This document shows positions 1 through 64,000 of a stretch of DNA of 64,000 nt, in pieces (within the stretch, counting starts at the first letter, position 1; each line of letters begins with the position of its first letter). The notes beneath the pieces were generated by a model. The model was given only the letters and a program-made list of their open reading frames with translations. It made no database searches and had not been told where the DNA came from. The translations under genes and the position numbers were made by a program. The DNA lies in IMG/VR virus record IMGVR_UViG_3300037264_008423, positions 62,001 through 126,000 of that record; one strand, written 5' to 3'.

Positions 1-3000
1 CTGTCCGCAGCCGGGGTGCAAGTGGTGCAGGCAATGGAAGAAGTGCGCCCCGCGACCCGGCACCCGCGCACCGTGGGCGTGGGCTACCTGATGCGCGACC
101 AGGTGGGCTACGCGGACTATGTGGCCTTTGGCACGCTGTTTACGGCGGCTCCCGGTGTGGGAACCTACTGGGGCACGCTCAACGGCTATCCCTACCCGCC
201 CTACCAGGTGGAGTTCGAGCTGGAGCAGAGCTTCGGCGGCACCGTGGCAGTGTCCGAAATGCTGGCGGCGGAGGGGGATGTTCTGAATGCCGACCACCTG
301 CGCGTGGCCAGCGCCGCGCTCGATTTCCGGGGCACTTACGATTATCACAACTCCACTTGGATGATGGTCTTTCCAGGGGGATACGACCCCGCCTCGACGC
401 TGCGGGTTTACACCCACTACCAGCCGACTTCGACCGAGGTCGTGCGCGAGCAACCGCCGGTTTGGGCCGACCCGGTAACCATCGCGGTGAGCGGCGACGG
501 CGGCCTGCACAACGCCGCGCAACTGGCGGTGAATAACATGGTGAGCGGGTGGAACCCGGATGCCTACTTCTATACCGGTGATAACAGCTATTACGTGGGG
601 CTGCCCGGAGAGGTTTACACCAACTTTCTTTACGCGCGTCCTTTCATCGACGCCAAAAAGCTCTTTGTTTGCGCGGGAAACCACGACTTCTATAACCCGG
701 ATTCGCCCGTGGGCTACGAGCCGGTTCAGTCGGGCGAGATTCGGGACTACGGCCAGAATTACCAGGTGAAGCCCACCACACCGGGCGCGCACTACGTGGT
801 CTATAACGGCGGCACCTACCTCGGCAACCAGGAGTTTATCGGGGTGCGCGGGGTCACGGAATTTCTGGCCTATAACGGGGCTATCGTGCGCCGCCGCAGT
901 CGCGAGAACAACGGCTGGGACCTGTCCATCGAGACCAACTACCTCGATTACCTGCCCGGCAATGGCCGCTACTACCATGTGCGCGTCGGGCACGTGGAAT
1001 TGTTTGTGGTTAATGATGGTGTCAACCTGGTGGAAGATCCGGGGTTCCGCGACCAGAATAAGCCAGCGGAACCGGACGGAAATTGGTGCGAAGCGCCTTA
1101 TGCGCCGGTGGGAGCCGGAGTAAAATCACCTGCGGCTGGCAACCCCATCCTCGTGAGTCCAGGGATGACCTACACCGTGCATGCCTCGGAATCCTACGGC
1201 GACCTGGGCGAGCGATGGCGGCCCAACTACGTTGTCTATCAGAGTGGAACTTACCGTGATAATCAGAGCTTTACCGCTGGTCTTGGCACCACCCATGCCT
1301 TGATCTACGGGGAGCCTCGCCTGGACCCGGCTCCCAAGTGGGTGGTATTGCGCCAGGCGCGCCGTTACCGGGTGATCGCGAATCCCGGCAGCCACTATGT
1401 GACTTATAGCGGCACCAACTACTACGGAGGATCGGTGATCCAGTCCAGTTTTGATTCAGACATGAATGTGGCCACGACAACCGGGACCGTCCGGCTGGAC
1501 CGCCTCAACAGCGCCCAGGCCGCGCAGGTCAAAGATTGGCTGGCGCGTTCCACGGCTCCGTGGAAAGTGGTGATGTATCACCACCCCAACGAGCACACGG
1601 ACCAGTTTAACTCCGGTCATAAGTCGGGTCTGTATCCGCGCACCGATTGGCCGTGGCAAGAGTGGGGTGCGGATATCTTGCTTCACGGCCATGTTCACTC
1701 TTACGCGCGGATGCTGCGCAACGGGGTGACGGAAATTATTATCGGCATCGGCGGCGCGGGTAATAAGACCTTTAATACCGGTCCCGGCGCGTATCAAAGC
1801 CCTTACGTTCAATTTCAATACAACTATAGCCCGGTCAGCGAAGCGGCAGCGCCCACGAATTGGGGGGCGATGCTGTGGACTGTGACGCCCACGCGGCTCT
1901 ACGCGGAAGCTCGGATTCTTGGCAACGGTTTGATCGAAGCTTGGGAGCTGGCCAAGCCGGAACCCGTGCGTGCTTACCAGGCGCGACCGGAGGACGAGCT
2001 GGAGGGTGAACTGATGGACTTGTCCGACGAGTATGCCTGGCGGCGCGACCTGGTGCTGGGCGGGGAACTGGTGGATCATACCACTTATTATCCACCTACC
2101 CCTGACCTGCAAACGGTGAACTTGGGCCAGACTGTGGCGGTCTTCAGTCAGACGGGCGCTCAATACGATGTTACTTTGAGCAAGCCAGGGGCGGAGCCGC
2201 CCCGTTTTCAGTGGCAGGAGCGCCTCTTGTCCGACTACACGCCGGGCCAGATGGCGATTGCGTTCAGCGGGACGTTCCTGTCCCTGCCCGTGGTGGACCC
2301 CCGCCAGGAAAGCGTCCTGCCACGCCGCACGCTGGACCAGGAGGCGGTGAGCGGCGGCCTGTATGCGCGCAACCTGGGTGTCGATCATAATGCGGACGAT
2401 TTGGACTGGTCGATGCAGCCGGGCTGGCGGCTCTATCATTTCGGACTGGTTCAGGGCGTGCTGGTTGCCGATCCGGTGAAATTTTTCGGACCGCATCACC
2501 GCGATGGGCTGGTGGCCTGGTATCCGCTCAACGAGCATCCAAGAGAGGCTTTGATGTTGGCCGACCATTCGGCGGTCGGGGAGCAGACCGCTGTTCCCGC
2601 GCTGGACCCGGAGGATCGGCAGTATGATCCGCAGCGAGGTTGGTATTTGCGCCTGGCGGCGAACCGCGCGGTGAGCACGGTCAAGTCCCGGTCCATCTCC
2701 TCGGCGGTCAGCTTGGGGTTTTGGATTCGTCCCACGCAGACCGCAGCGCCGGAGTGCCTGCTGCGCCTGGGTCCGCTTTCACTTTACTTGGGCTTGATGG
2801 CCCTGCGCGTTTACGTCGAGCAGGCGGGAGTGGCGACCGATATTGTCGGGGCGGGGCTGAGTCCCGGCTGGAACTACGTGGCGATCACGGGCGATGCCGC
2901 GCGCCGCGTGTGGAACATCTACCGGGGTTATCCCGCCACGGCCCTGACCCTGGCCAACACGGTAACGGAGCAGGCGGATGCCTGGGGCGAGAGCGTGACC

Positions 3001-4599
3001 CTATCCTTGTTCGGAATGTCCGTGGGCTGCGACCTCCAGGATGTGCGTATTTGGAACACGGAAAAGACCCTGGCCGGGCTGGAACTGGCACGCTATCACG
3101 CTCCCCAGTCCACGGCGGTCCTCTACCGGCCTGCTTACCTTCAGGCGGTCAACGACTATGATCGCTACGGCGTGCGGGTCCTGGAAAGCGGCTGGGTGAC
3201 GCCGGAGCGCCTGCCTTCCACACTGGAAACGCCAGCGCAAGCCTGGGTGCTGCGCTACGCCTCGACCGGCGAGTATCAAGCGCAGTCCCGCTACCGGGAG
3301 ACGGGCCTGGGTTCCGGCAATACGCCCCCGGTAAAGCAATACCTGGGTTTGCAGTGGAACACCATGACGGGCGCGGGGACCACCGCCGTTTCCACCTGGA
3401 AGGGCGGGTTTATGGGCGTGAATGGCGCGTGGGATTTTGATAATCCGCCGCCGCTGGCGATGCAACTGCTCCAGTCGGGCAGCACGCGCTACGGCATCCT
3501 GCCCACCTGGATCAACACGGGCACCAGCGCCCCGTGGCCCAATCCGCTTCAGGCGACTAATCCGTGCCGGGATCGCATTTGGATCGAGGGCGATGATCGC
3601 TATCTTTACGAGGTTACGGTCGCGCGCAGTGGCACGGGCACGGTTCAGCTCCAGGCGGAGCGGCTGTTGCAGGTGCGCGCGGACGGTTCCCTGGTGCCCA
3701 CCTACACCGAGCAGCCCACCGGGGCGCAAGTGGCGCTGACCAGCGTCGTTCATGGCAACCAGCTTAGTGTCAGCACGCTCGGCCAGGTTTATGCCGCCCC
3801 TTACGCGGGAACGGTGACCTCGGCCCCGCTTTACCTGTATGGCAGCGAGGAGGTTAACGTGGACTTGTCGGGCGCGCACGCGTTTAACGCCTGGGTGGAG
3901 AAGAACAGCTACGGTATCGAGCGCGGGGCGGCCATTATTCAAGACAACGGCCAGATTGCTTTTGAGCTAGTCCAGGGCATGCCTGCGGGTTACTACCGCT
4001 TGGAGGTTACTTCCGGCAACGTGGGCCAGGCGGATGAGGACTTCGACGGCTTTCGGGTCTTGATCACCCTGGGCGACTACGCCTTCGAGGGCCGGTTGTG
4101 CCAGGGCCAGCGGGGCGCGGACTTTACCGCGACCGACACGTTTGAGTTTCTGCTGCCGCGCAGTTTGCCCGGCGCGCCAAGTTCCTGGCTGTTGACTTTT
4201 GGCTGGCTCAACGCCCTGCGGGATGAGCGCCACGGCACGGCGCGACGGCTCAAGATCAGCGCCGTGAAGGCGGTGCGGCTTTATACCCGGCTTTACGAGT
4301 TGGACTTGGCCGCAGGCGGCACTTCCCTGGTGGAATGGAGCACCAGCGGCACCGCGTTTCCGGTCACGCCAGGCGGCTGGCTGGTCACGATTACAAGCTG
4401 GGGCACGGCCCTGGCTCCCGTCCACGAGGCCACGGTCTATAGTAGCAACGACACGGTTCAGTCCCGGCAGCCGCTCGCGCACGTGCTGACCGCGACGACG
4501 GTGGAGCGCCGTGAGGATGTGATTTTGAACGGCTCCTTTGTGATTCCCGATCTACCCATTCCGGCTCTGCCAGCATACGGGGCCATCACCATCACATGA
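1..4599 (+). CDS. Large virion/baseplate-like protein with a calcineurin-like metallophosphoesterase domain and a LamG/ConA-like domain; probably 5'-partial
   Basis: Frame open from base 1 (first GTG at 16, 1527 aa). Metallophosphoesterase motifs occur in order: AVSGDGG, FYTGDNSY, CAGNHDF, MYHHP, LLHGHVHSY. LamG-like segment LVAWYPLNE...SLGFWIRP...WNYVAITGD...LQDVRIWN. Confidence 0.7.
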   Translation: MSAAGVQVVQAMEEVRPATRHPRTVGVGYLMRDQVGYADYVAFGTLFTAAPGVGTYWGTLNGYPYPPYQVEFELEQSFGGTVAVSEMLAAEGDVLNADHLRVASAALDFRGTYDYHNSTWMMVFPGGYDPASTLRVYTHYQPTSTEVVREQPPVWADPVTIAVSGDGGLHNAAQLAVNNMVSGWNPDAYFYTGDNSYYVGLPGEVYTNFLYARPFIDAKKLFVCAGNHDFYNPDSPVGYEPVQSGEIRDYGQNYQVKPTTPGAHYVVYNGGTYLGNQEFIGVRGVTEFLAYNGAIVRRRSRENNGWDLSIETNYLDYLPGNGRYYHVRVGHVELFVVNDGVNLVEDPGFRDQNKPAEPDGNWCEAPYAPVGAGVKSPAAGNPILVSPGMTYTVHASESYGDLGERWRPNYVVYQSGTYRDNQSFTAGLGTTHALIYGEPRLDPAPKWVVLRQARRYRVIANPGSHYVTYSGTNYYGGSVIQSSFDSDMNVATTTGTVRLDRLNSAQAAQVKDWLARSTAPWKVVMYHHPNEHTDQFNSGHKSGLYPRTDWPWQEWGADILLHGHVHSYARMLRNGVTEIIIGIGGAGNKTFNTGPGAYQSPYVQFQYNYSPVSEAAAPTNWGAMLWTVTPTRLYAEARILGNGLIEAWELAKPEPVRAYQARPEDELEGELMDLSDEYAWRRDLVLGGELVDHTTYYPPTPDLQTVNLGQTVAVFSQTGAQYDVTLSKPGAEPPRFQWQERLLSDYTPGQMAIAFSGTFLSLPVVDPRQESVLPRRTLDQEAVSGGLYARNLGVDHNADDLDWSMQPGWRLYHFGLVQGVLVADPVKFFGPHHRDGLVAWYPLNEHPREALMLADHSAVGEQTAVPALDPEDRQYDPQRGWYLRLAANRAVSTVKSRSISSAVSLGFWIRPTQTAAPECLLRLGPLSLYLGLMALRVYVEQAGVATDIVGAGLSPGWNYVAITGDAARRVWNIYRGYPATALTLANTVTEQADAWGESVTLSLFGMSVGCDLQDVRIWNTEKTLAGLELARYHAPQSTAVLYRPAYLQAVNDYDRYGVRVLESGWVTPERLPSTLETPAQAWVLRYASTGEYQAQSRYRETGLGSGNTPPVKQYLGLQWNTMTGAGTTAVSTWKGGFMGVNGAWDFDNPPPLAMQLLQSGSTRYGILPTWINTGTSAPWPNPLQATNPCRDRIWIEGDDRYLYEVTVARSGTGTVQLQAERLLQVRADGSLVPTYTEQPTGAQVALTSVVHGNQLSVSTLGQVYAAPYAGTVTSAPLYLYGSEEVNVDLSGAHAFNAWVEKNSYGIERGAAIIQDNGQIAFELVQGMPAGYYRLEVTSGNVGQADEDFDGFRVLITLGDYAFEGRLCQGQRGADFTATDTFEFLLPRSLPGAPSSWLLTFGWLNALRDERHGTARRLKISAVKAVRLYTRLYELDLAAGGTSLVEWSTSGTAFPVTPGGWLVTITSWGTALAPVHEATVYSSNDTVQSRQPLAHVLTATTVERREDVILNGSFVIPDLPIPALPAYGAITIT

Positions 4600-5036
4600 A
4601 TGAGCTTGTGGAACCAGTATCGGTGCTTTTACGCAGAAAGCGCCAGGCCAAGTGGAGGGAGCGCAATAAAGCTCAGATCGCGGCTAAGGACAGGCGCTAT
4701 AAGTTTGATAACCGTGATAAAATTCGAGCGCGCAATAAGCGGTGGTATGTTAACAATACGGCCAAATATAAGGCAACTATTGCGCGAAGGCGTTTGAAGC
4801 GCAGATACGGTATAACTCCAGAAGATCGTGCGGCGATGGCGATTGCACAGAAAAACCGTTGCGCTATTTGCGGGGACGAATTTACTGATACACCGTGTTT
4901 AGATCATGATCATTTAACCGGTAAATTGCGCGGTTTGCTCTGCCGGGGGTGCAATGTCGTGCTTGGTTTTATTAATGACGATATCGCTGTCCTTGAGGCG
5001 GCGATTAACTATCTCAAATCCGGTGGTGTCTTATGA
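4596..5036 (+). CDS. Endonuclease VII-family (His-Cys) homing endonuclease
   Basis: CAICG...LDHDHLTGKLRGLLCRGCN motif after a basic N-terminus. More AT-rich than its neighbours, with ATGA overlaps on both sides. Confidence 0.85.
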   Translation: MNELVEPVSVLLRRKRQAKWRERNKAQIAAKDRRYKFDNRDKIRARNKRWYVNNTAKYKATIARRRLKRRYGITPEDRAAMAIAQKNRCAICGDEFTDTPCLDHDHLTGKLRGLLCRGCNVVLGFINDDIAVLEAAINYLKSGGVL

Positions 5037-6244
5037 ATAATGTTGGTGATGCGAAAATTTTTAGTGTTCCGGGCGGCGCTGTCAACGGCAGCATCACTTA
5101 TGTGTGGTCGTTTTGGGACAATGACGTGAGGGCGACCCGCGAACCCTTCGTGGCTAAAAAGCTGAACGTGGGCGGAGCTGGCTTGCCGGTCTCTTGCGAA
5201 TACAGCGACGGGTTTGGCGTGAGCGGCCTCCTGAACACGACGATCACCGTGAACGCGCCCCCGGTGATCGTGGGCGCGCCCACCATCAGCGTGAACGACG
5301 CGCTCTTTCCATTCACGACCACCCTGACTTCCGTCACGTATGACCCGGAGGCGGCGGGGGCGCTGGCCTACGCCTGGTATGAGGGTGCGAGCGCGTTGGG
5401 CGCGGGGGTCACGGTGCTGCTGAGTCCGGGCACCTGGCAGAATAGCTTGACCCTGGCGGGAGTGTCCGCCAACCGCACCCTGACCCAGGAGATCACCGAC
5501 GCAGGAGCGGGAGTGACCCGGATGGATTACGCCGTGCGCGGCAGCGCCGCGACGGGCTTGATGGGCGGCGGGGCGGCGGTGGGCAGCACGATCACCCCCA
5601 CCGCGAGCAATCTGCCGGAAGTCATCATCGGCCCCGATCAGCGGGTGACCTTTACCGCTTACGCTCAGGACCGGGCGGCAGGCCAGTTGAGTTTTGCCTG
5701 GGAACTTAAGACCGAGGATGGTTGGGCCGCCGATTACAGCCTTACCGACGCGCCAGTCCAGTTGGCCAACGGCTCTTACCGCAGCCAGCTTTCCCGTCCG
5801 GTTTACGCTGAAACGCCCGGCCTTAAAGTAGCCCGTTGCACGGTCACCAACCTGGCGACCAGCCAGACGTTATTAATCCGCAATCCGGTCCGGCTTGTGG
5901 CCGCCCAGTATCCGGTGATCACGCATATTGCCACGGACGCGGGGTTGGTCGGCGGCAATTACCAGGTATTGCGTGACAGCTACGTGCATTTTACGGGCAC
6001 CGCCACGGATGCCAACCATCTGCTGTTGAACTACCGTTGGGACTTTATTCAGCCGCCAGGGCTGACGCTCTACGGTCGCTCCGTTATGCTTCGGCCCGAT
6101 CAGCACGCCTATTACGATCAATCCGCCCTGTTCGCCGGGCCGCTGCCCATCACCGGCGACTTGACGGTCACGGACCGCTTTGGGAAGAGCGCCACGGTCG
6201 CCATTCAAAGCTTTGTGACCGTTCAAGTGTGGGCCACGGCTTAG
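5033..6244 (+). CDS. Putative structural protein with Ig/PKD-like beta-sandwich repeats
   Basis: 403 aa, Thr/Gly/Ala-rich, with PKD-like motifs (LAYAWYEG, LSFAWEL, VHFTGTATDANHLLLNYRWDF, LTVTDRFG). Confidence 0.55.
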   Translation: MNNVGDAKIFSVPGGAVNGSITYVWSFWDNDVRATREPFVAKKLNVGGAGLPVSCEYSDGFGVSGLLNTTITVNAPPVIVGAPTISVNDALFPFTTTLTSVTYDPEAAGALAYAWYEGASALGAGVTVLLSPGTWQNSLTLAGVSANRTLTQEITDAGAGVTRMDYAVRGSAATGLMGGGAAVGSTITPTASNLPEVIIGPDQRVTFTAYAQDRAAGQLSFAWELKTEDGWAADYSLTDAPVQLANGSYRSQLSRPVYAETPGLKVARCTVTNLATSQTLLIRNPVRLVAAQYPVITHIATDAGLVGGNYQVLRDSYVHFTGTATDANHLLLNYRWDFIQPPGLTLYGRSVMLRPDQHAYYDQSALFAGPLPITGDLTVTDRFGKSATVAIQSFVTVQVWATA

Positions 6245-6282
6245 GGCCTTTCAAAATATTTTTACTTTTTACACTTTCCCTG

Positions 6283-6311
6283 TTGACACTTAAATTGATT
6301 TCGTTTACATT
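6283..6311 (+). promoter_or_regulatory. Sigma70-type (early) promoter
   Basis: TTGACA-N17-TACATT in an AT-rich intergenic gap just upstream of the ATG at 6321. Confidence 0.75.
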
Positions 6312-6320
6312 TTTCACACG

Positions 6321-7052
6321 ATGAAAAATGAAAAACAAAATTCAGTGGCAACCAGCCAGTTCAGCGGCCTGCTCGCCGACGTGTCCGCACGCGCTTACTG
6401 CTCCTTGCATCAGGACGGACCCTTAACCTGGAAAGCGGTGCAGGTTGACCTCAGCGTGCCCGTGGAGTATCGCGGGTGCCGCTGGCACGTGGACGGCAAG
6501 CCGGTCGCGCCGCGCGGTGACATGAGCTTGGCGAGCAACGTGGGAGAAACCCTGCGCATCGCCTTGCGCCAGCGCCGGGTGGAGTTGGTCGCGCAAGCGA
6601 TTCAGTGCGAGGCTAAGACACCTACCTGGAACCAAGGAACGACTTGGTATATCACCTGTCACAAGGACGAGGAAGCGGTGCTCCAGATCGATTTCGAGCA
6701 CGCTACGTGCCGCTTGGGTCGCAGTCGCAAGTATATCCACAACCTGAGCGTGGATAACCTGGCCAAGTTAGCCCGGCAGCGCATGCGGCGCATGCTGTCC
6801 GAAGCCCAGGAGCGGCAGCAGGACCGGGAAGAGCAGACTCAAGTGGCGACCAAGAAGCAGGGCCTTATCCTGCAACTGCGGGAGGCGGGGATTCGTTCGG
6901 ATGCCGCCCGGACGATTCACGTTCAGGAATGGAGCGCCAAGGAGGGTTTCGTTCTGTCTTACTTGCGCAAGGATCGCACCCTGAAGGCGTCATTTAACGT
7001 CAAAGACGCTCTGGCGGCGGCGCGCAAAATCCAGGCGTTGGACCAAGTTTAG
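6321..7052 (+). CDS. Hypothetical protein
   Basis: 243-aa ORF directly after a promoter; no motif recognised. Confidence 0.7.
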   Translation: MKNEKQNSVATSQFSGLLADVSARAYCSLHQDGPLTWKAVQVDLSVPVEYRGCRWHVDGKPVAPRGDMSLASNVGETLRIALRQRRVELVAQAIQCEAKTPTWNQGTTWYITCHKDEEAVLQIDFEHATCRLGRSRKYIHNLSVDNLAKLARQRMRRMLSEAQERQQDREEQTQVATKKQGLILQLREAGIRSDAARTIHVQEWSAKEGFVLSYLRKDRTLKASFNVKDALAAARKIQALDQV

Positions 7053-7065
7053 TGCACTTTTCATG

Positions 7066-7094
7066 TTGACGGCAAAATAGATATAGTTTACATT
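7066..7094 (+). promoter_or_regulatory. Sigma70-type (early) promoter
   Basis: TTGACG-N17-TACATT upstream of the ATG at 7103. Confidence 0.75.
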
Positions 7095-7102
7095 TTTAAG
7101 CT

Positions 7103-7588
7103 ATGAACAGCAAAATTGTAAGCATAGCCTTGTATGGCAAGCGTGGCGGCGCTGCTCTTGTGGACCGGGATATTTTTGAAAAAATTGGCCATTTTCATTG
7201 GCGTCTGAATAAAGGCGGATACGTGGTTCGCTCGGTGCTTATCGACGGAAAGCACACGATCAAATATCTCCACCACGAGGTTATGCAGCCGGGGGATGGC
7301 GCGGAAGTTGATCACCGTAATGGCTTGAGATCGGATAATACACGTAAAAATTTGCGTCTGGCTACTCGCGCTCAAAATAACGGCAATACCGAAAAGCACG
7401 GCATCCGGTCTTCCCGGTTTAAAGGAGTCAGTTGGGCAAAACACCGCAGCAAATGGAGCGCGCAGATTCATAACCATAACCGTAAGCAGCATTTGGGCTT
7501 GTTTGAAGACGAGGCGGACGCCGCACGAGCTTACGATGCCGCTGCTATTGAGTATTTTGGAGATTTTGCAAAAACTAATAACCCTTAG
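7103..7588 (+). CDS. HNH endonuclease with C-terminal AP2 domain
   Basis: YLHHEVM...VDHRNGLRSDNTRKNLR (HNH_3-like) followed by FKGVSWAKHRSKWSAQI...HLGLFEDEADAARAYDAAA (AP2). Confidence 0.9.
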   Translation: MNSKIVSIALYGKRGGAALVDRDIFEKIGHFHWRLNKGGYVVRSVLIDGKHTIKYLHHEVMQPGDGAEVDHRNGLRSDNTRKNLRLATRAQNNGNTEKHGIRSSRFKGVSWAKHRSKWSAQIHNHNRKQHLGLFEDEADAARAYDAAAIEYFGDFAKTNNP

Positions 7589-7602
7589 TCAAAAGACATA
7601 CT

Positions 7603-8286
7603 ATGAAGACTGTTAAAAAGAAAAATATACTGGAACCCCTGCGTATCAAAACGGTTCAAGCGCCCGTGAAAAAAGGTGATATTCCGCTAATCCATATTGA
7701 AAACGATTACCCGACCCGCTACAACGAGGCATCCGCGATCCTGAAGGACGCCGAACAGCTCATGAAGGACCTGAAACCCATCATGCTGCCGGACGCGCTG
7801 GCCGTGCTGTATCAGCATAACAGCAACAAGCCCTGGGACCCCATCGCCAGTGTGAAGCTCCAGGATGACAGCGGCGAGGCGACGCGGATCACGTTTAGCT
7901 CGGCCTACAACACGACGACCGTGGTGGCGGTGGAATTGCTCTTCGGGCAGATCAAAAAGAAGGATGGCCAGAAACCCGACATTAACACCTATTTGACGCG
8001 CACGATGAAGGCCAAGTTCGACGATAAGGTGTTCCTGACGCCGGAGGGCCGCTTTGACCAGGACAAATACGAGCAGATCGTCATGTCCCTGGGGCTGGTC
8101 TGCCAAGACCTGGGCATCCCCAATCCGTTGAGCGTGGAAGAGACGGTGGTGCCACTGCCGGACTTTCATTCCCGCCGCTGGATGGACTTTGACGCGGACA
8201 CCAACGCCCGGATCACCGAGGTGATGCCCAATACGATCAGTTTCACGCCCCTGCCGGTGAAGAAGAAGGACCAGGAAGAGGCTTAA
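7603..8286 (+). CDS. Hypothetical protein
   Basis: 227-aa ORF in operon context. Confidence 0.7.
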   Translation: MKTVKKKNILEPLRIKTVQAPVKKGDIPLIHIENDYPTRYNEASAILKDAEQLMKDLKPIMLPDALAVLYQHNSNKPWDPIASVKLQDDSGEATRITFSSAYNTTTVVAVELLFGQIKKKDGQKPDINTYLTRTMKAKFDDKVFLTPEGRFDQDKYEQIVMSLGLVCQDLGIPNPLSVEETVVPLPDFHSRRWMDFDADTNARITEVMPNTISFTPLPVKKKDQEEA

Positions 8287-8309
8287 AAACTTGCGGCGGT
8301 AAGGCTAAA

Positions 8310-8885
8310 ATGAGAAAAATACAGCACATCAGCGGTAAAGTTCAGGTTCAAATTGTGCAGGACTATAAGGAGAAACTCCCCAATGGCCTGCACCGCTACA
8401 CCTTAAAGGAGATCGCTCGCAAATACGAGGTTAGCCTGAGCACCGTGAACAACCTGGCGCGCACGGCGCGCTGCCAGGGACGCCCCCACGGGGGTCGCGA
8501 GCAGACCGTCCCCACGCCGCGCATCCTCAAGATTCTGCGGGATAGCACCGAGCCAGGGATCAGCCTGGACGAGGTTGGCCGTCGTAATCCGCGCTGCCTG
8601 GTGCGGCGCGGTAAGTCTGTGGCGGTGCCGCTCACCAAGCAGCGGGTGTCGGAGATCATCCGCACGTGGTCCAGGAAGCTGGATATGACTAAGATTCATG
8701 GCCGAGGTTTCAAACCGGGCGACCAGATCGAGTGGGCCGACCAGATTTACACGGTCCTGCGCTACGACAGCTCCCGGCAGGGCGCGGTGCGCGAGGGGAC
8801 TACGGACCAGGGCCAGGTCATCGATCCATTCCTGTGGGTGCATGGCGGCTGCCGTAGCAAGCGCCTGGATTACGAGGGTAGCTAG
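8310..8885 (+). CDS. Putative HTH DNA-binding protein
   Basis: YTLKEIARKYEVSLSTVNNL helix-turn-helix, plus a second sigma-r4-like SLDEVGR...LTKQRVSEII segment. Confidence 0.6.
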   Translation: MRKIQHISGKVQVQIVQDYKEKLPNGLHRYTLKEIARKYEVSLSTVNNLARTARCQGRPHGGREQTVPTPRILKILRDSTEPGISLDEVGRRNPRCLVRRGKSVAVPLTKQRVSEIIRTWSRKLDMTKIHGRGFKPGDQIEWADQIYTVLRYDSSRQGAVREGTTDQGQVIDPFLWVHGGCRSKRLDYEGS

Positions 8886-8888
8886 CGT

Positions 8889-9254
8889 GTGACGACGCGC
8901 CAAATGTTTGGCTGGCTGGCCGAGCGCCAGTTGGGTGACGCGACCCGCCTCAAGCGGGTCGTGGCGCTTTTCCAGCGGGAACTCGGTGACATCTTCGGCA
9001 ACGCGCGGGTGCGGCGGCGCAACCGGCGCTACGAGTTGGGCGTGGCGGTGTATGAGAAGCCGGTGCAGCGCACGGGCCAGGCTTACCGGATGACCGACCG
9101 TCAAATCCGGGTCTGGATCAAGCAGGCCGCTGACCGCGCCCACCCCCGGCTTTACCGGCGCATGCGGGTGCAGACCGGGCCGTGGCAGCAGGGCCGGGTA
9201 TCGCAGAAGCTCTACAGCCCGGTCACCATTAGGATCGACGCAAACCAAGATTAG
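8889..9254 (+). CDS. Hypothetical protein
   Basis: 121-aa ORF tightly packed after the previous gene. Confidence 0.55.
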   Translation: MTTRQMFGWLAERQLGDATRLKRVVALFQRELGDIFGNARVRRRNRRYELGVAVYEKPVQRTGQAYRMTDRQIRVWIKQAADRAHPRLYRRMRVQTGPWQQGRVSQKLYSPVTIRIDANQD

Positions 9255-9300
9255 ACTATATTATGTAAGTCTGCGAACTGCGGTTACGTTAAGTCAAAGT

Positions 9301-9329
9301 TTGACAAAGTTTAATTTGTAAACTATATT
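9301..9329 (+). promoter_or_regulatory. Sigma70-type promoter
   Basis: TTGACA-N17-TATATT upstream of the ATG at 9336. Confidence 0.7.
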
Positions 9330-9335
9330 AACTGC

Positions 9336-9602
9336 ATGACTAACAGGTTGACCGCCCCCGGTAGATTAGACGTAGTAGAGCAGGTGCTCGCCAGCGATCC
9401 TCTTTTCAGCTCTAAAATGACGAGATTCGGCGCGCAGACGATGCGGAATCGAAAAGGCGTGAAAAAGACGTATAGTAACATGACGGTGGGACTGGTCCAG
9501 CGCCTTGCGAAAAAAGGCGTGGATGCCGTGAATTTGCACCGGGACGAACTGATTGCCGAGGCTTTCATGTGTTACGAAATCGGGTCCAAAATCGTCGTAT
9601 GA
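9336..9602 (+). CDS. Hypothetical protein
   Basis: 88-aa ORF after a promoter, with an ATGA overlap with the next gene. Confidence 0.55.
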   Translation: MTNRLTAPGRLDVVEQVLASDPLFSSKMTRFGAQTMRNRKGVKKTYSNMTVGLVQRLAKKGVDAVNLHRDELIAEAFMCYEIGSKIVV

Positions 9603-10033
9603 TGAAAAGCGAGACTGTCAACAAGCAAGAGCGCCGCCAGGTGGATTTAGAGATCGCGCCCGAAGTCTGCGTCTATATGGCCTGCTATGGCCTCATTACG
9701 GAAATGATCGAGGTCAGGGCCGACCTGGCCCAGCATCGGATCACAAAGCGGTTTCATGCCTGGCGCTTTGTCAATCTCGTCAGCCAGTTTTGCGAGATTG
9801 CCAGCCTGACCTGGCGCTTTGACCTCGTGCTGCCCGTGTCGGACCGGGGTATCCCGTCGCCTTTCTTCTGGCGGTGGTATAACTGGTGGGAGGACTACCT
9901 CAAGTCCCTCACCCCGGCCCAGGTTCAGCACATGGAGAGGCTGGCGCTGGACCGCGCGCCGGAATTGAGCAGGCACCGGCCTCCCGGTGCCTGGGTGGAT
10001 CACCGGGCCGATCCCGCGTTTATTGTTAATTGA
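9599..10033 (+). CDS. Hypothetical protein
   Basis: About 144 aa from ATG 9599, Trp-rich. Confidence 0.6.
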   Translation: MMKSETVNKQERRQVDLEIAPEVCVYMACYGLITEMIEVRADLAQHRITKRFHAWRFVNLVSQFCEIASLTWRFDLVLPVSDRGIPSPFFWRWYNWWEDYLKSLTPAQVQHMERLALDRAPELSRHRPPGAWVDHRADPAFIVN

Positions 10034-10036
10034 ATT

Positions 10037-10221
10037 ACCCTGTCGGAGCGTTGTTTTGCGCCGAAACCAGACCCCGTGAGTCGGCATTTGCACTCTGCCG
10101 TGGCGTCTGGAGCGAGGCGGAAAGTGAAGTGGTTCGGGTCCAAAGTTTGTGCAGGCTATGCGAGTATGGACACCGGATACGTCCGCTGGTTCGGTTTACC
10201 CGCGCCCTGCCCCGACAGGGT
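10037..10221 (+). ncRNA. Putative structured RNA containing a delocalised CRISPR-repeat copy
   Basis: Bracketed by a 10-bp inverted repeat ACCCTGTCGG (10037-10046) / CCGACAGGGT (10212-10221), with internal stems. 10142-10164 AAAGTTTGTGCAGGCTATGCGAG matches the 3' 23 nt of the array repeat at 21/23. Confidence 0.6.
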
Positions 10222-10235
10222 TTTGTATTTACGGT

Positions 10236-13200
10236 GTGCAGTTGGAGAATTTAGACGATGACGTGAGCGTGAAGGATCTGGCGGACTATCCGCGCTACCT
10301 GATCCGCAACCCTCAAGGCGACTACTGGTCCAATGACTGGGGATGGGTGGACTACGCCAGCGCCGACATTTTCAGTCACCTGGAAAAAGAGCGGTTCGAC
10401 CTGCCTTCGGAGGGTCAATGGGTTCCCCTGGCCGAATCCCGTCCGGTTATTGGTTTCCCCGGCAATGACTTGAAGGCGCTCCTGGGAGAGGATTTTGTAA
10501 ACAAAGCGGACGCCTTCCTTCAGGAGCAGGGTATGCTGTGCCTCCTGGAGTGGCACCCGCAGGGCCGTCGGGTGGGCCAGGCCCAGGCGGCGGGTCAGGC
10601 GCTCACGGCGCGCTTGAGCCTGAACAGCGCCGACAGCCAGCTCTTGCGCCGCGAGGGGAGCCTGAAGCTTTTAGATCAGTTGCGGGAGAGCGTGCGCGGG
10701 TTTCTGCCCAAGAGCGCCGAGAGCCGGGTCCGGGTGGTTCCCCAGCGTCCCCAGTATGACCGCTGGAACGACCGCTGGAACCTGGAGCTGGTGGTCTTGG
10801 AGGCGTCCGAGGACGACTTGGAGTCCAAAGAGGTCTATTTTGACGATGATCCACCTGAATTTGCCGCTCCCCAGGGCCTTAGCCCGGAGGGAGAGCGCGC
10901 CCGGCAGATCATTGTCCAGGTGCTTCGGCGCAATGGCGATCTGGATTCACGCGGTCAAAAGCATGTTTTCTATACCCCCGAACAATGGGCGCTAAAGGCG
11001 GATGAGCATGTTAAGGACGGGGTATTAGTGGTCGTTCACGATGGCGGCAGCCACGCTCCTTACTTTCACATGTCCTACGCGGCTGAATTAATGCTGAGCC
11101 GGATGGACCTGGCCCTGCGCCGGGAGGGATTTCAAATTTACCCCTACGCCCCTCATTACTCGGTGATTGCTCCGGTGGAACATGACGAGGCTAACCAGTG
11201 GTTTGTGCGCCAGATCGAGGATTGGTTCCAGCGAAACCCGGACCCGGCTGCGGTGCCCGGCGAGGAGCCGCCGCCCCCGGCAGCCACAGGGAATGTCCCG
11301 GAGAGCTTGGAGGACGATGACGATGTAAACTGGAAGGACCTGCAACTGCCGCTGGACAAAGAGGCGGCGATCCGGCACGTGTTTCGGCAGGCGGGGCTGA
11401 AGATCACGTCGATTCAGGAAGTGCCTGAAGACCAGGACTGGGGTGAGCTGGGGCACGCCCAGCGCATCATCGTCACCCGTGTTCCGCCCAATCCCGATCA
11501 GCCCTGGACTACGGACATAAACGCGTGGGAGGCAGTCGATGAGTTTTGTTTACGAATCAAGTCGGCCCTCTATGAGATCCTGGACACGGATGACATCGAG
11601 TGGCTGAGAAACTGGGGCCTGGAGGACCAAGCGCCGGAGGGCCGCCATTGGTATATCTGGTGGTATATCGGCGACCCGGACATCAAGGAAGAGCGGGAAA
11701 TGAATGAATCGGACGAGGACGACTTCGACGTGAAGGACTACTCGGACGACATCCCGCAATCGGATGACTTCCAGGCTTACCTGCTTCAGCGCGGATTTCG
11801 CAAGCTTTCGGGTCAGATGGGAGACTACTTCAAGAAGCTGCCTGCTGCTTACGCGCGGGTTCGGGTTTATCAGTATCCCAACTATGTCAGCTACCTGCTG
11901 GGCCTGAAGGAGGGCAACCACTGGTTTAAGTTGAGCGAGATGACCAACGCCTACCGGGTCCTGTCGGTTTTGCAGCAGCGAGGGCTGTTCGACGTGCGGG
12001 AGGGCCTGGACGAGGAGTTTGGAGCCGATGACGACCCGGAGCTGTATCTCACGCCCACGCCGAACCTTCAGGAGCGGTGGAATCAGTTCGAGGCGGCCTG
12101 GCGCAGTCAGTGGGCGCTCATACAGCGCGGGGTTAATTTCGGCCAGCGCACCGCTTACCTGGAGGGGATCATGCCCTCGCACCTGCGATGGCGCGCCGCG
12201 TTCCAAGAGGTTCAACGGCTCGTTTACGAGCACTTGGGGGGCGGACGCATCGCCGATTTCAAGTATCACCGGGATGGCTACGTCCTGTTTCACATCTACG
12301 ACCTGGGCGGCGTGGTGGAGAGCGAGGCGGAGAGTGAGGCGGATGATGTGGACTGGAAGGAGATCTCTTCCTATCCCAAGCCCAGCGCGCGGGAGGTCCG
12401 GGAAGCCATGAAGCGCCGGGGGATCGTCTATAATCGCCTGGTGCGCGGCAAGGATGTGGTGACCTTCCTGGGCTGGTTTAAGCGGGGTCAACTCGAACTG
12501 GATGTGCTGGCCCTGTTGCGGGAAGCGGCGGCGGAAGCGGGTCTTGACCAGGAGCACGTCCAGTTTTTCTATATGCCCGGCGCGGGTGAGGTCGCGATCA
12601 TCGCGGCGCGGACGGGCCTGTTGGAAAGCGAGGAGGATGAGGACTTTGACACTAGAACCTTGAAGGATGTGTCTGAAACTGGCAAGTTAGTGCCGGAAAT
12701 TGTGGCGGCGATGATCAAAAATGGGGTCATCCATATGATGGTTCGCAGGCCGTGGCAGCCCCCGCCCCACGACTTGCTGCTTTTTATGGGCTTGTGGCAG
12801 GCAGGCAAGACGGACCAGGAGGCCGCCCAGGTTTGCGCGGCGATCCTAAGAGATTTGCGCATTCCCATTACTTCCAGCTTGGACGACTGGTTCAACTATA
12901 TGCCCGGCTCCGGCGATTTCGACCTGGCGCTGCCTGCTTACCTGGTCTTGGACTGGGAGAGGTATGTGGTGGAATCCCAGGCTGGCCTGGTCCAAAAGAT
13001 CATCGAGGCCCAAGGCACGGTTCTAAACGTGCAAGTGGCAGACCGAGAGGAACTTGTCACGATTCAAGGCGAATGGAAGCCCGGAGCCACGGTTCAAGCT
13101 CTTGCCGAGGCCATTAGCGTGGATGCCAATCGGATTCAGTATGACGCCAAAAATGGCGAATTTACGGTGCTGGCAACCCGGCAAGCCCTTGTGCAAGAGG

Positions 13201-14765
13201 ATCAGGCGGATGGCAAGGCCAGCGACACCAAACGGGTCGCCATTGTGGCGGTGTTTCGGCAGAAGCAGGACGATCCCGCCTACGAGTGCCTGGTCTGCAA
13301 GCGCGAGGGGCCGCCAGCGGAGGGCGAATGGGTGATCCCAGGTGGTCATGCCGAGGAGGGCGAGGAGATCAAAGTCGCCGCGCGGCGTGAGTTGCAGGAA
13401 GAGGCGCACGTGGACCTGGGCGACCTGACCTTTGTTAAGACCATGCCCAATGAGACGGGGGACTTGGAAGTCCATGTCTTTGGAGCGATCTTGCCGGAAG
13501 GGGAGAGGGCCAAGGCCGGGGATGACGCGGAAAAGGTGAAATGGCTGCCCCTGGACGATCTGCCCAAGCTGAGCCTGGATAATGACAATTTGATCCGGGA
13601 AGTGGCCGAGGCGATGGAACTGCAACGGCTGCCCTCGGTGGACGAGAGCCTGCCCCCGCGCCTGGCCGACCAGATTCGGTCAAAGATAGCGGCCCTGAAG
13701 CCGCGCCGCGCGAGCCGCGCCGGTATGAGCTTCGAGGTTCAACAGCCAGAGGGATTTGTGGATCGGCTCATCGAGGGGATTGAGCGGGAAGCGGAGCAGT
13801 TGCAAGCCGACGCTCAGCCCGAACTGCGTCTCATGGACCTGATCGAGGATGCCTACAGCCAGACGGGCACCTATTTGTTTCCAGACGACCAGCAGGACGT
13901 GGAGCGATTGGCGCGCGTGCTGGTTCCTTTATTCAAAAAACCAGCCGGACGGCGGATCAAGGAGAGCGCGGACGCTCCCCCGCGCTATGGCACCGTTACC
14001 GACGAGGTAGTGCCTGCCCTGGAACAAGCTCTGGTGGAGATCTTTGGCCAGCGTTATGACTGGCTGGTGCCCCACGTGATCCAGCACATGGACCCGGAGA
14101 TCTCTTTGATCGCGATGGAGGGTGATCGCGTGATCGGTTTCTACATCCTGGGCCGCCGTTCGATCTTGGACGGCGTTAAGAGCGAGCACCTGAAGCCCAC
14201 TGAGGATTTGAAGCCCTATCGGCAGCGCCAGGGCATTGAGGGGGTAGCCCTGGGCATTGTGCCGGATCGCCGGGGCACGGGCCTGGGCAGCCGGTTCAAA
14301 GACTATCCACAAACCCTGGGCGCGGATTATATGTGGGGTCTGCAAATGCATGATCTGGATAACCTGAGCCACTGGCTCAAGCGCCGCCGCATTGTGGCGC
14401 GCAACCCGGAGATGGTCGCGACCCTCCAGGACTTTAAACCGGGGGCGGTAGCGGAGGCCAGCGAAGAGGATTTCGAGGCCAAGGACTTGGAAGATGATTT
14501 GCTGAATGACGAGCATTTTCAAAAGTTTGCCCAGGAGCACGGCCTACTCTACCACCCTGGCGCTAAAATGGTGCGCGACGTGCTGGATAATGTTTATGGT
14601 TCCATTTGGTTTAAGACCGGCCCCTATTTAAATCGGGAGGCCACGGTCCGCCAGTGGACCCAGGTGTTTTCCGACTATTTCAAGATCGATCCCGCCCGGA
14701 TGAAAGTGGCCTATTACCCGCCCAGTGGCGACATTATGGTCATGGTCACGAATCTGGTTCTGTAG
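10236..14765 (+). CDS. Modular polyprotein-like protein with 7 acidic tag linkers; cargo includes Nudix and GNAT domains
   Basis: Likely start GTG 10236 (TATTTA-N4-GTG). Nudix box GGHAEEGEEIKVAARRELQEEAHV at about 13341. GNAT motif A VALGIVPDRRGTGLG at about 14245. Recurring E(S/A)-acidic-KD tags. Confidence 0.75.
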   Translation: MQLENLDDDVSVKDLADYPRYLIRNPQGDYWSNDWGWVDYASADIFSHLEKERFDLPSEGQWVPLAESRPVIGFPGNDLKALLGEDFVNKADAFLQEQGMLCLLEWHPQGRRVGQAQAAGQALTARLSLNSADSQLLRREGSLKLLDQLRESVRGFLPKSAESRVRVVPQRPQYDRWNDRWNLELVVLEASEDDLESKEVYFDDDPPEFAAPQGLSPEGERARQIIVQVLRRNGDLDSRGQKHVFYTPEQWALKADEHVKDGVLVVVHDGGSHAPYFHMSYAAELMLSRMDLALRREGFQIYPYAPHYSVIAPVEHDEANQWFVRQIEDWFQRNPDPAAVPGEEPPPPAATGNVPESLEDDDDVNWKDLQLPLDKEAAIRHVFRQAGLKITSIQEVPEDQDWGELGHAQRIIVTRVPPNPDQPWTTDINAWEAVDEFCLRIKSALYEILDTDDIEWLRNWGLEDQAPEGRHWYIWWYIGDPDIKEEREMNESDEDDFDVKDYSDDIPQSDDFQAYLLQRGFRKLSGQMGDYFKKLPAAYARVRVYQYPNYVSYLLGLKEGNHWFKLSEMTNAYRVLSVLQQRGLFDVREGLDEEFGADDDPELYLTPTPNLQERWNQFEAAWRSQWALIQRGVNFGQRTAYLEGIMPSHLRWRAAFQEVQRLVYEHLGGGRIADFKYHRDGYVLFHIYDLGGVVESEAESEADDVDWKEISSYPKPSAREVREAMKRRGIVYNRLVRGKDVVTFLGWFKRGQLELDVLALLREAAAEAGLDQEHVQFFYMPGAGEVAIIAARTGLLESEEDEDFDTRTLKDVSETGKLVPEIVAAMIKNGVIHMMVRRPWQPPPHDLLLFMGLWQAGKTDQEAAQVCAAILRDLRIPITSSLDDWFNYMPGSGDFDLALPAYLVLDWERYVVESQAGLVQKIIEAQGTVLNVQVADREELVTIQGEWKPGATVQALAEAISVDANRIQYDAKNGEFTVLATRQALVQEDQADGKASDTKRVAIVAVFRQKQDDPAYECLVCKREGPPAEGEWVIPGGHAEEGEEIKVAARRELQEEAHVDLGDLTFVKTMPNETGDLEVHVFGAILPEGERAKAGDDAEKVKWLPLDDLPKLSLDNDNLIREVAEAMELQRLPSVDESLPPRLADQIRSKIAALKPRRASRAGMSFEVQQPEGFVDRLIEGIEREAEQLQADAQPELRLMDLIEDAYSQTGTYLFPDDQQDVERLARVLVPLFKKPAGRRIKESADAPPRYGTVTDEVVPALEQALVEIFGQRYDWLVPHVIQHMDPEISLIAMEGDRVIGFYILGRRSILDGVKSEHLKPTEDLKPYRQRQGIEGVALGIVPDRRGTGLGSRFKDYPQTLGADYMWGLQMHDLDNLSHWLKRRRIVARNPEMVATLQDFKPGAVAEASEEDFEAKDLEDDLLNDEHFQKFAQEHGLLYHPGAKMVRDVLDNVYGSIWFKTGPYLNREATVRQWTQVFSDYFKIDPARMKVAYYPPSGDIMVMVTNLVL

Positions 14766-14770
14766 CCCGT

Positions 14771-14959
14771 ATGGCACACTATACGGACGCGGACTACGCG
14801 GATTTTTTAAAGGCCCTGAACGAGGCTGCCATCGAGGTTAGCGACTGGGAGGCTAAGTTCATCGAGTCCAACCTGGAGACCGAGATGTTCTCACCCCGGC
14901 AGGTGGTGAGTCTCAATGAGCTGATTGAGCGGTATGGCAAGCGCATTGGCTGGCTATGA
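14771..14959 (+). CDS. Hypothetical protein
   Basis: 62 aa from ATG 14771. Confidence 0.55.
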   Translation: MAHYTDADYADFLKALNEAAIEVSDWEAKFIESNLETEMFSPRQVVSLNELIERYGKRIGWL

Positions 14960-15234
14960 GGAAGGTGATTACAGGTTATCTTTACCGGGGCCAGCCCATC
15001 TACGAGGAGTGGAGCGATGATAAGCTGGAATTAAAGTGGTTCAGCCGCGACATCATGCCCCTGAAGGAGGGCTGGAAGTTTAAAGATTGGCACTTTCTGC
15101 ACGCGATCCGCTTTGAGCCTCACGAAAAAGAAGGTATGTCCGGCGACCCTGAAAAGACTTCCAGGGTCGTCGCGCGGGTGATGGAGGGCCGGGAGCGAGT
15201 TTGTCAGCTTACCGGAGTGGAAAAAGTGGTATAG
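14956..15234 (+). CDS. Hypothetical protein
   Basis: 92-aa ORF with an ATGA overlap. Confidence 0.55.
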   Translation: MRKVITGYLYRGQPIYEEWSDDKLELKWFSRDIMPLKEGWKFKDWHFLHAIRFEPHEKEGMSGDPEKTSRVVARVMEGRERVCQLTGVEKVV

Positions 15235-15293
15235 TAAAAAAAGTTTACTTTTTTGATTGCACTCTTTTCAGTCTTCGCTTAATCTCTTTTAAG

Positions 15294-16985
15294 ATGAATA
15301 CGGAAAGACAAGATCAGCCCTCTGTGAATCCCGCTCCGGCCAGCGTAGATGAAGCGCAAAGAGCCAAGCAGGAAGCCATCGCCCAGGCCAAAGCCAAAGC
15401 CCAGCGGAAGCAGGAGGAGAAAGAGGCAAAAGGTTTGCCCCGCTCGATTAAGCTTAAGCCCAAGCGCGTGCTGGAGTGGGAATGGGGTCCCTACCTGTAT
15501 AAGCAGCTTCGGGTGTGGGAGGCGACGACTTTTATGCGCCGCGAAATCTACCGTGGCCTTTTCAACGCGGACACTCCTCCCTATAAGACGGGGCACGACC
15601 GGTTGCAGCCTCACACCCAGGTATTCGGAGCCATCACCACTTACGCGAATCGGCTTTTAAAAGATTTTTCCGCTAAAGTCCAAATCCTGCCTGCCTACAT
15701 TACGGGGTTCATGACCAAAATTTATGCCGAAGACTATGCCGCTCGACGGGAACACATTTTGGTGACGGGCCTGGACTTTATTCCGATAGGCGGCTTTCCC
15801 GCGCAAGTGGAGATTCGGGCGGAGAACGTGGAGATTTTAGTTAACCCCGAAGATCCTCGTGGTTTTCTGATCCGGGTGCCTTTTTACCGCCACGATGTGC
15901 CGACCAAAAACGGCGGAACGAAATCAGAGGTCGTTTACGTGACCTACGTGATTGATCCCAAGGGGGACTGGCAGACGGGCAGCAGCCTTAAAAAACAGCA
16001 CCGCGCCAGCGCGTTTGACGGCACGCCTTTGCTGGAAAGACTGCGGACCGGCGAGCGCACGATGGGATCGTTGAAAATTTTGGGCAAGTTCCGATACGCT
16101 TCCTCCAGCGAGGCGAGGCTATTGCGGGAACAGGAGGACCGGGTGAGGGAAGCCAAAAAGAAAAACGATCCCTCGGTTGTAAAAATACCCTGGGAAATCA
16201 CTGATCCTTTCACGGTGGATGGCGTATTGCTGCCGCCCTATAAGCGCGACAAGTATAAGCGGCGCGTGGTTTACGAGCCGGTCCTGCAACTGTCTTACTA
16301 TCTGCCGCCGCTGCCCCCGGAGCGGGAACGGCGCGGCTTGGCCTTCTGCTACACCGATCCAGATCGGTTTATGGCGATCAAGATCCATCAAAATTTTGAG
16401 CGGGACCTGGACGACGAGCTGGTCCGTAGATCCTTGTTTATGTCGCAGAAGATCTATGAGCGCCACAAGCTGCTGGACCCCCACAACAAGATGTCGGTCA
16501 TGTCCCCGGAGCAAATCCGTGAGCTAGTTGAGCTTTCGGATCGGCGCTACACCGGTATTCGCCGAATGACGCGCTTGTTTGGGACGGGAGGCAACTCTAA
16601 AATGAAGGGCGTGAGCCAGAAAATCAAGGGGATTACCCTCCATTTTGACCATTCGGTAGTGAAAGCTTTCATGAACTTGGTCATCGAGCGCAACGCCGCC
16701 GAGTTTTACTATTTTGACGCGGACCGGCGCTACATGGAGCACTATCACTGGTTCATTCTCAGGGACTATTTTGCGCAGGCGTGCAAGGTGCTCCAGATCA
16801 AGTTCCATTACCTGGAGGGCTGGCAATTTAGCGATTGCCAGGCGGAGGAGAAAAAAGGCGGTAACTGGGACTTTAATAAGATTTACTTGCGGATACGCGG
16901 CGAAAAATCGAGGCGGACTCGTGCCGAGCACGAAAAATACAGTCAGGAACAGTATGAAAGGAGCTTAGCAGATGAAAAACCTTAG
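15294..16985 (+). CDS. TnpB/Cas12-like (type V-like) CRISPR effector, RuvC apparently inactivated
   Basis: 563 aa from ATG 15294, about 0.85 kb from the array. Segment order parallels TnpB/Cas12: N-terminal RSIKLKP strand; last WED strand VLQLSYYLP; RuvC-I-like strand RRGLAFCYTD (GID position reads AFC); basic bridge helix; FDHSVVKAFMNLVIERNAAEFYYFD (RuvC-II region); YHWFILRDYFAQACKVLQIKFHYLEG. No CxxC finger or RuvC-III. Confidence 0.7.
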   Translation: MNTERQDQPSVNPAPASVDEAQRAKQEAIAQAKAKAQRKQEEKEAKGLPRSIKLKPKRVLEWEWGPYLYKQLRVWEATTFMRREIYRGLFNADTPPYKTGHDRLQPHTQVFGAITTYANRLLKDFSAKVQILPAYITGFMTKIYAEDYAARREHILVTGLDFIPIGGFPAQVEIRAENVEILVNPEDPRGFLIRVPFYRHDVPTKNGGTKSEVVYVTYVIDPKGDWQTGSSLKKQHRASAFDGTPLLERLRTGERTMGSLKILGKFRYASSSEARLLREQEDRVREAKKKNDPSVVKIPWEITDPFTVDGVLLPPYKRDKYKRRVVYEPVLQLSYYLPPLPPERERRGLAFCYTDPDRFMAIKIHQNFERDLDDELVRRSLFMSQKIYERHKLLDPHNKMSVMSPEQIRELVELSDRRYTGIRRMTRLFGTGGNSKMKGVSQKIKGITLHFDHSVVKAFMNLVIERNAAEFYYFDADRRYMEHYHWFILRDYFAQACKVLQIKFHYLEGWQFSDCQAEEKKGGNWDFNKIYLRIRGEKSRRTRAEHEKYSQEQYERSLADEKP

Positions 16986-17655
16986 CAACAACAGCCAAGC
17001 GGTGGACCAGAACCTCGACCATCAGCTTGAGGCGCTATTCAAGAGCCAGTCGGCAAGCACGGAGAAAATTGCCTGGGTGATGATGGAAATGGTGGAGCGC
17101 CTGGATGGGGGATGGGTCCCGCGCAATGTCGCGGCGGTTACGGACCATATCCAGACCAAATATCGGCTCAGCAAGTTCATGATTGAAGGTTATTTTCGCG
17201 TGGCGAGAAAACTAACCTTGGTGGGGGTTTTTAGCGAGAAAAACGCCGCCGCCAGGGTGGTGCAGTTCTTCAGTATTGACGCCCAGCAGCAGGCGTTGGG
17301 CGGTATCCCTGTTTACCAGGGACCCGGTAAGAAAGCCAAGATCGAGAAGCTGCACCAGATTGAGGACCGGGAGGTCCCGATGATTTTTGACGAGCGCCTG
17401 CGCAAAATCCGTTCTGTGGAGGAGCAGGCGGCTTACACGGCGCTCGCCATGCGCCAGGTTGGACCGGTCAGCAAGTGCGCTGTGCGGTTTTGGCCTAATG
17501 GTGTGTATAAGCTGATTAAGAAAGCGAGCCGCGTGGATCAAGCTTACTGCTCTGACGCGCTGAAGAGACGGGGAGTGGAGTCCGTTCCTGATTACGCGCT
17601 AAGGGCGCAGATTGACCGGGACATCGAAAAAGAATTTGGCTCTGAAAAGGGCTGA
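16972..17655 (+). CDS. Hypothetical protein translationally coupled to the effector
   Basis: 227 aa, overlaps the effector stop by 14 bp, and is the last gene before the array. Confidence 0.75.
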   Translation: MKNLSNNSQAVDQNLDHQLEALFKSQSASTEKIAWVMMEMVERLDGGWVPRNVAAVTDHIQTKYRLSKFMIEGYFRVARKLTLVGVFSEKNAAARVVQFFSIDAQQQALGGIPVYQGPGKKAKIEKLHQIEDREVPMIFDERLRKIRSVEEQAAYTALAMRQVGPVSKCAVRFWPNGVYKLIKKASRVDQAYCSDALKRRGVESVPDYALRAQIDRDIEKEFGSEKG

Positions 17656-17657
17656 AA

Positions 17658-17834
17658 AATACACCGTATCGCAGCGGTGTTTAGCCAGGGGATCTGCGCC
17701 TGCGCCGATTCCTTGGGGAAGTCCTCCACACTGCGAGCGCCGTCGATTTTCGGCTTAACTTTAAGTTGGCCGTGCGGCGGCGCTCGCAAACTTGCTCTTT
17801 GACAATTGATGCTGAGTGACTTGCGGGGTGCGGG
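17658..17834 (+). ncRNA. Putative tracrRNA/scoutRNA-like structured leader region
   Basis: Hairpins 17661-17680, 17685-17716 and 17732-17788 (14-bp outer stem). CCTCCACA at 17723-17730 is complementary to repeat nt 20-27. Confidence 0.5.
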
Positions 17835-18405
17835 GTAGCACTGCTTAAAAGCTTGTGGAGGCTATGCGAGTCCACCTTTACTATATAGCTGACGGGTGAA
17901 AAGCGGGTATCACCGCTCAAAAGCTTGTGGAGGCTATGCGAGGCTGAGCTGGATAGGCACTCGGAAGCGGTCGTGCAAGTAGCACCGTTAAAAGCTTGTG
18001 GAGGCTATGCGAGCGCAGCTACCCCTAAGACCTTTTCCACCGGCGTTCTGTATCACTGCTTAAAAGCTTGTGGAGGCTATGCGAGATGACCATTGCGCCC
18101 ATGATGTGGCGCTGCGACTGGTATCACCGCTTAAAAGTCTGTGGAGGGCTATGCGAGAAGGTGGCTTACGGATACGCTGCTTAAAAGCCTGTGGAGGGCT
18201 GTGCGAGATGAGTGTCCCGAAAGCATTGAAGTATCACTGCTTAAAGGTTTGTGGAGGGCTATGCGAGAATAAAGTTTAGGAACGACGTGAAATTACTGAG
18301 GTATCACTGCTTTAAAGCTTGTGGAGGCTATGCGAGGATGATCTGGTCGTAACCATACGGCGCTTTGTAGTATCACTGCTTAAAAGCCTGTGGAGACTAT
18401 GCGAG
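17835..18405 (+). CRISPR. CRISPR array, 9 repeats / 8 spacers, consensus GTATCACTGCTTAAAAGCTTGTGGAGGCTATGCGAG (36 bp)
   Basis: Repeats start at 17835, 17907, 17979, 18050, 18121, ~18171, 18231, 18301 and 18370. Spacers are 36, 36, 36, 35, ~13, 23, 33 and 33 nt. Orientation inferred, not proven. Confidence 0.95.
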
Positions 18406-18430
18406 CACGTGGACAGTTCAGAGCAAAAAG

Positions 18431-18453
18431 CGCAATCTCCACAAGCTTTTAAG
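18431..18453. repeat. Anti-repeat (inverted copy of the CRISPR repeat core)
   Basis: CTCCACAAGCTTTTAAG (18437-18453) is the exact reverse complement of repeat nt 10-26. Pairing extends with bulges to CGCA at 18431. Confidence 0.85.
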
Positions 18454-18476
18454 TGTTAAAAATAGTTCTACCGGAC

Positions 18477-18893
18477 ATGGAACAGCTCATTGCCCATTTA
18501 GTCGGAGATTACGTGCTACAGAGCCAGTGGATGGCCAATAACAAAGACCGGGAGAACCTGCCCTGCCTGCTGCACTGCCTGCTCTACACGGCCTGCTTCC
18601 TGGCGCTTACCGGGTCCTGGAAGGCCCTGCTGGTGATCGGCGTGACCCACTTCCTGATCGACCGCTTCCGGCTGGTCCGTTACCTGATATGGGCTAAAAA
18701 CTGGCTGACGCCCCTGGGCTACTACCCGTGGAGCGCCTGCCAGAGCACCGGCTACCTGGATGTGGAACAGGACCCCATCGGGCTTAAGGAACCGTGGGAC
18801 CAGCGGCCCATCTGGCTGCGCGTGTGGCTCTTGATTATCACTGACAACACCCTGCACCTGGCTCTCAACTACGCGGCCCTCAAATATTTGTGA
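18477..18893 (+). CDS. DUF3307-family membrane protein
   Basis: LIAHLVGDYVLQSQWMA...K, LLHCLLY, THFLIDRF and DNTLH motifs. Confidence 0.8.
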   Translation: MEQLIAHLVGDYVLQSQWMANNKDRENLPCLLHCLLYTACFLALTGSWKALLVIGVTHFLIDRFRLVRYLIWAKNWLTPLGYYPWSACQSTGYLDVEQDPIGLKEPWDQRPIWLRVWLLIITDNTLHLALNYAALKYL

Positions 18894-18989
18894 AATACTT
18901 CCTGCTCGCCCTGTTCTCCCTGGCGGCCACGACTTTCAGCCTGGCCTGGGACTTATGGCGTCAACACCGTAAAGAAAGGAAAGGAACCC

Positions 18990-19199
18990 ATGACAGTCAA
19001 AGCGAAAAGTCTGACCAAAAACCCCGCGCCTAAAGCGCGCGAAGTGGATTACGTCTGCCCCCATACCGGCCACACGGTCTATGTGGCCCACGGGCACATC
19101 ACGATCCAGGCCCACGGGCACACCACCCGGCTCTCTATCGCGCAATGGGCCAAGCTGGGTCGCATCGCTCTTCAGGTCGGGGAGTTTTTTGACCTATAG
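18990..19199 (+). CDS. Hypothetical protein
   Basis: 69-aa ORF preceded by GGAAAGGA. Confidence 0.55.
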   Translation: MTVKAKSLTKNPAPKAREVDYVCPHTGHTVYVAHGHITIQAHGHTTRLSIAQWAKLGRIALQVGEFFDL

Positions 19200-19202
19200 C
19201 CT

Positions 19203-19646
19203 ATGAGACCCCAAAGACCCATTACCACCCTGCGTGTCTCCTTTGATATTGGAGGCGTGCTCACCAAGTATCCCGAAGTCTTCAAGCCGATCATCAAAGC
19301 CCTCCAGGCAGCCCAAGACGTGGAGGTCTATTTCCTGACCGACATGCCCAAGGTCAAAGACGCCCTGGCCATGCTGGAGATGAACGGCATCCAGACGCCC
19401 CCGGAGCGGATCATCTGCTCGCCCTTTAAGCGGCGCGGTGAATCCTGCAAGGCGGTGGACTGCCTGACCAAGGACATTCACCTGCACATTGATGACTTTC
19501 CCGCCTACGTGGCAGCCGGGGCGCGGGTGCGCCTGCTGCTCATGCCCGACCTGGGCCGCCCCTACTACGCCAAAGACTGGAAGACAGACGGCAAGGAAGG
19601 CCGCTTTGGCCACTGGGTAGAGGACGAGCCAGAAGCCGCTTCGTAG
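19203..19646 (+). CDS. HAD-superfamily-like phosphatase
   Basis: RVSFDIGGVL (motif I-like), YFLT, K, LHIDD. Confidence 0.6.
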   Translation: MRPQRPITTLRVSFDIGGVLTKYPEVFKPIIKALQAAQDVEVYFLTDMPKVKDALAMLEMNGIQTPPERIICSPFKRRGESCKAVDCLTKDIHLHIDDFPAYVAAGARVRLLLMPDLGRPYYAKDWKTDGKEGRFGHWVEDEPEAAS

Positions 19647-19742
19647 GGGTCCAGTAAAGGGTCGAAGTGTAAGCGTTATATTCTGGTCAAGAGTCGAGGT
19701 TCACGCGGATTGGGTGTTTACAGGCCGTCAATAGGGTTTGAT

Positions 19743-19770
19743 TTGACTTTTACTAAAAAATGTTTACATT
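19743..19770 (+). promoter_or_regulatory. Sigma70-type (early) promoter
   Basis: TTGACT-N16-TACATT with the same GTTTACATT extension as the other early promoters. Confidence 0.6.
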
Positions 19771-19885
19771 TTCCTTGCGAGCTAACGGGGTAGGGGTGTA
19801 AACTTTGAAAAATTTGGACGAAGTGGCGTACCGTGGAAGGGCGCGCGCTGAGTCCGGTTCTGCCTGATTACGGCGGTAATGTGCT

Positions 19886-21199
19886 ATGAATGAAGCAATA
19901 ACAACGGGTAAATATGTGGTGACGACCCTGCCCCTTGAGCACTGGATCAAGCCCATTGAGTGCGATTCGCGGCAGGAAGCGGAGGATGTCTGCGGGGCGC
20001 TGCGCCGAGTGTGTGGCTCGAAGTTCGGGGCCAGTTGCGGCTGGGAAGTGTTGGAGACGATCCGCGCGCGCCGGTCGGAAATACGGCAACATCGCGCCAT
20101 CATGCAGATGATGGGCGAGGCCGCGCGGAAAGTGGAAAAGCTGATTAAAGTGAAATCCAGGAAAAAGCCATGAACTCCGTAGAGTATGCCATCGGCGGAG
20201 AGCCGATTCAGCCTTACCCGGACGAGCCGCACCCTGACAACGAGGCAGACTGGAAGCAGTGGTGGGTGCGCAAGCACTATCAACCCGATAGGCCGCTCCT
20301 TCAGGGCGACCTGGTGTTCATGCACCGAACCTGACTGGAGACTCTGGCCCGTTGGCCGGTCTCTCCTAAAACTAAGTTATGAAATCTGGTGAATTAAAAT
20401 GCGGCGTGGCACGGACTTGCGAGTCGTGCCTGCACCTGCGGCTCAGGACGCTCCAGGATCGGAAGCACGAGGCAGGCTACCACCATGCCCGGCACTGGTG
20501 CGCCAAGAATGATTTTCCGACGCTGCCGGGCGCTTTGCGCTGCGGCGGGGATGACTATGAGCGTCTTCAGGCGCGCTAGCTAAGGTAAACTATGAAAATA
20601 ATCAAACAAGGAGCTGTGGCCGTTGCCGGCGTAAAGTGGTGGTTGGGTAAAAAGGTCATCTGTGGTGTCTGCGGTTGCGAGGCGGAGCTGGAAGCCACAG
20701 ACAACGTGGCCTCGTTGACGGGCCATGATACGCGCCGGGCGGAGATCGCCTGCTGCATGGGCGGCTGTCTCGGAGTGATGGTCTTTTCGATGAATTTAAA
20801 GGAACTCCAAACCAAGGTTGCTTATGAGCCCGCCGAACAGCGTGATCGGGAAACCCAAGAGCCTCTTGTGGGGATTTGAGGAGCGCGCCTGCACTCGCTG
20901 CGGCGAGGTCAAGGGTGGAAGTCCATATCGGCTGTGCCGGTGCCAGCGTGAGGAACGCGGCATCCGGGACGGCGCGCAGCCCCATTTTGATCATGCCCAG
21001 GAAAATCCAACCCAGTCCTGAGATTACCGCGTGGACCAAACGTCTTGACGCGCTGCTCAAAGAGTGCCCACCGGGCCATTGGCTCTTCGCGGCCAATGGC
21101 CATCTGGTGATCCTGCGCTACCAGCGGGGGCGGGAGCGCACCCTCACGCGCGATGGCGGCATGGACCCCAAGCCGTTCCACACTCCGCGCCAATTTTAA
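19886..21199 (+). other. Cluster of small hypothetical genes (19886-20173, 20379-20579, 20592-20879 and an ORF ending at 21199), several with CxxC motifs
   Basis: Tandem short ORFs downstream of a promoter, e.g. CESCLH, CGVCGC. Confidence 0.5.
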
Positions 21200-21305
21200 A
21201 ACCCGTTCTATCCTGTGGCGAGTGCGAGCGTTTGGCTGATTCCGTAAGGATGACAGTAAAAGGATCGTCAGTTAATCCTCACTCCAGCGGTCCTCACAGG
21301 CCGCT

Positions 21306-21917
21306 GTGGATCTGATTGTCGCCCACGCGTTCCGCTACTCTGATTGCGGCGCACTCGCCCTTTTTTCCTCTATGTGTGACTGCATTGAAAAAGTAAACGC
21401 CAAGCTCGCGAAGCGGCACCTGGAACTGAAGCTGCACGCTATCATTGACACCACGACTTACCAAACCGGGCGCGCGCTGGCCCTGGAGACCGTGCGCACT
21501 AAGAAAGGGGTCAAGCCCGTTCCGGTCTTCTTGGAGTTTTGTCCTTTCTGCGGCCAGCCTTTCAAGGGGTCGGACCAGAAGATGGACACGCAGGCGGAAG
21601 TCAATGATCCCGCGACCGAGCGGAGGTTGGTCCAAGCTCTGGCGGGAAAAGCACCGGACGAGGAGCTGGTGTTCGAGGAGCCAGACACGCTTCGGGATAA
21701 CCAGGCTCAATTGGACTGGTATCCAGTCCGCTGCGGTTCTCTTGCGCTCACGGTGGGCACCGATGTGACGACGGACGACTGCAACGGCGAGCTGGTCCCC
21801 TGCGGCTCCATTACGGGCGGCACCCTCAATTACGTGACCGGCGAAATGCGGGTGACGGGTGTGGCGGCGGACAGCGCCTTTACAGCAACCTACCGATATG
21901 TATGTCAGAATCCCTAG
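21306..21917 (+). CDS. Hypothetical protein: Cys-rich N-terminal domain fused to a virion-like beta domain (true start probably later, at MCDC)
   Basis: MCDCIEKVNAKL...FCPFCG followed by LALTVG...DDCNG...GTLNYVTG. Confidence 0.5.
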   Translation: MDLIVAHAFRYSDCGALALFSSMCDCIEKVNAKLAKRHLELKLHAIIDTTTYQTGRALALETVRTKKGVKPVPVFLEFCPFCGQPFKGSDQKMDTQAEVNDPATERRLVQALAGKAPDEELVFEEPDTLRDNQAQLDWYPVRCGSLALTVGTDVTTDDCNGELVPCGSITGGTLNYVTGEMRVTGVAADSAFTATYRYVCQNP

Positions 21918-22525
21918 TCTTTTGTGATGTTACCGATCTGGTGAACCTGCCCGTGCCGGGAGATCCCCCGCTGGCCCGGCTGGTCGGCCAGCCTAAACAG
22001 GTGCGCTGGGCGGAGACGATACGCACCAGCCAGACCATCGAGTGGCACCACGATTTGCCGGAATTAGTTTACAAAGCGGTCCTGACTATCGAGGATGCAA
22101 CCTGGTGGATCGCCAAGCGCGAAAATGACGCCAGCCACATTAAGTGGCCCGTGTCCTGGCTGTCCCACTCTAAACGTTTGAACATGTTCAAACCGACCAA
22201 TGGACCGCCGCCAGAGCCAACCCCCCAGGGCAAGACCCTGATGGAAGTGTTCGCGGAAGAGGACTCGAAGAGAAGCCGGACCGTGGCGGAGGCGGCGGAG
22301 GCGGCGGAGGCGCGCGTGAAATCCGAGCGGGAGAAGGTCGATGCCGACCAGTTTGAGTCCTTTGCGCGCAAGGTCGCCAACTCGCCCGAACTGGCCTACC
22401 TGACCATTCTGTCCCAAATGTTCCGCATCAGCCGCAATCCCCATATCCACATCCATTACGAGAAAGCCAGGGAGCGGGTGCTCGCCCACCTGAAGGCCAT
22501 TAAGGACCTGGCTGGCGCTCCTTAG
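21902..22525 (+). CDS. Hypothetical protein
   Basis: 207-aa ORF. Confidence 0.6.
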   Translation: MSESLVFCDVTDLVNLPVPGDPPLARLVGQPKQVRWAETIRTSQTIEWHHDLPELVYKAVLTIEDATWWIAKRENDASHIKWPVSWLSHSKRLNMFKPTNGPPPEPTPQGKTLMEVFAEEDSKRSRTVAEAAEAAEARVKSEREKVDADQFESFARKVANSPELAYLTILSQMFRISRNPHIHIHYEKARERVLAHLKAIKDLAGAP

Positions 22526-22560
22526 CGGGGGGCTAGGGCCGTCCGTCCGGTATTTAGGTG

Positions 22561-23010
22561 ATGACGGATAATATTCACATCTTTGGCACTCTGACCGCTG
22601 TGGCACTGCAAATGTATGCCATTATCCTGGCGCAGCCTTTTCGCCGGTTTATGCCGCGCCGGACCTGGCAGCTTTTCATGGCGCTCAACCTGTGCGTCCT
22701 CAGTCGCCTCGTCCTCAGCTTCATGGAAATTGTTTTTGACTGGCGCGGCAATGCCTACGAGAACCTGGCGGTTTTGGTGGGCCTGTTCGTGTCCAGCTTC
22801 ATGCTGCTAGCCGTGATCAGCTTGCGCGCTTACATCATGAGCGAGCGCAAAAGGTTGGTGGAGTTAGCCAGGGCCACGCTCGATCTGGCCCTGGAAACCA
22901 AGAAGGAGGATTCCGTGGCCTACCAACTGGCGCTTCACTTCATCGAGCTGAGAGAAACCCAGGACACGGCCATTGCCGACGCCAAGAACGGCTCGAAACT
23001 CCGTAGTTAA
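22561..23010 (+). CDS. Membrane protein (3 predicted hydrophobic helices, soluble C-terminus)
   Basis: Hydrophobic stretches; TATTTA-N4-ATG start. Confidence 0.6.
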   Translation: MTDNIHIFGTLTAVALQMYAIILAQPFRRFMPRRTWQLFMALNLCVLSRLVLSFMEIVFDWRGNAYENLAVLVGLFVSSFMLLAVISLRAYIMSERKRLVELARATLDLALETKKEDSVAYQLALHFIELRETQDTAIADAKNGSKLRS

Positions 23011-23013
23011 GGC

Positions 23014-23640
23014 GTGCTGGGCAGTCGTCATAGTTTTCGGGACATCAATGTCCGTCATCCGCAGTCCACGGCGTTTCGCGCCGGGGAGGAACGCTGGATT
23101 ACCCAAGCCTCGGCGGCTGTGGCGCTGGAAATTGTTTCGGCGGGGGCCTTCACCGACGCGCTGAGCCTGACCATCGTGGGCACGGGCAGTGTTTACATGC
23201 TTCAGACCGCCTACGACGTGGGCGCTGGCACGGACGCGCTGTCAATGGCGGCGAGTTTGGGCAACATCGGAGGCTATGACATCTACAATACCGTAAACAA
23301 CGGCAACATGGCCTTAGCGGTGTTTGGCACTCACTTCGAGGCGCTCTTGGACTTGCAAAGCGTGGGGACCAGCGCCCAGTCGATGGACCTCGCTTTGTTC
23401 GGCAGCTATCGTGAAGTGGTGTCGGCGGTGGATACCGGCACCGAGGCATGGCAGATGACGCTCTCCGTCATGGGCACTTACCTTCAGACGGTGACTTCAA
23501 CTGACGCTGGAACGGATACCAGCAGCCTGTCCCTGGGGGTGTTCGGCACCCATACGAGTGTCACGGTTCACGCCGGAACTTACGCGGAAAGCCAAAACAA
23601 CTTCATGGTGACTGTCTTTGGAACCTATCTCGCTATTTAA
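23014..23640 (+). CDS. Putative virion structural protein with internal ~30-aa repeats
   Basis: Repeated (V/F/M)GT...D.GT..L.L pattern. Confidence 0.5.
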   Translation: MLGSRHSFRDINVRHPQSTAFRAGEERWITQASAAVALEIVSAGAFTDALSLTIVGTGSVYMLQTAYDVGAGTDALSMAASLGNIGGYDIYNTVNNGNMALAVFGTHFEALLDLQSVGTSAQSMDLALFGSYREVVSAVDTGTEAWQMTLSVMGTYLQTVTSTDAGTDTSSLSLGVFGTHTSVTVHAGTYAESQNNFMVTVFGTYLAI

Positions 23641-23643
23641 GTT

Positions 23644-24867
23644 ATGAATTTGATTGCGTCAGTAGGCTATACTTTGCGCGGAGAGATCGAGGCCAGTATT
23701 GTGGAGCGCGGCCAGGTGGTGCGGCGGTTTCCGCGCCAGCGCAACTTGATTTTAAACCAGGGCTTGGATCAAATTGCCTCCCTCTACATCGCAAACTGTT
23801 TTCAATACGCGGCGATGGGTTCGGGCACCACGCCCACGGAGTCGGATAGCGGGGTGGAGACTGTGAATATCGTTTCCGGCACCGCTACGATCTCCACGAT
23901 TGGATTTTTGGCGGGTGACGCGACAGACGTGGGCAAGACCATCAAACTGGATACGTCAGGCAATACTTTCCTGGTTACGGGATTCACGAGCACCACCCAA
24001 TGCACGGTTAGCCCCAGTAGCACTATCGGGCCGGACACGTTCATCATTTACAACACCAACCAGACGGGTTTGACCACCGAGATTACCGGGGGCGGCGGCG
24101 CTTCACGGCGCACCAGCACTTATCTGACAGGCGCGCCTAATTGCCAGACCGTGACCACGGGCGCGGTGACCGTCCTGACCCGCACCTTTGATTTTTCCGT
24201 GGAGACGGGTCCCAATTCGTGTAATGAAGTGGGATTTGCCAGCACGTCCACGGTCGGTTCCAACCTGTTTTCCCGCATCAAGCTGCCCTCCACCGCCTCG
24301 CTCACAGCCGGACAGCAGCTACGGGTGAAGTATAGCGTGTCGGTTACGGTCTCTCCCATTACGCCGCAGACTATCGGCTCCTCACCCGTGGTGGGCTGGC
24401 CAGCCGCGACCGGCACCCTTCAGTGCGAGGAAATTCCCGTCGCTTTCATTCAGACCAATGGTTTTGTAGTCAGCACCAAAGCCTTCAACTCGGTCGATAG
24501 CAAATACTACTGCGGTTTCGGCGAGCCATCGACCACCGGCGACAACTTTACGACGATTTCCATGTCTTCCACGGCTCCGGCGCACGGCACCTACGGCGCG
24601 GCCAGATCGGCTTCGGCCTGGCTCACCCAGGAGGGGTATCGGCCCACGCTGAGCACCTACACGGTGGGCACCTATACGCGGGATCAGCTTTATACTTTTC
24701 TGGTCGGCCAGGCGAATCGAAGCGACTGGCGCGCGCTGTATTTGATGGATGCGGGTTCCGCCAGCAACGACGTGGTGTTCCTATACGTGTTTGACACGAT
24801 TCAGCAGAAGCTCAGCACACACACGCTGACCGTGGGCTTCCGGCACACCTGGGGCCGCGTTCTATAA
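23644..24867 (+). CDS. Putative baseplate/tail-fibre-associated structural protein
   Basis: RNLILNQGLD, AMGSGTTP and NEVGF...LFSRI motifs typical of phage tail-fibre/baseplate adaptor proteins; Thr-rich. Confidence 0.6.
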   Translation: MNLIASVGYTLRGEIEASIVERGQVVRRFPRQRNLILNQGLDQIASLYIANCFQYAAMGSGTTPTESDSGVETVNIVSGTATISTIGFLAGDATDVGKTIKLDTSGNTFLVTGFTSTTQCTVSPSSTIGPDTFIIYNTNQTGLTTEITGGGGASRRTSTYLTGAPNCQTVTTGAVTVLTRTFDFSVETGPNSCNEVGFASTSTVGSNLFSRIKLPSTASLTAGQQLRVKYSVSVTVSPITPQTIGSSPVVGWPAATGTLQCEEIPVAFIQTNGFVVSTKAFNSVDSKYYCGFGEPSTTGDNFTTISMSSTAPAHGTYGAARSASAWLTQEGYRPTLSTYTVGTYTRDQLYTFLVGQANRSDWRALYLMDAGSASNDVVFLYVFDTIQQKLSTHTLTVGFRHTWGRVL

Positions 24868-24870
24868 AGC

Positions 24871-25080
24871 GTGCTGGAGATACTTAAGTTTACATTTTCA
24901 AGCTTTTGGATCTGGCTGGGGACCTGCGCGCTGATTTTCTGCGTGACCTCGGCGTTCGCTTCCATGATCGGGTTTTTCCGGGCGCTCCTCCGCGAGCACC
25001 GCTGCTGCCACTGTGAACATAAGAGTATCGAACGTATTAATCGCCAATCGGGCAACGATCAACGGCAACATTTATCCTAG
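24871..25080 (+). CDS. Small membrane protein
   Basis: MLEILKFTFSSFWIWLG...; hydrophobic. Confidence 0.55.
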   Translation: MLEILKFTFSSFWIWLGTCALIFCVTSAFASMIGFFRALLREHRCCHCEHKSIERINRQSGNDQRQHLS

Positions 25081-25399
25081 AGAGGTAGTGCGCAAAGCCG
25101 CCGCGCTCGCCCAGGAAAAGGTCAAGCAGCGCAAGCTCCTGGTCCATGCTGGAGATCCGCCGACGCTGCGCAACGCGGTGGGGATCGTTACCCGGCTCGA
25201 CGAAGATGGCGGCCAGGTTTCCATGTCCGTGGAAATGCTGCCCGTCATGGAAGCGCAAGCCGTGGCCCAGGAAATCAAAACGGGCAGATTGAAGCTGGCT
25301 CCACGAGGGACGGGAACCGTGGTGGACGGGGGGGTGATCCAGGACGATTTTCAACTGGAGTCCTGGGACCTGGCGTTCCCCAAAAAGGAAACGCCATGA
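25013..25399 (+). CDS. T4 gp21-like prohead core protease paralogue, probably catalytically dead
   Basis: NGNIYPREVV, RGTGTV and VIQDDFQLESWDL resemble the S80 protease motifs (N.N.R.YP, SSRG.G, V.DDF.L..FD). The catalytic-Ser motif reads LAPRG. Confidence 0.65.
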   Translation: MNIRVSNVLIANRATINGNIYPREVVRKAAALAQEKVKQRKLLVHAGDPPTLRNAVGIVTRLDEDGGQVSMSVEMLPVMEAQAVAQEIKTGRLKLAPRGTGTVVDGGVIQDDFQLESWDLAFPKKETP

Positions 25400-25572
25400 C
25401 TAAGCCTATTAAAGAACCCAAGATTAGCACTCGCCTGCTGGCACCCGCCACGCGCACGGTCATTCAGATTGATTTGGGCGGCCTGACGGCGCGCGAAAAG
25501 TGGCTGAAGGTGGACGCTTGGCTCGAAAAGCTGCGCTCTAAGTTGGCGCTGTCCAAATCCGGTAGTTAGGGC

Positions 25573-28500
25573 GTGACGCGCGCCGAGCAAGCCATACGTA
25601 GTTTGGTTGAGGACGAGGACTTCGAGCTGAAGGACCTGGTGTCGGACTATGACGGGAATCCCATCCTGAAGCTGCCCCGTGGCCGGGAAGAGGTATTGGT
25701 CGAGTTAGGGGGTGAACTATACACAGGCACCGCCCAAACCTTATGGGACTGGCTGCACGATCCGTATATCTGGCGTTTTGTGATATGGGTGGACGGTCAC
25801 CTGGTTACCGGAATGCGAGGCAATGTCACTGACATCAACGATGCTGGTCTTTCCATCAAGCTCCTCGATCAGCAGGGGAACTACCTGCGCAAGACGGTTC
25901 AGAAATCTGAACCGGTTATCGGTCTTAATTCCCGCACGGAGAGGGGGCAGCGTCCGCCTGATGCGGTCGCGCTGGAGTTTCTCCCAGCGGGTTTTAGACT
26001 GAGCGAGTCCGAGGAAGAGGACTTTGACACCAAGGATCTGGTTGGAGAAGCGGTGTTGATGCCGGATACGGCGCAGGCAGCCGAGCTAACGGCGGAAGCT
26101 TTGGACGGGATCACGAAGGCCATCGAGGCGGGACCTAAGCTGGACTGGACTAAAAAGGAGTCAAAGGGTTTGTGGCTCAAGGAGTGGCCAGGACTACTGC
26201 ATAAGTTTAGCACGGACAGGGTAAAGCTGCGCTATTCGCCAGCGGGAACGTTTCATGCGGCTTATCAGTATGGTGGTTTGATTGTTATCTTTGTGCCGCC
26301 TTTGACCGAGATGGGGCCGGGCTACCGGCTGGACTTAACTCGGCGCACCTTGGAAAAACTTGTCCATCATGAGCTGGTGCATCACGCGCAATGGCAGCGC
26401 CATCAAGGCAAAAACAAGGGAACAATCAGCCGTAAAGGAGTTGCTCAAGACCCGGCTGCTTATTTTAACACAAAATCGGAGCTTATGGCCAGGGCGCACG
26501 ATTATGTCTTGGGTCTGGCGGGGCGCGTGGGTGGCTACAGCAACGGGAAGATCCTTTCCCGCTCGGAGGTCATCTACCGCATTCGGCAGCCCGGAGACGA
26601 GCGTGGGAGCCTTAACTTGAAGTATTTGACCCCCAAATCCAGACGACGTTTTTTCAAGTATGCTTACCAGTATGCTCAGCAGTTACCAGAGTCGGTCGAG
26701 GACGATTTCGAGACCAAGGACCTGGAGACCCAGGACCCGACCCGCCTGCGTATGCCGGTTGCTTTTGCCAACGTGCCGGAGGGGTTTGAGTTTAAAAAGG
26801 ACGATGGACAGGCCGTGCGCAAGCAGGGCACGGGCTACACGGTGGGCGGCGAGTTTCATAACCTGGGCAATCCAAAATACTGGTGCTACCCCGTGGACTG
26901 GGATCTGCCGACGATCAGTTCCTTTGGCCGGAAATGGTATCGCACGCGCCAACCGTTGCCCCCGCTGTCCAGGGCGCTGGAGTCAGTCGAGGACGATTTC
27001 GAGATCAAAGACCTGGAGCTGTCCGAGGAGGAATTGGATCTGCTGGCGGCTACGGAGGTCGCCGACCGGCTGAATCGGGCCGGGTTCAAGTTCACCATCG
27101 ATAAAAATCTGCACTTCATGCTGGATGACCGGATGCACGGTCGGGAAATCCGGTTGGGGCCAACGGTTCAGTTTATCTTGGAGCCGCGCAAGACCAATGC
27201 TGACCGGGGTGAGTCCTGGGTTAAAATGTGGACGCGCATTCAGTATATTCCCGATTACGGCGAATTTTATACTGTCTGGAAGAATCACTTGCAGCAGGTG
27301 GTGGGGGCAGAGAACCCCATTTGGATCTTTGGCAACAATGCCTATGAAATTACGATTCCCGTAGGCCCGTCCACGCAACAGAAGATGGTGGAGCGCCTGG
27401 CTGAGAAGATCCAGGAGTCCCAGCCTGCGGACCGGGAGCGGCTTGAAAAGGTTTACGATAAAATCTACAAGTTGGCGGAAGCGCACGGCCAGGAGTCCGA
27501 GGAGGATGATTTCGAGACTAAGGACCTGGAAACCAGCTCGGATGAAAGCCTGATCGTAGGCCACGCGACCGAGGGTCAGAGTCCCCATGATTTGGCGCTG
27601 CGCGTGAGCATGTATGGCTGGCAAAACCCGGTGTTGTCCGAGCCTGGCCCGGACGATCCCAGTTGGGAAGTGCGCTTTAATTATCCGCGCGGCGCGATCC
27701 CGGACAACGATCCCGCGCAAGTGGACCAGGCGGCCTGGCACGTGATCGAGCTGGCGGCGGCCATGTCCTTTCGGGGCCACATTCGGGTGACACGTGTCCA
27801 GGATGCCGACTATGACTTTGTTTTCCGCGTCGAGCCGCTGGTCCAGGAAAGCGAGGACGACGATGATGTGGACATGAAGGCGCTCTTCGACGATCCGCCC
27901 TCCGAGTGGCGCTACGTGGGAACGGTCCAGGTGGACCAGGACCAGGGTATCGAGCGCTTTGTATTTCGCAGACACGGCATAATTGATGAGACTTTGGAGA
28001 TGCATCTGCATGAGCAGGCCCCAGGGCGGTGGATCGTCAATTTTTACGTTCAGGGCGTGGGATTCCTGAGCCGCACGGAAATTCATGTCAACGGCTTGAC
28101 TCAGGCGTCGCACATCGCCCGGCAGCAGGCGACCGACTTTTTTACGGAAAACGGCTATCTGACTCCGATCACGGAGAGCCAGGAGCGGGAGACGCGCCGA
28201 TACAAGGTCACGGCGGACCCTGAGCACCTGGATCAGATCGAGCAGCTTTTCTGGTGGGTGAACAGCACGCATTCGGGCCACAGTGGCAGCGCCAAGATCT
28301 ACGTGGATGGCGACGGCGCGGCGCGGGTGGGGATCGAGAAAGAGGAGGGCGAGCTAAAGCGACCGGAGGAAGAGGTCCATTCCCGGTGCGACGGCGAGGC
28401 CGAGTTCTCGGTGTGCCTGGAGGATGAGGAGGACGACTTCGAGGTTAAAGACCTGGTGCCCGACCCGGCTTATATTCAGTGGGACCTGGTGGGGACCGCG

Positions 28501-29010
28501 CGTCATCCACAGCGGGTCACTCGTTACTATGAGCACGTCTCTGGCAATACGATGGCGCGGTTTAAGCTGTTCAAGGAACACATCAGTGACTACACGATCC
28601 TTTACACGCTGCCGCACCGTAACGTTTTAGGCGAGGATCGGTTCCAGGCTGATTCTTTTGAAGAGGCCGAGCAGATCGCCAAGAATAAGGCGTCGGAGTT
28701 CTTTTTGCACTACTGGGCGAATAAGGGCATACCCTTCGAGTCTAAAGCGGAGAGTCCGCCTGCCGTCAAAGCTTTGGCGGAATCCGATGACGGCCAGCTC
28801 CGGGTGGAGTTTGACGCCGGTCCCTGGCTGCAAGCCGCGACCGTGGACCAGGTGAAGGCGGCGCTGGAGAGCGCGGATGCCGTGGCCCTGGACCAGCGGA
28901 ACCATGCCGATCTGGACCGGTTTTTCGGCCAGGTGAGCGGGGGGTTTAAAGTTTACATTGATCCGCAAGAAATTGCCCATGCTCGCCCCGATGTCGTCAT
29001 CCCGGCGTAG
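25573..29010 (+). CDS. Modular polyprotein-like protein with 7 acidic tags; includes an HExxH zincin-like domain
   Basis: 1145 aa. HELVH at about 26368. Tags such as ESVEDDFETKDL, ESVEDDFEIKDL and ESEEDDFETKDL. Confidence 0.75.
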   Translation: MTRAEQAIRSLVEDEDFELKDLVSDYDGNPILKLPRGREEVLVELGGELYTGTAQTLWDWLHDPYIWRFVIWVDGHLVTGMRGNVTDINDAGLSIKLLDQQGNYLRKTVQKSEPVIGLNSRTERGQRPPDAVALEFLPAGFRLSESEEEDFDTKDLVGEAVLMPDTAQAAELTAEALDGITKAIEAGPKLDWTKKESKGLWLKEWPGLLHKFSTDRVKLRYSPAGTFHAAYQYGGLIVIFVPPLTEMGPGYRLDLTRRTLEKLVHHELVHHAQWQRHQGKNKGTISRKGVAQDPAAYFNTKSELMARAHDYVLGLAGRVGGYSNGKILSRSEVIYRIRQPGDERGSLNLKYLTPKSRRRFFKYAYQYAQQLPESVEDDFETKDLETQDPTRLRMPVAFANVPEGFEFKKDDGQAVRKQGTGYTVGGEFHNLGNPKYWCYPVDWDLPTISSFGRKWYRTRQPLPPLSRALESVEDDFEIKDLELSEEELDLLAATEVADRLNRAGFKFTIDKNLHFMLDDRMHGREIRLGPTVQFILEPRKTNADRGESWVKMWTRIQYIPDYGEFYTVWKNHLQQVVGAENPIWIFGNNAYEITIPVGPSTQQKMVERLAEKIQESQPADRERLEKVYDKIYKLAEAHGQESEEDDFETKDLETSSDESLIVGHATEGQSPHDLALRVSMYGWQNPVLSEPGPDDPSWEVRFNYPRGAIPDNDPAQVDQAAWHVIELAAAMSFRGHIRVTRVQDADYDFVFRVEPLVQESEDDDDVDMKALFDDPPSEWRYVGTVQVDQDQGIERFVFRRHGIIDETLEMHLHEQAPGRWIVNFYVQGVGFLSRTEIHVNGLTQASHIARQQATDFFTENGYLTPITESQERETRRYKVTADPEHLDQIEQLFWWVNSTHSGHSGSAKIYVDGDGAARVGIEKEEGELKRPEEEVHSRCDGEAEFSVCLEDEEDDFEVKDLVPDPAYIQWDLVGTARHPQRVTRYYEHVSGNTMARFKLFKEHISDYTILYTLPHRNVLGEDRFQADSFEEAEQIAKNKASEFFLHYWANKGIPFESKAESPPAVKALAESDDGQLRVEFDAGPWLQAATVDQVKAALESADAVALDQRNHADLDRFFGQVSGGFKVYIDPQEIAHARPDVVIPA

Positions 29011-29021
29011 TTATAGGCAGC

Positions 29022-30473
29022 GTGATCAGTGACACCAATATTTATCATCCGCAAGCGCGCGCCAGTCTCGCCTCTGAGCGCAACTGGATCACTTTTGTAG
29101 CCGCAGCGATTATGAGCGAAGCCCAAATTACCGCCGAGGCGGCCCTGCTCCTGGCCCAGCAAGCCTGGACCTTGGCCATTGCCGGAACCAACATCGGTCA
29201 AAATGCCTATAACCTGGCCAAGCTGGCTTGGGACTTGGCCAATGTCGGCACCAACGTGGGCACCAACGCCCTCAACGCGGCGGCAACCGCCCAGTCCACG
29301 GCGGAGCTGGCCCTGTCTCAGGGCGGGGGCGGCACCACCGTGTATGAGATCGCCGTGGCTGGCACCACGGTCGCCAACCATGCCTATGATATCGCCATCG
29401 CTGGCACGAGCGTGGCTAATCACGCCTACAACATCGCCATTGCGGGGACTCAGCGCGCCGACGAGGCGTATGATCTGGCGGCCATCGGCACCAACGTGGG
29501 CACTAACGCCCTGGTCCTGGCCCAAAGCGCCTACGATCTGGCCCTGGCGGGAGGCGGGGGCGGCGGGACCAGCACGGTTATTGCTACGGAAGCTTACAAC
29601 ATCGCGGTCAACGGCACGACCGTGGCCAATCATGCTTACAGCATCGCGGTTAGCGGCACGACCCTGGCCAATAGCGCCTACGTCCTGGCGACCACAGGCA
29701 CGAATGTGGCCAATCACGCCTACGTGATCGCGCAGGCCGGGACGAACCTGGCCCAGGCTTCATATAACATCGCGGTCAACGGGACCAACACCGCCAATTC
29801 GGCCCTGACCGTGGCCAACCAGTCCTGGACCTTGGCCAACACCGGCACGGCCCTGGCGCAGCGCGCTTACAATCTGGCGGCTATCGGCACCAACGTGGGC
29901 ACCAACGCCCTGGGCCTCGCCAACGCGGCGGGGGCTTTGGCGACCACGGGCAGCAACCTGGCCTGGCAGGCGTTTACCATTGCCAGCATATCGGGCGGCA
30001 ATGCCAGCCTGATGCTGCCGGTTCAAAGCGCCAAGCTGCCGACCACCGCCAACGCGACCATTGATGGGGCCAATACCCTCTGGCGTTTGCATTTTTCGCA
30101 GAACACGTCCGCCGCCTACCAGTTGATGATGCCCACCGATTTTGGCACCGGTTTGCACCTGCACGTGATGCTGGCCCTGGATGACGCGGTAGTCGGGCCT
30201 GCCAATGGTAATTTCAATGTCTATGTGGCCCGGACCGTGGATGGGGCGTTCGCCCCCGTTTATGACACGGCTAACGCGTTTACGTGGGCGCTGGGCGCGG
30301 CGGCTTTCGGGGCTAATGTCACGCAAAGCTTCAATGTGCCGCTGGCCAATGACGCGAGCGTGGTTGCGGGAGATTTCGTGGCGGTCAAAGTCGAGCGGGT
30401 CACCGACACCATTCACCCCGTGGGCATCAGCATGATCGCGGCGACCCTGGAATGGACTCGTCAAGTGTTTTAG
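29022..30473 (+). CDS. Repetitive fibre-like structural protein
   Basis: About 14-aa repeats A..AY.IA..GT; DNA repeat GGCACCAACGTGGGCAC(C/T)AACGCCCT at about 29247, 29487 and 29886; C-terminal beta domain. Confidence 0.65.
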   Translation: MISDTNIYHPQARASLASERNWITFVAAAIMSEAQITAEAALLLAQQAWTLAIAGTNIGQNAYNLAKLAWDLANVGTNVGTNALNAAATAQSTAELALSQGGGGTTVYEIAVAGTTVANHAYDIAIAGTSVANHAYNIAIAGTQRADEAYDLAAIGTNVGTNALVLAQSAYDLALAGGGGGGTSTVIATEAYNIAVNGTTVANHAYSIAVSGTTLANSAYVLATTGTNVANHAYVIAQAGTNLAQASYNIAVNGTNTANSALTVANQSWTLANTGTALAQRAYNLAAIGTNVGTNALGLANAAGALATTGSNLAWQAFTIASISGGNASLMLPVQSAKLPTTANATIDGANTLWRLHFSQNTSAAYQLMMPTDFGTGLHLHVMLALDDAVVGPANGNFNVYVARTVDGAFAPVYDTANAFTWALGAAAFGANVTQSFNVPLANDASVVAGDFVAVKVERVTDTIHPVGISMIAATLEWTRQVF

Positions 30474-30476
30474 TAT

Positions 30477-31220
30477 ATGGCTATCTCCTTCGCAGGCACC
30501 GGCAGTTGGGAGGTCACGGACACCACCCTGACCTGGGCGGCCATCTCCGTGTGGGTCAAGCCCCACTTGGTGGTGGGCGTCGATGGCACCCGGTCGATGA
30601 ACATCATCTGCCTGTCCGATCCAGGGCGCACGCGCTACACCTTTCAGTTGGCTGTCTGGCAGAATTTCCCGCTGAGCGCCTGCTTCTTCTCCATTTACTT
30701 CCAGCAGTCGGCAGGCAGCTTTTTCGTCAAGAAGGGAGACACGCAGCTTATCACGGACACCTGGTATCACATCATGCTGACCATTCCCGTGGATGACAGC
30801 CGGTTTCAAATCCTGGTGAACGGCAACGATGACGATCTGTTTAACAACATTTTCCCCACCTGGTCCACAGGGTGGGGTGTGACCGTGGCTACGGACTGGA
30901 TTATTAGCGGAGCGGTCAGCACTGATACCACCTACAACGCTTTCAACGGCCAAATGTCCGACGTGGCCGTGTGGAACGACCGCTGGAACCAGCGCATTCT
31001 TTACTCCTACCGGGGTGTGACCAAGCTCTATTCCACGCCTTCCATTGCCTACTATCCGCTCCAAATCGATCCCGGCAGCCTGCGCTTCTATCTGCCCATG
31101 AACGAGGCCACGGACGGCGCGGCGGTCACGAGTCTGCGGGATCACGGACCCAACCTATTGACGCCCGTTTTGACCGGTTCCTGCACGGGAGTCACCAACC
31201 CGGTGGTCGCCTATCCTTGA
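30477..31220 (+). CDS. LamG/concanavalin-like domain protein
   Basis: ISVWVK, DTWYHIML, FNGQMSDVAVWN and LRFYLPMNE motifs. Confidence 0.75.
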   Translation: MAISFAGTGSWEVTDTTLTWAAISVWVKPHLVVGVDGTRSMNIICLSDPGRTRYTFQLAVWQNFPLSACFFSIYFQQSAGSFFVKKGDTQLITDTWYHIMLTIPVDDSRFQILVNGNDDDLFNNIFPTWSTGWGVTVATDWIISGAVSTDTTYNAFNGQMSDVAVWNDRWNQRILYSYRGVTKLYSTPSIAYYPLQIDPGSLRFYLPMNEATDGAAVTSLRDHGPNLLTPVLTGSCTGVTNPVVAYP

Positions 31221-31299
31221 CCGGGCTGTCAAGAGTCGATGATTTTTAAACCGCGCGGCCCCTGGAGGGGCTGGCTTTGCACTTTCAGTTCTGTGGATC

Positions 31300-31728
31300 A
31301 TGCATCAAGAAACATTGCAGCGGTTAACGGAACAATGCCTGGAGCGAATCAAGGACCAATACGGGGAGCGCATCCAGTCCATTAAAGACCCTTCCCAGGT
31401 CGTCGCCGAGGTGGTCGCGGCGCTCCTGCCCCTGATCGCGCTGGATCACCCCAGGGAATTATTCAGCAAGACGCTCTGCTTGTTCCGGGACGCTCAGCAC
31501 CAGCAGCCCTACCTTTACTTTGAGCTGGCTTTTACCCGAACAACGGATTGGATGTGCTTTCTGATTGATAAGAGCCAAAGAGGGACGAGTCGCGACAATA
31601 CCAGCACAGAGGGACATTTGGTGCTGGCCCAGGGCCAGGCGGATAATCCCTACGAGGCGACCGTCCCGGTGACCTGGAAGCTGGAGCAGATGTTCATGCC
31701 GGATAAAAAATCGAATGAGCGAGCCTGA
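31300..31728 (+). CDS. Hypothetical protein
   Basis: 142-aa ORF. Confidence 0.55.
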   Translation: MHQETLQRLTEQCLERIKDQYGERIQSIKDPSQVVAEVVAALLPLIALDHPRELFSKTLCLFRDAQHQQPYLYFELAFTRTTDWMCFLIDKSQRGTSRDNTSTEGHLVLAQGQADNPYEATVPVTWKLEQMFMPDKKSNERA

Positions 31729-31945
31729 AAAGATTTACTGTCCTGAGTGCCACGCGTGCCTGTTCTTGAACGATGACTGGGACTGGGAGAGCGGCCAGTG
31801 CCTAGGCATGTGGTGGGAGTGCCCGAACACGGACTGCGGCTACCGACAGGCTATTTCCCTGCGTCCCGCGACCTCAACCTTAACCCTCCATGAAAATGAC
31901 CAAACTCAAACCCATCCAAGTGACGAAACCCACCCAGCCGGTTGA
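31715..31945 (+). CDS. Small zinc-ribbon protein
   Basis: CPECH...CPNTDCG. Confidence 0.5.
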   Translation: MSEPEKIYCPECHACLFLNDDWDWESGQCLGMWWECPNTDCGYRQAISLRPATSTLTLHENDQTQTHPSDETHPAG

Positions 31946-32513
31946 GCCGAAAGCCTCCGGCTGGATTAAAGCGACGGTGCATCTGAAGCGCGCGGCAGGC
32001 CCCTTGACGGTGCTCAGCCAGCGCCACACGGCGGCGTTCGAGAAGCACTTTAAGATCAAGAGCCTTTATTTTGCCCGATACTCGGACCTGAGCCAGCACC
32101 AGTTCGAGGTTTCGGCCAAGACCCAGGCGACCTTCCGACAGATCAAAGACTTTTTCAGGAAGTGCCTGGGCGTATCGCGCGTGGAAGTGGAGTGGCGCGG
32201 CACGGGATCGGAGGCGCACGCCTGCGCGTATCAAGCGGTCAAGCGCCTGCCGGGCCACTACGAGGATGCGGCGCAGGACCGCGAGTTTGTGGACGTAATC
32301 CACTGGATGTGCAACATGCGCGGCTTGGACTATGCGCGCGAGCTTCGTTTCTACGGTTACGCCACGCTGGTCGTCGCCCAGGTAGTGATCAGCGCCAGCG
32401 AAGCCAATTTGGTCGCTATGGAAGCGGACCGGCTGGTGAATAAGAAATCTCAGCCGGAGAAAAGCCAGCGCCAGCGGAAAGCCGAGCGCAACCAGAAGCA
32501 TCCCGGTATTTAA
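31890..32513 (+). CDS. Hypothetical protein
   Basis: 207-aa ORF. Confidence 0.55.
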   Translation: MKMTKLKPIQVTKPTQPVEPKASGWIKATVHLKRAAGPLTVLSQRHTAAFEKHFKIKSLYFARYSDLSQHQFEVSAKTQATFRQIKDFFRKCLGVSRVEVEWRGTGSEAHACAYQAVKRLPGHYEDAAQDREFVDVIHWMCNMRGLDYARELRFYGYATLVVAQVVISASEANLVAMEADRLVNKKSQPEKSQRQRKAERNQKHPGI

Positions 32514-32535
32514 GGTCGTATAGATTAAGGACCTT

Positions 32536-32988
32536 ATGCAAGCGACCCATGTTCCCAATCCCACGGGCACGGATGACACGGTGCGCCAGCCTGCCGTGAC
32601 GCCGACCACCTACGGAACCATCGAGCTGACTGCCGCCGCCGATCAGACCGGCAAGGAAGGTTACTTTGTGGAGATCGACGCCAATCAGGCCGCGTCCGTA
32701 TGTAATAACCTGTTTGATTTTCCATTCGGGGTCATCCTCACGGGCGCGGCAGAGGGAGGCGCAAGCTTGGTCGCTATCTGCGCCGGGGGATTCGCAGGCA
32801 CCGTGCGGGTGAAGCTCAATGCCACGCCCGGCACGGTTAAAATTGGCACGCATCTTCAACTGGCGGCGGACGGGACAGCCAAGGCCGACGCGGGAGCCGG
32901 GTCCCGCAACCTGGTCGCCCAAGCTCTGGAGGCGGGAGGAGCGAACGCTCTTATTTTAGCCGCTCTTTACCGGCCCATTTCCCTGTAG
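32536..32988 (+). CDS. Capsid cement/decoration-like protein (DUF2190-like)
   Basis: GYFVEI...PFGVILTGA..G...V...G.V.VKL...VKIGTHLQLAADG pattern. Confidence 0.6.
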   Translation: MQATHVPNPTGTDDTVRQPAVTPTTYGTIELTAAADQTGKEGYFVEIDANQAASVCNNLFDFPFGVILTGAAEGGASLVAICAGGFAGTVRVKLNATPGTVKIGTHLQLAADGTAKADAGAGSRNLVAQALEAGGANALILAALYRPISL

Positions 32989-33017
32989 TTGACCGCAGAA
33001 TATATTTTGTTTACATT
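32989..33017 (+). promoter_or_regulatory. Sigma70-type promoter pointing into a convergent gene block
   Basis: TTGACC-N17-TACATT with the GTTTACATT extension. Confidence 0.6.
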
Positions 33018-33058
33018 CGCCAGATGACGCGAAAAACAGCAAAGAAAAAGCAAGCGCG

Positions 33059-33385
33059 TCAAGCCCCGCCCCCACCCGGATAAATGCCGATGGAGGTCTG
33101 GTCGCGCGCGGATTTCTCGGTGATTGTGGCGCGCCGGAGGCGCTCGCGCTGCCAGGCGTAGAGGGCGGCTTTGGCGGGATCGCTGGCGCGGGTCATCAGG
33201 TCTTCAATGACTTCCAGGGCGTGCTGGCGGTCCTTCTCCGTCTTGAACTTCAGGGAGTCCAATTCCAACACTTCGGCGACGATGGTTTTCATGCTGGCTT
33301 GCTTGTAGCAGGCGGGGCACTGGGCCGTGACCGGCACACCCTCGGCAGGCCAGGCTTTAACCCTGAAGTTGGTGGATCTAGGCAT
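33059..33385 (-). CDS. Hypothetical protein with CxxC
   Basis: 108 aa, CPAC. Confidence 0.5.
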   Translation of the reverse strand: MPRSTNFRVKAWPAEGVPVTAQCPACYKQASMKTIVAEVLELDSLKFKTEKDRQHALEVIEDLMTRASDPAKAALYAWQRERLRRATITEKSARDQTSIGIYPGGGGA

Positions 33386-33893
33386 GGGTGCTGACTGGAC
33401 TGGTCCGCTTCCAGGTGCCGTCGATCAAAATCTCGTAGGCGGGTTCCGGTTTGGCTCCGCTGGCACGGGCGTCATAGACTGCTTTTTCCGTGCCGTCCAC
33501 CCCAATGCGATCAGCGCGCGCCGACCGCTTTGCGGCATCGCGGTAGATCTGCGCGATGGCCGTTCGGAAATGCCGGGTTAAGAGGCGGCGTGGCTGCTTG
33601 CAGACGATGAAAGCGTAGGGGTTGGGACCGGGATAGATGATAAAGTATTGGGGCTGGTCCCAGTAGGCCGGATTCTTGGCGCGGCGAGTCACATACCATA
33701 CGCCGCCGAGTCTTTCAAATCGGCGTGACCCGCTGTTGAAGGCGATGTCACCTTTAACAGGTCCACCAAAGGCCCGGTTATAGCTGTTCTCGACGCGTGC
33801 CTGGTTACGCACGCGAGTCGCGGTCTCCAGATACGTGTCCGGCTCCTCATCTTCCAGCAGGTGCTTGATGATGGCGGGGGTGATGTTAGGCAT
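33378..33893 (-). CDS. Hypothetical protein with an LLE-acidic N-terminus (putative head-internal protein)
   Basis: Start ATG 33893; IIKHLLEDEEPD. Confidence 0.55.
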   Translation of the reverse strand: MPNITPAIIKHLLEDEEPDTYLETATRVRNQARVENSYNRAFGGPVKGDIAFNSGSRRFERLGGVWYVTRRAKNPAYWDQPQYFIIYPGPNPYAFIVCKQPRRLLTRHFRTAIAQIYRDAAKRSARADRIGVDGTEKAVYDARASGAKPEPAYEILIDGTWKRTSPVSTHA

Positions 33894-33894
33894 A

Positions 33895-34218
33895 TTAAAG
33901 ATCCCAGGTATTGACCAGGCGCAGCCGGTTCGGCTCCACGGCCAGCTTGGACCGGTAGGAGCCAGCGATCTCCGGGTCCGGTTCCAACTGGTCGTTGGGA
34001 ATTTCAACCTCAAAGACAGCGGCGGTTGTTTCGGAGGGCGGCCATTCGTCCGCTAGCCAGTTTACCACGCCATCCTCCGCCGTGGCCAGATCCTCGAAAA
34101 AGTAGATGGCCGGTTCGCGGTCTCCGGCGTAGAAACCCCGCTTAAACGCTTTGGGTTGCAGGCCGGTCAACTGAATGATCTCCGATTTACTACCAGGGGC
34201 TATGTGGTAAACTTTCAT
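33895..34218 (-). CDS. ADP-ribosyltransferase-fold (Tpt1/KptA-like) small protein
   Basis: MKVYH...II.LTGL.P...IYFFED...A...AVFEVEIP. Confidence 0.55.
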   Translation of the reverse strand: MKVYHIAPGSKSEIIQLTGLQPKAFKRGFYAGDREPAIYFFEDLATAEDGVVNWLADEWPPSETTAAVFEVEIPNDQLEPDPEIAGSYRSKLAVEPNRLRLVNTWDL

Positions 34219-34612
34219 TGGTCTCCAAATTCCAGCCAGTCCTCGTGTTCCTCGGCGGCCTGGCACTCCGGGCACGGCGGCATGTCCGGGGGACAGCGGT
34301 GGGGCGCGAAGTGGCCGACACCGAGCAGATACTCCCGGTGTAGTTCCTCGCCGCGCGCCTCTTGCTGCGCTTGTAACTCCGCGTCCGCGTCATACATAGT
34401 TAGCTACTTCAGGCACTCAATGCCACGCTGGACCATCTTGTTGAGCAAGGCGACCGCTACCGCGTCGGCACCTTTGCGCCAGCCCTCCTGAATATCCGGC
34501 TTCACCTGCTCCCAGGGCGGCAGCGGTTTGCCATCAAACGATTTCCAGTCGCGGGTGTCGCAGTAGGCGTTGTAGTTGACTTGGCCCAGGTCGGTTGGGC
34601 CTGGTCCAATTT
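34215..34612 (-). other. Two small hypothetical genes (34215-34397 and an ORF ending at 34404)
   Basis: Short packed ORFs; CPPDMPPCPEC. Confidence 0.4.
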
Positions 34613-34617
34613 CGATC

Positions 34618-35646
34618 TTAGTGAGCATAGGGGTAGTATTGAGATTTGCCGTTGATAAAAGAAGTAAACGTAAAGTTACAGGGATTTTCCGAGGCATAGA
34701 CCAGGCCTTGGTAGCTTGGCCGGATCTTTTGGTCCAGCCACGGGGCGCGGTCCGCCGCGTCGAGGTAATCCAGGTGAGTCACCATAATTTGGTCGGGCAC
34801 AGCCAATTTAAGGCTATAGTCAAAATCGGCATTGGACCAGGTGAAGACGCGGCGTTCTCGACCGGTTACCGTGCCGTGTTCCGGGGGGCGCTTGAGCAGG
34901 GACCACGAGATCTCGGTGCCGCCCGTGGGACCGCTGTTGCCGCCCACGCGGATGGGGAACGTCCGGTAAACGCCCACGTAGTGCCATTGCAGCCGGGCCA
35001 GGCCGTTGCGCGCCACGGCGGCCTGGGGCAGGGTGGACCGGCTGGTCACGTAAGGGTAGTGGCCAAAATTGGTGTCCAGCAGAAGACCTTGGCCGCACTC
35101 GAAGACGCACGTATCGAAGTTACCGGGCAGGTCCTCAATCAAGTCCATATACTCCCGTGGCGCGAGCGCGCACCAGTCCGGGTTAACTTTTTTGATCCGG
35201 TGTCCGATGACGCACTCTTCCTGGCGAAAGACATGCTTGCGGTAGCGAGCCGCGCCGCCGCCTGTGCAGGTGCTCGCGATGCGCTCTCTTAGTTGAATGT
35301 CTTGTTCGGTCTGGACGCAGTTTTCGTCGCAATGAGCGGCGTTGACATGGATATACAACCGCGCGGGAGCTATTCCGTGGGCCGCGCGGTAGTCGCAAAC
35401 AGTGGACCAGTCCTCCGTCAGGACTTCCAAGTCAATGACGGCATCCGGTCCCAGGATCACCGCGTCGGCGAAAAAAGCTCCGGCAGGCAGGGCACGCAGG
35501 GAACCGGCGCGGCAGGTATGGCCGCTGTTGGGGGCGTTCTCTCCAATCACCACGGACCGGCCTTTGTGCTGTTGGAGCAGGGCTTCGGCCACGCAGCCTT
35601 TTCCCTCCAAGCCGTATTGTCCGCCGTAAACACAATAGCATCTCAT
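34618..35646 (-). CDS. Adenylosuccinate synthetase family (PurZ/PurZ0-like) protein
   Basis: GGQYGLEGKG P-loop, APNSGHT, FECGQGLLLD, HYPYVTS, FPIRVGGNSGP, GTVTGRERR, VTHLDY. The 342-aa length is typical of the short archaeal-PurA/PurZ0 type. Confidence 0.8.
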   Translation of the reverse strand: MRCYCVYGGQYGLEGKGCVAEALLQQHKGRSVVIGENAPNSGHTCRAGSLRALPAGAFFADAVILGPDAVIDLEVLTEDWSTVCDYRAAHGIAPARLYIHVNAAHCDENCVQTEQDIQLRERIASTCTGGGAARYRKHVFRQEECVIGHRIKKVNPDWCALAPREYMDLIEDLPGNFDTCVFECGQGLLLDTNFGHYPYVTSRSTLPQAAVARNGLARLQWHYVGVYRTFPIRVGGNSGPTGGTEISWSLLKRPPEHGTVTGRERRVFTWSNADFDYSLKLAVPDQIMVTHLDYLDAADRAPWLDQKIRPSYQGLVYASENPCNFTFTSFINGKSQYYPYAH

Positions 35647-35649
35647 AAT

Positions 35650-37332
35650 TTAGTCTTCAGGGTCACAGTCATCGTCCGGGTCAGGGACATCCCAGTTGAT
35701 ATCTTCCTGCGTGAGCAGGTCGCCTTTCTTACGCCTGCCGGTGGGCAGGGTGAGGACCGAGTAGCGGTCCAGGTTGATACGGTCATGGGCCGCATCAACG
35801 CGCTTTCTGACCGTGTGGAAGCTGCCTTTAATGGGCAGATCCGTTCCCGCCACGGTATCGACGATGTTGGTCTCCATATTGTAGATCAGAACATCATAGC
35901 GCGCGTCCGGGCTGTCAGCGGGTTGTTTCGCGGGGGCTTGGGGTTTGGGTGGGGTGTTCATTGGGGTATTAGTTGCCATAAAATCCTGAGTTCTCGCCCA
36001 AGTCCTGGGACGGTTCGTAGTCGCGATGGAGCGCGATGACGTTCTGGCCGAACTCAAGCTTATCCGCCATACTACGCAGGATGGCGGCCATTTCGGCCAT
36101 GTTCAGCTCGATCTTAGGCTTGGCGGCAGTGAGCAGCTCCATCAGGTGATGACGGTTGATCAGCACCGGGACAGCAGTCTCCGCATCCGTTTGGCGCACG
36201 ACATTGAACAGGGTGTCTTCTACTTGTTTGGGTGACATCGTAGAGTAAGCGACCACTGGGCGCGTTTGTCCGAGCAGGGCTGGAGCTGGTCGCATAGCTC
36301 CTGGGTCAGCGCGTAGGCTTCCCGCTCCCGGCTTTCTTTATTGACCAATTCAAGGCGCTGCCGGACGGCCATGACTCGCACCACGGTCAGGACTGCTTCC
36401 TCGCGGTCGCAGCGCACCAGGACCTTAGCGCCCTGGAGCCGCAGCATGCCTTCGGGTTTAGTAATGTCCAAGTTCATTTTTTAAGTTTACTTTCGGCGCT
36501 GTGGATATACTCCAAGATTTGGCGGCGTTCCTGCTCCACCTTATCGAGGTCGATCTCATAGAACTGAGCTAGCAGTTTTTCCGGGCGCTCGCGCTTTTCG
36601 ATCAGGATGTTGTTTTGATAGCAGCACAGGACAATCCCCCGCGTGCCCAGCCATTCCAGGAACTCGCCAATATGTTGCGAGCGCGGGGCGGCGGCTTTCA
36701 GTTTTTCAAGTTCGGGGGTCGCGGGATAAGCGGTGTCAATACTCATGGTGTTTAGGCGTTGGAGTTGGTAAAGGTAAATTTCGTGTGGCACAAGGGGCAG
36801 TGCCAGGTTTCTTTCCAGGTCACGACCTCCATGCCAAGGATCTTGCTTTCGTGCTCGTCCACCGTGGCCGGGGTGTGGTGGAGGCGATGCTGGGCGCGCT
36901 CGGTCGGATCTTTGGTGGTAATGAACTTGATGCCACTCATAGGGGTAATTCTTCGATTTTGATGGTCTGGGTATAGTTTTCGCGCCGGGCCAGGTCCTCG
37001 GCGGTGCGGACAGCCTCGTGGTGGTCGCTCGTGCCGCCCAGGTCGTGGGTGGATTCGTCCGCTCGTTGAACGATGACATGGTATTTTCGGCGCTGGTCGA
37101 TCCCGCGCCGGATCACGCTCATTTTGGTGATGGCGGGGGTTTGGCCGCTGGGATAGGCCACGTAAATGTAGCGGGAAGACCATTCCGGGCGGAACTCCTC
37201 GTCATAGGCCATGCCGCTGGTGCTGATGATCACGCCCACGGGACGCTTGCGGATGTCGGCAAGGTCCTGGGCTTTCATCTTGGTTTCTAAATTGATGGCA
37301 TAGGAGCCGGGTTGGGGAAGTTTCATGGGCAC
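35650..37332 (-). other. Cluster of small hypothetical genes (ORFs ending at 35650, 35969, 36220, 36474, 36752 and 36937)
   Basis: Tightly packed short ORFs on the minus strand. Confidence 0.5.
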
Positions 37333-37955
37333 TTAATTTCCAGGCGGGTGACCCGGTGGACGTAGTGGGGGGTGATGTTGAGGCTGACGTTGTGCTCGCC
37401 GTGAGGATTCAGGTCGTCCCCGTAGGCGGCTGAAAAGTGGCACATGCAGACGAACTGGGCGACTTCGTTCCAGAATCGCTGCCTAAACACCCTGGGGCAG
37501 TCCCGCGCGGCAGCCACTTCTTGCTGCCAGGTGTCGGTGATTCCCGTCACGGCGTTTTCCTGGATGATCCGGTGCGCTTCCGGGTCCTGTTGCCGCTCCA
37601 GGAGCAGGGCGACACCGGCGACGCTTTCCACGACGAAAGCGACCCGGTTTTTAAAGCCGATCTCATATTCAGTGTCGGTGGTTTTCACTTTCGCCGCTGT
37701 CAGAGCTTGCCAGTCTTTCAGGGCGGCTTCCGCGTCCACCACCACCAGGCGCGCGTCATTGATCAGGTTGCCCAGGTTTTTGTATTCGCGCTGGTTGTTC
37801 TCGATGAAGGCCCGGCTGACAAACTGATAGTAAAGCTGGCGCAGGGTCAGGTCGAAGCCCTGCTGCTGATACTCGGCGATGATGACGTTGGCCTTTTCGA
37901 TTTTCTCCAGGCTGTCCGGCTCGAACTTCTTCTTGCGATATTTAATTTTAGGCAT
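37323..37955 (-). CDS. Probable chimeric gene: N-terminus of a widespread phage TLRQLYY protein fused to unrelated sequence
   Basis: MPKIKY...TLRQLYYQFVSR..IEN.QREYKNLG.LINDARL, then an abrupt change at about 37745. Confidence 0.5.
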   Translation of the reverse strand: MPKIKYRKKKFEPDSLEKIEKANVIIAEYQQQGFDLTLRQLYYQFVSRAFIENNQREYKNLGNLINDARLVVVDAEAALKDWQALTAAKVKTTDTEYEIGFKNRVAFVVESVAGVALLLERQQDPEAHRIIQENAVTGITDTWQQEVAAARDCPRVFRQRFWNEVAQFVCMCHFSAAYGDDLNPHGEHNVSLNITPHYVHRVTRLEIKCP

Positions 37956-37956
37956 A

Positions 37957-38460
37957 TTAGTGTGAGCATTTCCCGCAGGTCACTTCGATGTTGCGCAGAT
38001 CTCCCAGGCGCTTGCCGCGCGAGTCATAGGCGTAGGCAAACCCACCCAAATGAACGCCGGGTTTGGCGTAGAGAGTCATGCGCCTTCCGCACCGGCAACG
38101 GGGCTTGAGCCGGATGGCGGCGGAACCGTCCTTCAGGAGCGCAATGACGCCGATGCCTAGAACGTGGTGAACTTTGCGGCCCACGTAGTATTCGATCTCG
38201 CGCAAGTTACCCTTTTTGTGGCCCAAGGCGTCGAAGCTGATCTGCCGGTCGCCCGTCAGGTGCCAAATCGTGTCCAGGGACCGGAGATCCAGGATCGGGT
38301 CCTCTTCGGCCAGGCGCGTGCGCACGAGGGCTTTGATCCGGTCCTCGACCGTGAGGATAACGGAGTTGAGGTAATCGGTGTCCGTCATCTGGTTAATCAG
38401 AGGGACGATCCGCGCCTTGGCGGACTCGGACGGGAGCCGGTCGGTATAGTCAAGTTTCAT
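37957..38460 (-). CDS. Hypothetical protein with Cys motifs
   Basis: Start ATG 38460; CRCG and TCGKC. Confidence 0.55.
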   Translation of the reverse strand: MKLDYTDRLPSESAKARIVPLINQMTDTDYLNSVILTVEDRIKALVRTRLAEEDPILDLRSLDTIWHLTGDRQISFDALGHKKGNLREIEYYVGRKVHHVLGIGVIALLKDGSAAIRLKPRCRCGRRMTLYAKPGVHLGGFAYAYDSRGKRLGDLRNIEVTCGKCSH

Positions 38461-38462
38461 AG

Positions 38463-39389
38463 CTATTTCACTTGAAGGTTGGGCGGAGGGCAGCCGTTGC
38501 AGGAAATTTGAGTAGTGATGGTCAGCCCCCATGCGGCAGCCTGCACTTTGCACGTCTCAAGAACTTCTGAATCAGGCTTGGAGATTGAGACCGCTGCGAG
38601 GCCGTGGGTCCTAGTTTCCTTTGTGCCATCGCCAATCCAGAGGCCGAAGAAGTAGGGATCAACTTCCGGGTTTGGACGTGTTGGAAAATTGACCATCGCT
38701 GGTTTGAACAACTTCCAGTTCATGTCGGGGCGATTCTGGTTTCGTGTTTCACTCAGAAGTTGATTCAGCGCGACATCACGGACTATGCCCTTGCGGTGGT
38801 TTGTTCCAGCTAAGGTCAAGACGTGAACATTGTTGCAGGTCCATGCCGCACCTTTGATGGGAACGATTTTGAACATCGGAGCTTTGCCCTGAGTTGTTGA
38901 GAGCACCCGCCGTGGTGATCCGTCTGGTCCCATCAAAAGGTCACCTGTCACGATGTCGGCGTTTCGTTTAATGGTGCCATCGTGCAGCAGGATAGGGACA
39001 TCGAGGCCAAGACACTTGCCGGTCCCCGCGCGAGCGCGCACCACGAGCGATCCGGTGCCGGAGTGGAACCATTTGAAGATGGCAATTTGCTCGTCGGACC
39101 AGGGATACTTGGTTTCGGGCAGCACGAACGAACGGGTGGTTTCGGCGGTTACAGCGGCTTGGTTCGGTTCCTGATACCAATTGACGGTCCAGGAGCCATT
39201 GATCAGTTTGGGACTGATGCCCAAGTCGTGGAGTTGGGGCTTGTGCGCGCGCCACAGGGACCAGAATGCGCCGTGCGGGATAGCTGTGCGCACTTGGCGC
39301 AGTCCGCGCGCGGTCTTGGCCAGGCGAGGCTGATTCCAGGCTAGCATCGCTTCCAGAGTTTCGTTCGTAATTTCGTTGGTCGTATTCAT
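38463..39389 (-). pseudogene. Truncated UvrD/Rep-like SF1 helicase interrupted by an incomplete intein
   Basis: WSDEQIAIF (Q motif), LVVRARAGTGK (Walker A), then immediately CLGLD...GDLLMGPDG.PRRV...CNNVHVL (intein blocks A/B) and PYFFGLWIGDG (LAGLIDADG block C). The stop at 38463 comes before any C-terminal HN or helicase motif II. Confidence 0.8.
38466..39014 (-). mobile_element. Intein N-terminal part (Hint-N plus first LAGLIDADG motif), truncated
   Basis: Cys1 codon at 39014-39012 directly after GTGK. Confidence 0.8.
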
Positions 39390-39399
39390 TCTGGTGATA

Positions 39400-39428
39400 A
39401 ATGTAAACGATTCTGATTTAGCCGTCAA
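39400..39428 (-). promoter_or_regulatory. Sigma70-type (early) promoter
   Basis: TTGACG-N17-TACATT on the minus strand. Upstream CACTTTCCCTGTTGAC is identical (16 bp) to the promoter at 6283. Confidence 0.75.
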
Positions 39429-39458
39429 CAGGGAAAGTGCAAATAAACGAAAAAAAAA

Positions 39459-40094
39459 TTAGAGGGTCCGGGCGGCGAGAATGCGCTGGACCCGATCCGC
39501 GCGCGAGCACTTCGCTTTGCCATAGAGCGAACCGTTGCTGAAGTGGACCAGGGGCGCGGTTTCCCAGCCCGGCTCGCCGTAGTTGCGACTGAGATCCACC
39601 CACGGCACGGCGGCGCTGAGGAAGATCATGTCTGACCAGTGAACCTGCCCCTCGACGGGCCAGCAAGGCACGCGGGTTTGGTGCCAGCGCGCGAACTCGT
39701 AGCACAGCCAGCCGTAAAAATACTGGGTCCCGTAAGGACCGGAGCCACGTTGCAGGGTGTAGTTGGGTTCCGGGGGCAGGTGCTCCGGTTTGAACCCATA
39801 GTTGATCACGTCCAGGTCCACCATCAGTCCGCCGCCCACCTGGAGCATGGCCAGGTAGCGCACGAACGACACCTGCTTATATTCGCTCCAGTGCAGGCTG
39901 GGAATGTGGGAAATAGCTTCGGCATAGGTGCAGTAGTCCCGGTTGGCCGTGGCATCGTCCAGGCCAAGCGCGCGCACCTGCCAGCCTTGGCGTTCCCAGG
40001 ATTCCTGGAAAAGCTTCAGCAGCTCGGCATAGCCGTTGTCCACGATTTGGTCGTATTCGTCCTTCAGTTGTTGGTAGTAGGTGTGAACAATCAT
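39459..40094 (-). CDS. Glycosyltransferase-like (DxD) protein
   Basis: FVRYLAMLQVGGGLMVDLDVINY; WSDM. Confidence 0.6.
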   Translation of the reverse strand: MIVHTYYQQLKDEYDQIVDNGYAELLKLFQESWERQGWQVRALGLDDATANRDYCTYAEAISHIPSLHWSEYKQVSFVRYLAMLQVGGGLMVDLDVINYGFKPEHLPPEPNYTLQRGSGPYGTQYFYGWLCYEFARWHQTRVPCWPVEGQVHWSDMIFLSAAVPWVDLSRNYGEPGWETAPLVHFSNGSLYGKAKCSRADRVQRILAARTL

Positions 40095-40435
40095 GCGGCA
40101 GTCTCCACTCTTTTCTGGAAGTAGGTTTCGGGCAGCGGTTCCACCCGAAACCGCTCCAGGTTGCCGAATACGGCGGCGACAATGCCCAGGGTCAGGTTGT
40201 CGTCGCCCGTGTCGCTCTTGACGGCGAAGGTGTCCTCGGCCAGCTCCAGGTAGAGCACGATCTGGTAAGCGTCTCTCTCCACGCCCGGCTGGCGAGTCGC
40301 GCCCCGGCCCATCTGCGCCACGATCCAGGATTCCAGGATCTCCTCCAGGCCGTCCCGGTTGGCGTTGGTGCGGATCACGGACTGAGACTGGTCCTTGATA
40401 TTGAAGTTAATCTCGACAATTAAGTCAGGTTTCAT
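40091..40435 (-). CDS. Hypothetical protein
   Basis: Start ATG 40435. Confidence 0.5.
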   Translation of the reverse strand: MKPDLIVEINFNIKDQSQSVIRTNANRDGLEEILESWIVAQMGRGATRQPGVERDAYQIVLYLELAEDTFAVKSDTGDDNLTLGIVAAVFGNLERFRVEPLPETYFQKRVETAA

Positions 40436-40436
40436 T

Positions 40437-41087
40437 TTAATTGACTTTCTGGAGGATACATTGCATGGGCCAAAAATGGATGAAGGCTGTGTCGCCTTGC
40501 AGTTTGTCCATGATGGCAATTCGCGCCAGCAGGGCGGCGTCAAAACGAGAGCGGTCGTTACAGAAATCGGTGGTGGGGGGATTGAGACTAAGGCCGGGCC
40601 GCACCTGGACATAGGGCGTGAGGTCGTAGTAGGTGTTGGCCAAATCCTCGATGGTGTAGAGACCGCCCGGTTTCAAGTGGCCCCAGGCGGCATCCAGGCT
40701 CCCCAGCATGTGCTCCACCAGGTGACTGCCGTCATCGATAATAATGTCAAAGGCGGTGTCGGCGGCGGCGGCGGCGGCGGCGCGCGCCCGGTGAAGAACT
40801 TGCGGGTCGCACTGATGGCCCAGGATCACGGAGATGCGCTCCCCGTAAAACTGGTTGGCCTGCGGGTCCTGGTCAATGCCGATCACACTGGCGTTGCGGA
40901 AATAGTCGCGCCAGACTTTCAGAGAGGAACCCCGATACACTCCCAGTTCCAGCACGCCGCGCACTTGATCCCGGATGGGCGCGAAATAAGTTTCGTAAAC
41001 ATCCAGGTAAGATCGGCCACAAAAGGTGTGGTAGCGGTCCGCCTTGTCGGTTTGGTGCCGGAGGCCCAGTGATTGGAGCGGGTTCAT
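40437..41087 (-). CDS. Class I SAM-dependent O-methyltransferase
   Basis: VLELGVYRGSSL, VIGIDQD, FDIIIDDGSH, LKPGGLYTIED. Confidence 0.85.
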   Translation of the reverse strand: MNPLQSLGLRHQTDKADRYHTFCGRSYLDVYETYFAPIRDQVRGVLELGVYRGSSLKVWRDYFRNASVIGIDQDPQANQFYGERISVILGHQCDPQVLHRARAAAAAAADTAFDIIIDDGSHLVEHMLGSLDAAWGHLKPGGLYTIEDLANTYYDLTPYVQVRPGLSLNPPTTDFCNDRSRFDAALLARIAIMDKLQGDTAFIHFWPMQCILQKVN

Positions 41088-41719
41088 ACTTTGCAGAAAA
41101 TGGCCTGTTTGGACCAGAAGTGCAGAAAGCGAATGTCCCCCTGGTGGAGATCCATGATCTTTAGCTGGTCGGCGAAAAAGCGGTCCAGCTTAGATCGGTC
41201 CAGCTTAAAGTCGGTGGTCTCTGGCGGATTGTGCTTCTGCCCCGGCCATTCCCTCCAGGAATTGGAGATGTCACCCCAGTGAGACACTTGCAGGTCCTCG
41301 ATAATGTAAAAGCCGCCCGGTTTAACGCGCGGCCAGAGCAACAAGTAGCTGGCAATCTGGTGGTCGATGACGTGGCTGGCGTCGTCAATGACGACATCAA
41401 AAAGTTGATCCGGGGCGACCAGGCTCAAAGCATTGGGATCAATTTGGCTGCCCGTGACTACCTGGATGCGCGGTCCATAGTCGGCCTTGGCCTGCGGGTC
41501 CAGGTCCAGCCCCCATATTTGCGCGTTGGGAAAGTAATCGCGCCAGACTTGCAGGGAGCGACCCTTGAAGACGCCCAGCTCCAGCAGGCAGCGGACATCG
41601 CAACGGATGCCGCGAAAGTAGATTTGATAAACGTCCAGGTAGCTGAGGTCGCGGAACGTGTGGAGGTTGTCCACTTTATCCGTGCCGTATTGAGTGCCGA
41701 GCAGGTGTAATTTTCTCAT
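41084..41719 (-). CDS. Class I SAM-dependent O-methyltransferase (paralogue of the adjacent gene)
   Basis: LLELGVFKGRSL, IWGLDLD, FDVVIDDASH, VKPGGFYIIED. Confidence 0.85.
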   Translation of the reverse strand: MRKLHLLGTQYGTDKVDNLHTFRDLSYLDVYQIYFRGIRCDVRCLLELGVFKGRSLQVWRDYFPNAQIWGLDLDPQAKADYGPRIQVVTGSQIDPNALSLVAPDQLFDVVIDDASHVIDHQIASYLLLWPRVKPGGFYIIEDLQVSHWGDISNSWREWPGQKHNPPETTDFKLDRSKLDRFFADQLKIMDLHQGDIRFLHFWSKQAIFCKV

Positions 41720-41720
41720 G

Positions 41721-43564
41721 TCAGGCTTTTTCAGGCGGAGCTGCGTCCAGGGTTGAGGTTAGTTTATCTTTCAGGTCACACAGCTTGTGAATGACAGGGA
41801 TCTCATGCCGCGCGAAATAGTGAGCGGCATGCGGCGCAGGCTGGGCCGAGGCCCTGACGATGCACCAAAGGATGAAGTCAATCTCGTAGCGAGTCAGGGC
41901 CTCGCTACTCGGTGAGGGTTTGGACATTGGGACTCCTTTCGGCTACGGCCACGTTGGCGCTGACGCGTTTGCAGACTTTGCAGGCGATAATGAGAATGCC
42001 CTCATTGCGGCAAAAGCCCACCACCGTGCCTTTTCCGGGATGGCACTGCTGGATCAAGGTCATGTGATCGTGCTGAGCGTGGGGTCCTTTGCACTCAGGA
42101 TCGCTACAGCCCTTCTCCATGAGTTTCAGCAAGTCTTCTTTGTAAATGATGGACATAGATGAATTGTAGTTTTTTCTCCAGGGGCACGTCGTCTAAAGTA
42201 GCGGACACGCTATCGAGCACCCGGAGCAGGGCTTCTTTTTGCGCGTCGGTCCACGGTTTGTCCTGGTGCTCCTGGCGCAGGTCTTCCAACGGGTTTCCCA
42301 GGTTGAGCTGGAGCGCCTGGGCGATCAAGTCCCGCAAGTGGACAGCGGCGTCGGCATACTCTCGATTGAGTCCGACCGTGACGAATTGGTAACCCGTCTC
42401 GTGGGACCAGGTGACCAGCACGGTCACGTCCGGTCCGAAGTCATGAATGAATTGGCGCAGTTCTTCCACGGTGACCGGGTGGGGCGGTTTGTTAAAGATG
42501 TAAATCATGGCTGCGGAGTAATCGAGGGTTCATCCAGAGACAAAGGGGCGTAGGGCCGGGGTGTCTCCGCCTGGTCGCCCGGTTCGTCAGGCGCGCAGGG
42601 GTGCGATTCCGGCACCACAAAAGCCTCCAGCCGGATGCCGCTGGTGATGTGATTGGCGATGGCCATCGAGCGCACGGTGCGGAACCAGTCTTGAATGAAA
42701 GGTTCGGCTTCCTTCGCCTTCAGTCTCTCGACGCGGCGCGCCAGGGTGATTGCCATCAGGTGCTCGGAAAGGGCGCAGCGCCGCTCGAACTCCAGGATTT
42801 GGTCGTCCGTGGCATACAATTCAACGCGTGTTTGCAGGGGTAGCATAAGCTTAATTTTTAATGGTCTTTTGATCCGCTGGAGCATGGTCCTCCACCAGCG
42901 TTTTGTCAAATTCCGCGAACAATCTGTCAATTTCCCGGCTGCGGTGCCGGGACCAGCACACCAGCGCCGCCCGGCCTTTCCCCGCGACCGCGTTACAGGC
43001 CAGCGAGCCGCTGAGGTAGCCGATCAAGAAGCCCAACTGGGTCTCAGGTTTGGCCTGCTGGTAATTCGTCACCGCCATCGCTTGGCGGATCGTCACAGGA
43101 AACTTGGCCTTTGTGTTCATTCGTATCGGTTGGTAGAACGGAATCGAGCGGGGTGCCACTGACCACCAGGTTTTGGATTTTCTGGCAGCGGAGCACGCAG
43201 CGGCCATCCACATTTACCCACAAGGCCCGGTGATCGGCGCTGATTTCAATCTCCACGGCTTGGGCTGAGGCGAGGTCGGTCATGGCTTGGGCTGGTGCAG
43301 GGCGTTGGAGAGTCGCAGCTCAATGCCGCGAAGCACCACCAGCTCATTGCTGTTGGTGCTCCGGGCAAGGTCCAGGCGCACCTGGCCCAGCGCGTTGGAA
43401 ACCGCCGCCCAACCGCGCGCGGGGTCTCGGACCGGCGTCGGCGGGGGCGTGTTGGTCAGCGTGTTGGAGGCCGGGCCAGGCGCTTTCCCTGGAAAATACT
43501 CCAGAATAAAAAACATAAGCACAGACAAGAGGGCGACGAGGATAATAACTTTCATAGTTTTCAC
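41721..43564 (-). other. Cluster of small hypothetical genes (41721-41927, 41905-42156, 42104-42508, 42505-~42870, ORFs ending at 42851 and 43044, and the 43280-43564 membrane protein)
   Basis: Packed short ORFs; CKVCK in 41905-42156; N-terminal TM helix in 43280-43564. Confidence 0.5.
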
Positions 43565-43585
43565 AGGTTCAGGCTCAGGCGAGCA

Positions 43586-43960
43586 TTAGTGGGGTAAATT
43601 TAATTGGTCCACCCGCCACACTTCCGCCTGGCCGTTAGAGAAGAGCCAGTCGCTTGCGCCGACATAGCGGCCCTGCTCGTCGTAGCCCGTAACGACCACC
43701 GGGGTGCGGTGGACCCAGGCGGACCCGCGCACCGGCACCGCTTGGCCGGGGGTGAGGTTGGTATAGAGCAGCACGCTGTCCACCGTCACGTTGAGCCGGT
43801 AGCGCGTGTTGTTGTTGACGACCGTCATGGCCCCGGACGCTACCGGCGTGGCCATCGGCCCGGAGGGCAGGGTGTAGTATTTGGTCGCGCATCCGCACGC
43901 CAAGCACAGCGCCATTCCGCATAGTTTTATTCGTAGCATGATTCCAGTTTCCCACACCAA
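43586..43960 (-). CDS. Putative lipoprotein
   Basis: Hydrophobic signal ending LACGC. Confidence 0.55.
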   Translation of the reverse strand: MVWETGIMLRIKLCGMALCLACGCATKYYTLPSGPMATPVASGAMTVVNNNTRYRLNVTVDSVLLYTNLTPGQAVPVRGSAWVHRTPVVVTGYDEQGRYVGASDWLFSNGQAEVWRVDQLNLPH

Positions 43961-44195
43961 ATATAAATTGTAAACAAAAAAATGATGCTATATGCCGTTC
44001 TGTTAAACTGCCGTATGAAGTATATGAATCATACAGATGCGCCGCCGTCAAAAAATCAGCGAGAATACGCCTCCTGGTGGAGAAAAAACACCGTTAGAGG
44101 CAGGCGCATGGCTTTCCAGAAGGATTTCAAGTTCTATGCTATAACTGTAACTTTGGAAAACGTAACGGAAAAGTCTGTCCACACAAACTACAAAA

Positions 44196-44486
44196 ATGAT
44201 AACAAAAGAACAAAAAATTACGCGAACGTCCTTCAAACAGCAGGCCGATGTGATTGCGGCGCTTCTGCGCACCAATCCCATGATTAACGACTCCGATAAG
44301 CTGTCGATGAACGAAACGGTGGGGGTGCTGATCTGGTTGAACCAGTTGCAGCTCCAATGGGAGGCGGAGTCTAAACCGGGTTCCAACGATGAGGCGCACC
44401 AGGCCAACCAGGCGCGCTTGGACTCGATCTACGATAAGATTTTTTCAGGGAGAAAACCCGCGAAGGCCAGTCCGCCTCCGGTTTAG
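44196..44486 (+). CDS. Hypothetical protein (lone plus-strand gene)
   Basis: 96-aa ORF after an AT-rich gap. Confidence 0.5.
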   Translation: MITKEQKITRTSFKQQADVIAALLRTNPMINDSDKLSMNETVGVLIWLNQLQLQWEAESKPGSNDEAHQANQARLDSIYDKIFSGRKPAKASPPPV

Positions 44487-44989
44487 CTTTCCAGGCGGGG
44501 CAAGAGGCGGTCCGCCGCGCTCTGGACCCACAAGGCTTCTTCCTGGCCCATTGATCGCTGTAGCTCGGCTTTGAGCCGGGCGATGGCCGCCTCATTGCGT
44601 TGATGAGGCGGCTTGGCCTCCTCGGCGCGCAGGGCTTGAATCACTTGCTGATAGTCCGCTGTGGTCGCGGGGGGTCCCAGGTTCGGCGCTCCCAGCGCGC
44701 CGGGATCGAAACGCTGCGGACGGCTGGGGCGTTGGTAGATGGGCACCGTTTGCGCCGCTTCGGGCGACGCGTTGACCGGAATATCCTGCGGGTCATCCAG
44801 CAGCGTATCCGCCGCCGTGGGAATGTCCTCGCCAGGCGACTGTCCGCCCAGGGCGGCTTCCTCGTCCGGGTGGAGCCGGGGATTGCCGTGGGGCTTCCAC
44901 TGCATCCGGTTCTGCCAGCGGTTGCGCTGAGGGCCTCCAGGGTCGGCGGGAACATTGCCCAAGCTGATCTCGTTAATAGTCCGTTTCAC
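44483..44989 (-). CDS. Hypothetical Pro-rich protein
   Basis: 168 aa; TATTTA-N4-GTG start; INE near the N-terminus. Confidence 0.55.
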   Translation of the reverse strand: MKRTINEISLGNVPADPGGPQRNRWQNRMQWKPHGNPRLHPDEEAALGGQSPGEDIPTAADTLLDDPQDIPVNASPEAAQTVPIYQRPSRPQRFDPGALGAPNLGPPATTADYQQVIQALRAEEAKPPHQRNEAAIARLKAELQRSMGQEEALWVQSAADRLLPRLES

Positions 44990-44992
44990 AGC

Positions 44993-45798
44993 TTAAATAC
45001 TCCGCTTCATGTCTTGAAGGATTTTGTCCAGCGCGTAAACGTTTACTCCCGGCAGGCGCACCGGCCCCGCTTGATACTCCTGGGGTAGCGGACCGGCTAC
45101 GGCGTAGGCCGGGTCAAACTGCTGGCCTTCGATGGACAGCCAGGCGTGGGGCACCGCGTCGCCGTCCTGGCGCACGGTGCCTTGAAGCAAATGGGCGCTT
45201 AGACCGCGCGACTTTAGAAAGCTGAACACCAGGCGCGATACGGCATGCGGTTCCCTGGTGAAGAGGTTCCGATGGCGTTGGTAGAGCCAGCGTGTGGCCG
45301 TGTGCGCCAGCTCCAGACTCGTGGAGTGGACTTCGAGCAGATAGTTTACAATCTCACGCGCTTCGCCCAGGTAATCGACCTCCACCGGCTCCAGGGATTC
45401 CGGGAACAGGATCATGATGTCCGCGCCGCCTTCCTCCCGATAGTTGTTGGGAATGAACCAGCCATCGTAGCCTTCGCGCTGGACCCAATCCGCCACGGCT
45501 TCCACGTCGTACTCTCTGCCAAAACCTCGCTCGTGATTTCGTCGAAGGTCGGCTTGTCCGGGATCAGCAGCAAGCGCAGGGGGGTCGTGACCCGGTAAGT
45601 GACGACGCGCGCGTGCGCTCCCAGCTTTTGGCCGTAGGGAACGGGATCTGACTCGCCGTGCCAGTTGACAAACCAGCGCGCCACGCGCGGCTTCTCGCTG
45701 AAGAAGGCCGGTCCCTGGATCTCGGCGTCCGCAAACTCGGCGTTGGTGCCGTGGTAGAGCCGGTAACCGGGCCTGAGAGTTTTAGTCCTGAGCCTCAC
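44993..45798 (-). pseudogene. Frameshifted ADP-ribosyltransferase-like gene (two ORF halves, 45412-45798 and 44993-45505)
   Basis: YRLYHGTNAEF...PAFFS...EVLAE in one frame continues as YDVEAVADWVQREGYDGW...GADIMIL in another frame, at the GAGAG at 45512-45516. Confidence 0.65.
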
Positions 45799-45802
45799 AC
45801 CG

Positions 45803-46444
45803 TTAACTACCCCCTACTTTGCGGTGGATTTCCCGCATGGCTTCCAGGCCCCGGATGAAATGGCCGACCATGTGCTGGGCGGTCATATTTTGAAATGACC
45901 AGGGTGCGATCAGCGGTTCGTTTTTGATGCGGATGCCCGGCAGGGCGTGAACGATCTTGCCGACAAACCAGTCCTCATCGTGGCGATCCAGGGGCAGTTG
46001 GTCGGCCACAGCCTGGGCGCAGGCGCGTGACAGGGAGTAGCCGCCGCCGTGAGGCTTTTGCACGCCGTCCTGGGCCAGGTAGATGCAGCCCACCACATCC
46101 GCCTGCTCGAAGGGATAGGTGTTGAATAGCCGGGGGTTGAGGTAGCTGTCGTCGTCGCACTTGAAAAGGTAGGGACTGTCGAAAGCGGTCAAAAACCACT
46201 GGCAGAACCGTTTGACCTTGGTGGTCAGGCTGCCCAGGGTGTCGTCGCACCGAACGCGCAAGAAAGGGGGATCATAGGTGTAGTCTTCCAACAACGCGGT
46301 TTCGCCAATGAGAAATACTGGCTGGAATTTGCTGCGGTCAAGCAGAGGCACCCAGGTTTGCAGGCACCCCTGGCGGCGATCCGCGTGGGCGGACCGGATT
46401 TGGCAGGTTTGGATGCCAACCGGGATCAAGTTTTTGGCGACCAT
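45803..46444 (-). CDS. GT31/galactosyltransferase-like glycosyltransferase
   Basis: DDTLGSLTTKVKRFCQW, YLFKCDDDSYL, HGGGYSLSR, DEDWFVG. Confidence 0.75.
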   Translation of the reverse strand: MVAKNLIPVGIQTCQIRSAHADRRQGCLQTWVPLLDRSKFQPVFLIGETALLEDYTYDPPFLRVRCDDTLGSLTTKVKRFCQWFLTAFDSPYLFKCDDDSYLNPRLFNTYPFEQADVVGCIYLAQDGVQKPHGGGYSLSRACAQAVADQLPLDRHDEDWFVGKIVHALPGIRIKNEPLIAPWSFQNMTAQHMVGHFIRGLEAMREIHRKVGGS

Positions 46445-47115
46445 TAAAACTGGGGCATGACGGTGATCACCTGGTGGAAGGACCGCACGCCCAGCGGCGG
46501 CAAGGGCGGCACGCTGTAGCGGATCTCCGTGGTGTAGCCGCCTTCCCGGCCTGTGGTGGACACGGCTCTGGCTGTAAACCAGTAGTTACTATAAGTCAAT
46601 AGATTACTAATGGTCACCGACCGGGCATCGGGGGGGAGCCTGAGCAGGTTGGTGGTCAACCTCGCCTGGGTGTTGGTGTTGATGAAACCCCAGTAAACGC
46701 GGTATTCGTTGAGCGGAACATTGGTTACGCTCAACCATTGCAGCCCCAGGATATTGGGTTTTCGGCCCTGCCATAAGGTCAGGTATTGAAAGCCCGGCAC
46801 GCGATCCGGTTCCGGGAAGGGCACCTGGTAGCTAACTTCATTGGAAAAGTCGCTCTCCAGGCCGCTGGTATTAAAGGCGGTTACCGCAAAGTAATAAGTG
46901 ACCCCCTCGCTGAGTCCTGAAACGGCGGTGTTCGTTACCAGGCCCAAGACATTGGTGTGAGTATAGACCCCGCTGGCGGTGCCGTAGTAGAGCTTATAGC
47001 CAGCCAGGTCCGGTTCGGAGTTGGGGTCCCAGGCGAGCGAGACGGAACGGAGTTGCGCGCCTACCGTGGCGCAGAGGCACCCGAGGAGAGTTAATGTAAA
47101 CAGGAGTCTTTTCAT
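46444..47115 (-). CDS. Signal-peptide protein with two fibronectin type III domains
   Basis: SVSLAWDPNSEPDLAGYKLYYG...YYFAVTAFN.SG.ES; second FN3 domain with YWFTARAV. Confidence 0.8.
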   Translation of the reverse strand: MKRLLFTLTLLGCLCATVGAQLRSVSLAWDPNSEPDLAGYKLYYGTASGVYTHTNVLGLVTNTAVSGLSEGVTYYFAVTAFNTSGLESDFSNEVSYQVPFPEPDRVPGFQYLTLWQGRKPNILGLQWLSVTNVPLNEYRVYWGFINTNTQARLTTNLLRLPPDARSVTISNLLTYSNYWFTARAVSTTGREGGYTTEIRYSVPPLPPLGVRSFHQVITVMPQF

Positions 47116-47122
47116 GGTATTT

Positions 47123-49813
47123 TCAGGGGTTTAAGGCGCTGGGCGACCAAAAGTCAGGCTGCGCCGCATGGATTCCCGCCTCCACCATCCACGGCTGAAT
47201 CGTTTGGTGGGTCGGATAAGACGCGTAGGACGCATACCAACCGGCCACAGTCCCCGCTGACAGCACAAATTCCAACCCCGCAGGCACCAGCCCCGGCTGG
47301 CCCACGTCACCCGGCAGGGCCAGGCGATAGGCCCCGGTCTGTGTGACCGTGGCTCCGCCAAGGGCGAGATACTCGGTGAGATCCTGCGCGCCGGTGAATT
47401 TTTGGTTTAACGTGTAGGTCCCGGCGTCATAAACCACGGACCCGGCTGTTTGCACCAGGTAAACGTGGTCGGGCATGATGTTGCCGCTCTCCACCAGGGT
47501 AATCTCTTGCAGGCGCGGGTTGAACGGGTCTTGAAAGCGCATCCAGGAGCCGGTGGACGCGAGGCTCCAGATCGAGCAAAAATCGCGGAACTCTGGATAC
47601 TCCGTGCCCACCGCCCGGACCGCCGCGCGATAGGCGTCCTGATCGGCGCGCAAAGCCCGTTCCAGCATGTCCTGGCGAAACCCGGCAAAGCCGATGAGGG
47701 CGGGAGTCAATAGCGTGGGCACCCACCGCTGGAGCTGGATCTGCTCCACCAGGAGGGGAATTTGCGGCTCCGTGGCCTGGGCGATCCAGTGCGCGTTGCT
47801 GCCAGGGGGCAAGGCTCCCGCCTCGATCAAGTCGTCCGCCTCCCAGTAGGTGGACTGGTAGAGCACTTGGTCGCCCGGCAGGTAGCGTTGGCCGGGGGAG
47901 TAGTTGCCGCCTGTGGCGGCCAGCCAGGAAAGCTCCACGCGCGGATCGGCCAGCGCCGTGGCCAGGTAGAAGGAAAACGGCATGACATCCGGCACGTTCC
48001 GCTGCCCGACCACATCCAGCCGGGACGTGTAGTCCTGGTTGATGAGCGCGCCCTTCCAAACCGCCTCCATAATGTAATGGCTTGTGGCGTTGTCGTCGGA
48101 GACCAGCAGGAGCTTGCGGATGTGAAAGACACCCTGGCCGTTGGTCCAGGTGATGCCCAAGGTTTGGGCGTCTCCGGTGGAAGTTAGATCCACCGCGCCG
48201 CTCGTCAAAACCGTTCCTTTCGGCAAGGCCGCGCCCGTGCTGTCGGTGTAGTAGAGCGGAAAAGTGTCCGAGAGAACCGTGGTGCTGCCCAGGGTGACCA
48301 GGATGCCGAAACCTGTGCTGTCCACCGGCGAGGTTTCATCGTTGGCAAACTCCAGGTAGAGCTTCCAGGCCCCGGCAGGCAGCGACAAGGGATACTGTAG
48401 GGTGGTGTTGAGCGCGGTGAAATTGACGCCATTGTTGGCAGGCACGCCGGTGCCGCCATCGAGGTCGATTCCCGCGATTTGCAGGTTGGACGTGGGGCGC
48501 ACCAGCGCGGTCAGGGTGTAGCTGCCCGGCTGGCAGGTAATGCCGGTAAAGTGAACCGTGCCCTTGCTGGGCGACGTGTAAGTCAGGGAGCGGCTGTCCT
48601 GGTAGAAGGTATCGTTGTTGCCATCGGTCAGCGCGCCGCCCGTGGGGCGAATCAGGTAAAGGTTCTGCCAGGTGCCATCGGCCAGGGAGATCCGGGCCGC
48701 CTTTTGGCGGTAGAACTCGGCGTCTTTTGGCTCCGGGACCAGAGGCACGGTCGCCAGGATTTGCTCCGGCAGCACGCCCGGCACGTAGAGGCCGACGATT
48801 TGGGGCACATGCACGGTGTCGGAAGTTTCGCGATACCACTGAAGCGTCTTGGCCTCGATATTGTAAACAATTCTGTTCCGGTTGCTGAGCGCGGGTTCGG
48901 CCAGGAAGGGGCGCAAATTAGGGGCGGCGATGGCCGTCCACTCCGCGCCGCCTGGCGTCGTGCCGGTGGTGTAGTTGGCCCGATACCATTGGGACTGGTA
49001 AAGCACTTCCTCGCCCGTGGCATAGGTGGTGCCCACGCTAAACACCGGGTGGGTCAGAACGTAAGTCTCCGTTTCACGCGCCTGCGCTCCCTGGACCGCC
49101 ACATAGAGGCGCGTGGCAAAGGCGAAGGGATTTTTAAGCGCCTGCGCAATCCGAGCCACGTAGGCGGCAACCTGGTTGTCGCGCTCCGCCAGGTATTTGT
49201 CCGGGTCGCCCAGGAGCCGGGCGCTCATCGGTTCCGCCGCGTTGGGCACGCCGGGCCGATTGGTGCCTTCCGCCGTCGCCCAAATGCGGGTGTTGCCCAC
49301 CGTGGCGTCGGTCGGATCAGCGCGTTGCAGCGGCGGGGTGCCGGGGAAAATAGCGGCGGCGCGCGCCAGCGTCTCGTAAAGGAGCGCGTCCCGCGCGTAG
49401 AGACCCTTGTCCGTGACCTGGATGGCGTCGTAAGGCACGCTGCTGTTGCCCACGTGATAGACGCGGGTGCTGCTGGCAGGCAGGGGTGAGCCAAACTCCT
49501 GGGGGTCCAGGGCCAGAAAGACGTTGGTGCCCGTGGCATCCGTGACTCCGGCGACGCCCTGCAAGACCGGAGTGACCACCGAGCCGTTCCAGACCGTTTG
49601 GGCATGAACGGACACTTTCATGACCGCCGCCGCGTTAATCAGGTCCCGGTGCTGGAACTCGCGGTCGCGCCGGGCATATTCCAGCACATCAAACGCGGTG
49701 CCGGGATTGACTTGCGTTAGGCGACCCGACAGCGTGGGCGCGGTTAGGGCGGCGCTCCACGGAACGGTTTCCGCGAGAGTAAGAACCAGGGCCGATTCAA
49801 GTTGGCTGCTCAT
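47123..49813 (-). CDS. Large structural protein with carbohydrate-binding (CBM5/12-like) repeats
   Basis: 896 aa; FSVGTTYATGEEVLYQSQWYRA and YSPGQRYLPGDQVLYQSTYWEA. Confidence 0.6.
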   Translation of the reverse strand: MSSQLESALVLTLAETVPWSAALTAPTLSGRLTQVNPGTAFDVLEYARRDREFQHRDLINAAAVMKVSVHAQTVWNGSVVTPVLQGVAGVTDATGTNVFLALDPQEFGSPLPASSTRVYHVGNSSVPYDAIQVTDKGLYARDALLYETLARAAAIFPGTPPLQRADPTDATVGNTRIWATAEGTNRPGVPNAAEPMSARLLGDPDKYLAERDNQVAAYVARIAQALKNPFAFATRLYVAVQGAQARETETYVLTHPVFSVGTTYATGEEVLYQSQWYRANYTTGTTPGGAEWTAIAAPNLRPFLAEPALSNRNRIVYNIEAKTLQWYRETSDTVHVPQIVGLYVPGVLPEQILATVPLVPEPKDAEFYRQKAARISLADGTWQNLYLIRPTGGALTDGNNDTFYQDSRSLTYTSPSKGTVHFTGITCQPGSYTLTALVRPTSNLQIAGIDLDGGTGVPANNGVNFTALNTTLQYPLSLPAGAWKLYLEFANDETSPVDSTGFGILVTLGSTTVLSDTFPLYYTDSTGAALPKGTVLTSGAVDLTSTGDAQTLGITWTNGQGVFHIRKLLLVSDDNATSHYIMEAVWKGALINQDYTSRLDVVGQRNVPDVMPFSFYLATALADPRVELSWLAATGGNYSPGQRYLPGDQVLYQSTYWEADDLIEAGALPPGSNAHWIAQATEPQIPLLVEQIQLQRWVPTLLTPALIGFAGFRQDMLERALRADQDAYRAAVRAVGTEYPEFRDFCSIWSLASTGSWMRFQDPFNPRLQEITLVESGNIMPDHVYLVQTAGSVVYDAGTYTLNQKFTGAQDLTEYLALGGATVTQTGAYRLALPGDVGQPGLVPAGLEFVLSAGTVAGWYASYASYPTHQTIQPWMVEAGIHAAQPDFWSPSALNP

Positions 49814-49828
49814 AGTGGTAGTAAGAAC

Positions 49829-50254
49829 TCAACCAAAATTCAGCACTTTCACGACGCCGGTCAGGACCACGCTGACATCCACGTTGGAGGTATTGTTGCT
49901 CACCAGGAAGTAGTAGATACCCGGCGTGGCAAACTCGCGGACCGCGTAGCGGCCCAGGCTAACGACTCCGGGCGAGGAGCTGGAAACCAGGCAGGGCGAG
50001 GAGCACATCATGGGGGTCGTGTAGATTCCGGCGCTGATCACGCCCAGGGCCGTGCTGAAAATTTGCGGCGTGGCGGAAGCGGTTAAGATGCTCACCAAGT
50101 GCAGGTCCAGCAGGCGCACGCGCATGGCCTGGCCCAGGGTGAGCTGGATCTGGCCGCAGTTGAGATAGCGTCCCCGCCGCAGCTCGGTCTGCGGGAGCTG
50201 GAGCGGCACGTCGAAGTTGGTGCTGAACCGGGTGGGGGTTAAATAACCGTTCAT
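49829..50254 (-). CDS. Putative structural protein (paralogue of 53820-54302)
   Basis: YLT...D.P..LP.TE...G pattern shared with 53820-54302. Confidence 0.55.
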   Translation of the reverse strand: MNGYLTPTRFSTNFDVPLQLPQTELRRGRYLNCGQIQLTLGQAMRVRLLDLHLVSILTASATPQIFSTALGVISAGIYTTPMMCSSPCLVSSSSPGVVSLGRYAVREFATPGIYYFLVSNNTSNVDVSVVLTGVVKVLNFG

Positions 50255-53200
50255 AGCTGCTGATCAAGGTATTGGTAAGCGTATTTCAAGAGACGGGGCC
50301 AGGCTTCACGGGGAATGTGAAGCGCGGCGGCTCCTTTTGATCTGAGATAATTCAAAATTCGATCCCGATCCCAACCTTTGCGAAAACAAATTTGAACCAG
50401 CATGTGGGCGTGAGCCATAGCCTCTTTAGGGTCCTGGTAGTAATCTTTGCCAGGCATTGTTCCTGGAGCCGGTGGTTTATACCCCGGAGTAAGGGCCACG
50501 GGTGATCGGCGCGCCTGTTCTTTGTGGGTCAGCTCGTGGCTGAGAATTTGGGCGGCCCACTGTCTTAATTCTTCAGGCTTATTCACCATTGTGTCTGGAA
50601 TGAGAAGCAAAACTTTATCCAATTTAGGAGCATAGCCGCCTTTGAGCGTGCTGAAGAAACCGCCCAGTCTCAAAAGCGTTCCCTTTGGACTGTGTTTTTT
50701 TAGCTGTTTATCCAAATCAGACCACCAGAGTTGCGCGTCCATACTGTCAAAATCGGGCATGGACCGCAGGGAACTTTGGACCGATTTTACGATTTTGTCG
50801 GCCAGGACGTTGACTTGTTCGGCGGAGGGTCCTACGGCTCCTTCTGTAATCCGGGCGGCGGTTTGGCGCATTTCGCGCATCCAGTCCCACACGGTGTGCC
50901 ACTGCCGGGGATCGTAGTAGCCCGTTTTTTTAAACTGGCGGATCTGCGCCTGGGCGAGCAGGCGCAGATCATTGTTTTTGGTGCGCTTGGGGAAAGTGTG
51001 GCCGCCCACGCAGGGTCCGGGGATGCGGTATTGCACTTCCGAGGCTTGATCTTCCGGGTCTTCGGACACAAAGTAATTCAGCGATTTGCAGGTCGGCCAC
51101 TCCTCGATCTTGAACAGCCAGTGCTGCGCGGAGGTGGTTTGGGCCAGATCTTTGACCTCAAAATCGTCTTCGTCCACCGCGCCGCCCCAAGTGCCCCACG
51201 TGTGCGGTTGGAGCACCTGGTCCGACCGCTTAGGCAGCAAAATGCGCCGGGTGTCCCGCGCCGCGATGATACAGCCTGCGGCTTGTTCGCCCCAAAAACC
51301 CGTGGTGCGCAGCGCGTCCCCGTGGCTCAGCGCCTCCTGCACATTGTTTTTGTAAACAATGTCACCCGGTTGATCGACGGGTCCCTGGGCCTCGGTCCAG
51401 TCCTTGATGAGCTGGGTCGGCGGCTTGCCGTAATGGACGATCATCTGGCTGCGATACTCCTGGGTGCTGGAGCGGCCAATTTCAATAATGCACAGGATTT
51501 TGTTGCTGCCGCTAAAGCCCACGGGTGAAAGCAGCCTGCCGTTGACATTGAGCGACCAGTGTCCCACCTTCGAGGGCCGGGCGGTGTCCTTGAGCGCGCG
51601 GCTGAGCTGGTCGCTGAAGGCTAGCAGCTTGGCCTCGGCGACTGCCGGGTCGGGTTTCGGCGGCGCGTCCTCGTAAGTGCCGAAGCCGTGGGACCACTCC
51701 CGCCTGTAGCTGCTCATGTCCCAGTCACCGGTGTAGGACACCATGCGCTCCAGCATGAGGGGAAAGCCTTTCTGAAAGAGCAGGTCTTTGACACGTTGTT
51801 CCAGGGCGGGATGCGTGGCTGTGTCTTTGAATTTGTAGAGCAGTTGTTTAGCCGCCGCGTCCACCCACTCTCGTTTTTGCTTAGCCGCCCCTTCCCGGTA
51901 GTGGTCATAATCGGGGCCGAGCCGGTCGCCGTAGAACTCCATGAAGTAGGGCCAGATATGCGAGTAAACGTGATCGCTCAGGTGCGAGGCCAGCGCCAGG
52001 ATGCCATATTTAACCGAGTCCTCGTCAGCGACCAGCGAGCGGGGTTGCAGGGACATGACCACCACCGCTTGGTTTACTTTGTCCCGTTGGGCCACGCGCA
52101 GGGCCGCGCCCGTGGCGGTGGACAGGCTGGTGGTCACGTAGATGCCTTCCAAGCTCTTACGCGTGGGTTGGACCAGGCCACTATGGGGATCGTCCTGCCA
52201 CGACCGCTGTTTGGGGTCGGGCACCAGGCCCTCGGAGAGAATCTTGGGAACGAGCTGGGCGGACGTGCCGTGGTAAAAAATGGCGCGTTCCCGGCTGGCC
52301 CCCGTGCGGCGTTCGACAAGCCGGGATTCGTTGACATCCTCTTCGGCCCAGGGATTGTCCTCAACGGGCCTGGGCTTGAAATTGTAAACAGGTTTGACGT
52401 AGTAGGGGTCCAGGGCACCATTGCCGTTCCTTCTCGGATCGGAATAAACGGGCACTATTTCCAAGGTGCTGTAGGACTGGGCGGTGCTTAGGCGCTTATA
52501 GACTTTGGCGTCGCCGATGTAGCGGCGGAAATTGCCGCAAGAGTTGCCGGTATCGGACCATCGGGTATGAAACCAGGGGAAGGTGCTGTTGGGCACTTTG
52601 CTCTTGAGGACGTAGCCCACCGGGCTAACCGGGCCAAAGGCCAGGTCTTTGGTGTCAACATCCTCATCCTCTGATTCTCCGAGCTGTTCGCGATTTTGTT
52701 CAGGAAACTCCAGCGGGTCGGGAAAGTGGAAGTATTTGGCAAAGTCAATTGACGTGGCGGTGAAGGAGGCTCCGTCGCCCTGGCTCCAGAAACCAGTCCA
52801 ATTGATTTCCACCCCGTAAAAACCCTTCTGGTCGAGCAGCCACTTCCACTCCGCGACCACCGGCTCCGACCAGTAATTGTCGTCCGCACCCGCTTCTCTC
52901 CACCAATTTCGAGCGCGTTCCTTGGCGTCGTCGTCCAGTTGCTCATAGGTGATGCCTGTGCCATCTTCTCGGCGGCCTTCAGCATTGAACTCGTAGCCAT
53001 TGGCTTCGATGTTTTCTGCTACTTGTTCATCCGAGTTGTGATCGTCGTAGGCAGCTTCCAGCTCCCGATACATTTCGTGGTTCCAGCCCACCATGCGCTC
53101 GTTAATGTCCGCCTCCAGGTTCCTGATATCCCCGATCAGGCGCTCGTCTTCCGCGTCGCATTGCTCGTCGGGCATGTCATCCGGCCAGTCGAAACTGCCT

Positions 53201-53823
53201 TCCAGGTCGCAGGTGGTGCTGCGCTCATGGACGTAGCGATGGCTCACCCGCGTCACTCTGCCGGAGAGTGACAGAACGCCCCAGTCAACCAACTGGGCCA
53301 ACTCGGTAAAGCCGTCCTCATCATAGAAAACGTCTTTGGCGTCGAAATCGTCCTCGTCCGCTTCCAGCAGGTTGGCCGCGCCGCCGTGTGCTGACTCCAC
53401 GTAGGAAAGATCCCGGCTAAGGTCGCTCAGCCAGGGTATGGTTTGGGTGCTGCAAAAGCGGTTGGGACTTTTGATGGGATGGCGCTCCATCGCGCTGATG
53501 ACGATTTTAAGCCACTCGTCCCAATTGTATCCCGGCTTTAGTGTAACCATGTTGGTTGCGCCTGACCAACCAGGTTTCCAGCGCCACTTTCCATTCTTAG
53601 CTGGATGAAGCTGGGGAGAGCGGTAGTAAAGGCTGACAATGCGCGAGCCATCGGGGTAGTCGTGCCAGTTCAGCTTATAGCCCTCGTATTCGATCTCCGT
53701 GCCATACTTTGCGCCCTTGGGGTGAGGGCGCGGGTCAGGGACGGCGGTGTAAACCACGTCCTTCCAATCCGGGTCTTCCTCCGTCTCCAGAAGCAATCGA
53801 AGAATGGTGTCGGCGGTTTTCAC
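50251..53823 (-). CDS. Modular polyprotein-like protein: 4 acidic tags, ART-like domain, truncated Nudix, HExxH zincin-like domain
   Basis: IFYHGTS..LV.KIL.EGL at about 52280; FWG..AAGCII.A.DT.RILL..RS...WGTWGGAVD; HELTH at about 50530. Confidence 0.75.
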   Translation of the reverse strand: MKTADTILRLLLETEEDPDWKDVVYTAVPDPRPHPKGAKYGTEIEYEGYKLNWHDYPDGSRIVSLYYRSPQLHPAKNGKWRWKPGWSGATNMVTLKPGYNWDEWLKIVISAMERHPIKSPNRFCSTQTIPWLSDLSRDLSYVESAHGGAANLLEADEDDFDAKDVFYDEDGFTELAQLVDWGVLSLSGRVTRVSHRYVHERSTTCDLEGSFDWPDDMPDEQCDAEDERLIGDIRNLEADINERMVGWNHEMYRELEAAYDDHNSDEQVAENIEANGYEFNAEGRREDGTGITYEQLDDDAKERARNWWREAGADDNYWSEPVVAEWKWLLDQKGFYGVEINWTGFWSQGDGASFTATSIDFAKYFHFPDPLEFPEQNREQLGESEDEDVDTKDLAFGPVSPVGYVLKSKVPNSTFPWFHTRWSDTGNSCGNFRRYIGDAKVYKRLSTAQSYSTLEIVPVYSDPRRNGNGALDPYYVKPVYNFKPRPVEDNPWAEEDVNESRLVERRTGASRERAIFYHGTSAQLVPKILSEGLVPDPKQRSWQDDPHSGLVQPTRKSLEGIYVTTSLSTATGAALRVAQRDKVNQAVVVMSLQPRSLVADEDSVKYGILALASHLSDHVYSHIWPYFMEFYGDRLGPDYDHYREGAAKQKREWVDAAAKQLLYKFKDTATHPALEQRVKDLLFQKGFPLMLERMVSYTGDWDMSSYRREWSHGFGTYEDAPPKPDPAVAEAKLLAFSDQLSRALKDTARPSKVGHWSLNVNGRLLSPVGFSGSNKILCIIEIGRSSTQEYRSQMIVHYGKPPTQLIKDWTEAQGPVDQPGDIVYKNNVQEALSHGDALRTTGFWGEQAAGCIIAARDTRRILLPKRSDQVLQPHTWGTWGGAVDEDDFEVKDLAQTTSAQHWLFKIEEWPTCKSLNYFVSEDPEDQASEVQYRIPGPCVGGHTFPKRTKNNDLRLLAQAQIRQFKKTGYYDPRQWHTVWDWMREMRQTAARITEGAVGPSAEQVNVLADKIVKSVQSSLRSMPDFDSMDAQLWWSDLDKQLKKHSPKGTLLRLGGFFSTLKGGYAPKLDKVLLLIPDTMVNKPEELRQWAAQILSHELTHKEQARRSPVALTPGYKPPAPGTMPGKDYYQDPKEAMAHAHMLVQICFRKGWDRDRILNYLRSKGAAALHIPREAWPRLLKYAYQYLDQQL

Positions 53824-54302
53824 GTCTGGTCAAGCTCCATGCGACACTGGCCAGTGATGCACATTCTAAAGTCGGCGCTGTCCTGGATCGTGAGCAGGGC
53901 GTTTTGGTCGCTCCACTGGATATTGTTGACGGCGATCCAGGAGTAAGTTCCCGGCTCGGTGCGCACGATGGCGCTGCTGGTGCGTGTGGTCAAGCCAAGG
54001 GTGTTGGTCTTTACGATGTCCAGGGCGCTCAGCGACCCCGGATCGCCGGAGGAGTAGTTGAAGTAAAGACCCGTGTAGCAGAAAGAGCCGTTGGCGTTAA
54101 TGCGATTCTGCGCTCGAATCTTGTCCAGACCGAAGGTGGAGCTGATGAAATTCAAGTGGAGCATCCGAAAGGTCAAGCGGGAAGGCGCGCTGAGGCGGAT
54201 CGTGGCAATGACCACCCAGTCTCCCATTTTAATTTCCGTCGCCGGAAGGTTGATGGGCAGGTCCAGCGTGTTGTCTAGTTTGCGCTCGGTTAAAAAAGCC
54301 AT
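53820..54302 (-). CDS. Putative structural protein (paralogue of 49829-50254)
   Basis: AFLTERKLDNTLDLPINLPATEIKMG. Confidence 0.55.
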   Translation of the reverse strand: MAFLTERKLDNTLDLPINLPATEIKMGDWVVIATIRLSAPSRLTFRMLHLNFISSTFGLDKIRAQNRINANGSFCYTGLYFNYSSGDPGSLSALDIVKTNTLGLTTRTSSAIVRTEPGTYSWIAVNNIQWSDQNALLTIQDSADFRMCITGQCRMELDQT

Positions 54303-54317
54303 AATAAATTAAGTAGT

Positions 54318-55580
54318 TTAAGCGGCTCCTGGCTGAGGCGGGGCCATTAAGTGCCGATCTAAGTAGTATTCCCCCACCCGCTGCTCTGGACTGAGCAGGT
54401 GCCGGTTCTTCCTCCACCAGCCCAGGGCCGGTCCCGTGCCGTAAACATTTCCAGGACCATAGTCTCCACTAGGGTTAAAAGGCGTAGTTTGGCTGAGGAA
54501 GGACATTTCTTCGCGGACCCGGTGCGCGGCTTCCTCGTCACTTTCGGTCCAGAAATTACCCACTTTCTGACCATTGTAAACCACATCGTAATGGCCGCCA
54601 AAGGCGGGGATGACTTTCCACAGGTTGGGATCTTCCTCGATGCGCTTGCGAATCAGGATCTCGGCGGTCTGGCCGGTGCGGTGTCCCCGGTAGTGGCTCT
54701 GCCGCAGTTTAACAAAGGGGGCCAGGGCTTCAAAAGCGCGTTTAGCGCCGTTAATGTAAGCACTGGCGGTGGGGGTGGGCCAGGTGAAGCGGATAATCAT
54801 CTCGTCGCCCTCGCGGCGCGCTTCCTCCACTTTGAAACCGGCGTCTTCCAGCACCCAGCGCGCCTGCGCCACGGGATCGTAATTGTATTCTTTGGTGCTG
54901 AGTTCGTCGTCATCCAGCATTTCACCCAAGACCCGGCTGGCCTTGGTCATCATGTCGTGCGTTGCAAAAAGATCTCGCGCTCCCGTGTGATCCGCCATGA
55001 CGGCATGAACGGCGGCCTGGAGCGTGGGAAAGGCAATGTGCTGCTTCAGGCTGTGAATCCCCCGCTTGCGAGTGTATTGGACCACGAACTTGTCCGGGGC
55101 ATACTGGTGGATCACTCCCACGTTTTCGCCACAGGTCTGGTCCGGGAGCTGGGCATAAACATACGTGCGGTTAGGGGTCTTTCCCCGGCCTTTAACCGTG
55201 GCCGTTTCCCAGTGGATTACGGGAGCCGTATCCAGTTCCTTCAGGTCGCTATCATCCGCCTCTTCCTGAGCTTCCTGAAAGTAGTCATACCAGAGCCACA
55301 CGCTCTGATGCACCGGGTTAAAGGGGTGGACGATCTGTTTTTGGTTGAATTTGGCCAGCCAGTTTTTGGCGATTTTACGGGCTTTCTCTTCGCTCTCCAC
55401 GGTGCGCGTCATGCCGTAGTCCTTGCCGTCCAGCGTGAAAAATGCCGCCCAGCCCCGATCCACTTCGTCCCATTCCACACGGGCTTCCCACATACCGGCG
55501 ACGTTATCGCTGAGATCTTTTAGATCTTTTAGATCCAGGTCCGATACGTCGTCTTCCAAGATGGCGTCAAGGCTATACAT
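54318..55580 (-). CDS. Modular protein with 3 acidic tags
   Basis: Start ATG 55580; ILEDDVSDLDLKDL, EEADDSDLKEL, EMLDDDELSTKEY. Confidence 0.65.
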   Translation of the reverse strand: MYSLDAILEDDVSDLDLKDLKDLSDNVAGMWEARVEWDEVDRGWAAFFTLDGKDYGMTRTVESEEKARKIAKNWLAKFNQKQIVHPFNPVHQSVWLWYDYFQEAQEEADDSDLKELDTAPVIHWETATVKGRGKTPNRTYVYAQLPDQTCGENVGVIHQYAPDKFVVQYTRKRGIHSLKQHIAFPTLQAAVHAVMADHTGARDLFATHDMMTKASRVLGEMLDDDELSTKEYNYDPVAQARWVLEDAGFKVEEARREGDEMIIRFTWPTPTASAYINGAKRAFEALAPFVKLRQSHYRGHRTGQTAEILIRKRIEEDPNLWKVIPAFGGHYDVVYNGQKVGNFWTESDEEAAHRVREEMSFLSQTTPFNPSGDYGPGNVYGTGPALGWWRKNRHLLSPEQRVGEYYLDRHLMAPPQPGAA

Positions 55581-55929
55581 TGATGATCCCAAGGCTGGCC
55601 AGGCGGACCCGCGTGGGCACCTGGACCACATCGGAGGTTTGCGGTCCAATCATCGGGTCCATTTCCGGGTTGCACTGGGCGATGGCCCACCAGAGTTCCG
55701 GCGTGCCGAAGAACTTATGTGCAATCAGGTCCAGGCGGCCAGCGCCGCCAGGGGGCACGGTGAACAGGAGATCGGAGGGGTCCGGGACCACGGCGGCGTT
55801 GAGCAGCCCGAAAACGACCACAGACTCCGAACCGCTTTCGAGTTCGGCTTTGACCTGATAGGCGGGAGTGGCCGCCCACATGCTGTAGGGGACTAGCTCC
55901 ACGCGCACTGCTGGTTCTTGATCCGTCAT
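55573..55929 (-). CDS. Baseplate wedge/LysM-like (gp53/tail-X-like) protein
   Basis: RLDLIAHKFFGTPELWWAIAQCN..DP. Confidence 0.75.
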   Translation of the reverse strand: MTDQEPAVRVELVPYSMWAATPAYQVKAELESGSESVVVFGLLNAAVVPDPSDLLFTVPPGGAGRLDLIAHKFFGTPELWWAIAQCNPEMDPMIGPQTSDVVQVPTRVRLASLGIINV

Positions 55930-56353
55930 GCTCTAAATACGCCAAAGGTTAGAGTTGCCGCTTGGAATAGGCGGGTTAGCGTGGTCGTGCAAAAGTATAG
56001 GACCGCGCCAAAGTGTGATTGCAAGAGCTACCTGGCAGCCCCCTCCTTACGGAACACCCTTCGGCGCAGTCTGGCGGCACTATCCACTATCCGGTTTTAT
56101 TTGTAAACAATATTTTTCATCACGCGGGTAAGAGGCTTTAAAGCTTTAAAGTCAGGTTCCGGTTCTTCCGTTGACCCCATGACATACTCCAGCATCGTGG
56201 TTTCGATGTGCTGACTAAGAGAGGACATGCGTTTGAACAGCCAGTCGCACTGATCCCGGTAAAAGCGCACGACCTCAACCAGCTCTTTCGGGCTGGCTTG
56301 GCACATGTCCTCCGAAATATCGTTGCTGATCTGGAGGATGCGCTCCTCGCTGA

Positions 56354-56842
56354 TCAGATATTTTCGCCGCTCTGGCTTGTGGCTCCCTCCGGGGGCGCGA
56401 CGAAAACGCCGACCTGCCTGTGGGTGATTCCGTGGCACGCGAACAGCGTGGCGGCGAGCAGGTTGTTTACGGCCATTGTTTGCTCTTTTCCTTCGGGCAC
56501 GATCTGAACGAGGACTTGGGCGACTTGTTGGCATAGGTTTTGAACGAGTCGGCACTTTTCGGTTTGGGACTGGTCCGGGGGCGGGTGAAAAGTGAACGTT
56601 TCATCGACCTCCATTAAGGCGGCACTGATATCAATGGGTTCGCGCACGACAGCTTCATCTTGTTTAGTCATGCCTTCCAGAACGGAATGCGCCGCTTCCC
56701 GCACACCGGTAATTTGGCGGGTGAGCAGGCAGTCTTTGCCGTTCGCAATGATCAGGTGGTAGGATTCACAGTCGCCTTGGCCGATTCGGGTAAAATAGGC
56801 CGAGACGGAGCCGAGTAATTTAACTTTTCCGAGCATTTTCAT
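56354..56842 (-). CDS. Hypothetical protein with a C-terminal Acb2/Tad1-like helical-hairpin domain
   Basis: FTFHPP...VPEGKEQTMAVNNLLAATLFA resembles the FTYHPP...SRE.SLA.T.LEEA.MWA family. Confidence 0.4.
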   Translation of the reverse strand: MKMLGKVKLLGSVSAYFTRIGQGDCESYHLIIANGKDCLLTRQITGVREAAHSVLEGMTKQDEAVVREPIDISAALMEVDETFTFHPPPDQSQTEKCRLVQNLCQQVAQVLVQIVPEGKEQTMAVNNLLAATLFACHGITHRQVGVFVAPPEGATSQSGENI

Positions 56843-58902
56843 ACTTTAAAGCTTTTAACCCGCGTGTAGCCGGGAGGCAATGGAATGTCCACCAGGGGCG
56901 CTTCCTGGACGAAGCCCTCCAGGTTGTGCGTGGTGTGGATGCGCGGGTTATTCGGTGAGAGCATGGTGACTTTTTCGTCGGAGTTGATGGCGTTATTATA
57001 GGACCCGGCGCAGGCATCCGTGGTGTCCTTGCTCCCGTTGGGCGGGTGGTCCACCTTTTTGTCGGTATCCAGGAGATTTTCCGCCTCGTGCATCAGGTGA
57101 CGGTGCCGGTAGGGGCGCAGGCGCAATTCTTCCGCCGCCATGCGCCAGTTGGTGTAGGCGTCTTTGTTCCGGTCGATGCTCTGCTTGTCCACTTTAAAGC
57201 CACGAGCTTCCAGCATTTGGAGCGACATTTCACTCTGAAACTGGTCAAAGGTAACCAGTCCGAAGTTGTAGCCGCACTTGGTATTGAGCCAGAGCAAAAA
57301 GTTTTGGATCTTTTCGAGCGAGATGGGCTTGACCTGACCGGCCACGATGGTCAGGATGAAGTCATACTCCACGATCAGCCGGTATTCGGAAAAAGGGATG
57401 CCTTTGCTGAGCAGGTTTTCAATGAGGGTTGCCCCCACCAGGTGACAGATCGATAGCCCGGCCATGTTTTGCGTGGCCAGGTCGATGTGGGCGTAGCGCA
57501 GCGAGTAGGGATGGCGCTTGGGAATAATTTGCGACTGGACCATCGTGCAAAACACCCGGTGATCCAGGTAATCCCACAGGTTCATGGAGTCCTCCATTGA
57601 AAGCGGCAGCATTTCCTGGCCGCCTTTGACCGGGCAGACCACGCCGTCGCGCTCGGCCAGCTCCACGCAGCGTTCAAAGTCCACCATCGTGGCAAACCAG
57701 CGGTTGACGCCGCCCGTGGAGATGCCGCACACGTCCCGCAGGGCGTTCAGGGGACGGCGCTTAAATTCCTGGAAATACATCTCCGGCACGAGTTCCGTGC
57801 GCGCCCCGGAAGCGGGGGTCTCGTGAATTTCGGTGCCGGTCTCCCGGCCATCCTCGTCATACCACCCCGACAGGATCATGGGCGGAATGTTTTTCAGGCC
57901 GTAGGCGACGCGGAACCAGCGTGGACCCAGTTGCAGCGTGTGCCGCTTAATTTTGTAAACACTATTGCGATAGACCCGCTGGGTGCCGGGGTCGTTGACC
58001 GCCTCGATTTCCTTGATGATGACTTCCGTAAACGAGGATTCGTCTTTAGCTGACGAGGCCAGGATGGAAATGGCAGGCAGGAATCCGGCGACTTTCCGAA
58101 AGCGGTTGTTAATACGGTTGCGAACTTCGTTGTAAAGCTCGTAGGCTTTCGTGTCCGGCTCGGCTTCTAAGCGCCAGTTTCCCTCGTCCAGCCCCACTCC
58201 GATCACATTGCGTCCGATCAAGTGCTGGCCTTTGGAACCAGCGGTGAGCCAGATGGCGTTTTTGAGCGGAATGCGAAAGTTGGTATAGCTGTTGTCCGGG
58301 CTATACTGGCACTCCTCCGTAAAATAAGGCGAATTGGCCATGAAGTTCATGGCGTCTCCAAAAGCGGTTTCAATGACCGCCGCTTTGGTCACCGACAGAA
58401 GATTGAAGATGATTTTGGTGCCTTTGGTCAGGCCAAAGAAGTTGTGCGGGTTGCGCAGCAGCGTGGCGATTAAGACCCGGTAGAGCAAGATCGTCACCAT
58501 GACGAAGGTTTTGCCGATTCCCAGGGAGCCGGTGATGACGCAGTTGTGGATGGCGCTGTCGTAGTTGAAGTCCCGGCACAGGATCTCTTTCCAGGAGGGG
58601 AAGAGGCCCTCCGAGTCTTGACTCTTGACCATGAGCGCGCCCAGGTAGTAGGGGTCCTCCAGGAAATCCTGCATGGAAGGGGGCTTTTCCGCGTAGTCGG
58701 CCACGTTAAGCTGTTGGAGCAACTCCGAGTCCCCGGACTGCCGGAACTGGCTGAGCATGTCCTCCCATACCTGTCGGCCATAGGGGGACAGGGACTTTAG
58801 CATGGCGTCGATATTTTCGCTCTGCAATCCCTGGGTGAGCACGTCTTCAACCTGCTCTGTCAGAGTCTTTTTGTTTACGTTAGCGTTGTCTATCACCGGC
58901 AT
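56839..58902 (-). CDS. terL: Terminase large subunit
   Basis: Walker A ITGSLGIGKT, Walker B VGLDE, nuclease AHIDLA, VTFDQFQS, C-terminal VDHPPNGSKDTTDA. 687 aa from ATG 58902. Confidence 0.9.
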   Translation of the reverse strand: MPVIDNANVNKKTLTEQVEDVLTQGLQSENIDAMLKSLSPYGRQVWEDMLSQFRQSGDSELLQQLNVADYAEKPPSMQDFLEDPYYLGALMVKSQDSEGLFPSWKEILCRDFNYDSAIHNCVITGSLGIGKTFVMVTILLYRVLIATLLRNPHNFFGLTKGTKIIFNLLSVTKAAVIETAFGDAMNFMANSPYFTEECQYSPDNSYTNFRIPLKNAIWLTAGSKGQHLIGRNVIGVGLDEGNWRLEAEPDTKAYELYNEVRNRINNRFRKVAGFLPAISILASSAKDESSFTEVIIKEIEAVNDPGTQRVYRNSVYKIKRHTLQLGPRWFRVAYGLKNIPPMILSGWYDEDGRETGTEIHETPASGARTELVPEMYFQEFKRRPLNALRDVCGISTGGVNRWFATMVDFERCVELAERDGVVCPVKGGQEMLPLSMEDSMNLWDYLDHRVFCTMVQSQIIPKRHPYSLRYAHIDLATQNMAGLSICHLVGATLIENLLSKGIPFSEYRLIVEYDFILTIVAGQVKPISLEKIQNFLLWLNTKCGYNFGLVTFDQFQSEMSLQMLEARGFKVDKQSIDRNKDAYTNWRMAAEELRLRPYRHRHLMHEAENLLDTDKKVDHPPNGSKDTTDACAGSYNNAINSDEKVTMLSPNNPRIHTTHNLEGFVQEAPLVDIPLPPGYTRVKSFKV

Positions 58903-58923
58903 ATGTAGCTTAAGAACAGAGCT

Positions 58924-59307
58924 ATGAAAGCGACTTTGGCTATTCTTAAGCACCTTTTAGAGGACGACGAAGAAGATTTTGACCTGAAAGACCTGGCGGA
59001 CACCCCGCCGTGCCCTGTGTTTGCGCTCGTCGATGGACTTACCGGCTTTGCTGACCCCATCGGCAGCGCCATTTACCGCAATTGGAAGATTTATTACGAC
59101 AGCCGTCCCAATGATGCTTACGAAATCGACTGGATTCGCTACAACCACACCCCCAATAAGACCTACAGTCGGCGGAGCCAGCGCCGGTTTGAGCAGGCGG
59201 TCCTGGACCGGGGCGGGGGAGGCCGCCTTGAAATCAAAGTGCTGGACGGCACCCTGGGGCCGCACCGGTGGAGTGTGCGCGTGCAGAGTTCCGGTTCTTG
59301 CGCGTGA
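58924..59307 (+). CDS. Small protein with an N-terminal acidic tag
   Basis: ILKHLLEDDEEDFDLKDL. Confidence 0.65.
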   Translation: MKATLAILKHLLEDDEEDFDLKDLADTPPCPVFALVDGLTGFADPIGSAIYRNWKIYYDSRPNDAYEIDWIRYNHTPNKTYSRRSQRRFEQAVLDRGGGGRLEIKVLDGTLGPHRWSVRVQSSGSCA

Positions 59308-59822
59308 TGGCAAAGTCAGAAAAAAAGCGTAAGAGCCGCAAGAGCCGCGCCGGGCAGGAGAAGTGTGCGACGAAGTGGTGCCGCAACCGGCGCGCCGCCA
59401 AAGTGACCCGCTACGTGAGCGCCTCCGGCAAGACCAAGGTTTACCATAATTTTCTGCGCCACTGCTGGAAGTGCCGCTCGCGCATGTTGAGGGAGAGCCA
59501 ACCGGCCACATACGTCCTTAATGCCATCCGAAACCGGGCCAGGCAACGGGGGCTGCCTTTTACGATTACCCTCCCGGAGTTCAGGAAATTTTGCGCCGAA
59601 ACAAACTATTTGGAGTTGCGTGGACGCAAGCCGGATAGCTTGTCCATCGACCGGAAAAATCACGACCAGGGCTACCATATTTGGAACATCCGGGTGTCTC
59701 CCTTTAATCTAAACTGCACCAACGGGCATACCGTGTCCGGTCGCGTGTGCGCCCAAAATGAGCGCGTGCCCGAGGAGTGTGACTACGCCGTGCCTACCGA
59801 TCCCGACACCGAACCTTTTTAA
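59307..59822 (+). CDS. HNH-like nuclease-domain protein
   Basis: CATKWC and CWKC zinc sites; SLSIDRKNHDQGYHIWNIRV. Confidence 0.55.
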   Translation: MAKSEKKRKSRKSRAGQEKCATKWCRNRRAAKVTRYVSASGKTKVYHNFLRHCWKCRSRMLRESQPATYVLNAIRNRARQRGLPFTITLPEFRKFCAETNYLELRGRKPDSLSIDRKNHDQGYHIWNIRVSPFNLNCTNGHTVSGRVCAQNERVPEECDYAVPTDPDTEPF

Positions 59823-60175
59823 GCCAGATCCGGCCCGAAAGGCTTTTCCACCGGGTGGAGCGCCAGCAGGTGATACGGCGGTTAAGCGGGGCTGAGTGGC
59901 GCGCGGCTAAGACGGGCGGCAAGGTGAATCGGTGCTTGTGCAGACAGGCCGCAATGCCGTCCAGGCTGGGCTGCTGGTTGACCATGCGCAAGAAGTCACG
60001 TTCCCACTCGTTCAGATACTTCTGGTAGGCTTTCGTCAATAGACGAGCATTGTGAACAGGCTCTAGCTGGATAGGGTCGCTGTCCCTGTCGCTGAGCGTG
60101 GAATCGTAGTTGGCGGTGATGTAGTGGACTGACGTGTAAGTAGTGAGTTTCGGTGAGATTCCAGATACCATAAGA

Positions 60176-61018
60176 CTATTGACTTGCGCCAGGAGTGTCC
60201 TCTTGCTGAACCAGTTCAACGGTTTCGGTGGTAGTGCGCGTGACTTTGGCGACCATCTGCTGGACTTTGTAGCCCAGCTTGCGCAAGATTTCGCGCTCTT
60301 GCGGAGCCGCATCCGCGAATTTGTGTTGCAGTTCCTTGCGGTGGAGCTGGGTCGGCAAATTGCTCTTGCTGACCAACTCATGGGGTTCACGGCTTACCGC
60401 GTCCACCGCGCCCCTCTTGCCACGGCGGCCAAATAGCTTGTCCAGCTCACTATTGAAGTAAGCCTGGATGGCCATACCCTCGGTCACCGTTACGTCGGAC
60501 CGGCGCTGGCAGCTATGCAGGAAATCCTCGAATTTAGCGCGGCTCTTGAACATTTCCAGCATGCGCTCATCGTCCAGGACATCGGTTAGAGCCGACATAA
60601 GTTCGCGGCGGTCCTCCCTGCCGGTCAGGTGGACCGTGACATCCGCCATATGGGGTGTTACGTCCTGGCCGGTTCTAAAGCCCTCCGACAAGTTGGACAT
60701 GACCCTAAGCGCCCCGTTGCTGGTATCAGGTTGAGCGCCCTTCATATCGGCTAACTGCCGGAGCATGACGGTCAAAACGTGCGGGTTGGAGGATGCCAGC
60801 AGTTCCAGCGGACTGATGGGCTGGAAGGGCAGAGGCACGGGCACCCGGCTGCCATTTTCAATCAGCTCCAGGTCAGCGGCCAGGGGTTGAGCCGGGGGCG
60901 GCGGAGGCGGTGGGGCGGGTTCTTCGATATCCGAGGGCGGGACAATAGGCTTAGCTGGCGGCTGGGGTTTGGTCCAGGCCGCTTGCAGCACCGGCGCTTC
61001 GATTGGCAGCTTGGTCAT
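60176..61018 (-). CDS. Hypothetical protein (Pro-rich N-terminus, helical core)
   Basis: 280-aa ORF. Confidence 0.65.
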   Translation of the reverse strand: MTKLPIEAPVLQAAWTKPQPPAKPIVPPSDIEEPAPPPPPPPAQPLAADLELIENGSRVPVPLPFQPISPLELLASSNPHVLTVMLRQLADMKGAQPDTSNGALRVMSNLSEGFRTGQDVTPHMADVTVHLTGREDRRELMSALTDVLDDERMLEMFKSRAKFEDFLHSCQRRSDVTVTEGMAIQAYFNSELDKLFGRRGKRGAVDAVSREPHELVSKSNLPTQLHRKELQHKFADAAPQEREILRKLGYKVQQMVAKVTRTTTETVELVQQEDTPGASQ

Positions 61019-61680
61019 GGCTGAGTTCCGTTTGGTCTTACGCCGTGGAGCTTTTGAGCCATGTCGTCATACGCTTTTAAGGCGACATTTAAATCGGTTG
61101 AAGTGCAGATGAGTTTACTTCTTCCATTTACAGTTATACACGCTCGCCATCGGTCAGTTTTGCCCGGATGGTGCTTATGGGACCATTTTGATATGCCTCT
61201 GTAAACAATTCCATCCCTAGTTTTTGGAAACCAGCCATTTGGCATTGGTTTCCGGCCAAAATTTCTCCGTTTGGACCGGTTAGCATAGAGTCCATCACGC
61301 CATGCGGACCTCACTCTATCTGATACTCTCTGTTTCGACTCAGGTTTCAGAGTTCTGCCCAAAAAAGCGTGCGATGCTATGTTAAACAAGTTGCTGAGAC
61401 CGTATTTGTTAATTGTTTCACTTTCAACTTTAAACGCGACATCTTCCTCGCTAGTTTCAAATATTATTCGCGGATAAAAGTCTTTTCCGTCTATGAGCAG
61501 TTGGCGGAGTTTGGTCCACAAGTGCCGAGGATACCCGGTTGTTGGGCGCAAAAAAGCTCTGCGCCTATGCTCATAGGCTCTTCTGCCTTTGCCCTTGCCA
61601 ACGTAGCAGACTTTTTCGTCCGGCGTGACTACAAGTTCGTAAGCATAGAACACACCGTCACCCCAGTAGGTTTTTAACAA
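61015..61680 (-). CDS. GIY-YIG homing endonuclease with C-terminal AP2-like domain
   Basis: FYAYEL...CYVGKG.G.RAYEH...E...I...G..NLFN; C-terminal YRGIS...WRACITVNG...ALKAYD. Confidence 0.8.
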   Translation of the reverse strand: MLKTYWGDGVFYAYELVVTPDEKVCYVGKGKGRRAYEHRRRAFLRPTTGYPRHLWTKLRQLLIDGKDFYPRIIFETSEEDVAFKVESETINKYGLSNLFNIASHAFLGRTLKPESKQRVSDRVRSAWRDGLYANRSKRRNFGRKPMPNGWFPKTRDGIVYRGISKWSHKHHPGKTDRWRACITVNGRSKLICTSTDLNVALKAYDDMAQKLHGVRPNGTQP

Positions 61681-61858
61681 CCTTGGCTGGCTGAGTCGCT
61701 GGCTTACCGGATTCAGTCACAGGGCGTTTTTGGTTGACCTGATCCGCTTCTTTTTGAGCGTCTTCTAGCTTTTCGTGAAGCTGACCGGATACGCGCTTGC
61801 CGTCCTGGACTACTACGTTTTTTCCGTCGTCCTTATGCATATTAATCATGAACCGCAT
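61658..61858 (-). CDS. Small hypothetical protein
   Basis: 66 aa ending KNLLG. Confidence 0.55.
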   Translation of the reverse strand: MRFMINMHKDDGKNVVVQDGKRVSGQLHEKLEDAQKEADQVNQKRPVTESGKPATQPAKVVKNLLG

Positions 61859-61865
61859 TACCGCT

Positions 61866-62900
61866 TTAGAACAAATACTGTAGAACAGAAGCGGGTAGCT
61901 CGCTTGAAACTTTATTTTGTTTACTTAACTCATTCCACCGTCGCAGATAAGTGTCCTTCGCGGGTGAAGGCTCCTTAGTGTAAATGGACAAAAGATGGCG
62001 CGCCGCTTCATATTGCGTTCGGTGCCGCGCCAGTGACTTATTCGAGGAGCTGCGCGCAATCCACGGAAATTCCGCGTGCAGTTGGCGCAGGACTTCAACT
62101 CGCGGGGCGTTTTCGGGCGCTTCCCGCCGGATGTCACCCAAGAAATGGCCGTCCGTCGTGCCCACCAGGTAGTAGCCTACCCAGTCGGGATCGGGCTGGT
62201 AAAGAACGAAAGGGTCGTCCATGTCTTTGGGTTCAAAGTCCTCCTCCGCCTCGCGGAGGCCAGCGCGGGTGCGCGGGTCCCAGGAAACCTTGGAATAGCG
62301 ACCGGCTTGGGACTGGTTGAGCAGCTTGCGCAGCTTTTCGTGCTTGGCCTTAAGCCGGTCCACCTGTTTATAGTCCGGCAAACCTACCGCTGTGCCGGTA
62401 TCCGCAGTCGAGGGGGCCGGGGCGGAAGGTTCGCCATTGGTGCCGTCCGAAAAGTCGGAAGTGCTGTTACTGAGATACTCGGTGACCCGGCGCTTGCGCC
62501 GTTTATTGCCGTGGTAAGTCCAGCCGGGAAACTGGCGGTGAAACGCGATTCGGCGGTCCATTTCCTCCCGGTCCTCAGCCCTTCTGCGTCGCAGGTAAGC
62601 TTTGCGGCGGACTTCCTGCGCCCAGTAGGTCAAGGGTCTGCCCACCCGCACTCGTCCCCAGCGATCTTTGTAGATGGGCATGCTATCCGCTTCCCACCGG
62701 TTTTTCTCCGCCCCCTGCTTGCCGAAAATTCCAGAATAGCTTTGACGGTCGTGGTGTTCAAGGGTGTCAAAGATCCAGGCGCGCGCTTCTGACTCGGACG
62801 CGAAGTTTCGGCTACGGGCGTAGCGCGACCACCACTTCACCGTGTCCTCCGGGAGAATCGAATCCGGGTAAATTTCTTTAAAATCGTCTAGTTCGTCCAT
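61866..62900 (-). CDS. Modular protein with acidic tags
   Basis: MDELDDFKEI and GLREAEEDFEPKDM. Confidence 0.65.
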   Translation of the reverse strand: MDELDDFKEIYPDSILPEDTVKWWSRYARSRNFASESEARAWIFDTLEHHDRQSYSGIFGKQGAEKNRWEADSMPIYKDRWGRVRVGRPLTYWAQEVRRKAYLRRRRAEDREEMDRRIAFHRQFPGWTYHGNKRRKRRVTEYLSNSTSDFSDGTNGEPSAPAPSTADTGTAVGLPDYKQVDRLKAKHEKLRKLLNQSQAGRYSKVSWDPRTRAGLREAEEDFEPKDMDDPFVLYQPDPDWVGYYLVGTTDGHFLGDIRREAPENAPRVEVLRQLHAEFPWIARSSSNKSLARHRTQYEAARHLLSIYTKEPSPAKDTYLRRWNELSKQNKVSSELPASVLQYLF

Positions 62901-63607
62901 TATCCGGGTGGGTTAGGGGGTAGTTGCGGAATCTGCGGCGCTCGGCCCAGGTCGGGCACGGTTCCGCCGCCGCCAGGGGTGTCGGTAAAAGGACGGGCCG
63001 AGGCCAGTTCGTTGATATTGTCGATGGCACCCTGGACCTCATTACGCTTGTTGCGCATGGCACTATTGAGGACTTGGGTGTTGCTGCCGACCACGTTGCG
63101 GGTATAGTCGTCGAACTCCTTCTTGAAGTCGGTATCCGCGATTTCAGCCACAAAGTTCACCGCCTGCTCGGCGGAGCGACAGGCTTGCTGCAAGCATTGA
63201 AAATACTGCTCCCCCTGCGCCAAAATGTCGTTGACCCGACCCTGCACTTTATCGAGCTGCGCTTGGAGCTTGCCCATCCGCACCCAGGGGTGCTTTAAGA
63301 GTTGGTCGGTGAGCCGGGTGTAGGCGGCGGCAACCTGGGCCTGCAATCTCACAATGTCCTCGGTGGAGGGATTTTTGGGCAGGTTCAAAAACGGACACGC
63401 GCTGACTAAATTAGTATAGGCATCCAAGTTAACGAGGTATAGTGGAACTAAAGCGCCAATATCGGGAATAAATCCGCTCAGGTCGCCGATTTGCTCTAGC
63501 AGTTCAGCTAATCGACGCAGGGCATTAAACTTGCGGTTGATGAGCTTGACCGCTTCGTAGTAGTTATTGGCCAGGAAGTTGGTTAAAGCGCAGGGATTAA
63601 GAGCCAT
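62900..63607 (-). CDS. Hypothetical helical protein
   Basis: 235-aa ORF. Confidence 0.65.
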   Translation of the reverse strand: MALNPCALTNFLANNYYEAVKLINRKFNALRRLAELLEQIGDLSGFIPDIGALVPLYLVNLDAYTNLVSACPFLNLPKNPSTEDIVRLQAQVAAAYTRLTDQLLKHPWVRMGKLQAQLDKVQGRVNDILAQGEQYFQCLQQACRSAEQAVNFVAEIADTDFKKEFDDYTRNVVGSNTQVLNSAMRNKRNEVQGAIDNINELASARPFTDTPGGGGTVPDLGRAPQIPQLPPNPPG

Positions 63608-63706
63608 AGGATAAATCGGCGAGCGCGGAATTAAGCCTATTCCAAGTTAGTAGCGGCATGCCCTTTTCTGCTTCAACGGGGCCGCGCTCGCCTAAATGTT
63701 TACAGT

Positions 63707-64000
63707 TTATTGCCATGTTCCTGGGTTTGTCAACACCATGCGATCAATGTAGGCCGTGACTGTGGCTGCGTCCGCGTCGATGGCATACTGCTCCAGGTAG
63801 GCTTGCATCCGGGACTCGGCCAGCCCTTGCTGGCGTAGCGTCCACCAGTTTTTGACCCAATCAAAGCGGCCTAGCTCGTTTTCGATGAAGTCATAGGCGA
63901 TGTCTTGCAGATCTTCCGGGTCGTCATCCTCCAGCAGGACTTCCACCAGGGATTGCGCCGCCTCCCGTATTGTCCGCGCCTCGGCGGCGCGGCGCATACG
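63707..64000 (-). CDS. Hypothetical protein with an LLE-acidic motif; may start beyond the window
   Basis: EVLLEDDDPEDLQDI; frame open to the window edge. Confidence 0.55.
   Translation of the reverse strand, partial: RMRRAAEARTIREAAQSLVEVLLEDDDPEDLQDIAYDFIENELGRFDWVKNWWTLRQQGLAESRMQAYLEQYAIDADAATVTAYIDRMVLTNPGTWQ

Follow-up and report, generated by a model that had tools for sequence, protein, structure and literature searches.

A solitary truncated CRISPR repeat far from the array of a phage with a Cas12f-like module

How does the end of a CRISPR repeat come to stand alone between two phage genes, 7.7 kb from the array that it matches, and could it give rise to a guide RNA there? The question is raised by a 64,000-nucleotide stretch of DNA (IMGVR_UViG_3300037264_008423:62001-126000; hereafter the window, to which all coordinates refer unless a relative is named), part of a 238,436-bp contig whose phage is a singleton. 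A first-pass annotation had placed the repeat copy inside a separate folded RNA and proposed it as a natural single guide, or else as a decoy for a dead effector. The features of the locus are listed in Table 1.

Table 1. Features of the repeat copy, the module and their counterparts in relatives
Feature	Position	Strand	Remark
Upstream gene, 154 aa	9569-10033	+	Without family match; element would fall in its 3' UTR
5' arm of perfect 10-bp long-range stem	10037-10046	+	Partner 10212-10221; excludes terminator hairpin
Solitary truncated repeat (pseudo-repeat)	10142-10164	+	21/23 to the 3' 23 nt of the repeat; G-to-C in tracr-pairing segment
Spacer-like segment, ~39 nt	10165-10203	+	Between pseudo-repeat and hairpin; target searches negative
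Terminator-like hairpin, 6 bp (4 G-C), then TTTTGTATTT	10204-10231	+	3' half common to 10-bp stem
Giant gene, NUDIX domain, near repeat copy	10236-14765	+	1509-aa called product; GTG start 10236
Effector, 563 aa	15294-16985	+	Predicted Cas12f/TnpB fold; AF2 model and Foldseek
Partner protein, 227 aa	16972-17655	+	Directly downstream of effector; in every relative
tracrRNA-like scaffold	17710-17791	+	8-nt anti-repeat CCTCCACA, then conserved G+C-rich stem; covariance model, 68 bits
CRISPR array, 9 repeats and 8 spacers	17835-18405	+	Repeats 36-37 nt
Inverted repeat copy, 17 nt	18437-18453	+	Exact reverse complement of CTTAAAAGCTTGTGGAG; 32 nt past last repeat
Partner gene, L003	8346-9041
Partner gene, L004	3011-3715
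Partner gene, L005	5319-6032
Partner gene, L006	11427-12128
Partner gene, L008	11668-12300
NUDIX gene near repeat copies, L004	4614-5129
NUDIX gene near repeat copies, L017	10001-14800

The plus strand at 10142-10164 reads AAAGTTTGTGCAGGCTATGCGAG and agrees at 21 positions with the 23 spacer-proximal nucleotides of the array repeat, exactly as first annotated. Searching the window with this 3' 23-mer at up to three mismatches returned six array copies and, as the sole non-array site, 10142-10164 with two mismatches; none of 100 shuffles contained such a match (0.00 expected). The last 14 nt of the repeat, at up to one mismatch, likewise found only this one extra site (0.01 expected), and the last 13 nt of the copy are identical to the array repeat. 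The sequence before the copy agrees with the 5' 13 nt of the repeat at 5/13 positions, about the random level, giving the copy a sharp 5' edge. Within the copy, a G-to-C change sits in the 8-nt segment that pairs with the tracrRNA-like scaffold's anti-repeat. Read at the level of sequence, the copy is well supported as the delocalised functional, spacer-proximal part of the array repeat. It has the same orientation as the array and both flanking genes, and lies about 72 nt upstream of the giant gene. The database-called product of that gene, from the same contig, sets the start at GTG 10236, and the similarity of its N terminus to homologues begins at this position; the repeat copy is therefore intergenic, and a location within the coding region of the giant open reading frame was ruled out. 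The exact repeat pattern of the window is absent from all other IMG/VR contigs and from JGI metagenome contigs.

The perfect 10-bp stem that had been reported to close the element (10037-46/10212-21) is indeed present, and is used in the minimum-free-energy fold. Its 3' arm doubles as the 3' half of a terminator-like hairpin (10204-10221) that begins about 40 nt after the repeat copy, so the two structures are mutually exclusive. The idea of a distinct, stable fold did not hold up: on the plus strand the element has a z of -1.54, with 12 of 200 shuffles as stable, and on the minus strand a z of -2.70. Screening the whole window against Rfam at gathering thresholds gave no match, a tRNA scan of the same sequence gave no tRNA gene, and no promoter was identified for the element.

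A self-contained single guide, in which the element would carry its own scaffold fused to the repeat, draws on the closing stem and on several internal stems, and the family does have fused guides of a kind, since a truncated repeat directly follows the real scaffold in two relatives (L003 and L014), at the main locus only. In the element, however, no second scaffold was found: the family covariance model, run with filters off over 10037-10141, gave -0.7 bits (at 10037-10089), against 68 bits for the scaffold at 17710-17791. That the tracr region had been duplicated ahead of the copy was rejected as well, the score of the local alignment being reached by 91 of 2000 shuffles (p ~0.05). The compensatory change once suggested for the pairing of GTGCAGG in the repeat variant with TTTGCAC in a loop fared no better, the predicted energy of -11.5 kcal/mol being equalled or surpassed by some 30% of 21-nt pieces taken at random from the window, so that the local anti-repeat is at background. 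Given also the unremarkable plus-strand fold, we consider a natural single guide at this site very unlikely, and the least probable of the explanations.

If the element has no scaffold of its own, its use as a guide would depend on what the module provides. The module (15201-18460) lies directly downstream of the giant gene, and the loci of relatives show the order effector, ~230-aa partner, conserved structured RNA, CRISPR array. Neither Pfam, NCBIfam nor PADLOC has a match to the effector, its homologues have no Pfam match, and comparison with the PDB by sequence, using phmmer and a profile search, found nothing. An AlphaFold (AF2) model from nine family members (pLDDT 71.6, pTM 0.60) was best matched by Foldseek, among PDB structures, to AsCas12f (8j12_A, E 2.6e-13); further matches were to OsCas12f, Un1Cas12f1, dCas12f, TnpB, Cas12m and Cas12k, and include the dCas12f-gRNA complex 9n9c. 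An Atlas search gave the same Cas12f/TnpB lead. The description of the effector as dead found no backing. Each of the three RuvC motifs has a candidate acidic residue: D355 is invariant in the family, an acidic residue occurs just past strand 470-474 in all members (D475 or D477 in the window), and D526, which caps the final helix, is present in four to five of six aligned effectors. Only the Zn-ribbon (TNB) insert of Cas12f is clearly missing, there being no CxxC pairs between strand 503-507 and helix 527-560.

Relatives of the effector are few. Word-indexed protein searches, among them one of 5.8 billion proteins with the effector, recovered the query alone, and scans of IMG/VR and genome contigs with the effector profile found no relatives. 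An exhaustive HMMER search of 1.84 billion representative proteins returned eight including the window's own, that is, seven distant relatives; this search and a metagenome scan (seven more loci) are the only sources of the relatives described here.

The partner gene of about 230 codons always comes right after the effector gene, with stop and start overlapping or abutting. Its product is confidently modelled (pLDDT 78.5) and has no match among PDB folds, in BFVD or in PADLOC; Pfam gives none at E <= 0.01 (one weak sub-threshold match has an E of 0.13). By Pfam and fold search it is not a sigma factor or HTH protein. We regard it as a candidate new accessory of the Cas12f-like effector. Of the seven genes scanned between 9.5 and 18.9 kb, the only domains recognized were NUDIX and DUF3307, and a Cas1/Cas2-like domain is missing both from these seven genes and from the precomputed Pfam annotation of the relatives' loci. 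Judging from the structural model and the locus layout, this looks like a phage-borne, tracr-dependent, Cas12f-like (type V-like) module.

The dependence on a tracrRNA is suggested by the scaffold, whose covariance model scores 52-87 bits in every lineage, with an invariant lower stem and an upper stem that covaries across the family. Just 5' of the scaffold stem is an anti-repeat of 6-8 nt that changes in step with the repeat: CCTCCACA goes with TGTGGAGG in the window, CACCACC with GGTGGTG in L003, TACCGCC with GGCGGTA in L004, and GACCACA with TGTGGTC in L014. Predicted duplexes of anti-repeat and repeat have a mean of -13.0 kcal/mol for cognate pairs versus -8.4 kcal/mol for non-cognate pairs, and the cognate pair is best in five of six rows (lineages). 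In the window, predicted pairing with the anti-repeat is -15.9 to -22.4 kcal/mol for array repeats and -10.2 kcal/mol for the solitary copy, the level of random sequence; the G-to-C change leaves the copy with 7 of 8 pairs and places a C-C mismatch at the centre of the helix. If the window unit is used, it would thus depend on the scaffold RNA in trans and would pair with it less well than array repeats do. A conserved TGTTCTTTGACA-like box follows the scaffold stem (17793-17805 in the window, and also in L004, L006, L008, L012, L014 and L015), and may be the -35 element of an array promoter or a part of the RNA. The conserved TTCTTTGACA box after the scaffold was also considered as a general phage promoter, an idea dropped because the window has no further copy that convinces.

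Arrays follow the operon in every lineage with sequence available, and reach about 34 repeats. In the window, array repeat ends run from 17870 to 18405 and spacers measure 36, 35, 36, 35, 13, 23, 33 and 33 nt, the two short ones being at 18158-18170 (13 nt) and 18208-18230 (23 nt); three of the repeats carry an extra G. In-array repeats of L003 and L004 are trimmed to their last 13-14 nt, and in the L008 array the 5' halves of the repeats vary, with CTTGGTGAATGCGG kept. The arrays look degenerate, or partly built by duplication. The spacer-proximal part of the repeat is the part conserved or retained in these three arrays, which supports a functional reading of the window copy, itself confined to that part.

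Upon examination of the relatives for a similar pattern, solitary truncated repeats were found in three of the five lineages with enough flanking DNA, and each matches the repeat of its own phage. Non-array cores of 13-14 nt with at most one mismatch number one in the window, three in L004 and two in L014, where 0.00-0.04 are expected. The L004 copies, three at 4400, 6072 and 6106 and a weaker fourth at 4516, lie right behind stop codons, upstream of a NUDIX gene and another gene. L014 has one at 9355, where two genes meet some 580 nt upstream of the effector, and one at position 2223 of the opposite strand. Solitary copies are absent from L003 (18 kb covered), from L008 (21 kb covered) and from the 6 kb downstream of the L016 array. 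L014 turned out to be part, together with L017, of one 242,565-bp phage contig ('phage B') that shares synteny with the window in the giant-gene region; it carries P0011, a homologue of the giant gene, and a module of the L014 type about 25 kb away. Within the 25 kb of L017 there are five copies of phage B's own repeat core (counted at up to three mismatches of the 18-nt 3' end of the repeat), against an expectation, obtained by scaling, of about 0.03. Two of these, at 9294 and 9329, form a tandem duplication of a 35-nt unit, preceded by a stop codon and followed by the next ATG; the giant gene has one copy at its 5' end and one in its interior (22/23 to the repeat), and the fifth is at the start of another gene. 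The two related jumbo phages, whose repeats differ, thus both have copies of their own repeat at or close to the giant NUDIX gene. The tracr-pairing segment is intact in five of the seven copies of phage B. Eight of nine independent solitary sites have the orientation of the local genes (p ~0.02 if orientation were random), and in all three phages that have such copies some are found beside or within NUDIX genes. The NUDIX protein of L004 was also considered as an orthologue of the NUDIX domain of the giant protein and rejected, the similarity being only at the level of the NUDIX box.

The recurrence of solitary copies in relatives argues for a stand-alone crRNA-like unit, and is the best evidence that the window copy is meaningful. 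What recurs is the pattern, solitary copies of a phage's own repeat; the window sequence is absent from the matching intergenic region of the closest syntenic relative. Between the window's phage and phage B this region can be aligned only over its last ~70 nt, the terminator hairpin has no conserved counterpart in the syntenic L017 region, and near its giant gene L017 has neither a window-type repeat nor a scaffold.

Searches for a target of the spacer-like segment were negative in each collection: there is no match in the GenBank phage set, the exact 20-mer of the guide is absent from 185,579 species genomes, and its exact 18-mer occurs in IMG/VR only in the contig itself. In the 64-kb window the first 18 nt have a best match of 13/18, short seed matches being beyond the reach of such a search, and no promoter target with a PAM partly matching the segment was found there. 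The arrays of three phages have no protospacers among GenBank phages, and 125 array spacer starts, together with the solitary spacers, gave only chance-level matches to the window and all fetched loci. One solitary spacer of L004 (4414-4433, after the copy at 4400) matches L004 7693-7712, 3.3 kb downstream, at 15/18 positions, or 17/20 when extended, with a per-query chance of about 0.01 and with mismatches in the would-be seed; the latter site is possibly a target, or a chance match.

The copies could also be footprints. Three copies of phage B are in frame within coding sequence (L017 9971-9988, 13032-13054 and 19106-19123), where they read (V)CGQ(C)(G), and two of them put CxxC motifs into the giant NUDIX protein. 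The giant protein of phage B has a 13-aa CGQCG insert that is absent from the window homologue, and its N-terminal VCGQCG is absent from L020; either the repeat units have been co-opted for a Cys motif or the motif is a coincidence of the insertion frame. Insertions of this kind indicate that units of the size of a repeat plus spacer have been inserted and tolerated, and the solitary copies in general may be such by-products of recombination or ectopic insertion without function. This explanation also accommodates the pair at L017 9294/9329 as a plain 35-nt tandem duplication, the damage that the change in the window copy does to tracr pairing, and the empty target searches. It can call on rearrangements known to have occurred: in phage B the module (40479-47192 on ERZ27247916 k141_547371) is on the opposite strand from, and about 25 kb apart from, the giant gene (~70559-75358), and from its different position in two related jumbo phages it follows that the module or the region has moved. 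A passive origin is harder to reconcile with the abrupt limit at the repeat's functional part, with the high identity of copies to the cognate repeat although repeats have diverged between phages, with the co-directionality of eight of the nine sites, and with the reappearance of the pattern in three lineages. We hold it to be somewhat unlikely, second to the best reading given below.

The positions of the copies relative to genes suggest another role, in which each copy is a cis-acting RNA tag, that is, a binding or processing site through which the effector with the tracr-like RNA, or else host RNase III, would control the neighbouring gene. In the window, binding at 10142-10164 could choose between the long-range stem, allowing read-through, and the terminator hairpin, causing a stop, two structures that share an arm and exclude each other. 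Several copies of relatives lie just past stop codons and 10-12 nt before start codons (L004 4400 and 6072; L014 9355; L017 9329), they run with the local genes and are beside or within NUDIX genes in three phages, and most phage B copies have kept the tracr-pairing segment. The window copy, however, has the weakest predicted tracr pairing, the window fold is not significantly stable, and the hairpin is not kept in the syntenic region of L017; in L004, moreover, the promoter-like TGTATAAT is downstream of the units, which places them outside the leader of the NUDIX gene. A cis-acting tag is in our judgement unlikely. A broader version would have scattered repeat-derived tags let the tracrRNA and effector make guides of the phage's own transcripts, or bind these directly, and this we consider rather improbable too; the tag sites would then be 3' UTRs, gene junctions and in-frame coding sequence, and the equally improbable outcome would be an RNA-guided expression circuit, repeatedly at NUDIX genes, in place of immunity.

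The decoy that had been suggested would soak up the effector or tracrRNA, either of the phage's own system (as dosage control) or of a related system in a competitor phage. In the copy the handle part is intact and the pairing part altered, as might suit a decoy, and RNA anti-CRISPRs (Racrs) are a reported precedent for phage-encoded solitary repeat units (PMC10651486). Racrs, however, mimic the repeats of a host to block host immunity, whereas the window copy matches the array of the phage itself, as do the copies in each relative, and a weakened tracr pairing would make a poor decoy for a tracr-dependent effector. A decoy is therefore very unlikely.

The best reading, which we favour tentatively and short of calling it probable, is that of a solitary repeat unit (SRU) giving a crRNA-like RNA that depends on a tracrRNA in trans. 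A working part of one kind or the other, crRNA-like unit or RNA tag, is probable. The SRU would comprise the pseudo-repeat, the spacer-like segment and the 3' hairpin, and would be part of the phage's own Cas12f-like CRISPR module. It would be transcribed on the plus strand as the upstream operon's 3' UTR, with transcription stopping at the hairpin and T-tract (10204-10231). The 23 nt retained would correspond to the portion of the repeat kept as the 5' handle of a mature type V crRNA, and the RNA could then be captured in trans by the 17710-17791 scaffold RNA and the effector. The product would be a hard-wired, non-adaptive crRNA-like RNA with a guide beginning TATGGACACC. Its role would most likely be regulatory, a fixed target being bound or silenced, possibly in connection with the giant NUDIX gene, and less likely one in immunity. 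We infer these steps of transcription, processing and loading, and the regulatory role, from the arrangement described above.

We favour the SRU because the match is beyond chance and confined to the spacer-proximal part of the repeat; because the system looks truly tracr-dependent, given the predicted Cas12f fold, the conserved scaffold and the covariation of anti-repeat and repeat; because copies recur, specific to each phage's own repeat and mostly co-directional with genes; and because the layout is that of crRNA-like RNAs demonstrated by experiment (10.1101/2024.12.27.630466). It is weakened by the tracr pairing of the copy, which is at background, by the lack of an identified target or promoter, by the absence of its sequence from the closest syntenic relative, and by the in-frame insertions of phage B, which fit passive footprints equally well. 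The stand-alone guide put forward in the first-pass annotation is supported in part, by the delocalised copy on the same strand, the 3' hairpin and the recurrence in relatives, and is not supported as a separate folded RNA.

SRUs that reprogram CRISPR effectors for regulation are established in type I and type II systems, and in type V-K for transposon homing; we know of none described for a phage-encoded Cas12f-like system. Saito et al. (Cell, 2021) reportedly described crRNAs of a delocalised, or atypical, kind from type V-K CRISPR-associated transposons. Similar to those transposons, the present locus has a truncated repeat and putative guide outside the array of what looks like a tracr-dependent type V system. 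Unlike them, it has no Tn7-like transposition domain (TnsB, TnsC or TniQ) in the seven genes between 9.5 and 18.9 kb, no attachment-site or genomic match to the guide, and no tRNA gene in the window.

crRNA-like RNAs made from SRUs, with a pseudo-repeat, a spacer-like segment and a 3' hairpin, have been shown experimentally (10.1101/2024.12.27.630466). The type I crlRNAs (CreA/CreR-type) share this anatomy: a single degenerate repeat with its handle preserved precedes a spacer-like segment and a 3' hairpin, and the unit lies beside other genes, away from the array (10.1101/2024.12.27.630466). Here the setting is instead a phage-borne, tracr-dependent Cas12f-like module and not Cascade, some copies in a relative lie within coding sequence, and no partly matching promoter target with a PAM was found nearby. 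Guides made from ordinary transcripts are another parallel: mRNAs with a repeat-like stretch give, with a tracrRNA, non-canonical crRNAs for Cas9, a process reprogrammable for Cas12b, Cas12e and Cas12f, so that a repeat-like sequence in an ordinary transcript could become a guide via the tracrRNA (PMC11246509). Those, however, are incidental matches in host mRNAs, whereas the copies described here are near-exact, recurrent and phage-encoded, with weak predicted pairing in the window copy. The guides of dCas12f systems can likewise lie at other genomic sites (PMC13472631). The module shares with Cas12f (V-F), dCas12f/sigma-E and TldR systems a small effector of predicted Cas12f/TnpB fold, a scaffold just upstream of the guides and a conserved accessory in the operon. 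It differs from them in having no relation at the sequence level, a partner without sigma or HTH match, true CRISPR arrays and a phage setting.

Since SRUs and delocalised crRNAs are already known, what is new is the setting and the pattern: a very rare phage-borne module, Cas12f-like by its predicted fold and with a conserved partner, and dispersed copies that run with genes, some of them in coding sequence, and that appear repeatedly at NUDIX genes. If the copies are functional, the virus would be hard-wiring guides or RNA tags into its own transcription units, in a compact natural system that would bear on how CRISPR guides evolve from or into regulatory RNAs and could find use as a miniature programmable binder. 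Footprints, by contrast, would be a record of units the size of a repeat and spacer spreading in phage genomes, including in-frame insertions into genes.

One further repeat-derived sequence lies beyond the array itself. The inverted copy at 18437-18453, which reads CTCCACAAGCTTTTAAG, is absent from the four other lineages checked; it would form a long hairpin with the last repeat, or would serve as a second, long anti-repeat.

What the first reader, a model, noticed from the sequence alone, without database searches (positions are those of the whole stretch)
10236..64000. Tagged polyprotein system: about 25 copies of an xxE-(S/A)-acidic-FD/ExKDL linker in seven ORFs
Seen: 7 tags in 10236-14765, 7 in 25573-29010, 4 in 50251-53823, 3 in 54318-55580, and further copies in 58924-59307, 61866-62900 and 63707-64000. 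Examples are LLESEEDEDFDTRTLKDV, LPESVEDDFETKDL, LLEADEDDFDAKDV and HLLEDDEEDFDLKDL. Tags sit at N-termini and exactly at boundaries between 60-250-aa domains. Known: T4 gp21-type prohead proteases cut head-internal proteins after Glu in (I/L)xE contexts, including the injected ADP-ribosyltransferase Alt. Inference: these ORFs are cargo cassettes packaged into the prohead and cut at E into many small proteins, each starting with an acidic KDL tag that may act as a packaging or ejection signal. This would be an extensible delivery system for injected effectors.
Basis: partly seen in the sequence, partly recalled or inferred. Interest (0 to 1): 0.88.

Follow-up and report, generated by a model that had tools for sequence, protein, structure and literature searches.

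The report
Shared junction tag on phage multi-effector proteins
A large uncultivated phage and a few relatives place the same short acidic peptide at the start of, and between, otherwise unrelated protein modules; it most likely marks where these proteins are cut and labels the pieces as cargo delivered with the DNA, but neither step has been shown.

Summary
The window is part of a 238-kb metagenomic myovirus contig. It holds 24-25 copies of h-x-E-(S/A)-(D/E)n-D-F-(D/E)-x-K-(D/E)-(L/V) in seven ORFs, against 0 in shuffles. The rest of the contig adds about 12 copies on 8 more proteins.

A tag profile run against 1.84 billion proteins found only this phage and about ten multi-tag proteins from relatives. 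Those proteins carry the same modules in different orders, always with a tag at each junction.

Synonymous codons in the tags vary freely, so selection acts on the peptide. In an AlphaFold model of ORF C, all four tags lie in low-confidence linkers.

The modules include Nudix and 2H phosphoesterase, InPase in a relative, weak PARP-like ART hits, and an HExxH motif. This is the repertoire of Aravind's "polyvalent proteins". The tagged genes flank the terminase and tail-fibre genes, and the phage has a T4-type portal.

No cleavage or virion data exist. I could not identify the protease or the capsid gene in the 89% of the contig I read.

Verdict: a real, apparently undescribed junction/address motif, and a new variant of a known kind.

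The parts
10236..14765 (+). ORF A. Tagged multi-module protein of 1509 aa with 7 tags and a Nudix domain at about aa 1029-1149 of the longer GTG ORF.
   Evidence: Gene call; Pfam NUDIX 1.4e-17; tags.
10242..10280 (+). Tag A1, N-terminal: MQLENLDDDVSVKDL.
10797..10835 (+). Tag A2: LEASEDDLESKEV.
11304..11342 (+). Tag A3: PESLEDDDDVNWKDL.
11703..11741 (+). Tag A4: NESDEDDFDVKDY.
12327..12365 (+). Tag A5: AESEADDVDWKEI.
12618..12671 (+). Tag A6, with a 3-residue insertion: LLESEEDEDFDTRTLKDV.
14451..14489 (+). Tag A7: AEASEEDFEAKDL.
25573..29010 (+). ORF B. Tagged multi-module protein of 1145 aa with 7 tags and an HExxHxxQ peptidase-like module at aa 157-372.
   Evidence: weak LPD1 hit, E 0.08.
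25600..25638 (+). Tag B1, after the N-terminal leader MTRAEQAIRSLVE.
26002..26040 (+). Tag B2: SESEEEDFDTKDL.
26686..26724 (+). Tag B3: PESVEDDFETKDL. It starts directly after the end of the HExxH module.
26977..27015 (+). Tag B4: LESVEDDFEIKDL.
27490..27528 (+). Tag B5: QESEEDDFETKDL.
27847..27885 (+). Tag B6: ESEDDDDVDMKAL.
28417..28455 (+). Tag B7: LEDEEDDFEVKDL.
50251..53823 (-). ORF C. Tagged multi-module protein of 1190 aa with 4 tags. Modules in order: N1; M2 (phrog_5162); M3 (PARP-like, weak evidence) followed by a Nudix remnant; HExxH module.
53755..53793 (-). Tag C1, after the leader MKTADTILRLLLE. The leader is a helix at residues 2-12 in the model.
53329..53367 (-). Tag C2: LEADEDDFDAKDV.
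52642..52680 (-). Tag C3: GESEDEDVDTKDL.
51145..51183 (-). Tag C4: GAVDEDDFEVKDL. It is joined to a truncated Nudix domain, as a deletion scar.
54318..55580 (-). ORF D. Tagged protein of 420 aa with 3 tags.
   Evidence: Gene call; tags.
55521..55559 (-). Tag D1, after the leader MYSLDAILE.
55233..55271 (-). Tag D2: AQEEADDSDLKEL.
54885..54923 (-). Tag D3: EMLDDDELSTKEY. Degenerate.
58924..59307 (+). ORF E. Single-module protein of 127 aa with leader plus tag, transcribed divergently from the terminase gene.
58957..58995 (+). Tag E1: LEDDEEDFDLKDL, after the leader MKATLAILKHL.
61866..62900 (-). ORF F. Protein of 344 aa with one internal tag and a partial N-terminal copy, MDELDDFKEIY (62868-62900).
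62220..62258 (-). Tag F1: LREAEEDFEPKDM.
63707..64000 (-). ORF G. Protein of 151 aa that runs off the window end to about 64162. It has a degenerate tag, LLEDDDPEDLQDIAYDF, at about 63887-63946 with no Lys.
56839..58902 (-). Context: terminase large subunit, 687 aa. D and C lie downstream of it, and E is divergent from it.
   Evidence: tblastn: 29.8% identity over 91% coverage to annotated TerL genes, E 9e-44. The same gene order is seen in relatives L019 and L023.
46444..49813 (-). Context: tail-fibre-like genes (223 aa and 896 aa) immediately downstream of ORF C.
   Evidence: phrog_11445 and phrog_31; weak CBM_5_12.
23644..24867 (+). Context: tail-fibre-like gene upstream of ORF B.
   Evidence: phrog_4176, 1.6e-13.

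Best explanation
The tag is a peptide-level junction and address element of phage 'polyvalent' multi-effector proteins. Its full form is a short amphipathic helix or the C-terminal end of the preceding module, then hydrophobic-x-Glu-(Ser/Ala), then 3-6 acidic residues, then D-F-(D/E)-x-K-(D/E)-(L/V). It lies in a flexible linker.

Proposed mechanism (inferred):
- The tagged proteins are made late and loaded into the prohead.
- A Glu-specific maturation protease of the T4 gp21 / phiKZ gp175 kind cuts at h-x-E|(S/A).
- N-terminal leaders are removed and multi-module proteins fall into single modules.
- Each product keeps an N-terminal acidic DFxxKDL label. That label is a docking signal for retention or ejection. 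Its partner is unknown.
- The modules are delivered with the DNA and act early against host defences or metabolism. They include Nudix, 2H phosphoesterase, a possible PARP-like ADP-ribosyltransferase and an HExxH peptidase-like module.

Shown: the motif, its position at module boundaries, its conservation under module shuffling, selection on the peptide, the effector-like domain repertoire, and the late or structural gene context.

Inferred: cleavage, the site of cleavage, the protease, packaging and ejection.
For: - Motif excess: 16 strict hits against 0 in shuffles. About 36 copies on 15 proteins of the contig, all between 55 and 155 kb. No other copy reached the HMM score cut-off in the 85 kb read outside that stretch.
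- The tag profile against 1.84e9 proteins recovers only this phage and about ten multi-tag proteins of relatives.
- The same modules occur first, internal or last in different proteins, with a tag at each junction. A syntenic ortholog of C has 1586 aa and 8-9 tags.
- At positions with identical amino acids, tags share the same codon 53% of the time, against a background of 51-55%, so selection is on the peptide.
- In the AlphaFold model of C, the tags lie in the low-pLDDT linkers and the leader is a helix.
- [LIVMF]xE lies upstream of 92% of tags and E[SA] upstream of 69%, far above background.
- Leaderless natural N-termini (MALGDFETKDL, MSAIIQEEEDFDLKDV, MQLENLDDDVSVKDL) resemble the predicted cleavage products.
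- Domains: NUDIX, 2_5_RNA_ligase2, InPase at 2e-48 and weak ART-PolyVal in relative P0004, and weak PARP hits.
- Context: TerL is adjacent, tail-fibre genes are nearby, and there is a T4-type portal, a sheath, a tube and a baseplate.
- Precedents: the T4 CTS and Alt, cut at ITE-6 and LTE-619; SPN3US gp53/54, with N-terminus MANFVKSKLARESVE (PMC5694885); AXE sites (PMC10052503); P1 Dar proteins (PMC12810830); the polyvalent-protein model (PMC5512222).
Against: - There are no proteomic or biochemical data of any kind.
- The prohead protease and the major capsid protein were not recognised in contig positions 403-212,718, which is 89% of the contig. So neither the protease type nor shared sites in the capsid protein could be checked.
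- The conserved part is longer than a normal protease site, and its best-conserved half (DFxxKDL) lies downstream of the proposed cut.
- None of the recognised structural proteins carries the tag.
- B and C contain an HExxH module that could do the processing instead.
- The model of C predicts no docking of the tag onto anything.
- The model of B was useless, with a mean pLDDT of 29.
Confidence: 0.45

Rival explanations
1. The tags are processing sites, but processing is not a head-maturation event. The multi-module proteins would be cut in the cytoplasm, before packaging or after injection, by a dedicated peptidase. The candidate is the HExxHxxQ zincin-like module embedded in ORFs B and C acting in cis or trans, as Iyer et al. 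proposed for polyvalent proteins.
For: HExxHxxQ modules are present at B aa 266 and C aa 1096. There is a weak LPD1 hit on the motif. Iyer et al. predict release of domains by embedded MPTase domains (PMC5512222). The tags lie in accessible linkers.
Against: No HExxH module occurs in any of the tagged proteins of relatives that I hold, nor in the other 13 tagged proteins of this phage. Those tags are equally conserved. The zincin assignment rests on a motif and a sub-threshold hit. The module is poorly modelled.
Confidence: 0.2
2. There is no cleavage. The tag would be a flexible acidic linker carrying a short linear motif, DF(D/E)xKD(L/V), that binds one common partner. That partner could be a scaffold, a portal, a capsid inner surface or a host hub protein. 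Multi-tag proteins would then bind multivalently and function, or be packaged, intact, as N4 vRNAP and P1 DarB are.
For: The best-conserved residues are D-F-D/E-x-K-D/E-L/V, not the Glu junction. Copies are disordered. Known large packaged proteins can stay uncut (PMC5512222). Leaderless N-terminal copies keep only the core.
Against: The h-x-E-(S/A) element is strongly enriched and travels with the upstream module. After module M2 it reads REQ(L/M/I)xE(S/A) in seven relatives. Multi-module and single-module tagged proteins appear interchangeable, which is easier to explain if they end up as equivalent pieces.
Confidence: 0.2
3. The tag is mainly an evolutionary joint. It would be a tolerated acidic linker that persists because recombination between tags shuffles cassettes, with no biochemical role of its own.
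For: Module order differs between relatives at every tag. ORF C shows a deletion running from the Nudix box into a tag, GGAV|DEDDFEVKDL.
Against: Codons in tags are no more alike than background, so there is little DNA identity to recombine on. The motif is kept at N-termini, where no joint is needed. Specific residues (F, K, D, L/V) are kept across roughly 50%-diverged relatives.
Confidence: 0.07
4. The effect is on translation. Runs of acidic residues destabilise bacterial ribosomes (intrinsic ribosome destabilisation). Tags would then cause graded premature termination and set the stoichiometry of N-terminal modules.
For: Consecutive acidic residues can stop translation in bacteria, especially near the N-terminus (PMC9718836, PMC12673854). 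Tags contain 4-9 acidic residues.
Against: This does not explain the conserved F, K and L/V or the h-x-E-(S/A) element. It cannot release downstream modules. Most runs are shorter than those reported to act.
Confidence: 0.03

Closest known systems
Polyvalent proteins of phages and conjugative elements (Iyer, Burroughs, Anand, de Souza, Aravind 2017; PMC5512222)
   Same: These are large proteins of 2-15 unrelated domains, encoded next to packaging and virion genes and predicted to be delivered with the DNA. The domain repertoire is shared: 2H, InPase, ART, Nudix-type enzymes, MPTase-like HExxH and unknown 'LPD' modules. Processing into units is predicted.
   Different: That paper describes no conserved junction peptide; a full-text search for 'linker' and 'boundaries' gave 0 hits. 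Here one tag marks every junction and also heads single-module proteins. Most modules have no Pfam or PHROG match.
T4 capsid targeting sequence and gp21 processing of internal proteins and Alt (Mullaney and Black 1996; PMC5694885)
   Same: There is a 10-20-residue N-terminal leader ending in (L/I)-x-Glu on diverse cargo proteins. The leader is portable. Alt is an injected ADP-ribosyltransferase cut at ITE-6 and LTE-619.
   Different: In T4 the signal is only N-terminal and is discarded. Here the conserved acidic DFxxKDL part lies after the putative cut and is repeated inside multi-module proteins. No gp21 homolog was found.
Ejection / inner-body proteins of phiKZ-like phages, cut by the S80 protease at (S/A/G)-X-E or A-X-E (PMC5694885, PMC10052503)
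   Same: Many head-internal proteins are processed after Glu, sometimes at several sites. The SPN3US gp53/54 N-terminus, MANFVKSKLARESVE, resembles leader plus E-S-x-E.
   Different: An (S/A/G)-x-E pattern is present next to only 39% of tags. No phiKZ-type hallmark genes turned up in the precomputed Pfam annotations and PHROG scans of the parts of the contig examined. The propeptides there are long and not of one shared motif.
Phage P1 Dar anti-restriction proteins (PMC12810830)
   Same: These are anti-defence proteins, including the roughly 2000-aa DarB, that are packaged in the head and co-ejected. The DarA N-terminus is cut by the prohead protease.
   Different: Dar proteins load by an ordered protein-protein hierarchy, not by a common short tag. 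There is no sequence relation.
Encapsulin cargo-loading peptides, and junction motifs of polymorphic toxins such as VENN in CdiA (comparison from my own knowledge, not tested here)
   Same: In both, one short conserved peptide is shared by unrelated cargo or toxin modules. It marks the exchangeable cassette and mediates loading or processing.
   Different: These are different systems with different sequences. The comparison is an analogy only.

Membership tests
Polyvalent proteins (Iyer et al. 2017) | Several unrelated domains in one polypeptide. | tested here: met
   In C, four tag-bounded segments contain five or six separately folded regions. 85 modules fall into 54 families across 21 proteins.
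Polyvalent proteins (Iyer et al. 2017) | Domains drawn from the characteristic conflict repertoire (MPTase, ART, 2H, InPase, LPDs and others). | tested here: met
   2_5_RNA_ligase2 (the 2H family) at 1.7e-10 in the tagged 790-aa protein. InPase at 2.2e-48 in relative P0004. NUDIX at 1.4e-17 in A. ART-PolyVal, PARP and LPD1 hits are all below threshold.
Polyvalent proteins (Iyer et al. 2017) | Encoded by a phage with portal-terminase packaging, among late or virion genes. | tested here: met
   TerL is adjacent, tail-fibre genes are nearby, and Portal_T4 is present.
Polyvalent proteins (Iyer et al. 2017) | Delivered into the cell with the DNA. | not testable with these tools
   This needs virion and infection proteomics.
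T4-type CTS / gp21 substrates | N-terminal 10-20-residue leader ending in (L/I)-x-Glu. | tested here: met
   About 20 leaders follow M-x(2-4)-x-x-I-(L/I/V)-x-x-(L/V)-(L/I)-E. [LIVMF]xE lies upstream of 92% of tags.
T4-type CTS / gp21 substrates | A gp21 / S77-S80 family prohead protease in the genome. | tested here: inconclusive
   No Pfam or PHROG hit in contig positions 403-212,718. The last 26 kb were not read, and divergent proteases would be missed. The portal itself is only 20-25% identical to its nearest known relative.
T4-type CTS / gp21 substrates | Cleavage after the Glu and presence in the head. | not testable with these tools
   There is no isolate and no proteome.
phiKZ-like ejection proteins (S80 protease substrates) | (S/A/G)-X-E sites, and phiKZ-type core genes. 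| tested here: inconclusive
   [SAG]xE lies next to 39% of tags, against 12% background. No phiKZ-type hallmark genes turned up in the precomputed Pfam annotations and PHROG scans. This is an absence of hits; I ran no dedicated search for them.
Self-processing polyprotein with an embedded zincin peptidase | A peptidase domain present wherever the cleavage sites are. | tested here: not met
   HExxH is present only in B and C. It is absent from the other tagged proteins and from the relatives' proteins that I hold.

The most novel reading that the evidence does not exclude
The tag is a portable, self-sufficient 'cut here and load/eject me' label. Any protein module given leader plus tag, or inserted between two tags, would be processed and delivered by the virion. 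If so, this phage lineage runs an open-ended, plug-and-play effector delivery system. The single-module and multi-module tagged proteins would be interchangeable formats of it.
Probability: 0.3. Interest if true: 0.85.

Novelty: new variant of a known kind. Interest (0 to 1): 0.68.

Why it matters
Polyvalent proteins and packaged anti-defence proteins are known, but how their domains are separated and addressed is still conjecture. Here the junctions are written in one recognisable peptide that is conserved across a lineage.

That turns the conjecture into simple experiments: a tagged reporter, a candidate protease, and N-terminomics. It also gives a sequence handle for listing a phage's delivered cargo from the genome alone. 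In this case that cargo is about 15 proteins and more than 50 module families, most of unknown function, which makes them candidates for new counter-defence activities.

If the tag is portable, it could also serve for loading foreign proteins into phage heads, as the T4 CTS has been used.

Tried and rejected
- A DNA- or RNA-level element (recombination site, RNA structure) is rejected. Synonymous codons in tags agree no more than background.
- Chance or low-complexity sequence is rejected. There were 0 hits in shuffles and 0 in 1.5 Mb of control loci. The exact DNA pattern is multi-copy only in this contig among 2.9 million IMG/VR contigs; single matches elsewhere look like chance.
- P0014 and P0016 from the profile search are unrelated repeat proteins.
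- Similarity of ORF B to known phages or to any protein of similar length: none.
- PDB sequence searches gave only the Nudix domain.
- A Foldseek search with the whole ORF C model gave nothing significant.
- The AlphaFold model of ORF B, built from only 3 sequences, had a mean pLDDT of 29 and is unusable.
- A supposed fission of C's first module in relative L023 is not supported. Only the leader and tag match.
- The hunt for the capsid protein and the prohead protease used all 12 context look-ups, 7 of 8 viral scans and all 12 family scans, without success. Candidates of 364, 473, 351 and 265 aa gave no capsid or protease hit. The 265-aa protein belongs to a tRNA/Ro60 region.
Full report
**Origin of the window.** The window is positions 62,001-126,000 of IMGVR_UViG_3300037264_008423, which is the same as JGI Ga0393283_0000006. 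This is a 238,436-bp metagenomic contig of about 58% G+C. ORF B has no relative in 50,697 GenBank phage records by DNA or protein search, and no relative of similar length among 5.8 billion proteins. The contig encodes a terminase large subunit inside the window at 56839-58902(-), with 29.8% identity over 91% coverage to annotated TerL genes, E 9e-44. It also encodes a T4-type portal (PF07230), a gp25-like protein, a baseplate wedge and hub, and a tail sheath and tube. Replication genes are present as well: PolA, an NAD-dependent ligase and a DnaB carrying an intein. It is therefore a large contractile-tailed phage of a deep, uncultivated lineage. Its portal is only 20-25% identical to the nearest known portal.

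**Check of the observation.** A strict regex for the core, [DE][FVWL][DE].K[DE][LVIMY], hits 16 times in six frames. An HMM and a looser regex add degenerate copies. The counts are A 7, B 7, C 4, D 3, E 1, F 1 plus a partial N-terminal copy, and G 1 degenerate copy lacking the Lys. That makes 24-25 in the window.

**Anatomy of the tag.** I collected 100 unique copies from this phage and its relatives. The Lys was required by the search, so its invariance is by construction. With that caveat, the core is D (90%) - F (65%; otherwise V or L) - D/E (89%) - x - K - D/E (95%) - L/V/I (88%). It is preceded by 3-6 acidic residues. Upstream of those lies hydrophobic-x-Glu-(Ser/Ala):
- [LIVMF]xE is found within 12 residues upstream of 92% of tags. 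The figure is 20% for random windows and 46% before other acidic runs.
- E[SA] is found upstream of 69% of tags, against 13-25% background.

N-terminal copies usually start with a 9-13-residue leader of the form M-x(2-4)-x-x-I-(L/I/V)-x-x-(L/V)-(L/I)-E, which is modelled as a helix. A few proteins have the core directly at the N-terminus with no leader: MALGDFETKDL, MQLENLDDDVSVKDL and MSAIIQEEEDFDLKDV. At positions with identical amino acids, two tags use the same codon 53% of the time, against a background of 51-55%. Selection is therefore on the peptide and not on DNA or RNA.

**Position of the tags.** ORF C was modelled with AlphaFold2 from 12 sequences, giving a mean pLDDT of 61.5. All four tags lie in segments with pLDDT below 50 (residues 8-37, 138-169, 382-398, 827-898). 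Confident domains lie between them; for example, M2 at 170-381 has pLDDT of about 65-92, mostly above 80. The paralogous HExxH module ends with the same residues in B, where a tag follows, and in C, where the stop codon follows. The fourth tag of C is different. It is joined to the first half of a Nudix domain, cut exactly at the Nudix box: GGAV|DEDDFEVKDL in C, against GGAVEEGEAPASAAEREAREESGY in relative P0011. This is a deletion that ended in a tag.

**Distribution in the genome.** I read contig positions 403-212,718, which is 89% of the contig. Outside the window there are eight more tagged proteins:
- a 292-aa protein;
- a 790-aa protein with three tags and a 2H phosphoesterase domain (2_5_RNA_ligase2, 1.7e-10);
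- proteins of 203, 221, 327, 259 and 230 aa.

In total there are about 36 tags on 15 proteins. All lie between 55 and 155 kb. Outside that stretch no other copy reached the HMM score cut-off, including the tail, portal and replication regions. None of the recognised structural or replication proteins carries a tag.

**Distribution elsewhere.** The exact DNA pattern for EDDF(D/E)xKDL is multi-copy only in this contig among 2.9 million IMG/VR contigs. A 30-position profile of 25 tags, searched against 1.84 billion representative proteins, returned 17 proteins at E of 1e-3 or better. Five are from this phage, two are unrelated repeat proteins, and ten are foreign multi-tag proteins of 250-2050 aa with up to 12 tags. 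One lies on a contig syntenic with the window, in the order TerL, D-like, C-like, tail fibre. There the ortholog of C has 1586 aa and 8-9 tags. Three more related JGI contigs of 102-151 kb carry tagged proteins in the same place. As a control, the tag HMM finds nothing at 9 bits or more in 848 kb of bacterial loci that encode untagged homologs of module M2, nor in 668 kb of other viral loci.

**Module shuffling.** Cutting 21 family proteins at their tags gives 85 modules in 54 families, 17 of which have several members. The same module appears in different positions:
- M2 comes first, directly after leader plus tag, in P0006, P0009 and P0012. It comes second in C and P0011.
- Family F15 is first in P0007 and last in P0008.
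- The first three conserved modules of A are colinear with P0004. After that A carries Nudix, where P0004 carries InPase and a weak ART-PolyVal match.

The h-x-E-(S/A) element travels with the upstream module. After M2 it reads REQ(L/M/I)xE(S/A) in seven proteins, whatever module follows. In P0004, internal tags are preceded by leader-like helices. Single-module and multi-module tagged proteins therefore look like interchangeable formats.

**What the modules are.**
- Clear hits: NUDIX in A, a 2H phosphoesterase in the 790-aa protein, and InPase in relative P0004 at 2.2e-48.
- Weak hits: PARP-type ART in three homologs of C's M3, at the stretch aligned to 'FYHGTS'; ART-PolyVal; and LPD1 on the HExxHxxQ motif of B.
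- M2 (phrog_5162) has untagged homologs in many phages and in alphaproteobacterial genomes and plasmids.
- Most modules match nothing.

This is the repertoire and genomic context of the polyvalent proteins of Iyer et al. That paper lists 2H and InPase as phage-type domains. It predicts packaging in the head and release of the domains by peptidases, and it compares these proteins with RNA-virus polyproteins. It describes no junction motif (PMC5512222).

**Mechanism.** A Glu-specific maturation protease would cut at h-x-E|(S/A). This would remove N-terminal leaders and separate the modules. Each product would start with (S/A)-acidic-DFxxKD(L/V), which would act as a docking label.

The following points support it:
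- the enriched h-x-E-(S/A) element;
- the CTS-like leaders;
- the leaderless natural N-termini that look like cleavage products;
- the linker location of the tags;
- the terminase and tail-gene context;
- the T4-type portal;
- the precedents of T4 (a CTS of 10-20 residues; Alt cut at ITE-6 and LTE-619), of SPN3US and phiKZ (AXE and S/A/G-X-E sites; the gp53/54 N-terminus MANFVKSKLARESVE), and of the P1 Dar proteins (PMC5694885, PMC10052503, PMC12810830).

The following points count against it or remain open:
- no cleavage or virion data exist;
- I could not identify the prohead protease or the capsid protein despite an extensive walk along the contig;
- the conserved core lies downstream of the proposed cut and has no known partner;
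- B and C carry an HExxH module that could process the proteins instead, although that module is absent from the other tagged proteins and from the relatives I hold.

I put 0.45 on the full chain. The sub-claims score differently:
- about 0.95 that the tag is a functional peptide at module boundaries;
- about 0.8 that these are polyvalent proteins;
- about 0.6 that the tags are cut at all.

**Rivals.** Four alternatives remain: cytoplasmic or self-processing by the HExxH module (0.2); an uncut linker with a binding motif (0.2); a mere recombination joint (0.07); and ribosome destabilisation by acidic runs (0.03; PMC9718836). A DNA- or RNA-level element is rejected.

**Novelty and score.** The kind of system is known: polyvalent or packaged effector proteins, with T4-style targeting and processing. 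What seems undescribed is a single conserved junction/address peptide that marks every cassette boundary and also heads separate small proteins, across a phage lineage. I rate it a new variant of a known kind, with interest 0.68. It makes the long-standing conjecture of polyvalent-protein processing directly testable, and it lists a phage's putative cargo from sequence alone.

Noticed in passing
window 34618-35646 (-): A PurA/PurZ-like adenylosuccinate synthetase (phrog_1211, E 2.5e-48). It could belong to a 2-aminoadenine (Z-base) pathway or be an ordinary PurA.
   Followed up: no
window 51166-51330 (-), ORF C aa about 830-886: A remnant of the N-terminal half of a Nudix domain, cut at the Nudix box and fused to a tag. 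Relatives P0006 and P0011 have the complete Nudix followed by one to four more tag-delimited modules at this position.
   Followed up: yes
window 40437-41087 and 41084-41719 (-): Two tandem paralogous methyltransferase genes (phrog_21658, E 2.5e-29 and 3.7e-27).
   Followed up: no
L017 10001-15533 (contig about 129.3-134.8 kb, beyond the window end): A tandem array of seven paralogs of 225-244 aa plus a 441-aa member. All begin 'M(A/S)xI...(R/N)EEF(V/L)RP'. They have no tags and no family match.
   Followed up: partly
window 4596-5036 and 7103-7588 (+), and many places on the contig: The contig is unusually rich in homing-endonuclease-type genes (EndoVII, HNH-AP2, GIY-YIG) and has a DnaB helicase interrupted by an intein.
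   Followed up: no
window 1-4599 (+): The C-terminal 1527 aa of a 1982-aa protein whose only recognisable domain is calcineurin-like phosphoesterase. It is untagged and lies between tagged genes.
   Followed up: no
L027 15941-16372 (-), contig about 41.8-42.2 kb, just upstream of the portal gene: A 143-aa protein starts MTDKELAQVLIEELADDGIDKKI. This is a leader-like helix followed by a degenerate tag, next to the T4-type portal.
   Followed up: no
P0016 (foreign 671-aa protein from an A+T-rich source): An unrelated repeat protein. Most of its repeats, of variable length, begin 'NESE(E/D)DDFNIT(T/L)D'. This acidic-Phe start resembles the tag but lacks K-D-L.
   Followed up: no
L161 13377-15095 (contig about 205.4-207.1 kb): A TROVE/Ro60-like RNA-binding protein (phrog_850, 6e-80). 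A neighbouring 265-aa gene has homologs in the tRNA region of Rhizobium Kleczkowskaviridae phages. This hints at a distant affinity and perhaps an alphaproteobacterial host.
   Followed up: partly
window 52684-53328 (-), module M2 of ORF C: This module (phrog_5162, function unknown) has untagged stand-alone homologs in GAP32/RaK2-type jumbo phages, in many E. coli and Campylobacter phages, and in hundreds of alphaproteobacterial genomes and plasmids.
   Followed up: partly

Follow-up and report, generated by a model that had tools for sequence, protein, structure and literature searches.

A phage-borne candidate miniature type V-like CRISPR module with an orphan partner protein and a scoutRNA-like RNA

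We analysed a stretch of 64,000 nucleotides, hereafter the window, which is part of the IMG/VR contig IMGVR_UViG_3300037264_008423 (238,436 bp). The window contains tail-fibre, portal-like and homing-endonuclease genes, in agreement with the phage origin assigned in a preliminary description of this DNA. On its plus strand, the gene for a 563-aa protein, effector A (15294..16985), is followed by that for a 227-aa orphan protein, partner B (16972..17655); the two reading frames share 14 nt. A predicted structured non-coding RNA (17661..17790) and a short leader motif (17793..17804) lie between B and a CRISPR array (17835..18405). The open reading frame of A begins with an ATG at 15294, directly preceded by an AT-rich intergenic stretch, and runs to 16985 as described before; the public gene call gives the same 563-aa protein. 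The preliminary description had recognized the effector and the array but had missed partner B, the RNA with its anti-repeat and a lone repeat at 10141..10164. It had also placed A next to the array. The array is real, but the adjacency is loose, with the B gene and a 179-nt structured spacer region in between. None of the 67 open reading frames of the window matched any cas or Tn7-like model, and PADLOC and Pfam recognized 6 and 11 unrelated families, respectively. Thus, adaptation and Tn7-like genes are indeed lacking from the 64 kb, and the absence of tnsB, tnsC and tniQ among the 67 frames upholds the view that the system is not Cas12k-like. As for the features of Cas12k-associated CAST elements, transposition genes were likewise missing from the called genes of the related loci.

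Effector A had no sequence match in Pfam, PHROG, PADLOC, NCBIfam or the PDB. Membership in Cas12f was examined with the Pfam models OrfB_IS605 and OrfB_Zn_ribbon, NCBIfam, the PADLOC cas models and PDB Cas12f sequences (PDB sequence searches were run as phmmer/hmmsearch); A, its relatives and the family profile remained without a match at E <= 1-10. Alignments with hhalign of the relatives' family to InsQ alone or to an 8-sequence TnpB profile (Prob 1-2%) were not significant. The fold was more informative. For an AlphaFold2 (AF2) model of A, based on an alignment of only 11 sequences (pLDDT 74.5, pTM 0.59), all 46 Foldseek matches at E <= 0.001 were Cas12, TnpB or Fanzor structures, in line with the bilobed WED/REC plus RuvC (RNase H-like) fold of this superfamily. 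The best match was AsCas12f (7wju_A; E 2.8e-13, prob 1.0, TM(target) 0.48, ~500 aligned columns); Cas12f, TnpB and Cas12m/k/g made up the top matches, and the dCas12f structure 9n9c_A was also found (E 1.1e-9). As the model matched only structures of Cas12f, TnpB and their Cas12 and Fanzor kin, the earlier Cas12/TnpB-like assignment of A holds. TIGR-Tas was ruled out by the Cas12f-like fold. Because the hhalign comparisons with InsQ and TnpB were not significant, the residue equivalences given below rest on secondary structure and conservation.

An exhaustive search yielded about eight distant relatives of A; among 1.84 billion cluster representatives, seven relatives were found. The effectors of this family comprise 460-563 aa, and the module occurs on phage-like contigs only, without cas1, cas2 or cas4 nearby. 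Every sufficiently long locus carries all four parts, i.e., A, B, a covarying stem-loop RNA with the anti-repeat, and a homologous array. The order A-B-RNA-array is kept in L001, L006, L008/L010, L009 and L013, so that the linkage of A to a CRISPR array is conserved in these distant relatives. Locus L002 contains A, B and the conserved RNA element, with solo handles in place of a regular array, and the contigs of L011/L012, which also encode A, B and the RNA element, end at the first repeat-like handle. Family pattern scans detected no member in IMG/VR or in GTDB genomes, and tblastn and blastn searches of GenBank phages revealed no relative. A word-indexed protein search returned the query only, its candidate list apparently having been swamped by low-complexity words.

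Partner B (~230 aa in the family) is encoded straight 3' of A in every relative locus that reaches that far, and this synteny was seen in L001, L002, L003/L008, L006, L009, L011 and L013. The window protein shares 30% identity with its L001 counterpart (E 5e-23). Profile searches of Pfam and the PDB gave no match, neither a sigma factor nor an HTH family was recognized, PHROGs, PADLOC and NCBIfam contained nothing similar, and a profile built on B recovered only the members already known. The AF2 model of B (pLDDT 77.8, exceeding 90 over about the first 160 residues) is helix-rich with HTH-like segments, and its fold had no match in the PDB or BFVD.

The catalytic state of A had been described as apparently nuclease-dead. 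The underlying motifs were correctly located, with GLAFCY at residues 348-353 (nt 16335-16352), EFYYFD at residues 470-475 and YHWFILRDYFAQAC at residues 484-497. The replacement of the RuvC-I Asp by Cys, by contrast, turned out to be an alignment error: in the family alignment, an invariant 'TD' comes straight after the GLAFCY strand, as YTD in effector A and as HTD in 8/8 relatives covering the region. The AF2 model puts the corresponding D355 (16356-16358), two residues past GLAFCY, at the C-terminus of the first RuvC strand (residues 349-354). Further candidate active-site residues, all likewise encoded on the plus strand, are E470 (16701-16703), conserved at a non-canonical spot, D475 (16716-16718) in the canonical RuvC-II slot of this protein, H483 (16740-16742), W486 (16749-16751) and D526 (16869-16871), a plausible RuvC-III residue. 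Across 20-35% identity, D355 is invariant, and E470, H483, W486 and D526 are near-invariant. RuvC-III was thought to be missing, which the alignment does not support: D526 opens the last helix in all lineages but one. By these equivalences, acidic residues would fill all three canonical RuvC slots of effector A (D355, D475 and D526). Most relatives have C, N or H in the canonical RuvC-II slot, and the P0003 lineage lacks both D526 and an acidic residue on the RuvC-II side, yet has kept the module.

Effector A contains only 3 Cys and no CxxC pair and thus has no zinc finger, as previously noted. The C4 zinc finger/TNB insert between RuvC-II and RuvC-III is absent, and 51 residues separate the end of strand 4 from D526. 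Zinc-finger-less viral TnpB clades with rearranged but presumably active RuvC sites have been described (PMC10691335). With an invariant RuvC-I Asp and acidic residues at plausible RuvC-II/III positions (E470/D475, D526), the nuclease-dead state of A is not established; only the loss of the TNB insert and the non-conserved canonical RuvC-II slot argue for a loss of canonical DNA cleavage.

The predicted RNA in the gap between B and the array consists of two small hairpins, followed by a single-stranded GGGGAA and the anti-repeat CCTCCACA (17723-17730), and then by a ~13-bp stem (about 17732-17789) that encloses a hairpin. Its minimum free energy is -71 kcal/mol (z = -5.4). The element is conserved in all loci, and its stem covaries: 89.9% of the alignment cells are paired and 11 pairs show compensatory change, a result reached by none of 500 shuffles, while slid controls were 33-47% paired. 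The G.U wobbles point to the plus strand. RNAduplex scans for anti-repeats were uninformative, and the anti-repeat was found by direct reading of the conserved leader. In six lineages it is complementary to the cognate repeat over 8, 7, 7, 7, 6 and 7 nt at homologous positions and covaries with the local repeat; L013 has no clear anti-repeat at the homologous place. We read this element as a scoutRNA/tracrRNA-like RNA, the 6-8-nt anti-repeat being nearer to that of a scoutRNA. Rfam gave no credible match, and of the 71 stretches retrieved by a scan of IMG/VR with the stem pattern, only those on the window's own contig were accompanied by A or B. The leader motif TGCTCTTTGACA (family consensus TGTTCTTTGACA), located just 5' of the array, is conserved in the alignment and unique in the window. 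It may mark the promoter of the array or the 3' terminus of the RNA. Promoter prediction gave no sigma-70-type signal at this position.

The array comprises nine ~36-nt repeats on the plus strand (consensus GTATCACTGCTTAAAAGCTTGTGGAGGCTATGCGAG), and homologous arrays lie 3' of the relatives. The 16-nt repeat core matched nine times in the window compared with 0.65 expected matches, and 0/100 shuffles reached nine. Conservation resides in the 3' ~24 nt of the repeat, presumed to be the 5' handle of the crRNA. The spacers are 36, 35, 36, 35, 13, 23, 33 and 33 nt long. In the window, the array is short and irregularly built, with 13- and 23-nt spacers and variant repeats, and may be decaying; its units are spaced at 50, 60 and about 70 nt. 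The arrays of the relatives have spacers without conservation and degenerate distal repeats; L008 contains 35 units and L010 39, namely those of L008 plus 4 internal units, and L007 and L088 carry unique leader-proximal spacers. The unique spacers at the leader end and the internal indels identify these repeats as a CRISPR array and not an iteron array.

Two copies of repeat sequence occur outside the array, both on the plus strand. A perfect reverse-complement copy of 17-18 nt of the core (18436..18453; inverted repeats I1-I7) lies 30 nt past the last repeat. This copy could pair back with the terminal repeat, thereby sequestering it or serving as a terminator; L001, L008, L010 and L013 do not contain it. 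The solitary copy of the 3' handle at 10141..10164 (21/24 nt identical) overlaps the start of a 1538-aa NUDIX-containing open reading frame and has one mismatch at the centre of the site that would pair with the anti-repeat. The 18-mer on its 3' side has no second copy in the window. Similar solo handles are found in L002, one of them also at a gene start.

Searches for targets gave no protospacer for the window, L010 and L013 arrays in phages, nor for any array in the window and the related loci, where the 'guide' of the lone handle had no match either; a self or host match was not seen. The 20-mers of window spacers 1-4 hit only their own contig in IMG/VR. A 20-mer of spacer 4 was present in 10 GTDB genomes, which we attribute to chance because no match extended beyond 20 nt.

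Among known systems, the module is closest to Cas12f (type V-F, Cas14) and TnpB. These are the best structural matches of A over nearly its whole length, and they share with the 460-563-aa family the miniature size, a RuvC-I Asp that ends the first strand and, after RuvC-II, a helix containing W. As in Cas12f, an array whose repeat has a conserved 3' handle is accompanied by a separate structured RNA that carries an anti-repeat. Unlike Cas12f and TnpB, A has no detectable sequence similarity to them, lacks the C4 zinc-finger/TNB insert and does not conserve the canonical RuvC-II Glu; the module also differs in its anti-repeat of just 6-8 nt, its obligate orphan partner gene and its restriction to phage-like contigs. 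The shortened C-terminus and the tightly linked partner gene recall dCas12f-sigmaE, CRISPR-linked dCas12f and TldR (PMC13472631; bioRxiv 10.1101/2023.11.30.569447). In contrast to these systems, the RuvC-I Asp is invariant, B is no recognisable sigma factor or HTH protein, the relatives' arrays are long with turnover instead of providing few fixed guides, and the context is phage instead of Bacteroidota chromosomes. Cas12c and Cas12d with their scoutRNA likewise have a non-coding RNA of short complementarity beside the array, and Cas12c and Cas12m offer a plausible mode of action: RNA is processed in the RuvC pocket, and interference occurs by binding. However, Cas12c/d are much larger, Cas12m keeps the zinc-finger region, and these proteins are not the top structural matches and have no partner B. 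Cas-phi (Cas12j), Cas-lambda and Cas12r are also single small effectors encoded with an array on (huge) phages without an adaptation module, and a role in conflicts between mobile elements is probable. They differ from A in size (564-760 aa), in relying on crRNA alone and in being active nucleases whose RuvC motifs can be recognised from sequence; neither an accessory protein nor an anti-repeat RNA accompanies them. Cas12r of Thermus phages (564 aa; Cas12r preprint) was also weighed and dismissed, being a crRNA-only active nuclease with the catalytic D at position 238 and a crRNA whose repeat-derived part forms the 3' end.

The module appears to be a miniature system for RNA-guided DNA targeting that has not been described before, probably a novel type V variant borne by phages, in which an obligate partner is combined with a scoutRNA-like RNA. 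Our preferred reading, held with moderate confidence, is that of a phage-borne miniature type V-like CRISPR module of four co-inherited parts: effector A, orphan B, the small RNA and the array. The fold, the four-part synteny, the covariation of the RNA and of repeat and anti-repeat, and the spacer turnover are observed; RNA loading, DNA targeting and the role of B we infer as follows. A and B would be translationally coupled, and the array would be transcribed from the leader on the plus strand. As its 5' handle, each crRNA would retain the last ~22-25 nt of the repeat, the conserved 3' portion, ahead of a guide of about 20 nt. A, possibly as a dimer like Cas12f, would bind the duplex of 6-8 bp that this handle forms with the small RNA. 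The complex would then locate complementary DNA in competing mobile elements or the host. The acidic pocket (D355 and D526, together with either E470 or D475) has most likely kept its ability to bind metal and would be used for pre-crRNA processing; RuvC-dependent processing of this kind has been reported for Cas12c, Cas12j and Cas-lambda (PMC12141684). Owing to the lost TNB insert, interference would be mainly binding-based, blocking transcription or replication as in Cas12c/Cas12m, and B may be the added effector.

Compared with this binding-based output, it is almost as likely that A does cut DNA by means of a rearranged site. A would then be an active miniature nuclease that cuts its target with D355, E470 or D475, H483 and D526, a conventional weapon against mobile genetic elements like Cas-phi, Cas-lambda and Cas12r, with B as a helper, e.g., in loading, PAM reading or adaptation. 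The invariant RuvC-I Asp, the conservation of D526, E470 and H483, and the three occupied canonical slots of effector A are consistent with this alternative, as are the long arrays with turnover, which are typical of immunity. Zinc-finger-less clades, some of them virus-specific, and rearranged but conserved catalytic sites exist in TnpB (PMC10691335), and other phage type V effectors cut (PMC12141684; Cas12r preprint). The C, N or H in the canonical RuvC-II slot of most family members, the loss of the insert that loads substrate DNA in Cas12f, and the persistence of the module in the P0003 lineage speak against it, and we regard an active nuclease as possible, if somewhat unlikely.

The preliminary description had favoured an RNA-guided regulator akin to TldR or dCas12f. 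In the form considered here, a nuclease-dead A would repress or activate phage or host genes together with B, and lone handles would be built-in guides or operator-like RNA sites. The handle at the start of the 1538-aa frame and the solo handles of L002, dispersed upstream of genes without a regular array, would fit such a role; the obligate partner recalls the sigma-E or HTH proteins of dCas12f, and C-terminally truncated forms are known among CRISPR-linked dCas12f (PMC13472631). Yet 35-39 diverse spacers with leader-end turnover are unlike fixed regulators, neither spacers nor the lone-handle 'guide' match the window or related loci, B resembles no sigma or HTH family and no known fold, and the lone handle is mismatched within its pairing site. 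We regard a regulator as improbable. Far less probable still is that the repeats are iterons or centromere sites at which A or B acts in replication or partition, the Cas12f-like fold being incidental. The irregular spacing and degenerate repeats of the window array and the HTH-like segments of the helix-rich B are compatible with such sites, which we rejected in view of the unique spacers, the leader-end differences between near-identical loci and the gain and loss of repeat-spacer blocks. Moreover, only the 3' part of the repeat is conserved, the structured RNA contains a covarying anti-repeat, and A has the fold of an RNA-guided nuclease.

A bolder and rather doubtful proposal goes beyond the four-part CRISPR module that we prefer. 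In it, A and B together would be a novel RNA-guided machine of two proteins. B would provide what the zinc-finger-less A has lost, acting as a nuclease of a new kind, by blocking replication or transcription, or even by integrating spacers, and the solitary handles at gene starts (10141-10164; L002) would let the complex regulate the phage's own genes. If true, this would be a novel type V subtype, distinguished by an obligate accessory subunit and serving in both defence and regulation.

At 460-563 aa and without a zinc finger, the family members are among the smallest array-linked proteins with a Cas12 fold, a size that bears on the minimal TnpB/Cas12 scaffold and on compact genome or epigenome tools. 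The strictly co-inherited orphan protein and the scoutRNA-like RNA suggest that phages recruited the TnpB scaffold separately. Spacer turnover in phage-borne arrays without adaptation genes reopens the question of how phages gain spacers. With its conserved but non-canonical active site, the family provides a clean test of whether a rearranged RuvC cuts DNA, processes RNA or does neither.

The effector gene (A) is a genuine plus-strand open reading frame that extends from the ATG at 15294 to 16985, encodes 563 amino acids and coincides with the public gene call on the 238,436-bp contig IMGVR_UViG_3300037264_008423; the motif strings quoted in the preliminary description are present where it had placed them. 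The CRISPR array said there to lie next to A is present downstream (17835-18405, nine repeats of ~36 nt) but not immediately adjacent, as the partner gene B (16972-17655, 227 amino acids), whose start overlaps the end of A, and a gap of 179 nt past B intervene. As had been noted, adaptation and transposon genes are missing from the window: none of its 67 ORFs matched cas or Tn7-like models in PADLOC and Pfam. The genes of the window are phage-like, with tail-fibre and portal-like PHROG matches, several homing endonucleases, one intein and nothing cellular. Signatures of selfish elements comprise a Hint/intein-associated homing-endonuclease domain (38466-39428, minus strand) and, in further ORFs, HNH_3, AP2, LEM-3-like GIY-YIG and endonuclease VII domains. 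Two giant ORFs of ~1530 amino acids each carry a calcineurin-like phosphoesterase domain (16-4599) and a NUDIX domain (10149-14765), respectively, with no recognisable domain over most of their length.

No match to A was found in Pfam, PHROGs, PADLOC, NCBIfam, PDB sequences or GenBank phages. An exhaustive phmmer search of 1.84 billion cluster representatives yielded seven relatives with 24-36% identity, and a few further loci came from a scan of metagenomes. The AlphaFold2 model of A, based on an 11-sequence alignment, reached a pLDDT of 74.5 and a pTM of 0.59. Foldseek returned 46 PDB matches at E <= 0.001, led by AsCas12f (E 2.8e-13, probability 1.0, ~500 aligned columns); the nuclease-dead dCas12f structure 9n9c_A matched at E 1.1e-9. 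All 46 were Cas12, TnpB or Fanzor proteins. Therefore, the earlier reading of A as Cas12/TnpB-like stands, the predicted structure not lacking the WED and RuvC folds.

The same description held that the RuvC-I Asp is replaced by Cys and that A is nuclease-dead. The RuvC-I strand reads LAFCYT (residues 349-354 in the model) and is followed by D355. At this column, all eight relatives covering the region have HTD(P/A) and A has YTDP; thus, the Asp is invariant in the family alignment, and it had been sought at the wrong place because G-L-A was set against G-I-D. The model places D355 where the first RuvC strand ends on its C-terminal side, the canonical RuvC-I position. RuvC-II strand 4 is EFYYF (470-474). 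Ten of the 11 sequences keep E470 at its start; at the opposite, C-terminal end, the canonical Glu slot is occupied by D475 in A, by Asp in lineages P0005 and P0008, and by Cys, Asn or His in the others. Judged from the alignment, this slot is not conserved across the family. Two residues of the loop past strand 4 (MPHFPW in the family, MEHYHW in A), the His H483 and the Trp W486, are invariant or nearly so. In the RuvC-III region, strand 5 (503-507) is followed by a short loop in place of the zinc finger; A has three Cys and no CxxC, and the zinc-finger/TNB insert is lost. D526, which opens the last helix, is kept in all lineages except one. The absent zinc finger and the variable Glu slot agree with the earlier claim of a dead nuclease; deadness itself was not demonstrated, and A is acidic at all three canonical slots. 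Profile-profile alignment with a TnpB profile (E. coli InsQ together with seven TnpBs of phage origin) was not significant (Prob 1-2%); in this non-significant alignment, the HTD strand fell within two residues of the TnpB G-x-D-x-G strand and the family Trp opposite the TnpB Trp.

In all related loci that extend far enough (L001/L004, L002, L003/L005/L007/L008/L010/L088, L006, L009, L011/L012 and L013/L014), A is directly followed by B (~210-237 amino acids), the stop codon of A and the start codon of B overlapping or abutting. The B proteins of the window and of L001 share 30% identity, and the model of the window B exceeds pLDDT 90 over the first ~160 residues; no family, PDB or BFVD fold match, or homologue beyond the B genes of A loci was found. 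The C-termini of B (17640-17655 in the window) share a G-x-S-P/Q-A motif just 5' of a structured RNA, and part of this conservation might reflect an RNA- or DNA-level constraint rather than protein function.

The structured element downstream of B (17661-17790) comprises an ~11-bp outer stem and an inner hairpin. It is 89.9% paired across eight lineages, as against 33-47% in a slid-partner control, with compensatory changes in 11 pairs; none of 500 shuffles equalled the observed pairing, and the folding z in the window was -5.4. G.U wobbles place the predicted RNA on the plus strand. Directly on the 5' side of the stem, and preceded by GGGGAA, lies a single-stranded segment of 6-8 nt whose sequence complements the repeat core of its own locus. 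Across the six lineages tabulated, this anti-repeat changes together with the repeat core: CCUCCACA with UGUGGAGG in the window, GACCACA with UGUGGUC in L008, UACCGCC with GGCGGUA in L002, UACCAC with GUGGUA in L009, CACCACC with GGUGGUG in L001, and CACCAAC with GUUGGUG in L011. L013 is an exception to the complementarity. The element looks like a short-complementarity, scoutRNA-like tracrRNA. A conserved motif, TGTTCTTTGACA, lies downstream of the anti-repeat and stem and occurs once in the window.

The arrays of the family behave as CRISPR arrays. In the window, the repeat core occurs nine times (0.65 expected) at start-to-start spacings of 72, 71, 72, 71, 50, 60, 70 and 69 nt; this array is short and shows some degeneration, two of its spacers measuring 13 and 23 nt and three of its repeats carrying an additional G. 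The L008 and L010 arrays (35 and 39 units) are collinear apart from four internal units, L007 and L088 combine near-identical effectors with unique leader-end spacers, and spacers lack positional conservation. Strong repeat conservation is confined to the 3' ~22-25 nt; in the distal units, the 5' part degenerates and the period shortens to ~48-62 nt. This pattern fits a crRNA with a repeat-derived 5' handle and a ~20-nt guide, and is incompatible with an array of iterons or centromere sites. Our literature search found no published paper containing the repeat sequences. Spacers of the window, L010 and L013 matched neither GenBank phages nor the collected related loci, and 20-mers of window spacers 1-4 matched only their own contig in IMG/VR; therefore, we infer target, PAM and biological role. 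Genome matches of one spacer 20-mer, all ending at exactly 20 nt, were dismissed as chance. The repeat core is matched perfectly over 17-18 nt, in reverse complement, by a sequence at 18436-18453, 30 nt past the last repeat, which adjoins the start of a DUF3307 gene (18453-18893). Related loci lack this inverted copy; it may sequester the last repeat or act as a terminator for the array transcript.

Copies of the repeat's conserved 3' handle also occur alone. One at 10141-10164 (21/24 nt identical) overlaps the start-codon region of the 1538-aa NUDIX-containing ORF and reads V-Q-A-M-R-V; its centre has GCAGG in place of GGAGG, a difference expected to weaken anti-repeat pairing. The P0003 lineage (L002) has no regular array and instead carries intergenic solo handles (…GGTAATGCGGG), dispersed or closely spaced, at 3856-3944, 4393-4413 and 6070-6119. 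One of them overlaps a gene start reading V-A-A-M-R-V, comparable to that in the window.

Our preferred model is an RNA-guided complex of type V-like character that targets DNA and would serve in conflicts among mobile elements; it would comprise A, probably B, a crRNA and the small RNA. The RuvC-I Asp has stayed invariant through deep divergence, whereas the insert that loads the substrate was lost; on the most economical reading, a metal site was kept for pre-crRNA processing, and interference would then work mainly through binding. RuvC-dependent processing is reported for Cas12c, Cas12j and Cas-lambda (PMC12141684). Almost as likely, A is a truly active nuclease with a rearranged site: the TnpB/Cas12 survey of Altae-Tran et al. 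reports conserved, probably active rearranged RuvC sites and also clades, in part virus-specific, that have no zinc finger (PMC10691335). The TldR/dCas12f-like regulator (PMC13472631) proposed in the preliminary description would fit the solitary handles but is at odds with the long, turning-over arrays, and we favour it less.

The nearest structural relatives of A are Cas12f and TnpB. The family departs from Cas12f in sequence and zinc finger, from dCas12f-sigmaE in partner identity, and from Cas12k in transposition genes; it may correspond to a V-U variant that large surveys list without a name. The nearest functional analogues are the scoutRNA-dependent Cas12c/d, the binding-only Cas12m and Cas12c, the partner-dependent dCas12f, and the phage-borne Cas-phi, Cas-lambda and Cas12r.

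The window also encodes a 342-aa adenylosuccinate-synthetase-like protein (34621-35646, minus strand; PF00709, E 6e-28). L013 has a gene 48% identical to it at 1581-2579; in L013/L014, the A homologue follows this gene at a distance of ~3.4 kb downstream. Their P-loops (GGQYGLEGKG in the window, GGQYGSEGKA in L013) lack the Asp of PurA, and the gene resembles phage PurZ. These phages may therefore make 2-aminoadenine (Z) DNA, and such DNA could influence how their own guide system tells self from non-self.

What the first reader, a model, noticed from the sequence alone, without database searches (positions are those of the whole stretch)
16972..17655. Coupled partner gene between the dead effector and its RNA locus: candidate downstream effector
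Seen: the gene overlaps the effector stop by 14 bp and is the only gene between it and the array. It has a helical N-terminus (HIQTKYRLSKFMIEGYFRVARK, HTH-like) and an IFDERLRKIRSVEEQ motif. Known: dead Cas12 systems recruit partners (TniQ/TnsC, sigma factors). Inference: the guide-bound effector may recruit this protein.
Basis: inference. Interest (0 to 1): 0.65.

Follow-up and report, generated by a model that had tools for sequence, protein, structure and literature searches.

The report
Obligate partner gene of phage CRISPR-like module
A 227-residue basic protein of unknown fold is always encoded right behind a small Cas12/TnpB-like protein, a tracrRNA-like RNA and a CRISPR array in a few rare giant phages, so it is very probably a dedicated second protein of a so far undescribed RNA-guided system, although what it does there is still inferred.

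The parts
15243..15252 (+). Phage promoter motif (GTTTACTTTT) about 40 nt upstream of the effector start. The orthologous operons carry TTGACG-N17-TACnTT at the same place.
   Evidence: The motif GTTTAC[ATG]TTT occurs 21 times in the 238-kb genome against 0.5 expected. Conserved promoter-like boxes lie upstream of the effector gene in L003, L006, L011 and L016. Promoter function is inferred.
15294..16985 (+). Effector-like gene, 563 aa from the ATG at 15294 (the ORF is open from 15201). Probable TnpB/Cas12 superfamily member without a zinc finger.
   Evidence: the database record starts at M32. ESM Atlas structure rows 1-4 are TnpB/Cas12f clusters, TM 0.39-0.53 over 311-338 residues. Orthologues are aligned in A4, with invariant T354-D355 and E470, no CxxC pairs and no invariant third acidic residue.
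16959..16963 (+). Shine-Dalgarno AGGAG of the partner gene, lying inside the effector coding region.
   Evidence: Read directly from the sequence.
16972..17655 (+). Partner gene (the finding): a 227-aa basic protein with a confident helical N-terminal domain (residues 10-160) and a low-confidence C-terminal tail.
17661..17790 (+). Conserved structured leader RNA, tracrRNA/scoutRNA-like. It has a 5' hairpin at 17661-17680, GGGGAA at 17715-17720, an anti-repeat CCTCCAC at 17723-17729, and an outer stem 17734-17744 / 17776-17786 that encloses a variable inner hairpin.
   Evidence: Conserved in all 7 lineages. RNAalifold gives 20 pairs, 7 of them with compensatory changes. 92.7% of cells are paired against 83.6% when shuffled (0/500) and 35-44% when slid. 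The anti-repeat covaries with each lineage's repeat. Transcription was not observed.
17799..17804 (+). TTGACA box inside a conserved TGTTCTTTGAC motif between the leader hairpin and the array. It is a possible -35 element of an array promoter.
   Evidence: Conserved in 6 of 7 lineages. The promoter scan found no full sigma-70 site, so its function is inferred.
17835..18405 (+). CRISPR-like array of 9 repeats of 35-37 nt that all end in TGCGAG.
   Evidence: Orthologous arrays all end in TGCG[AG]G, and the 3' half of the repeat is the most conserved part.
18437..18453 (+). Inverted copy of the repeat core (17 nt, 100% complementary) after the last repeat. It is found only in this phage.
10129..10164 (+). 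Solitary repeat-like unit whose 3' 23 nt match the repeat with 2 mismatches and which ends in TGCGAG. It lies at the very start of the 1538-aa NUDIX-domain ORF.
   Evidence: A second, full-length solitary repeat (30/36) lies outside the window at genome 59084-59119, about 30 nt before a 296-aa ORF.

Best explanation
The gene encodes a dedicated accessory protein of a rare, phage-borne, type V-like CRISPR module. The module runs: promoter, compact TnpB/Cas12-like protein, partner, tracrRNA-like RNA, array. The partner is made in step with the effector through translational coupling. It is a basic, mostly helical nucleic-acid-binding protein. Most likely it works together with the effector-guide ribonucleoprotein, either as a second subunit or as an adaptor that supplies DNA or RNA contacts or the downstream action. 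The effector would need this because it is truncated: it has no zinc-finger/TNB domain and no conserved RuvC-III. Shown: the conserved gene order, the coupling, the exclusive co-occurrence, the parallel divergence, the basic charge and the confident fold. Inferred: physical binding, nucleic-acid binding, and what happens at the target.
Confidence: 0.5

Rival explanations
1. Locus-specific transcription regulator. The partner would be an HTH repressor or activator that binds promoter or leader DNA of its own operon or array (Aca-like, or like the HTH of dCas12f loci), and would not be part of the RNA-guided complex.
For: The N-terminal domain is helix-turn-helix-like, with a weak ParB/KorB DNA-binding-domain resemblance. 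Conserved DNA boxes lie upstream of the operon and before the array. The HTH of dCas12f loci is a precedent.
Against: Those boxes match a general promoter motif of these phages, with 21 copies in the genome, so they are not specific operators. The only strong inverted repeat in the leader shows compensatory changes, which is typical of RNA and not of an operator. Regulators are usually shuffled between loci, whereas here co-occurrence is exclusive and divergence parallel. Translational coupling to the effector fits stoichiometric production.
Confidence: 0.2
2. Guide-RNA biogenesis or assembly factor. The partner would bind the sequence-invariant 11-bp outer stem of the leader RNA, or the repeat:anti-repeat duplex. 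It would help process pre-crRNA or load it on the effector, and would not travel to the target.
For: The outer stem is invariant across lineages whose proteins are only about 25% identical, which implies sequence-specific recognition by a protein. The RNA starts within about 5-30 nt of the partner's stop codon in every lineage. The partner is strongly basic.
Against: No RNase or known RNA-binding fold was detected. The effector itself could be what reads the stem.
Confidence: 0.17
3. Spacer-acquisition factor that replaces Cas1-Cas2.
For: [quoted passage not shown]
Against: There is no integrase- or nuclease-like fold or motif. Phage arrays commonly rely on the host's adaptation genes (established knowledge about phage-encoded CRISPR).
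Confidence: 0.05
4. Unrelated phage gene that merely sits next to the effector.
For: No interaction has been demonstrated.
Against: The same adjacency and coupling hold in seven lineages at 22-30% identity, and no homologue occurs anywhere else in two libraries of billions of proteins.
Confidence: 0.03

Closest known systems
Multicomponent type V systems with a non-cleaving Cas12 plus an accessory protein (Cas12k-TniQ/TnsC CAST, dCas12f-sigmaE, Cas12m-Cas3, Cas12+IscB+HTH)
   Same: A compact Cas12/TnpB-like protein lacking a canonical RuvC triad, encoded in an operon with a second protein next to guide RNAs (PMC13472631; PMC10910872).
   Different: The partner matches none of those accessory families. 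There are no transposase, sigma-factor or Cas3 genes in the conserved module. The effector has no sequence similarity to any Cas12 or TnpB profile. The module is confined to phage contigs.
TasA-TasParB loci of TIGR-Tas systems
   Same: A nuclease-less RNA-guided protein of phages is operonised with a ParB-like DNA-binding protein, and guide arrays lie next to the pair. Function is unknown there too (PMC12045711).
KorB/ParB/Spo0J DNA-binding domain
   Same: These are the only PDB matches that cover most of the confident domain: 101-107 residues aligned, model residues 12-148. The Atlas lists a ParB_N cluster and a plasmid-partition cluster among the look-alikes.
tracrRNA of type V-B/E/F/K and scoutRNA of Cas12c/d
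   Same: A short non-coding RNA is encoded beside the array. Its anti-repeat pairs with the repeat and is followed by a stable hairpin. The anti-repeat is short (6-10 nt), as in scoutRNA (comparison from my own knowledge of Harrington et al. 2020, not checked here).
   Different: There is no Rfam match. The RNA lies in the 3' UTR position of the partner gene. Its outer stem is invariant across very divergent lineages. Expression and processing have not been observed.
Hypercompact phage Cas12 systems (CasPhi/Cas12j, Cas-lambda, Cas12r)
   Same: A single small type V-like protein plus an array in (jumbo) phage genomes without cas1/cas2.
   Different: Those are active nucleases without an obligate partner protein. 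There is no sequence relation to them.

Membership tests
Type V CRISPR-Cas (Cas12) locus | Effector with a RuvC-like (RNase H) nuclease fold of the TnpB/Cas12 superfamily | tested here: inconclusive
   There are no Pfam, PDB or PHROG sequence hits. ESM Atlas structure rows 1-4 are TnpB/Cas12f clusters, TM 0.39-0.53 over more than 300 residues, but the Atlas model has pLDDT 0.46.
Type V CRISPR-Cas (Cas12) locus | Adjacent array of direct repeats and unique spacers on the same strand | tested here: met
   in all seven lineages.
Type V CRISPR-Cas (Cas12) locus | Intact RuvC catalytic triad D-E-D and a zinc-finger/TNB domain | tested here: not met
   Alignment A4 has invariant D355 and E470 only, no invariant third acidic residue and no CxxC pairs. 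PF07282 is absent from the genome. Assignment of residues to RuvC motifs is by eye.
Type V CRISPR-Cas (Cas12) locus | Adaptation genes cas1/cas2 (optional in phage loci) | tested here: not met
   PF01867 has no hit in the 238-kb genome. cas2 was not searched.
tracrRNA/scoutRNA-dependent guide | Non-coding RNA with an anti-repeat complementary to the repeat, conserved structure, encoded next to the array | tested here: met
   The anti-repeat covaries with the repeat in 6 distinct repeat types. Structure covariation is supported. Expression is not testable because no RNA run exists.
ParB/KorB family | Match to the HTH_ParB / ParBc / KorB sequence profiles | tested here: not met
   No member hits any Pfam family consistently at E up to 10. 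PF17762 finds nothing in the genome at E up to 1, while it rings in all 14 control genomes.
ParB/KorB family | Fold of the ParB DNA-binding domain | tested here: inconclusive
ECF sigma factor partner (dCas12f-sigmaE type) | Sigma70 region 2 and region 4 domains | tested here: not met
   No Pfam hit in any of the 7 partners. No sigma factor appears among the top 50 fold matches.
CAST accessory (TniQ/TnsC) | TniQ or AAA+ TnsC domains and a transposase nearby | tested here: not met
   No Pfam hits in the partner. Ten flanking ORFs between 5.0 and 24.9 kb, plus those at 10149-14765, 14956-15234 and 18453-18893, show only HNH/AP2, Sigma70_r4, NUDIX and DUF3307. Several ORFs of 100-200 aa in that stretch were not scanned.

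The most novel reading that the evidence does not exclude
This is an undescribed class 2 CRISPR subtype of jumbo phages in which RNA-guided targeting is split between two co-evolving proteins. One is a minimal TnpB-like guide-binding protein that has lost the zinc-finger/RuvC-III part. The other is a novel-fold, ParB/KorB-like DNA-binding partner. Together they use a scoutRNA-like tracrRNA plus crRNAs to bind and silence DNA, perhaps by spreading or roadblock, rather than cut it. Solitary repeats placed in front of two phage genes suggest that the same machinery also regulates the phage's own genes.
Probability: 0.25. Interest if true: 0.85.

Novelty: new variant of a known kind. Interest (0 to 1): 0.7.

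Why it matters
If the two proteins really act together, this would be a natural two-protein class 2 system built on one of the smallest Cas12/TnpB-like scaffolds. Neither protein is detectable by current profiles. That would show how a truncated RNA-guided protein can hand a function over to a separate subunit, and it would add a new accessory family to the few already known (TniQ/TnsC, sigma-E, Cas3, TasParB). The module is fully defined here: promoter, two genes, tracrRNA-like RNA with a mapped anti-repeat, and repeat polarity. It is small, about 2.4 kb of genes, so it can be tested directly in E. coli. It also gives a second case, beside TasA-TasParB, of phage RNA-guided proteins linked to ParB-like proteins.

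Tried and rejected
- **Complex prediction.** Effector plus partner, both with 7-row alignments, gave ipSAE 0.00 in two runs. The verdict was 'no answer', so it counts neither for nor against binding.
- **Single-sequence AlphaFold of the partner.** Only residues 9-80 were confident. It was superseded by the alignment-based model.
- **Fold searches.** Foldseek on the PDB, BFVD, VIA second look and Atlas fold search gave no significant match. The best BFVD row was a 203-aa protein of Sinorhizobium phage phiM12 (E 0.011), but the family profile finds nothing in that genome, so it stays an untested lead.
- **Sequence searches that found nothing:** Pfam, PHROG and PDB for both proteins and both alignments; viral contigs and GenBank phages for either protein; genome contigs for the effector profile.
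- **Partner alignment A1.** It was too divergent for the search for related loci.
- **P0007.** This 314-aa hit (E 4e-8) is an intron-containing gene on a 16-Mb eukaryotic chromosome that matches in five short stretches. I judged it spurious and left it out, and did nothing further with L010.
- **Leader-RNA motif scan.** It gave 3 viral and more than 120 bacterial loci, none of which encodes a relative of either protein, so these are chance hits in GC-rich DNA.
- **Protospacer searches.** None were found in the phage's own genome, GenBank phages, three spacers in IMG/VR, or by cross-comparison of all arrays with all loci. The only cross hit was a shared promoter motif.
- **RNA evidence.** The only sequencing run that holds the locus is the probable source DNA sample.
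- **Duplex-energy matrix.** Cognate against non-cognate anti-repeat/repeat pairs was not cleanly diagonal, because GC-rich strands pair promiscuously. The covariation argument therefore rests on the in-register pairs.

Full report
**Where the window lies.** The window is bases 62001-126000 of a 238,436-bp IMG/VR virus record. CheckV estimates it 96% complete, which makes it a jumbo phage. The only public run that holds the locus is a sediment metagenome, probably the source sample.

**The observation.**
- The ORF at 16972-17655 (+) encodes 227 residues.
- Its ATG lies 14 nt inside the upstream ORF, which ends at 16985. An AGGAG sits 8 nt upstream of the ATG.
- Downstream, after 179 nt, comes an array of nine 35-37-nt repeats (17835-18405) with spacers of 36, 36, 36, 35, 13, 23, 33 and 33 nt. 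No other gene lies in between.

**Neither protein is recognisable by sequence.**
- The partner (P0001) and the upstream protein have no Pfam, PHROG or PDB sequence match. The upstream protein is P0002; the database record P0003 starts at M32 and has 563 aa.
- Word-based searches of 5.8 billion proteins returned only the proteins themselves.
- IMG/VR and GenBank phages returned nothing.
- For the upstream protein, the four best structure rows in the ESM Atlas are TnpB/Cas12f clusters (TM 0.39-0.44 by query, 0.34-0.53 by target, 311-338 residues aligned). The feature hits are TnpB-related families.
- This is the only direct evidence that it is Cas12-like, and it rests on a low-confidence Atlas model.

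**Relatives and their neighbourhoods: the key test.**
- An exhaustive phmmer search of 1.84 billion representatives found five hits for the partner. One of them, P0007, is an intron-containing eukaryotic gene matched in five short pieces; I set it aside as spurious.
- The other four are P0004, P0005, P0006 and P0008. A profile search added P0011 and screening of loci added one more in L016. That makes seven lineages at 22-30% identity to the window protein.
- In every lineage the gene lies directly after a gene of 450-473 aa or a fragment of it, overlapping it by 4 nt or starting within 10 nt of its stop.
- These upstream proteins are clear homologues of the window's effector-like protein. The 77-residue fragment on the short contig L002 also carries the family's C-terminal motif.
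- A profile scan of JGI metagenomes with the effector family found only the same lineages. The partner follows wherever the contig continues.
- A scan of one genome for each of 185,579 prokaryotic species found none.
- Pairwise identities of the two proteins across six lineages correlate (r = 0.96) and are similar in size. This shows they have been inherited together without shuffling. On its own it does not prove binding.

- Every lineage has an array on the same strand right after the partner gene. Repeats differ between lineages but all end in TGCG[AG]G. In the long arrays of the L006 lineage (more than 25 units) the 3' half of the repeat is the conserved part. This fits a guide whose handle precedes the spacer.
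- Arrays of near-identical strains (L006 and L008) share distal spacers and differ at the leader-proximal end: five unique spacers against one. This is the pattern of polarised acquisition.
- A conserved element lies between the partner's stop codon and the array in all seven lineages. It consists of:
  - a small 5' hairpin;
  - a GGGGAA linker;
  - a 6-10-nt anti-repeat;
  - an 11-bp sequence-invariant outer stem enclosing a variable inner hairpin;
  - a T-rich tail.
- The anti-repeat changes together with the repeat segment just 5' of the terminal TGCG[AG]G. In the window it is CCTCCAC against GTGGAGG. Other complementary pairs occur in L002, L003, L006/L016, L011 and L019.
- RNAalifold predicts 20 pairs, 7 of them with compensatory changes.
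- On the named structure, 92.7% of cells pair, against 83.6% in shuffles (0 of 500 reach it) and 35-44% when the partner column is slid.
- This is best read as a tracrRNA/scoutRNA-like gene at window 17661-17790. Rfam has no match and no RNA data exist, so expression is inferred.

**What the partner looks like.**
- All seven orthologues are basic, with pI 9.4-10.0.
- Folded alone, only residues 9-80 were confident. With the seven-row alignment, residues 10-160 reach pLDDT above 90. That region has seven helices, a small beta-hairpin and two more helices. The last 65 residues stay low.
- Foldseek found nothing in the PDB.
- These values lie under the tool's stated noise level. No Pfam family is hit by any member, and the HTH_ParB profile finds nothing in the genome although it rings in all controls.
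- I therefore treat 'ParB/KorB-like HTH DNA-binding domain' as a lead, not a classification.

**Is the effector 'dead'?**
- The seven-sequence alignment has an invariant T-D at 354-355, in a beta-strand context that looks like RuvC-I, and an invariant E470.
- It has no CxxC pairs and no invariant third acidic residue. The segment between the putative RuvC-II and the C-terminus is only about 50 residues long.
- The Cas12f TNB and OrfB_IS605 profiles do not hit the genome.
- Loss of the zinc-finger/RuvC-III part is therefore likely, but it rests on alignment read by eye. Inactivity is not shown.

**Mechanism.**
- Shown: obligate co-occurrence, translational coupling, parallel divergence, basic charge, and a confident novel-looking fold.
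- Inferred: the partner acts with the effector-guide complex as a nucleic-acid-binding subunit or adaptor, making up for what the truncated effector lacks (confidence 0.5).
- Rivals, with the evidence on each:
  - **Locus regulator.** The conserved DNA boxes near the operon belong to a general promoter motif of these phages, with 21 copies against 0.5 expected. The HTH of dCas12f-sigmaE loci was indeed only an autoregulator.
  - **Guide-biogenesis factor** reading the invariant RNA stem.
  - **Adaptation factor.** No Cas1 is present in the genome.
- The complex prediction gave no verdict and is not used either way.

**Comparison with the literature.**
- Non-cleaving Cas12 proteins with accessory partners are known: CAST, dCas12f-sigmaE, Cas12m-Cas3 and Cas12+IscB+HTH.
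- Nuclease-less TasA proteins of phages are sometimes operonised with a ParB-like gene.
- None of these matches the present proteins, and I found no paper describing this module.
- I rate it a new variant of a known kind: a rare type V-like module with a new obligate accessory family.

Noticed in passing
window 10129-10164; also genome G000:59084-59119 (2.9 kb before the window): There are two solitary repeat units of the same CRISPR repeat, on the same strand as the array. One sits at the very start of the 1538-aa NUDIX-domain ORF (its 3' 23 nt have 2 mismatches). The other is full length (30/36) and lies about 30 nt before the ATG of a 296-aa ORF. They may be orphan guides, or sites where the effector binds phage mRNAs.
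   Followed up: partly
window 18437-18453: A 17-nt perfect inverted copy of the repeat core lies 31 nt after the last repeat and can pair with any repeat. It is not present in the other lineages. It may be a terminator-like hairpin or a decayed inverted repeat.
   Followed up: partly
L006:8870-11020 versus L008:8870-11000 (also L009, L017): Near-identical phages carry arrays of more than 25 units that share distal spacers and differ at the leader end. Internal units are gained or lost, and the distal repeats have degenerate 5' halves. This points to active spacer turnover without any cas1 nearby.
   Followed up: partly
window 15243 and 20 other sites in the 238-kb genome: The motif GTTTAC[ATG]TTT occurs 21 times against 0.5 expected, often 17 nt after TTGAC and just upstream of genes. 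The same motif lies upstream of the orthologous operons and is shared as a 22-nt identity between L011 and G000:140893-140914. It is probably the promoter consensus of this phage group.
   Followed up: partly
window 17392-17445 and 16768-16781 / 17395-17408: Inside the partner ORF there is a second GAGCGCC...GGCGCTC inverted repeat with GTGGAGG (the repeat core) in its loop. There is also a 14-nt perfect inverted repeat between the effector's 3' coding region and the partner ORF. Both occur only in this phage, and chance is not excluded.
   Followed up: no
window 27584-27602: Spacer 4 (positions 13-31) matches the phage's own genome at 18 of 19 nt (one mismatch), inside the 1145-aa ORF 25573-29010. 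The E-value is 0.005 for one query, and nine queries were made.
   Followed up: no
window 10149-14765: A 1538-aa ORF with a single NUDIX domain (residues 1029-1149) lies directly upstream of the module. A small NUDIX gene also lies two genes downstream of the module in L011.
   Followed up: no
window 7103-7588 and 8310-8885: An HNH_3 + AP2 homing-endonuclease-like gene and a 191-aa protein with a Sigma70 region 4 match (E 4e-5, just under Pfam's cut-off) lie 6-8 kb upstream. They are not part of the conserved module.
   Followed up: no
BFVD entry S5MBG8 (Sinorhizobium phage phiM12, record KF381361, L022): A 203-aa uncharacterised protein is the best viral structural look-alike of the partner (Foldseek E 0.011, probability 0.99). 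Two Atlas clusters of 205-aa proteins, mostly from Pseudomonadota, also match (TM 0.49/0.54). There is no sequence-level relation, and I did not locate the gene or inspect its neighbours.
   Followed up: partly
L003:8790-8842 and L006:8815-8870: In two lineages a truncated repeat (3' half only) plus a spacer-length segment follows the leader hairpin before the first full repeat. The first unit therefore resembles a natural single-guide arrangement of scaffold followed by guide.
   Followed up: no
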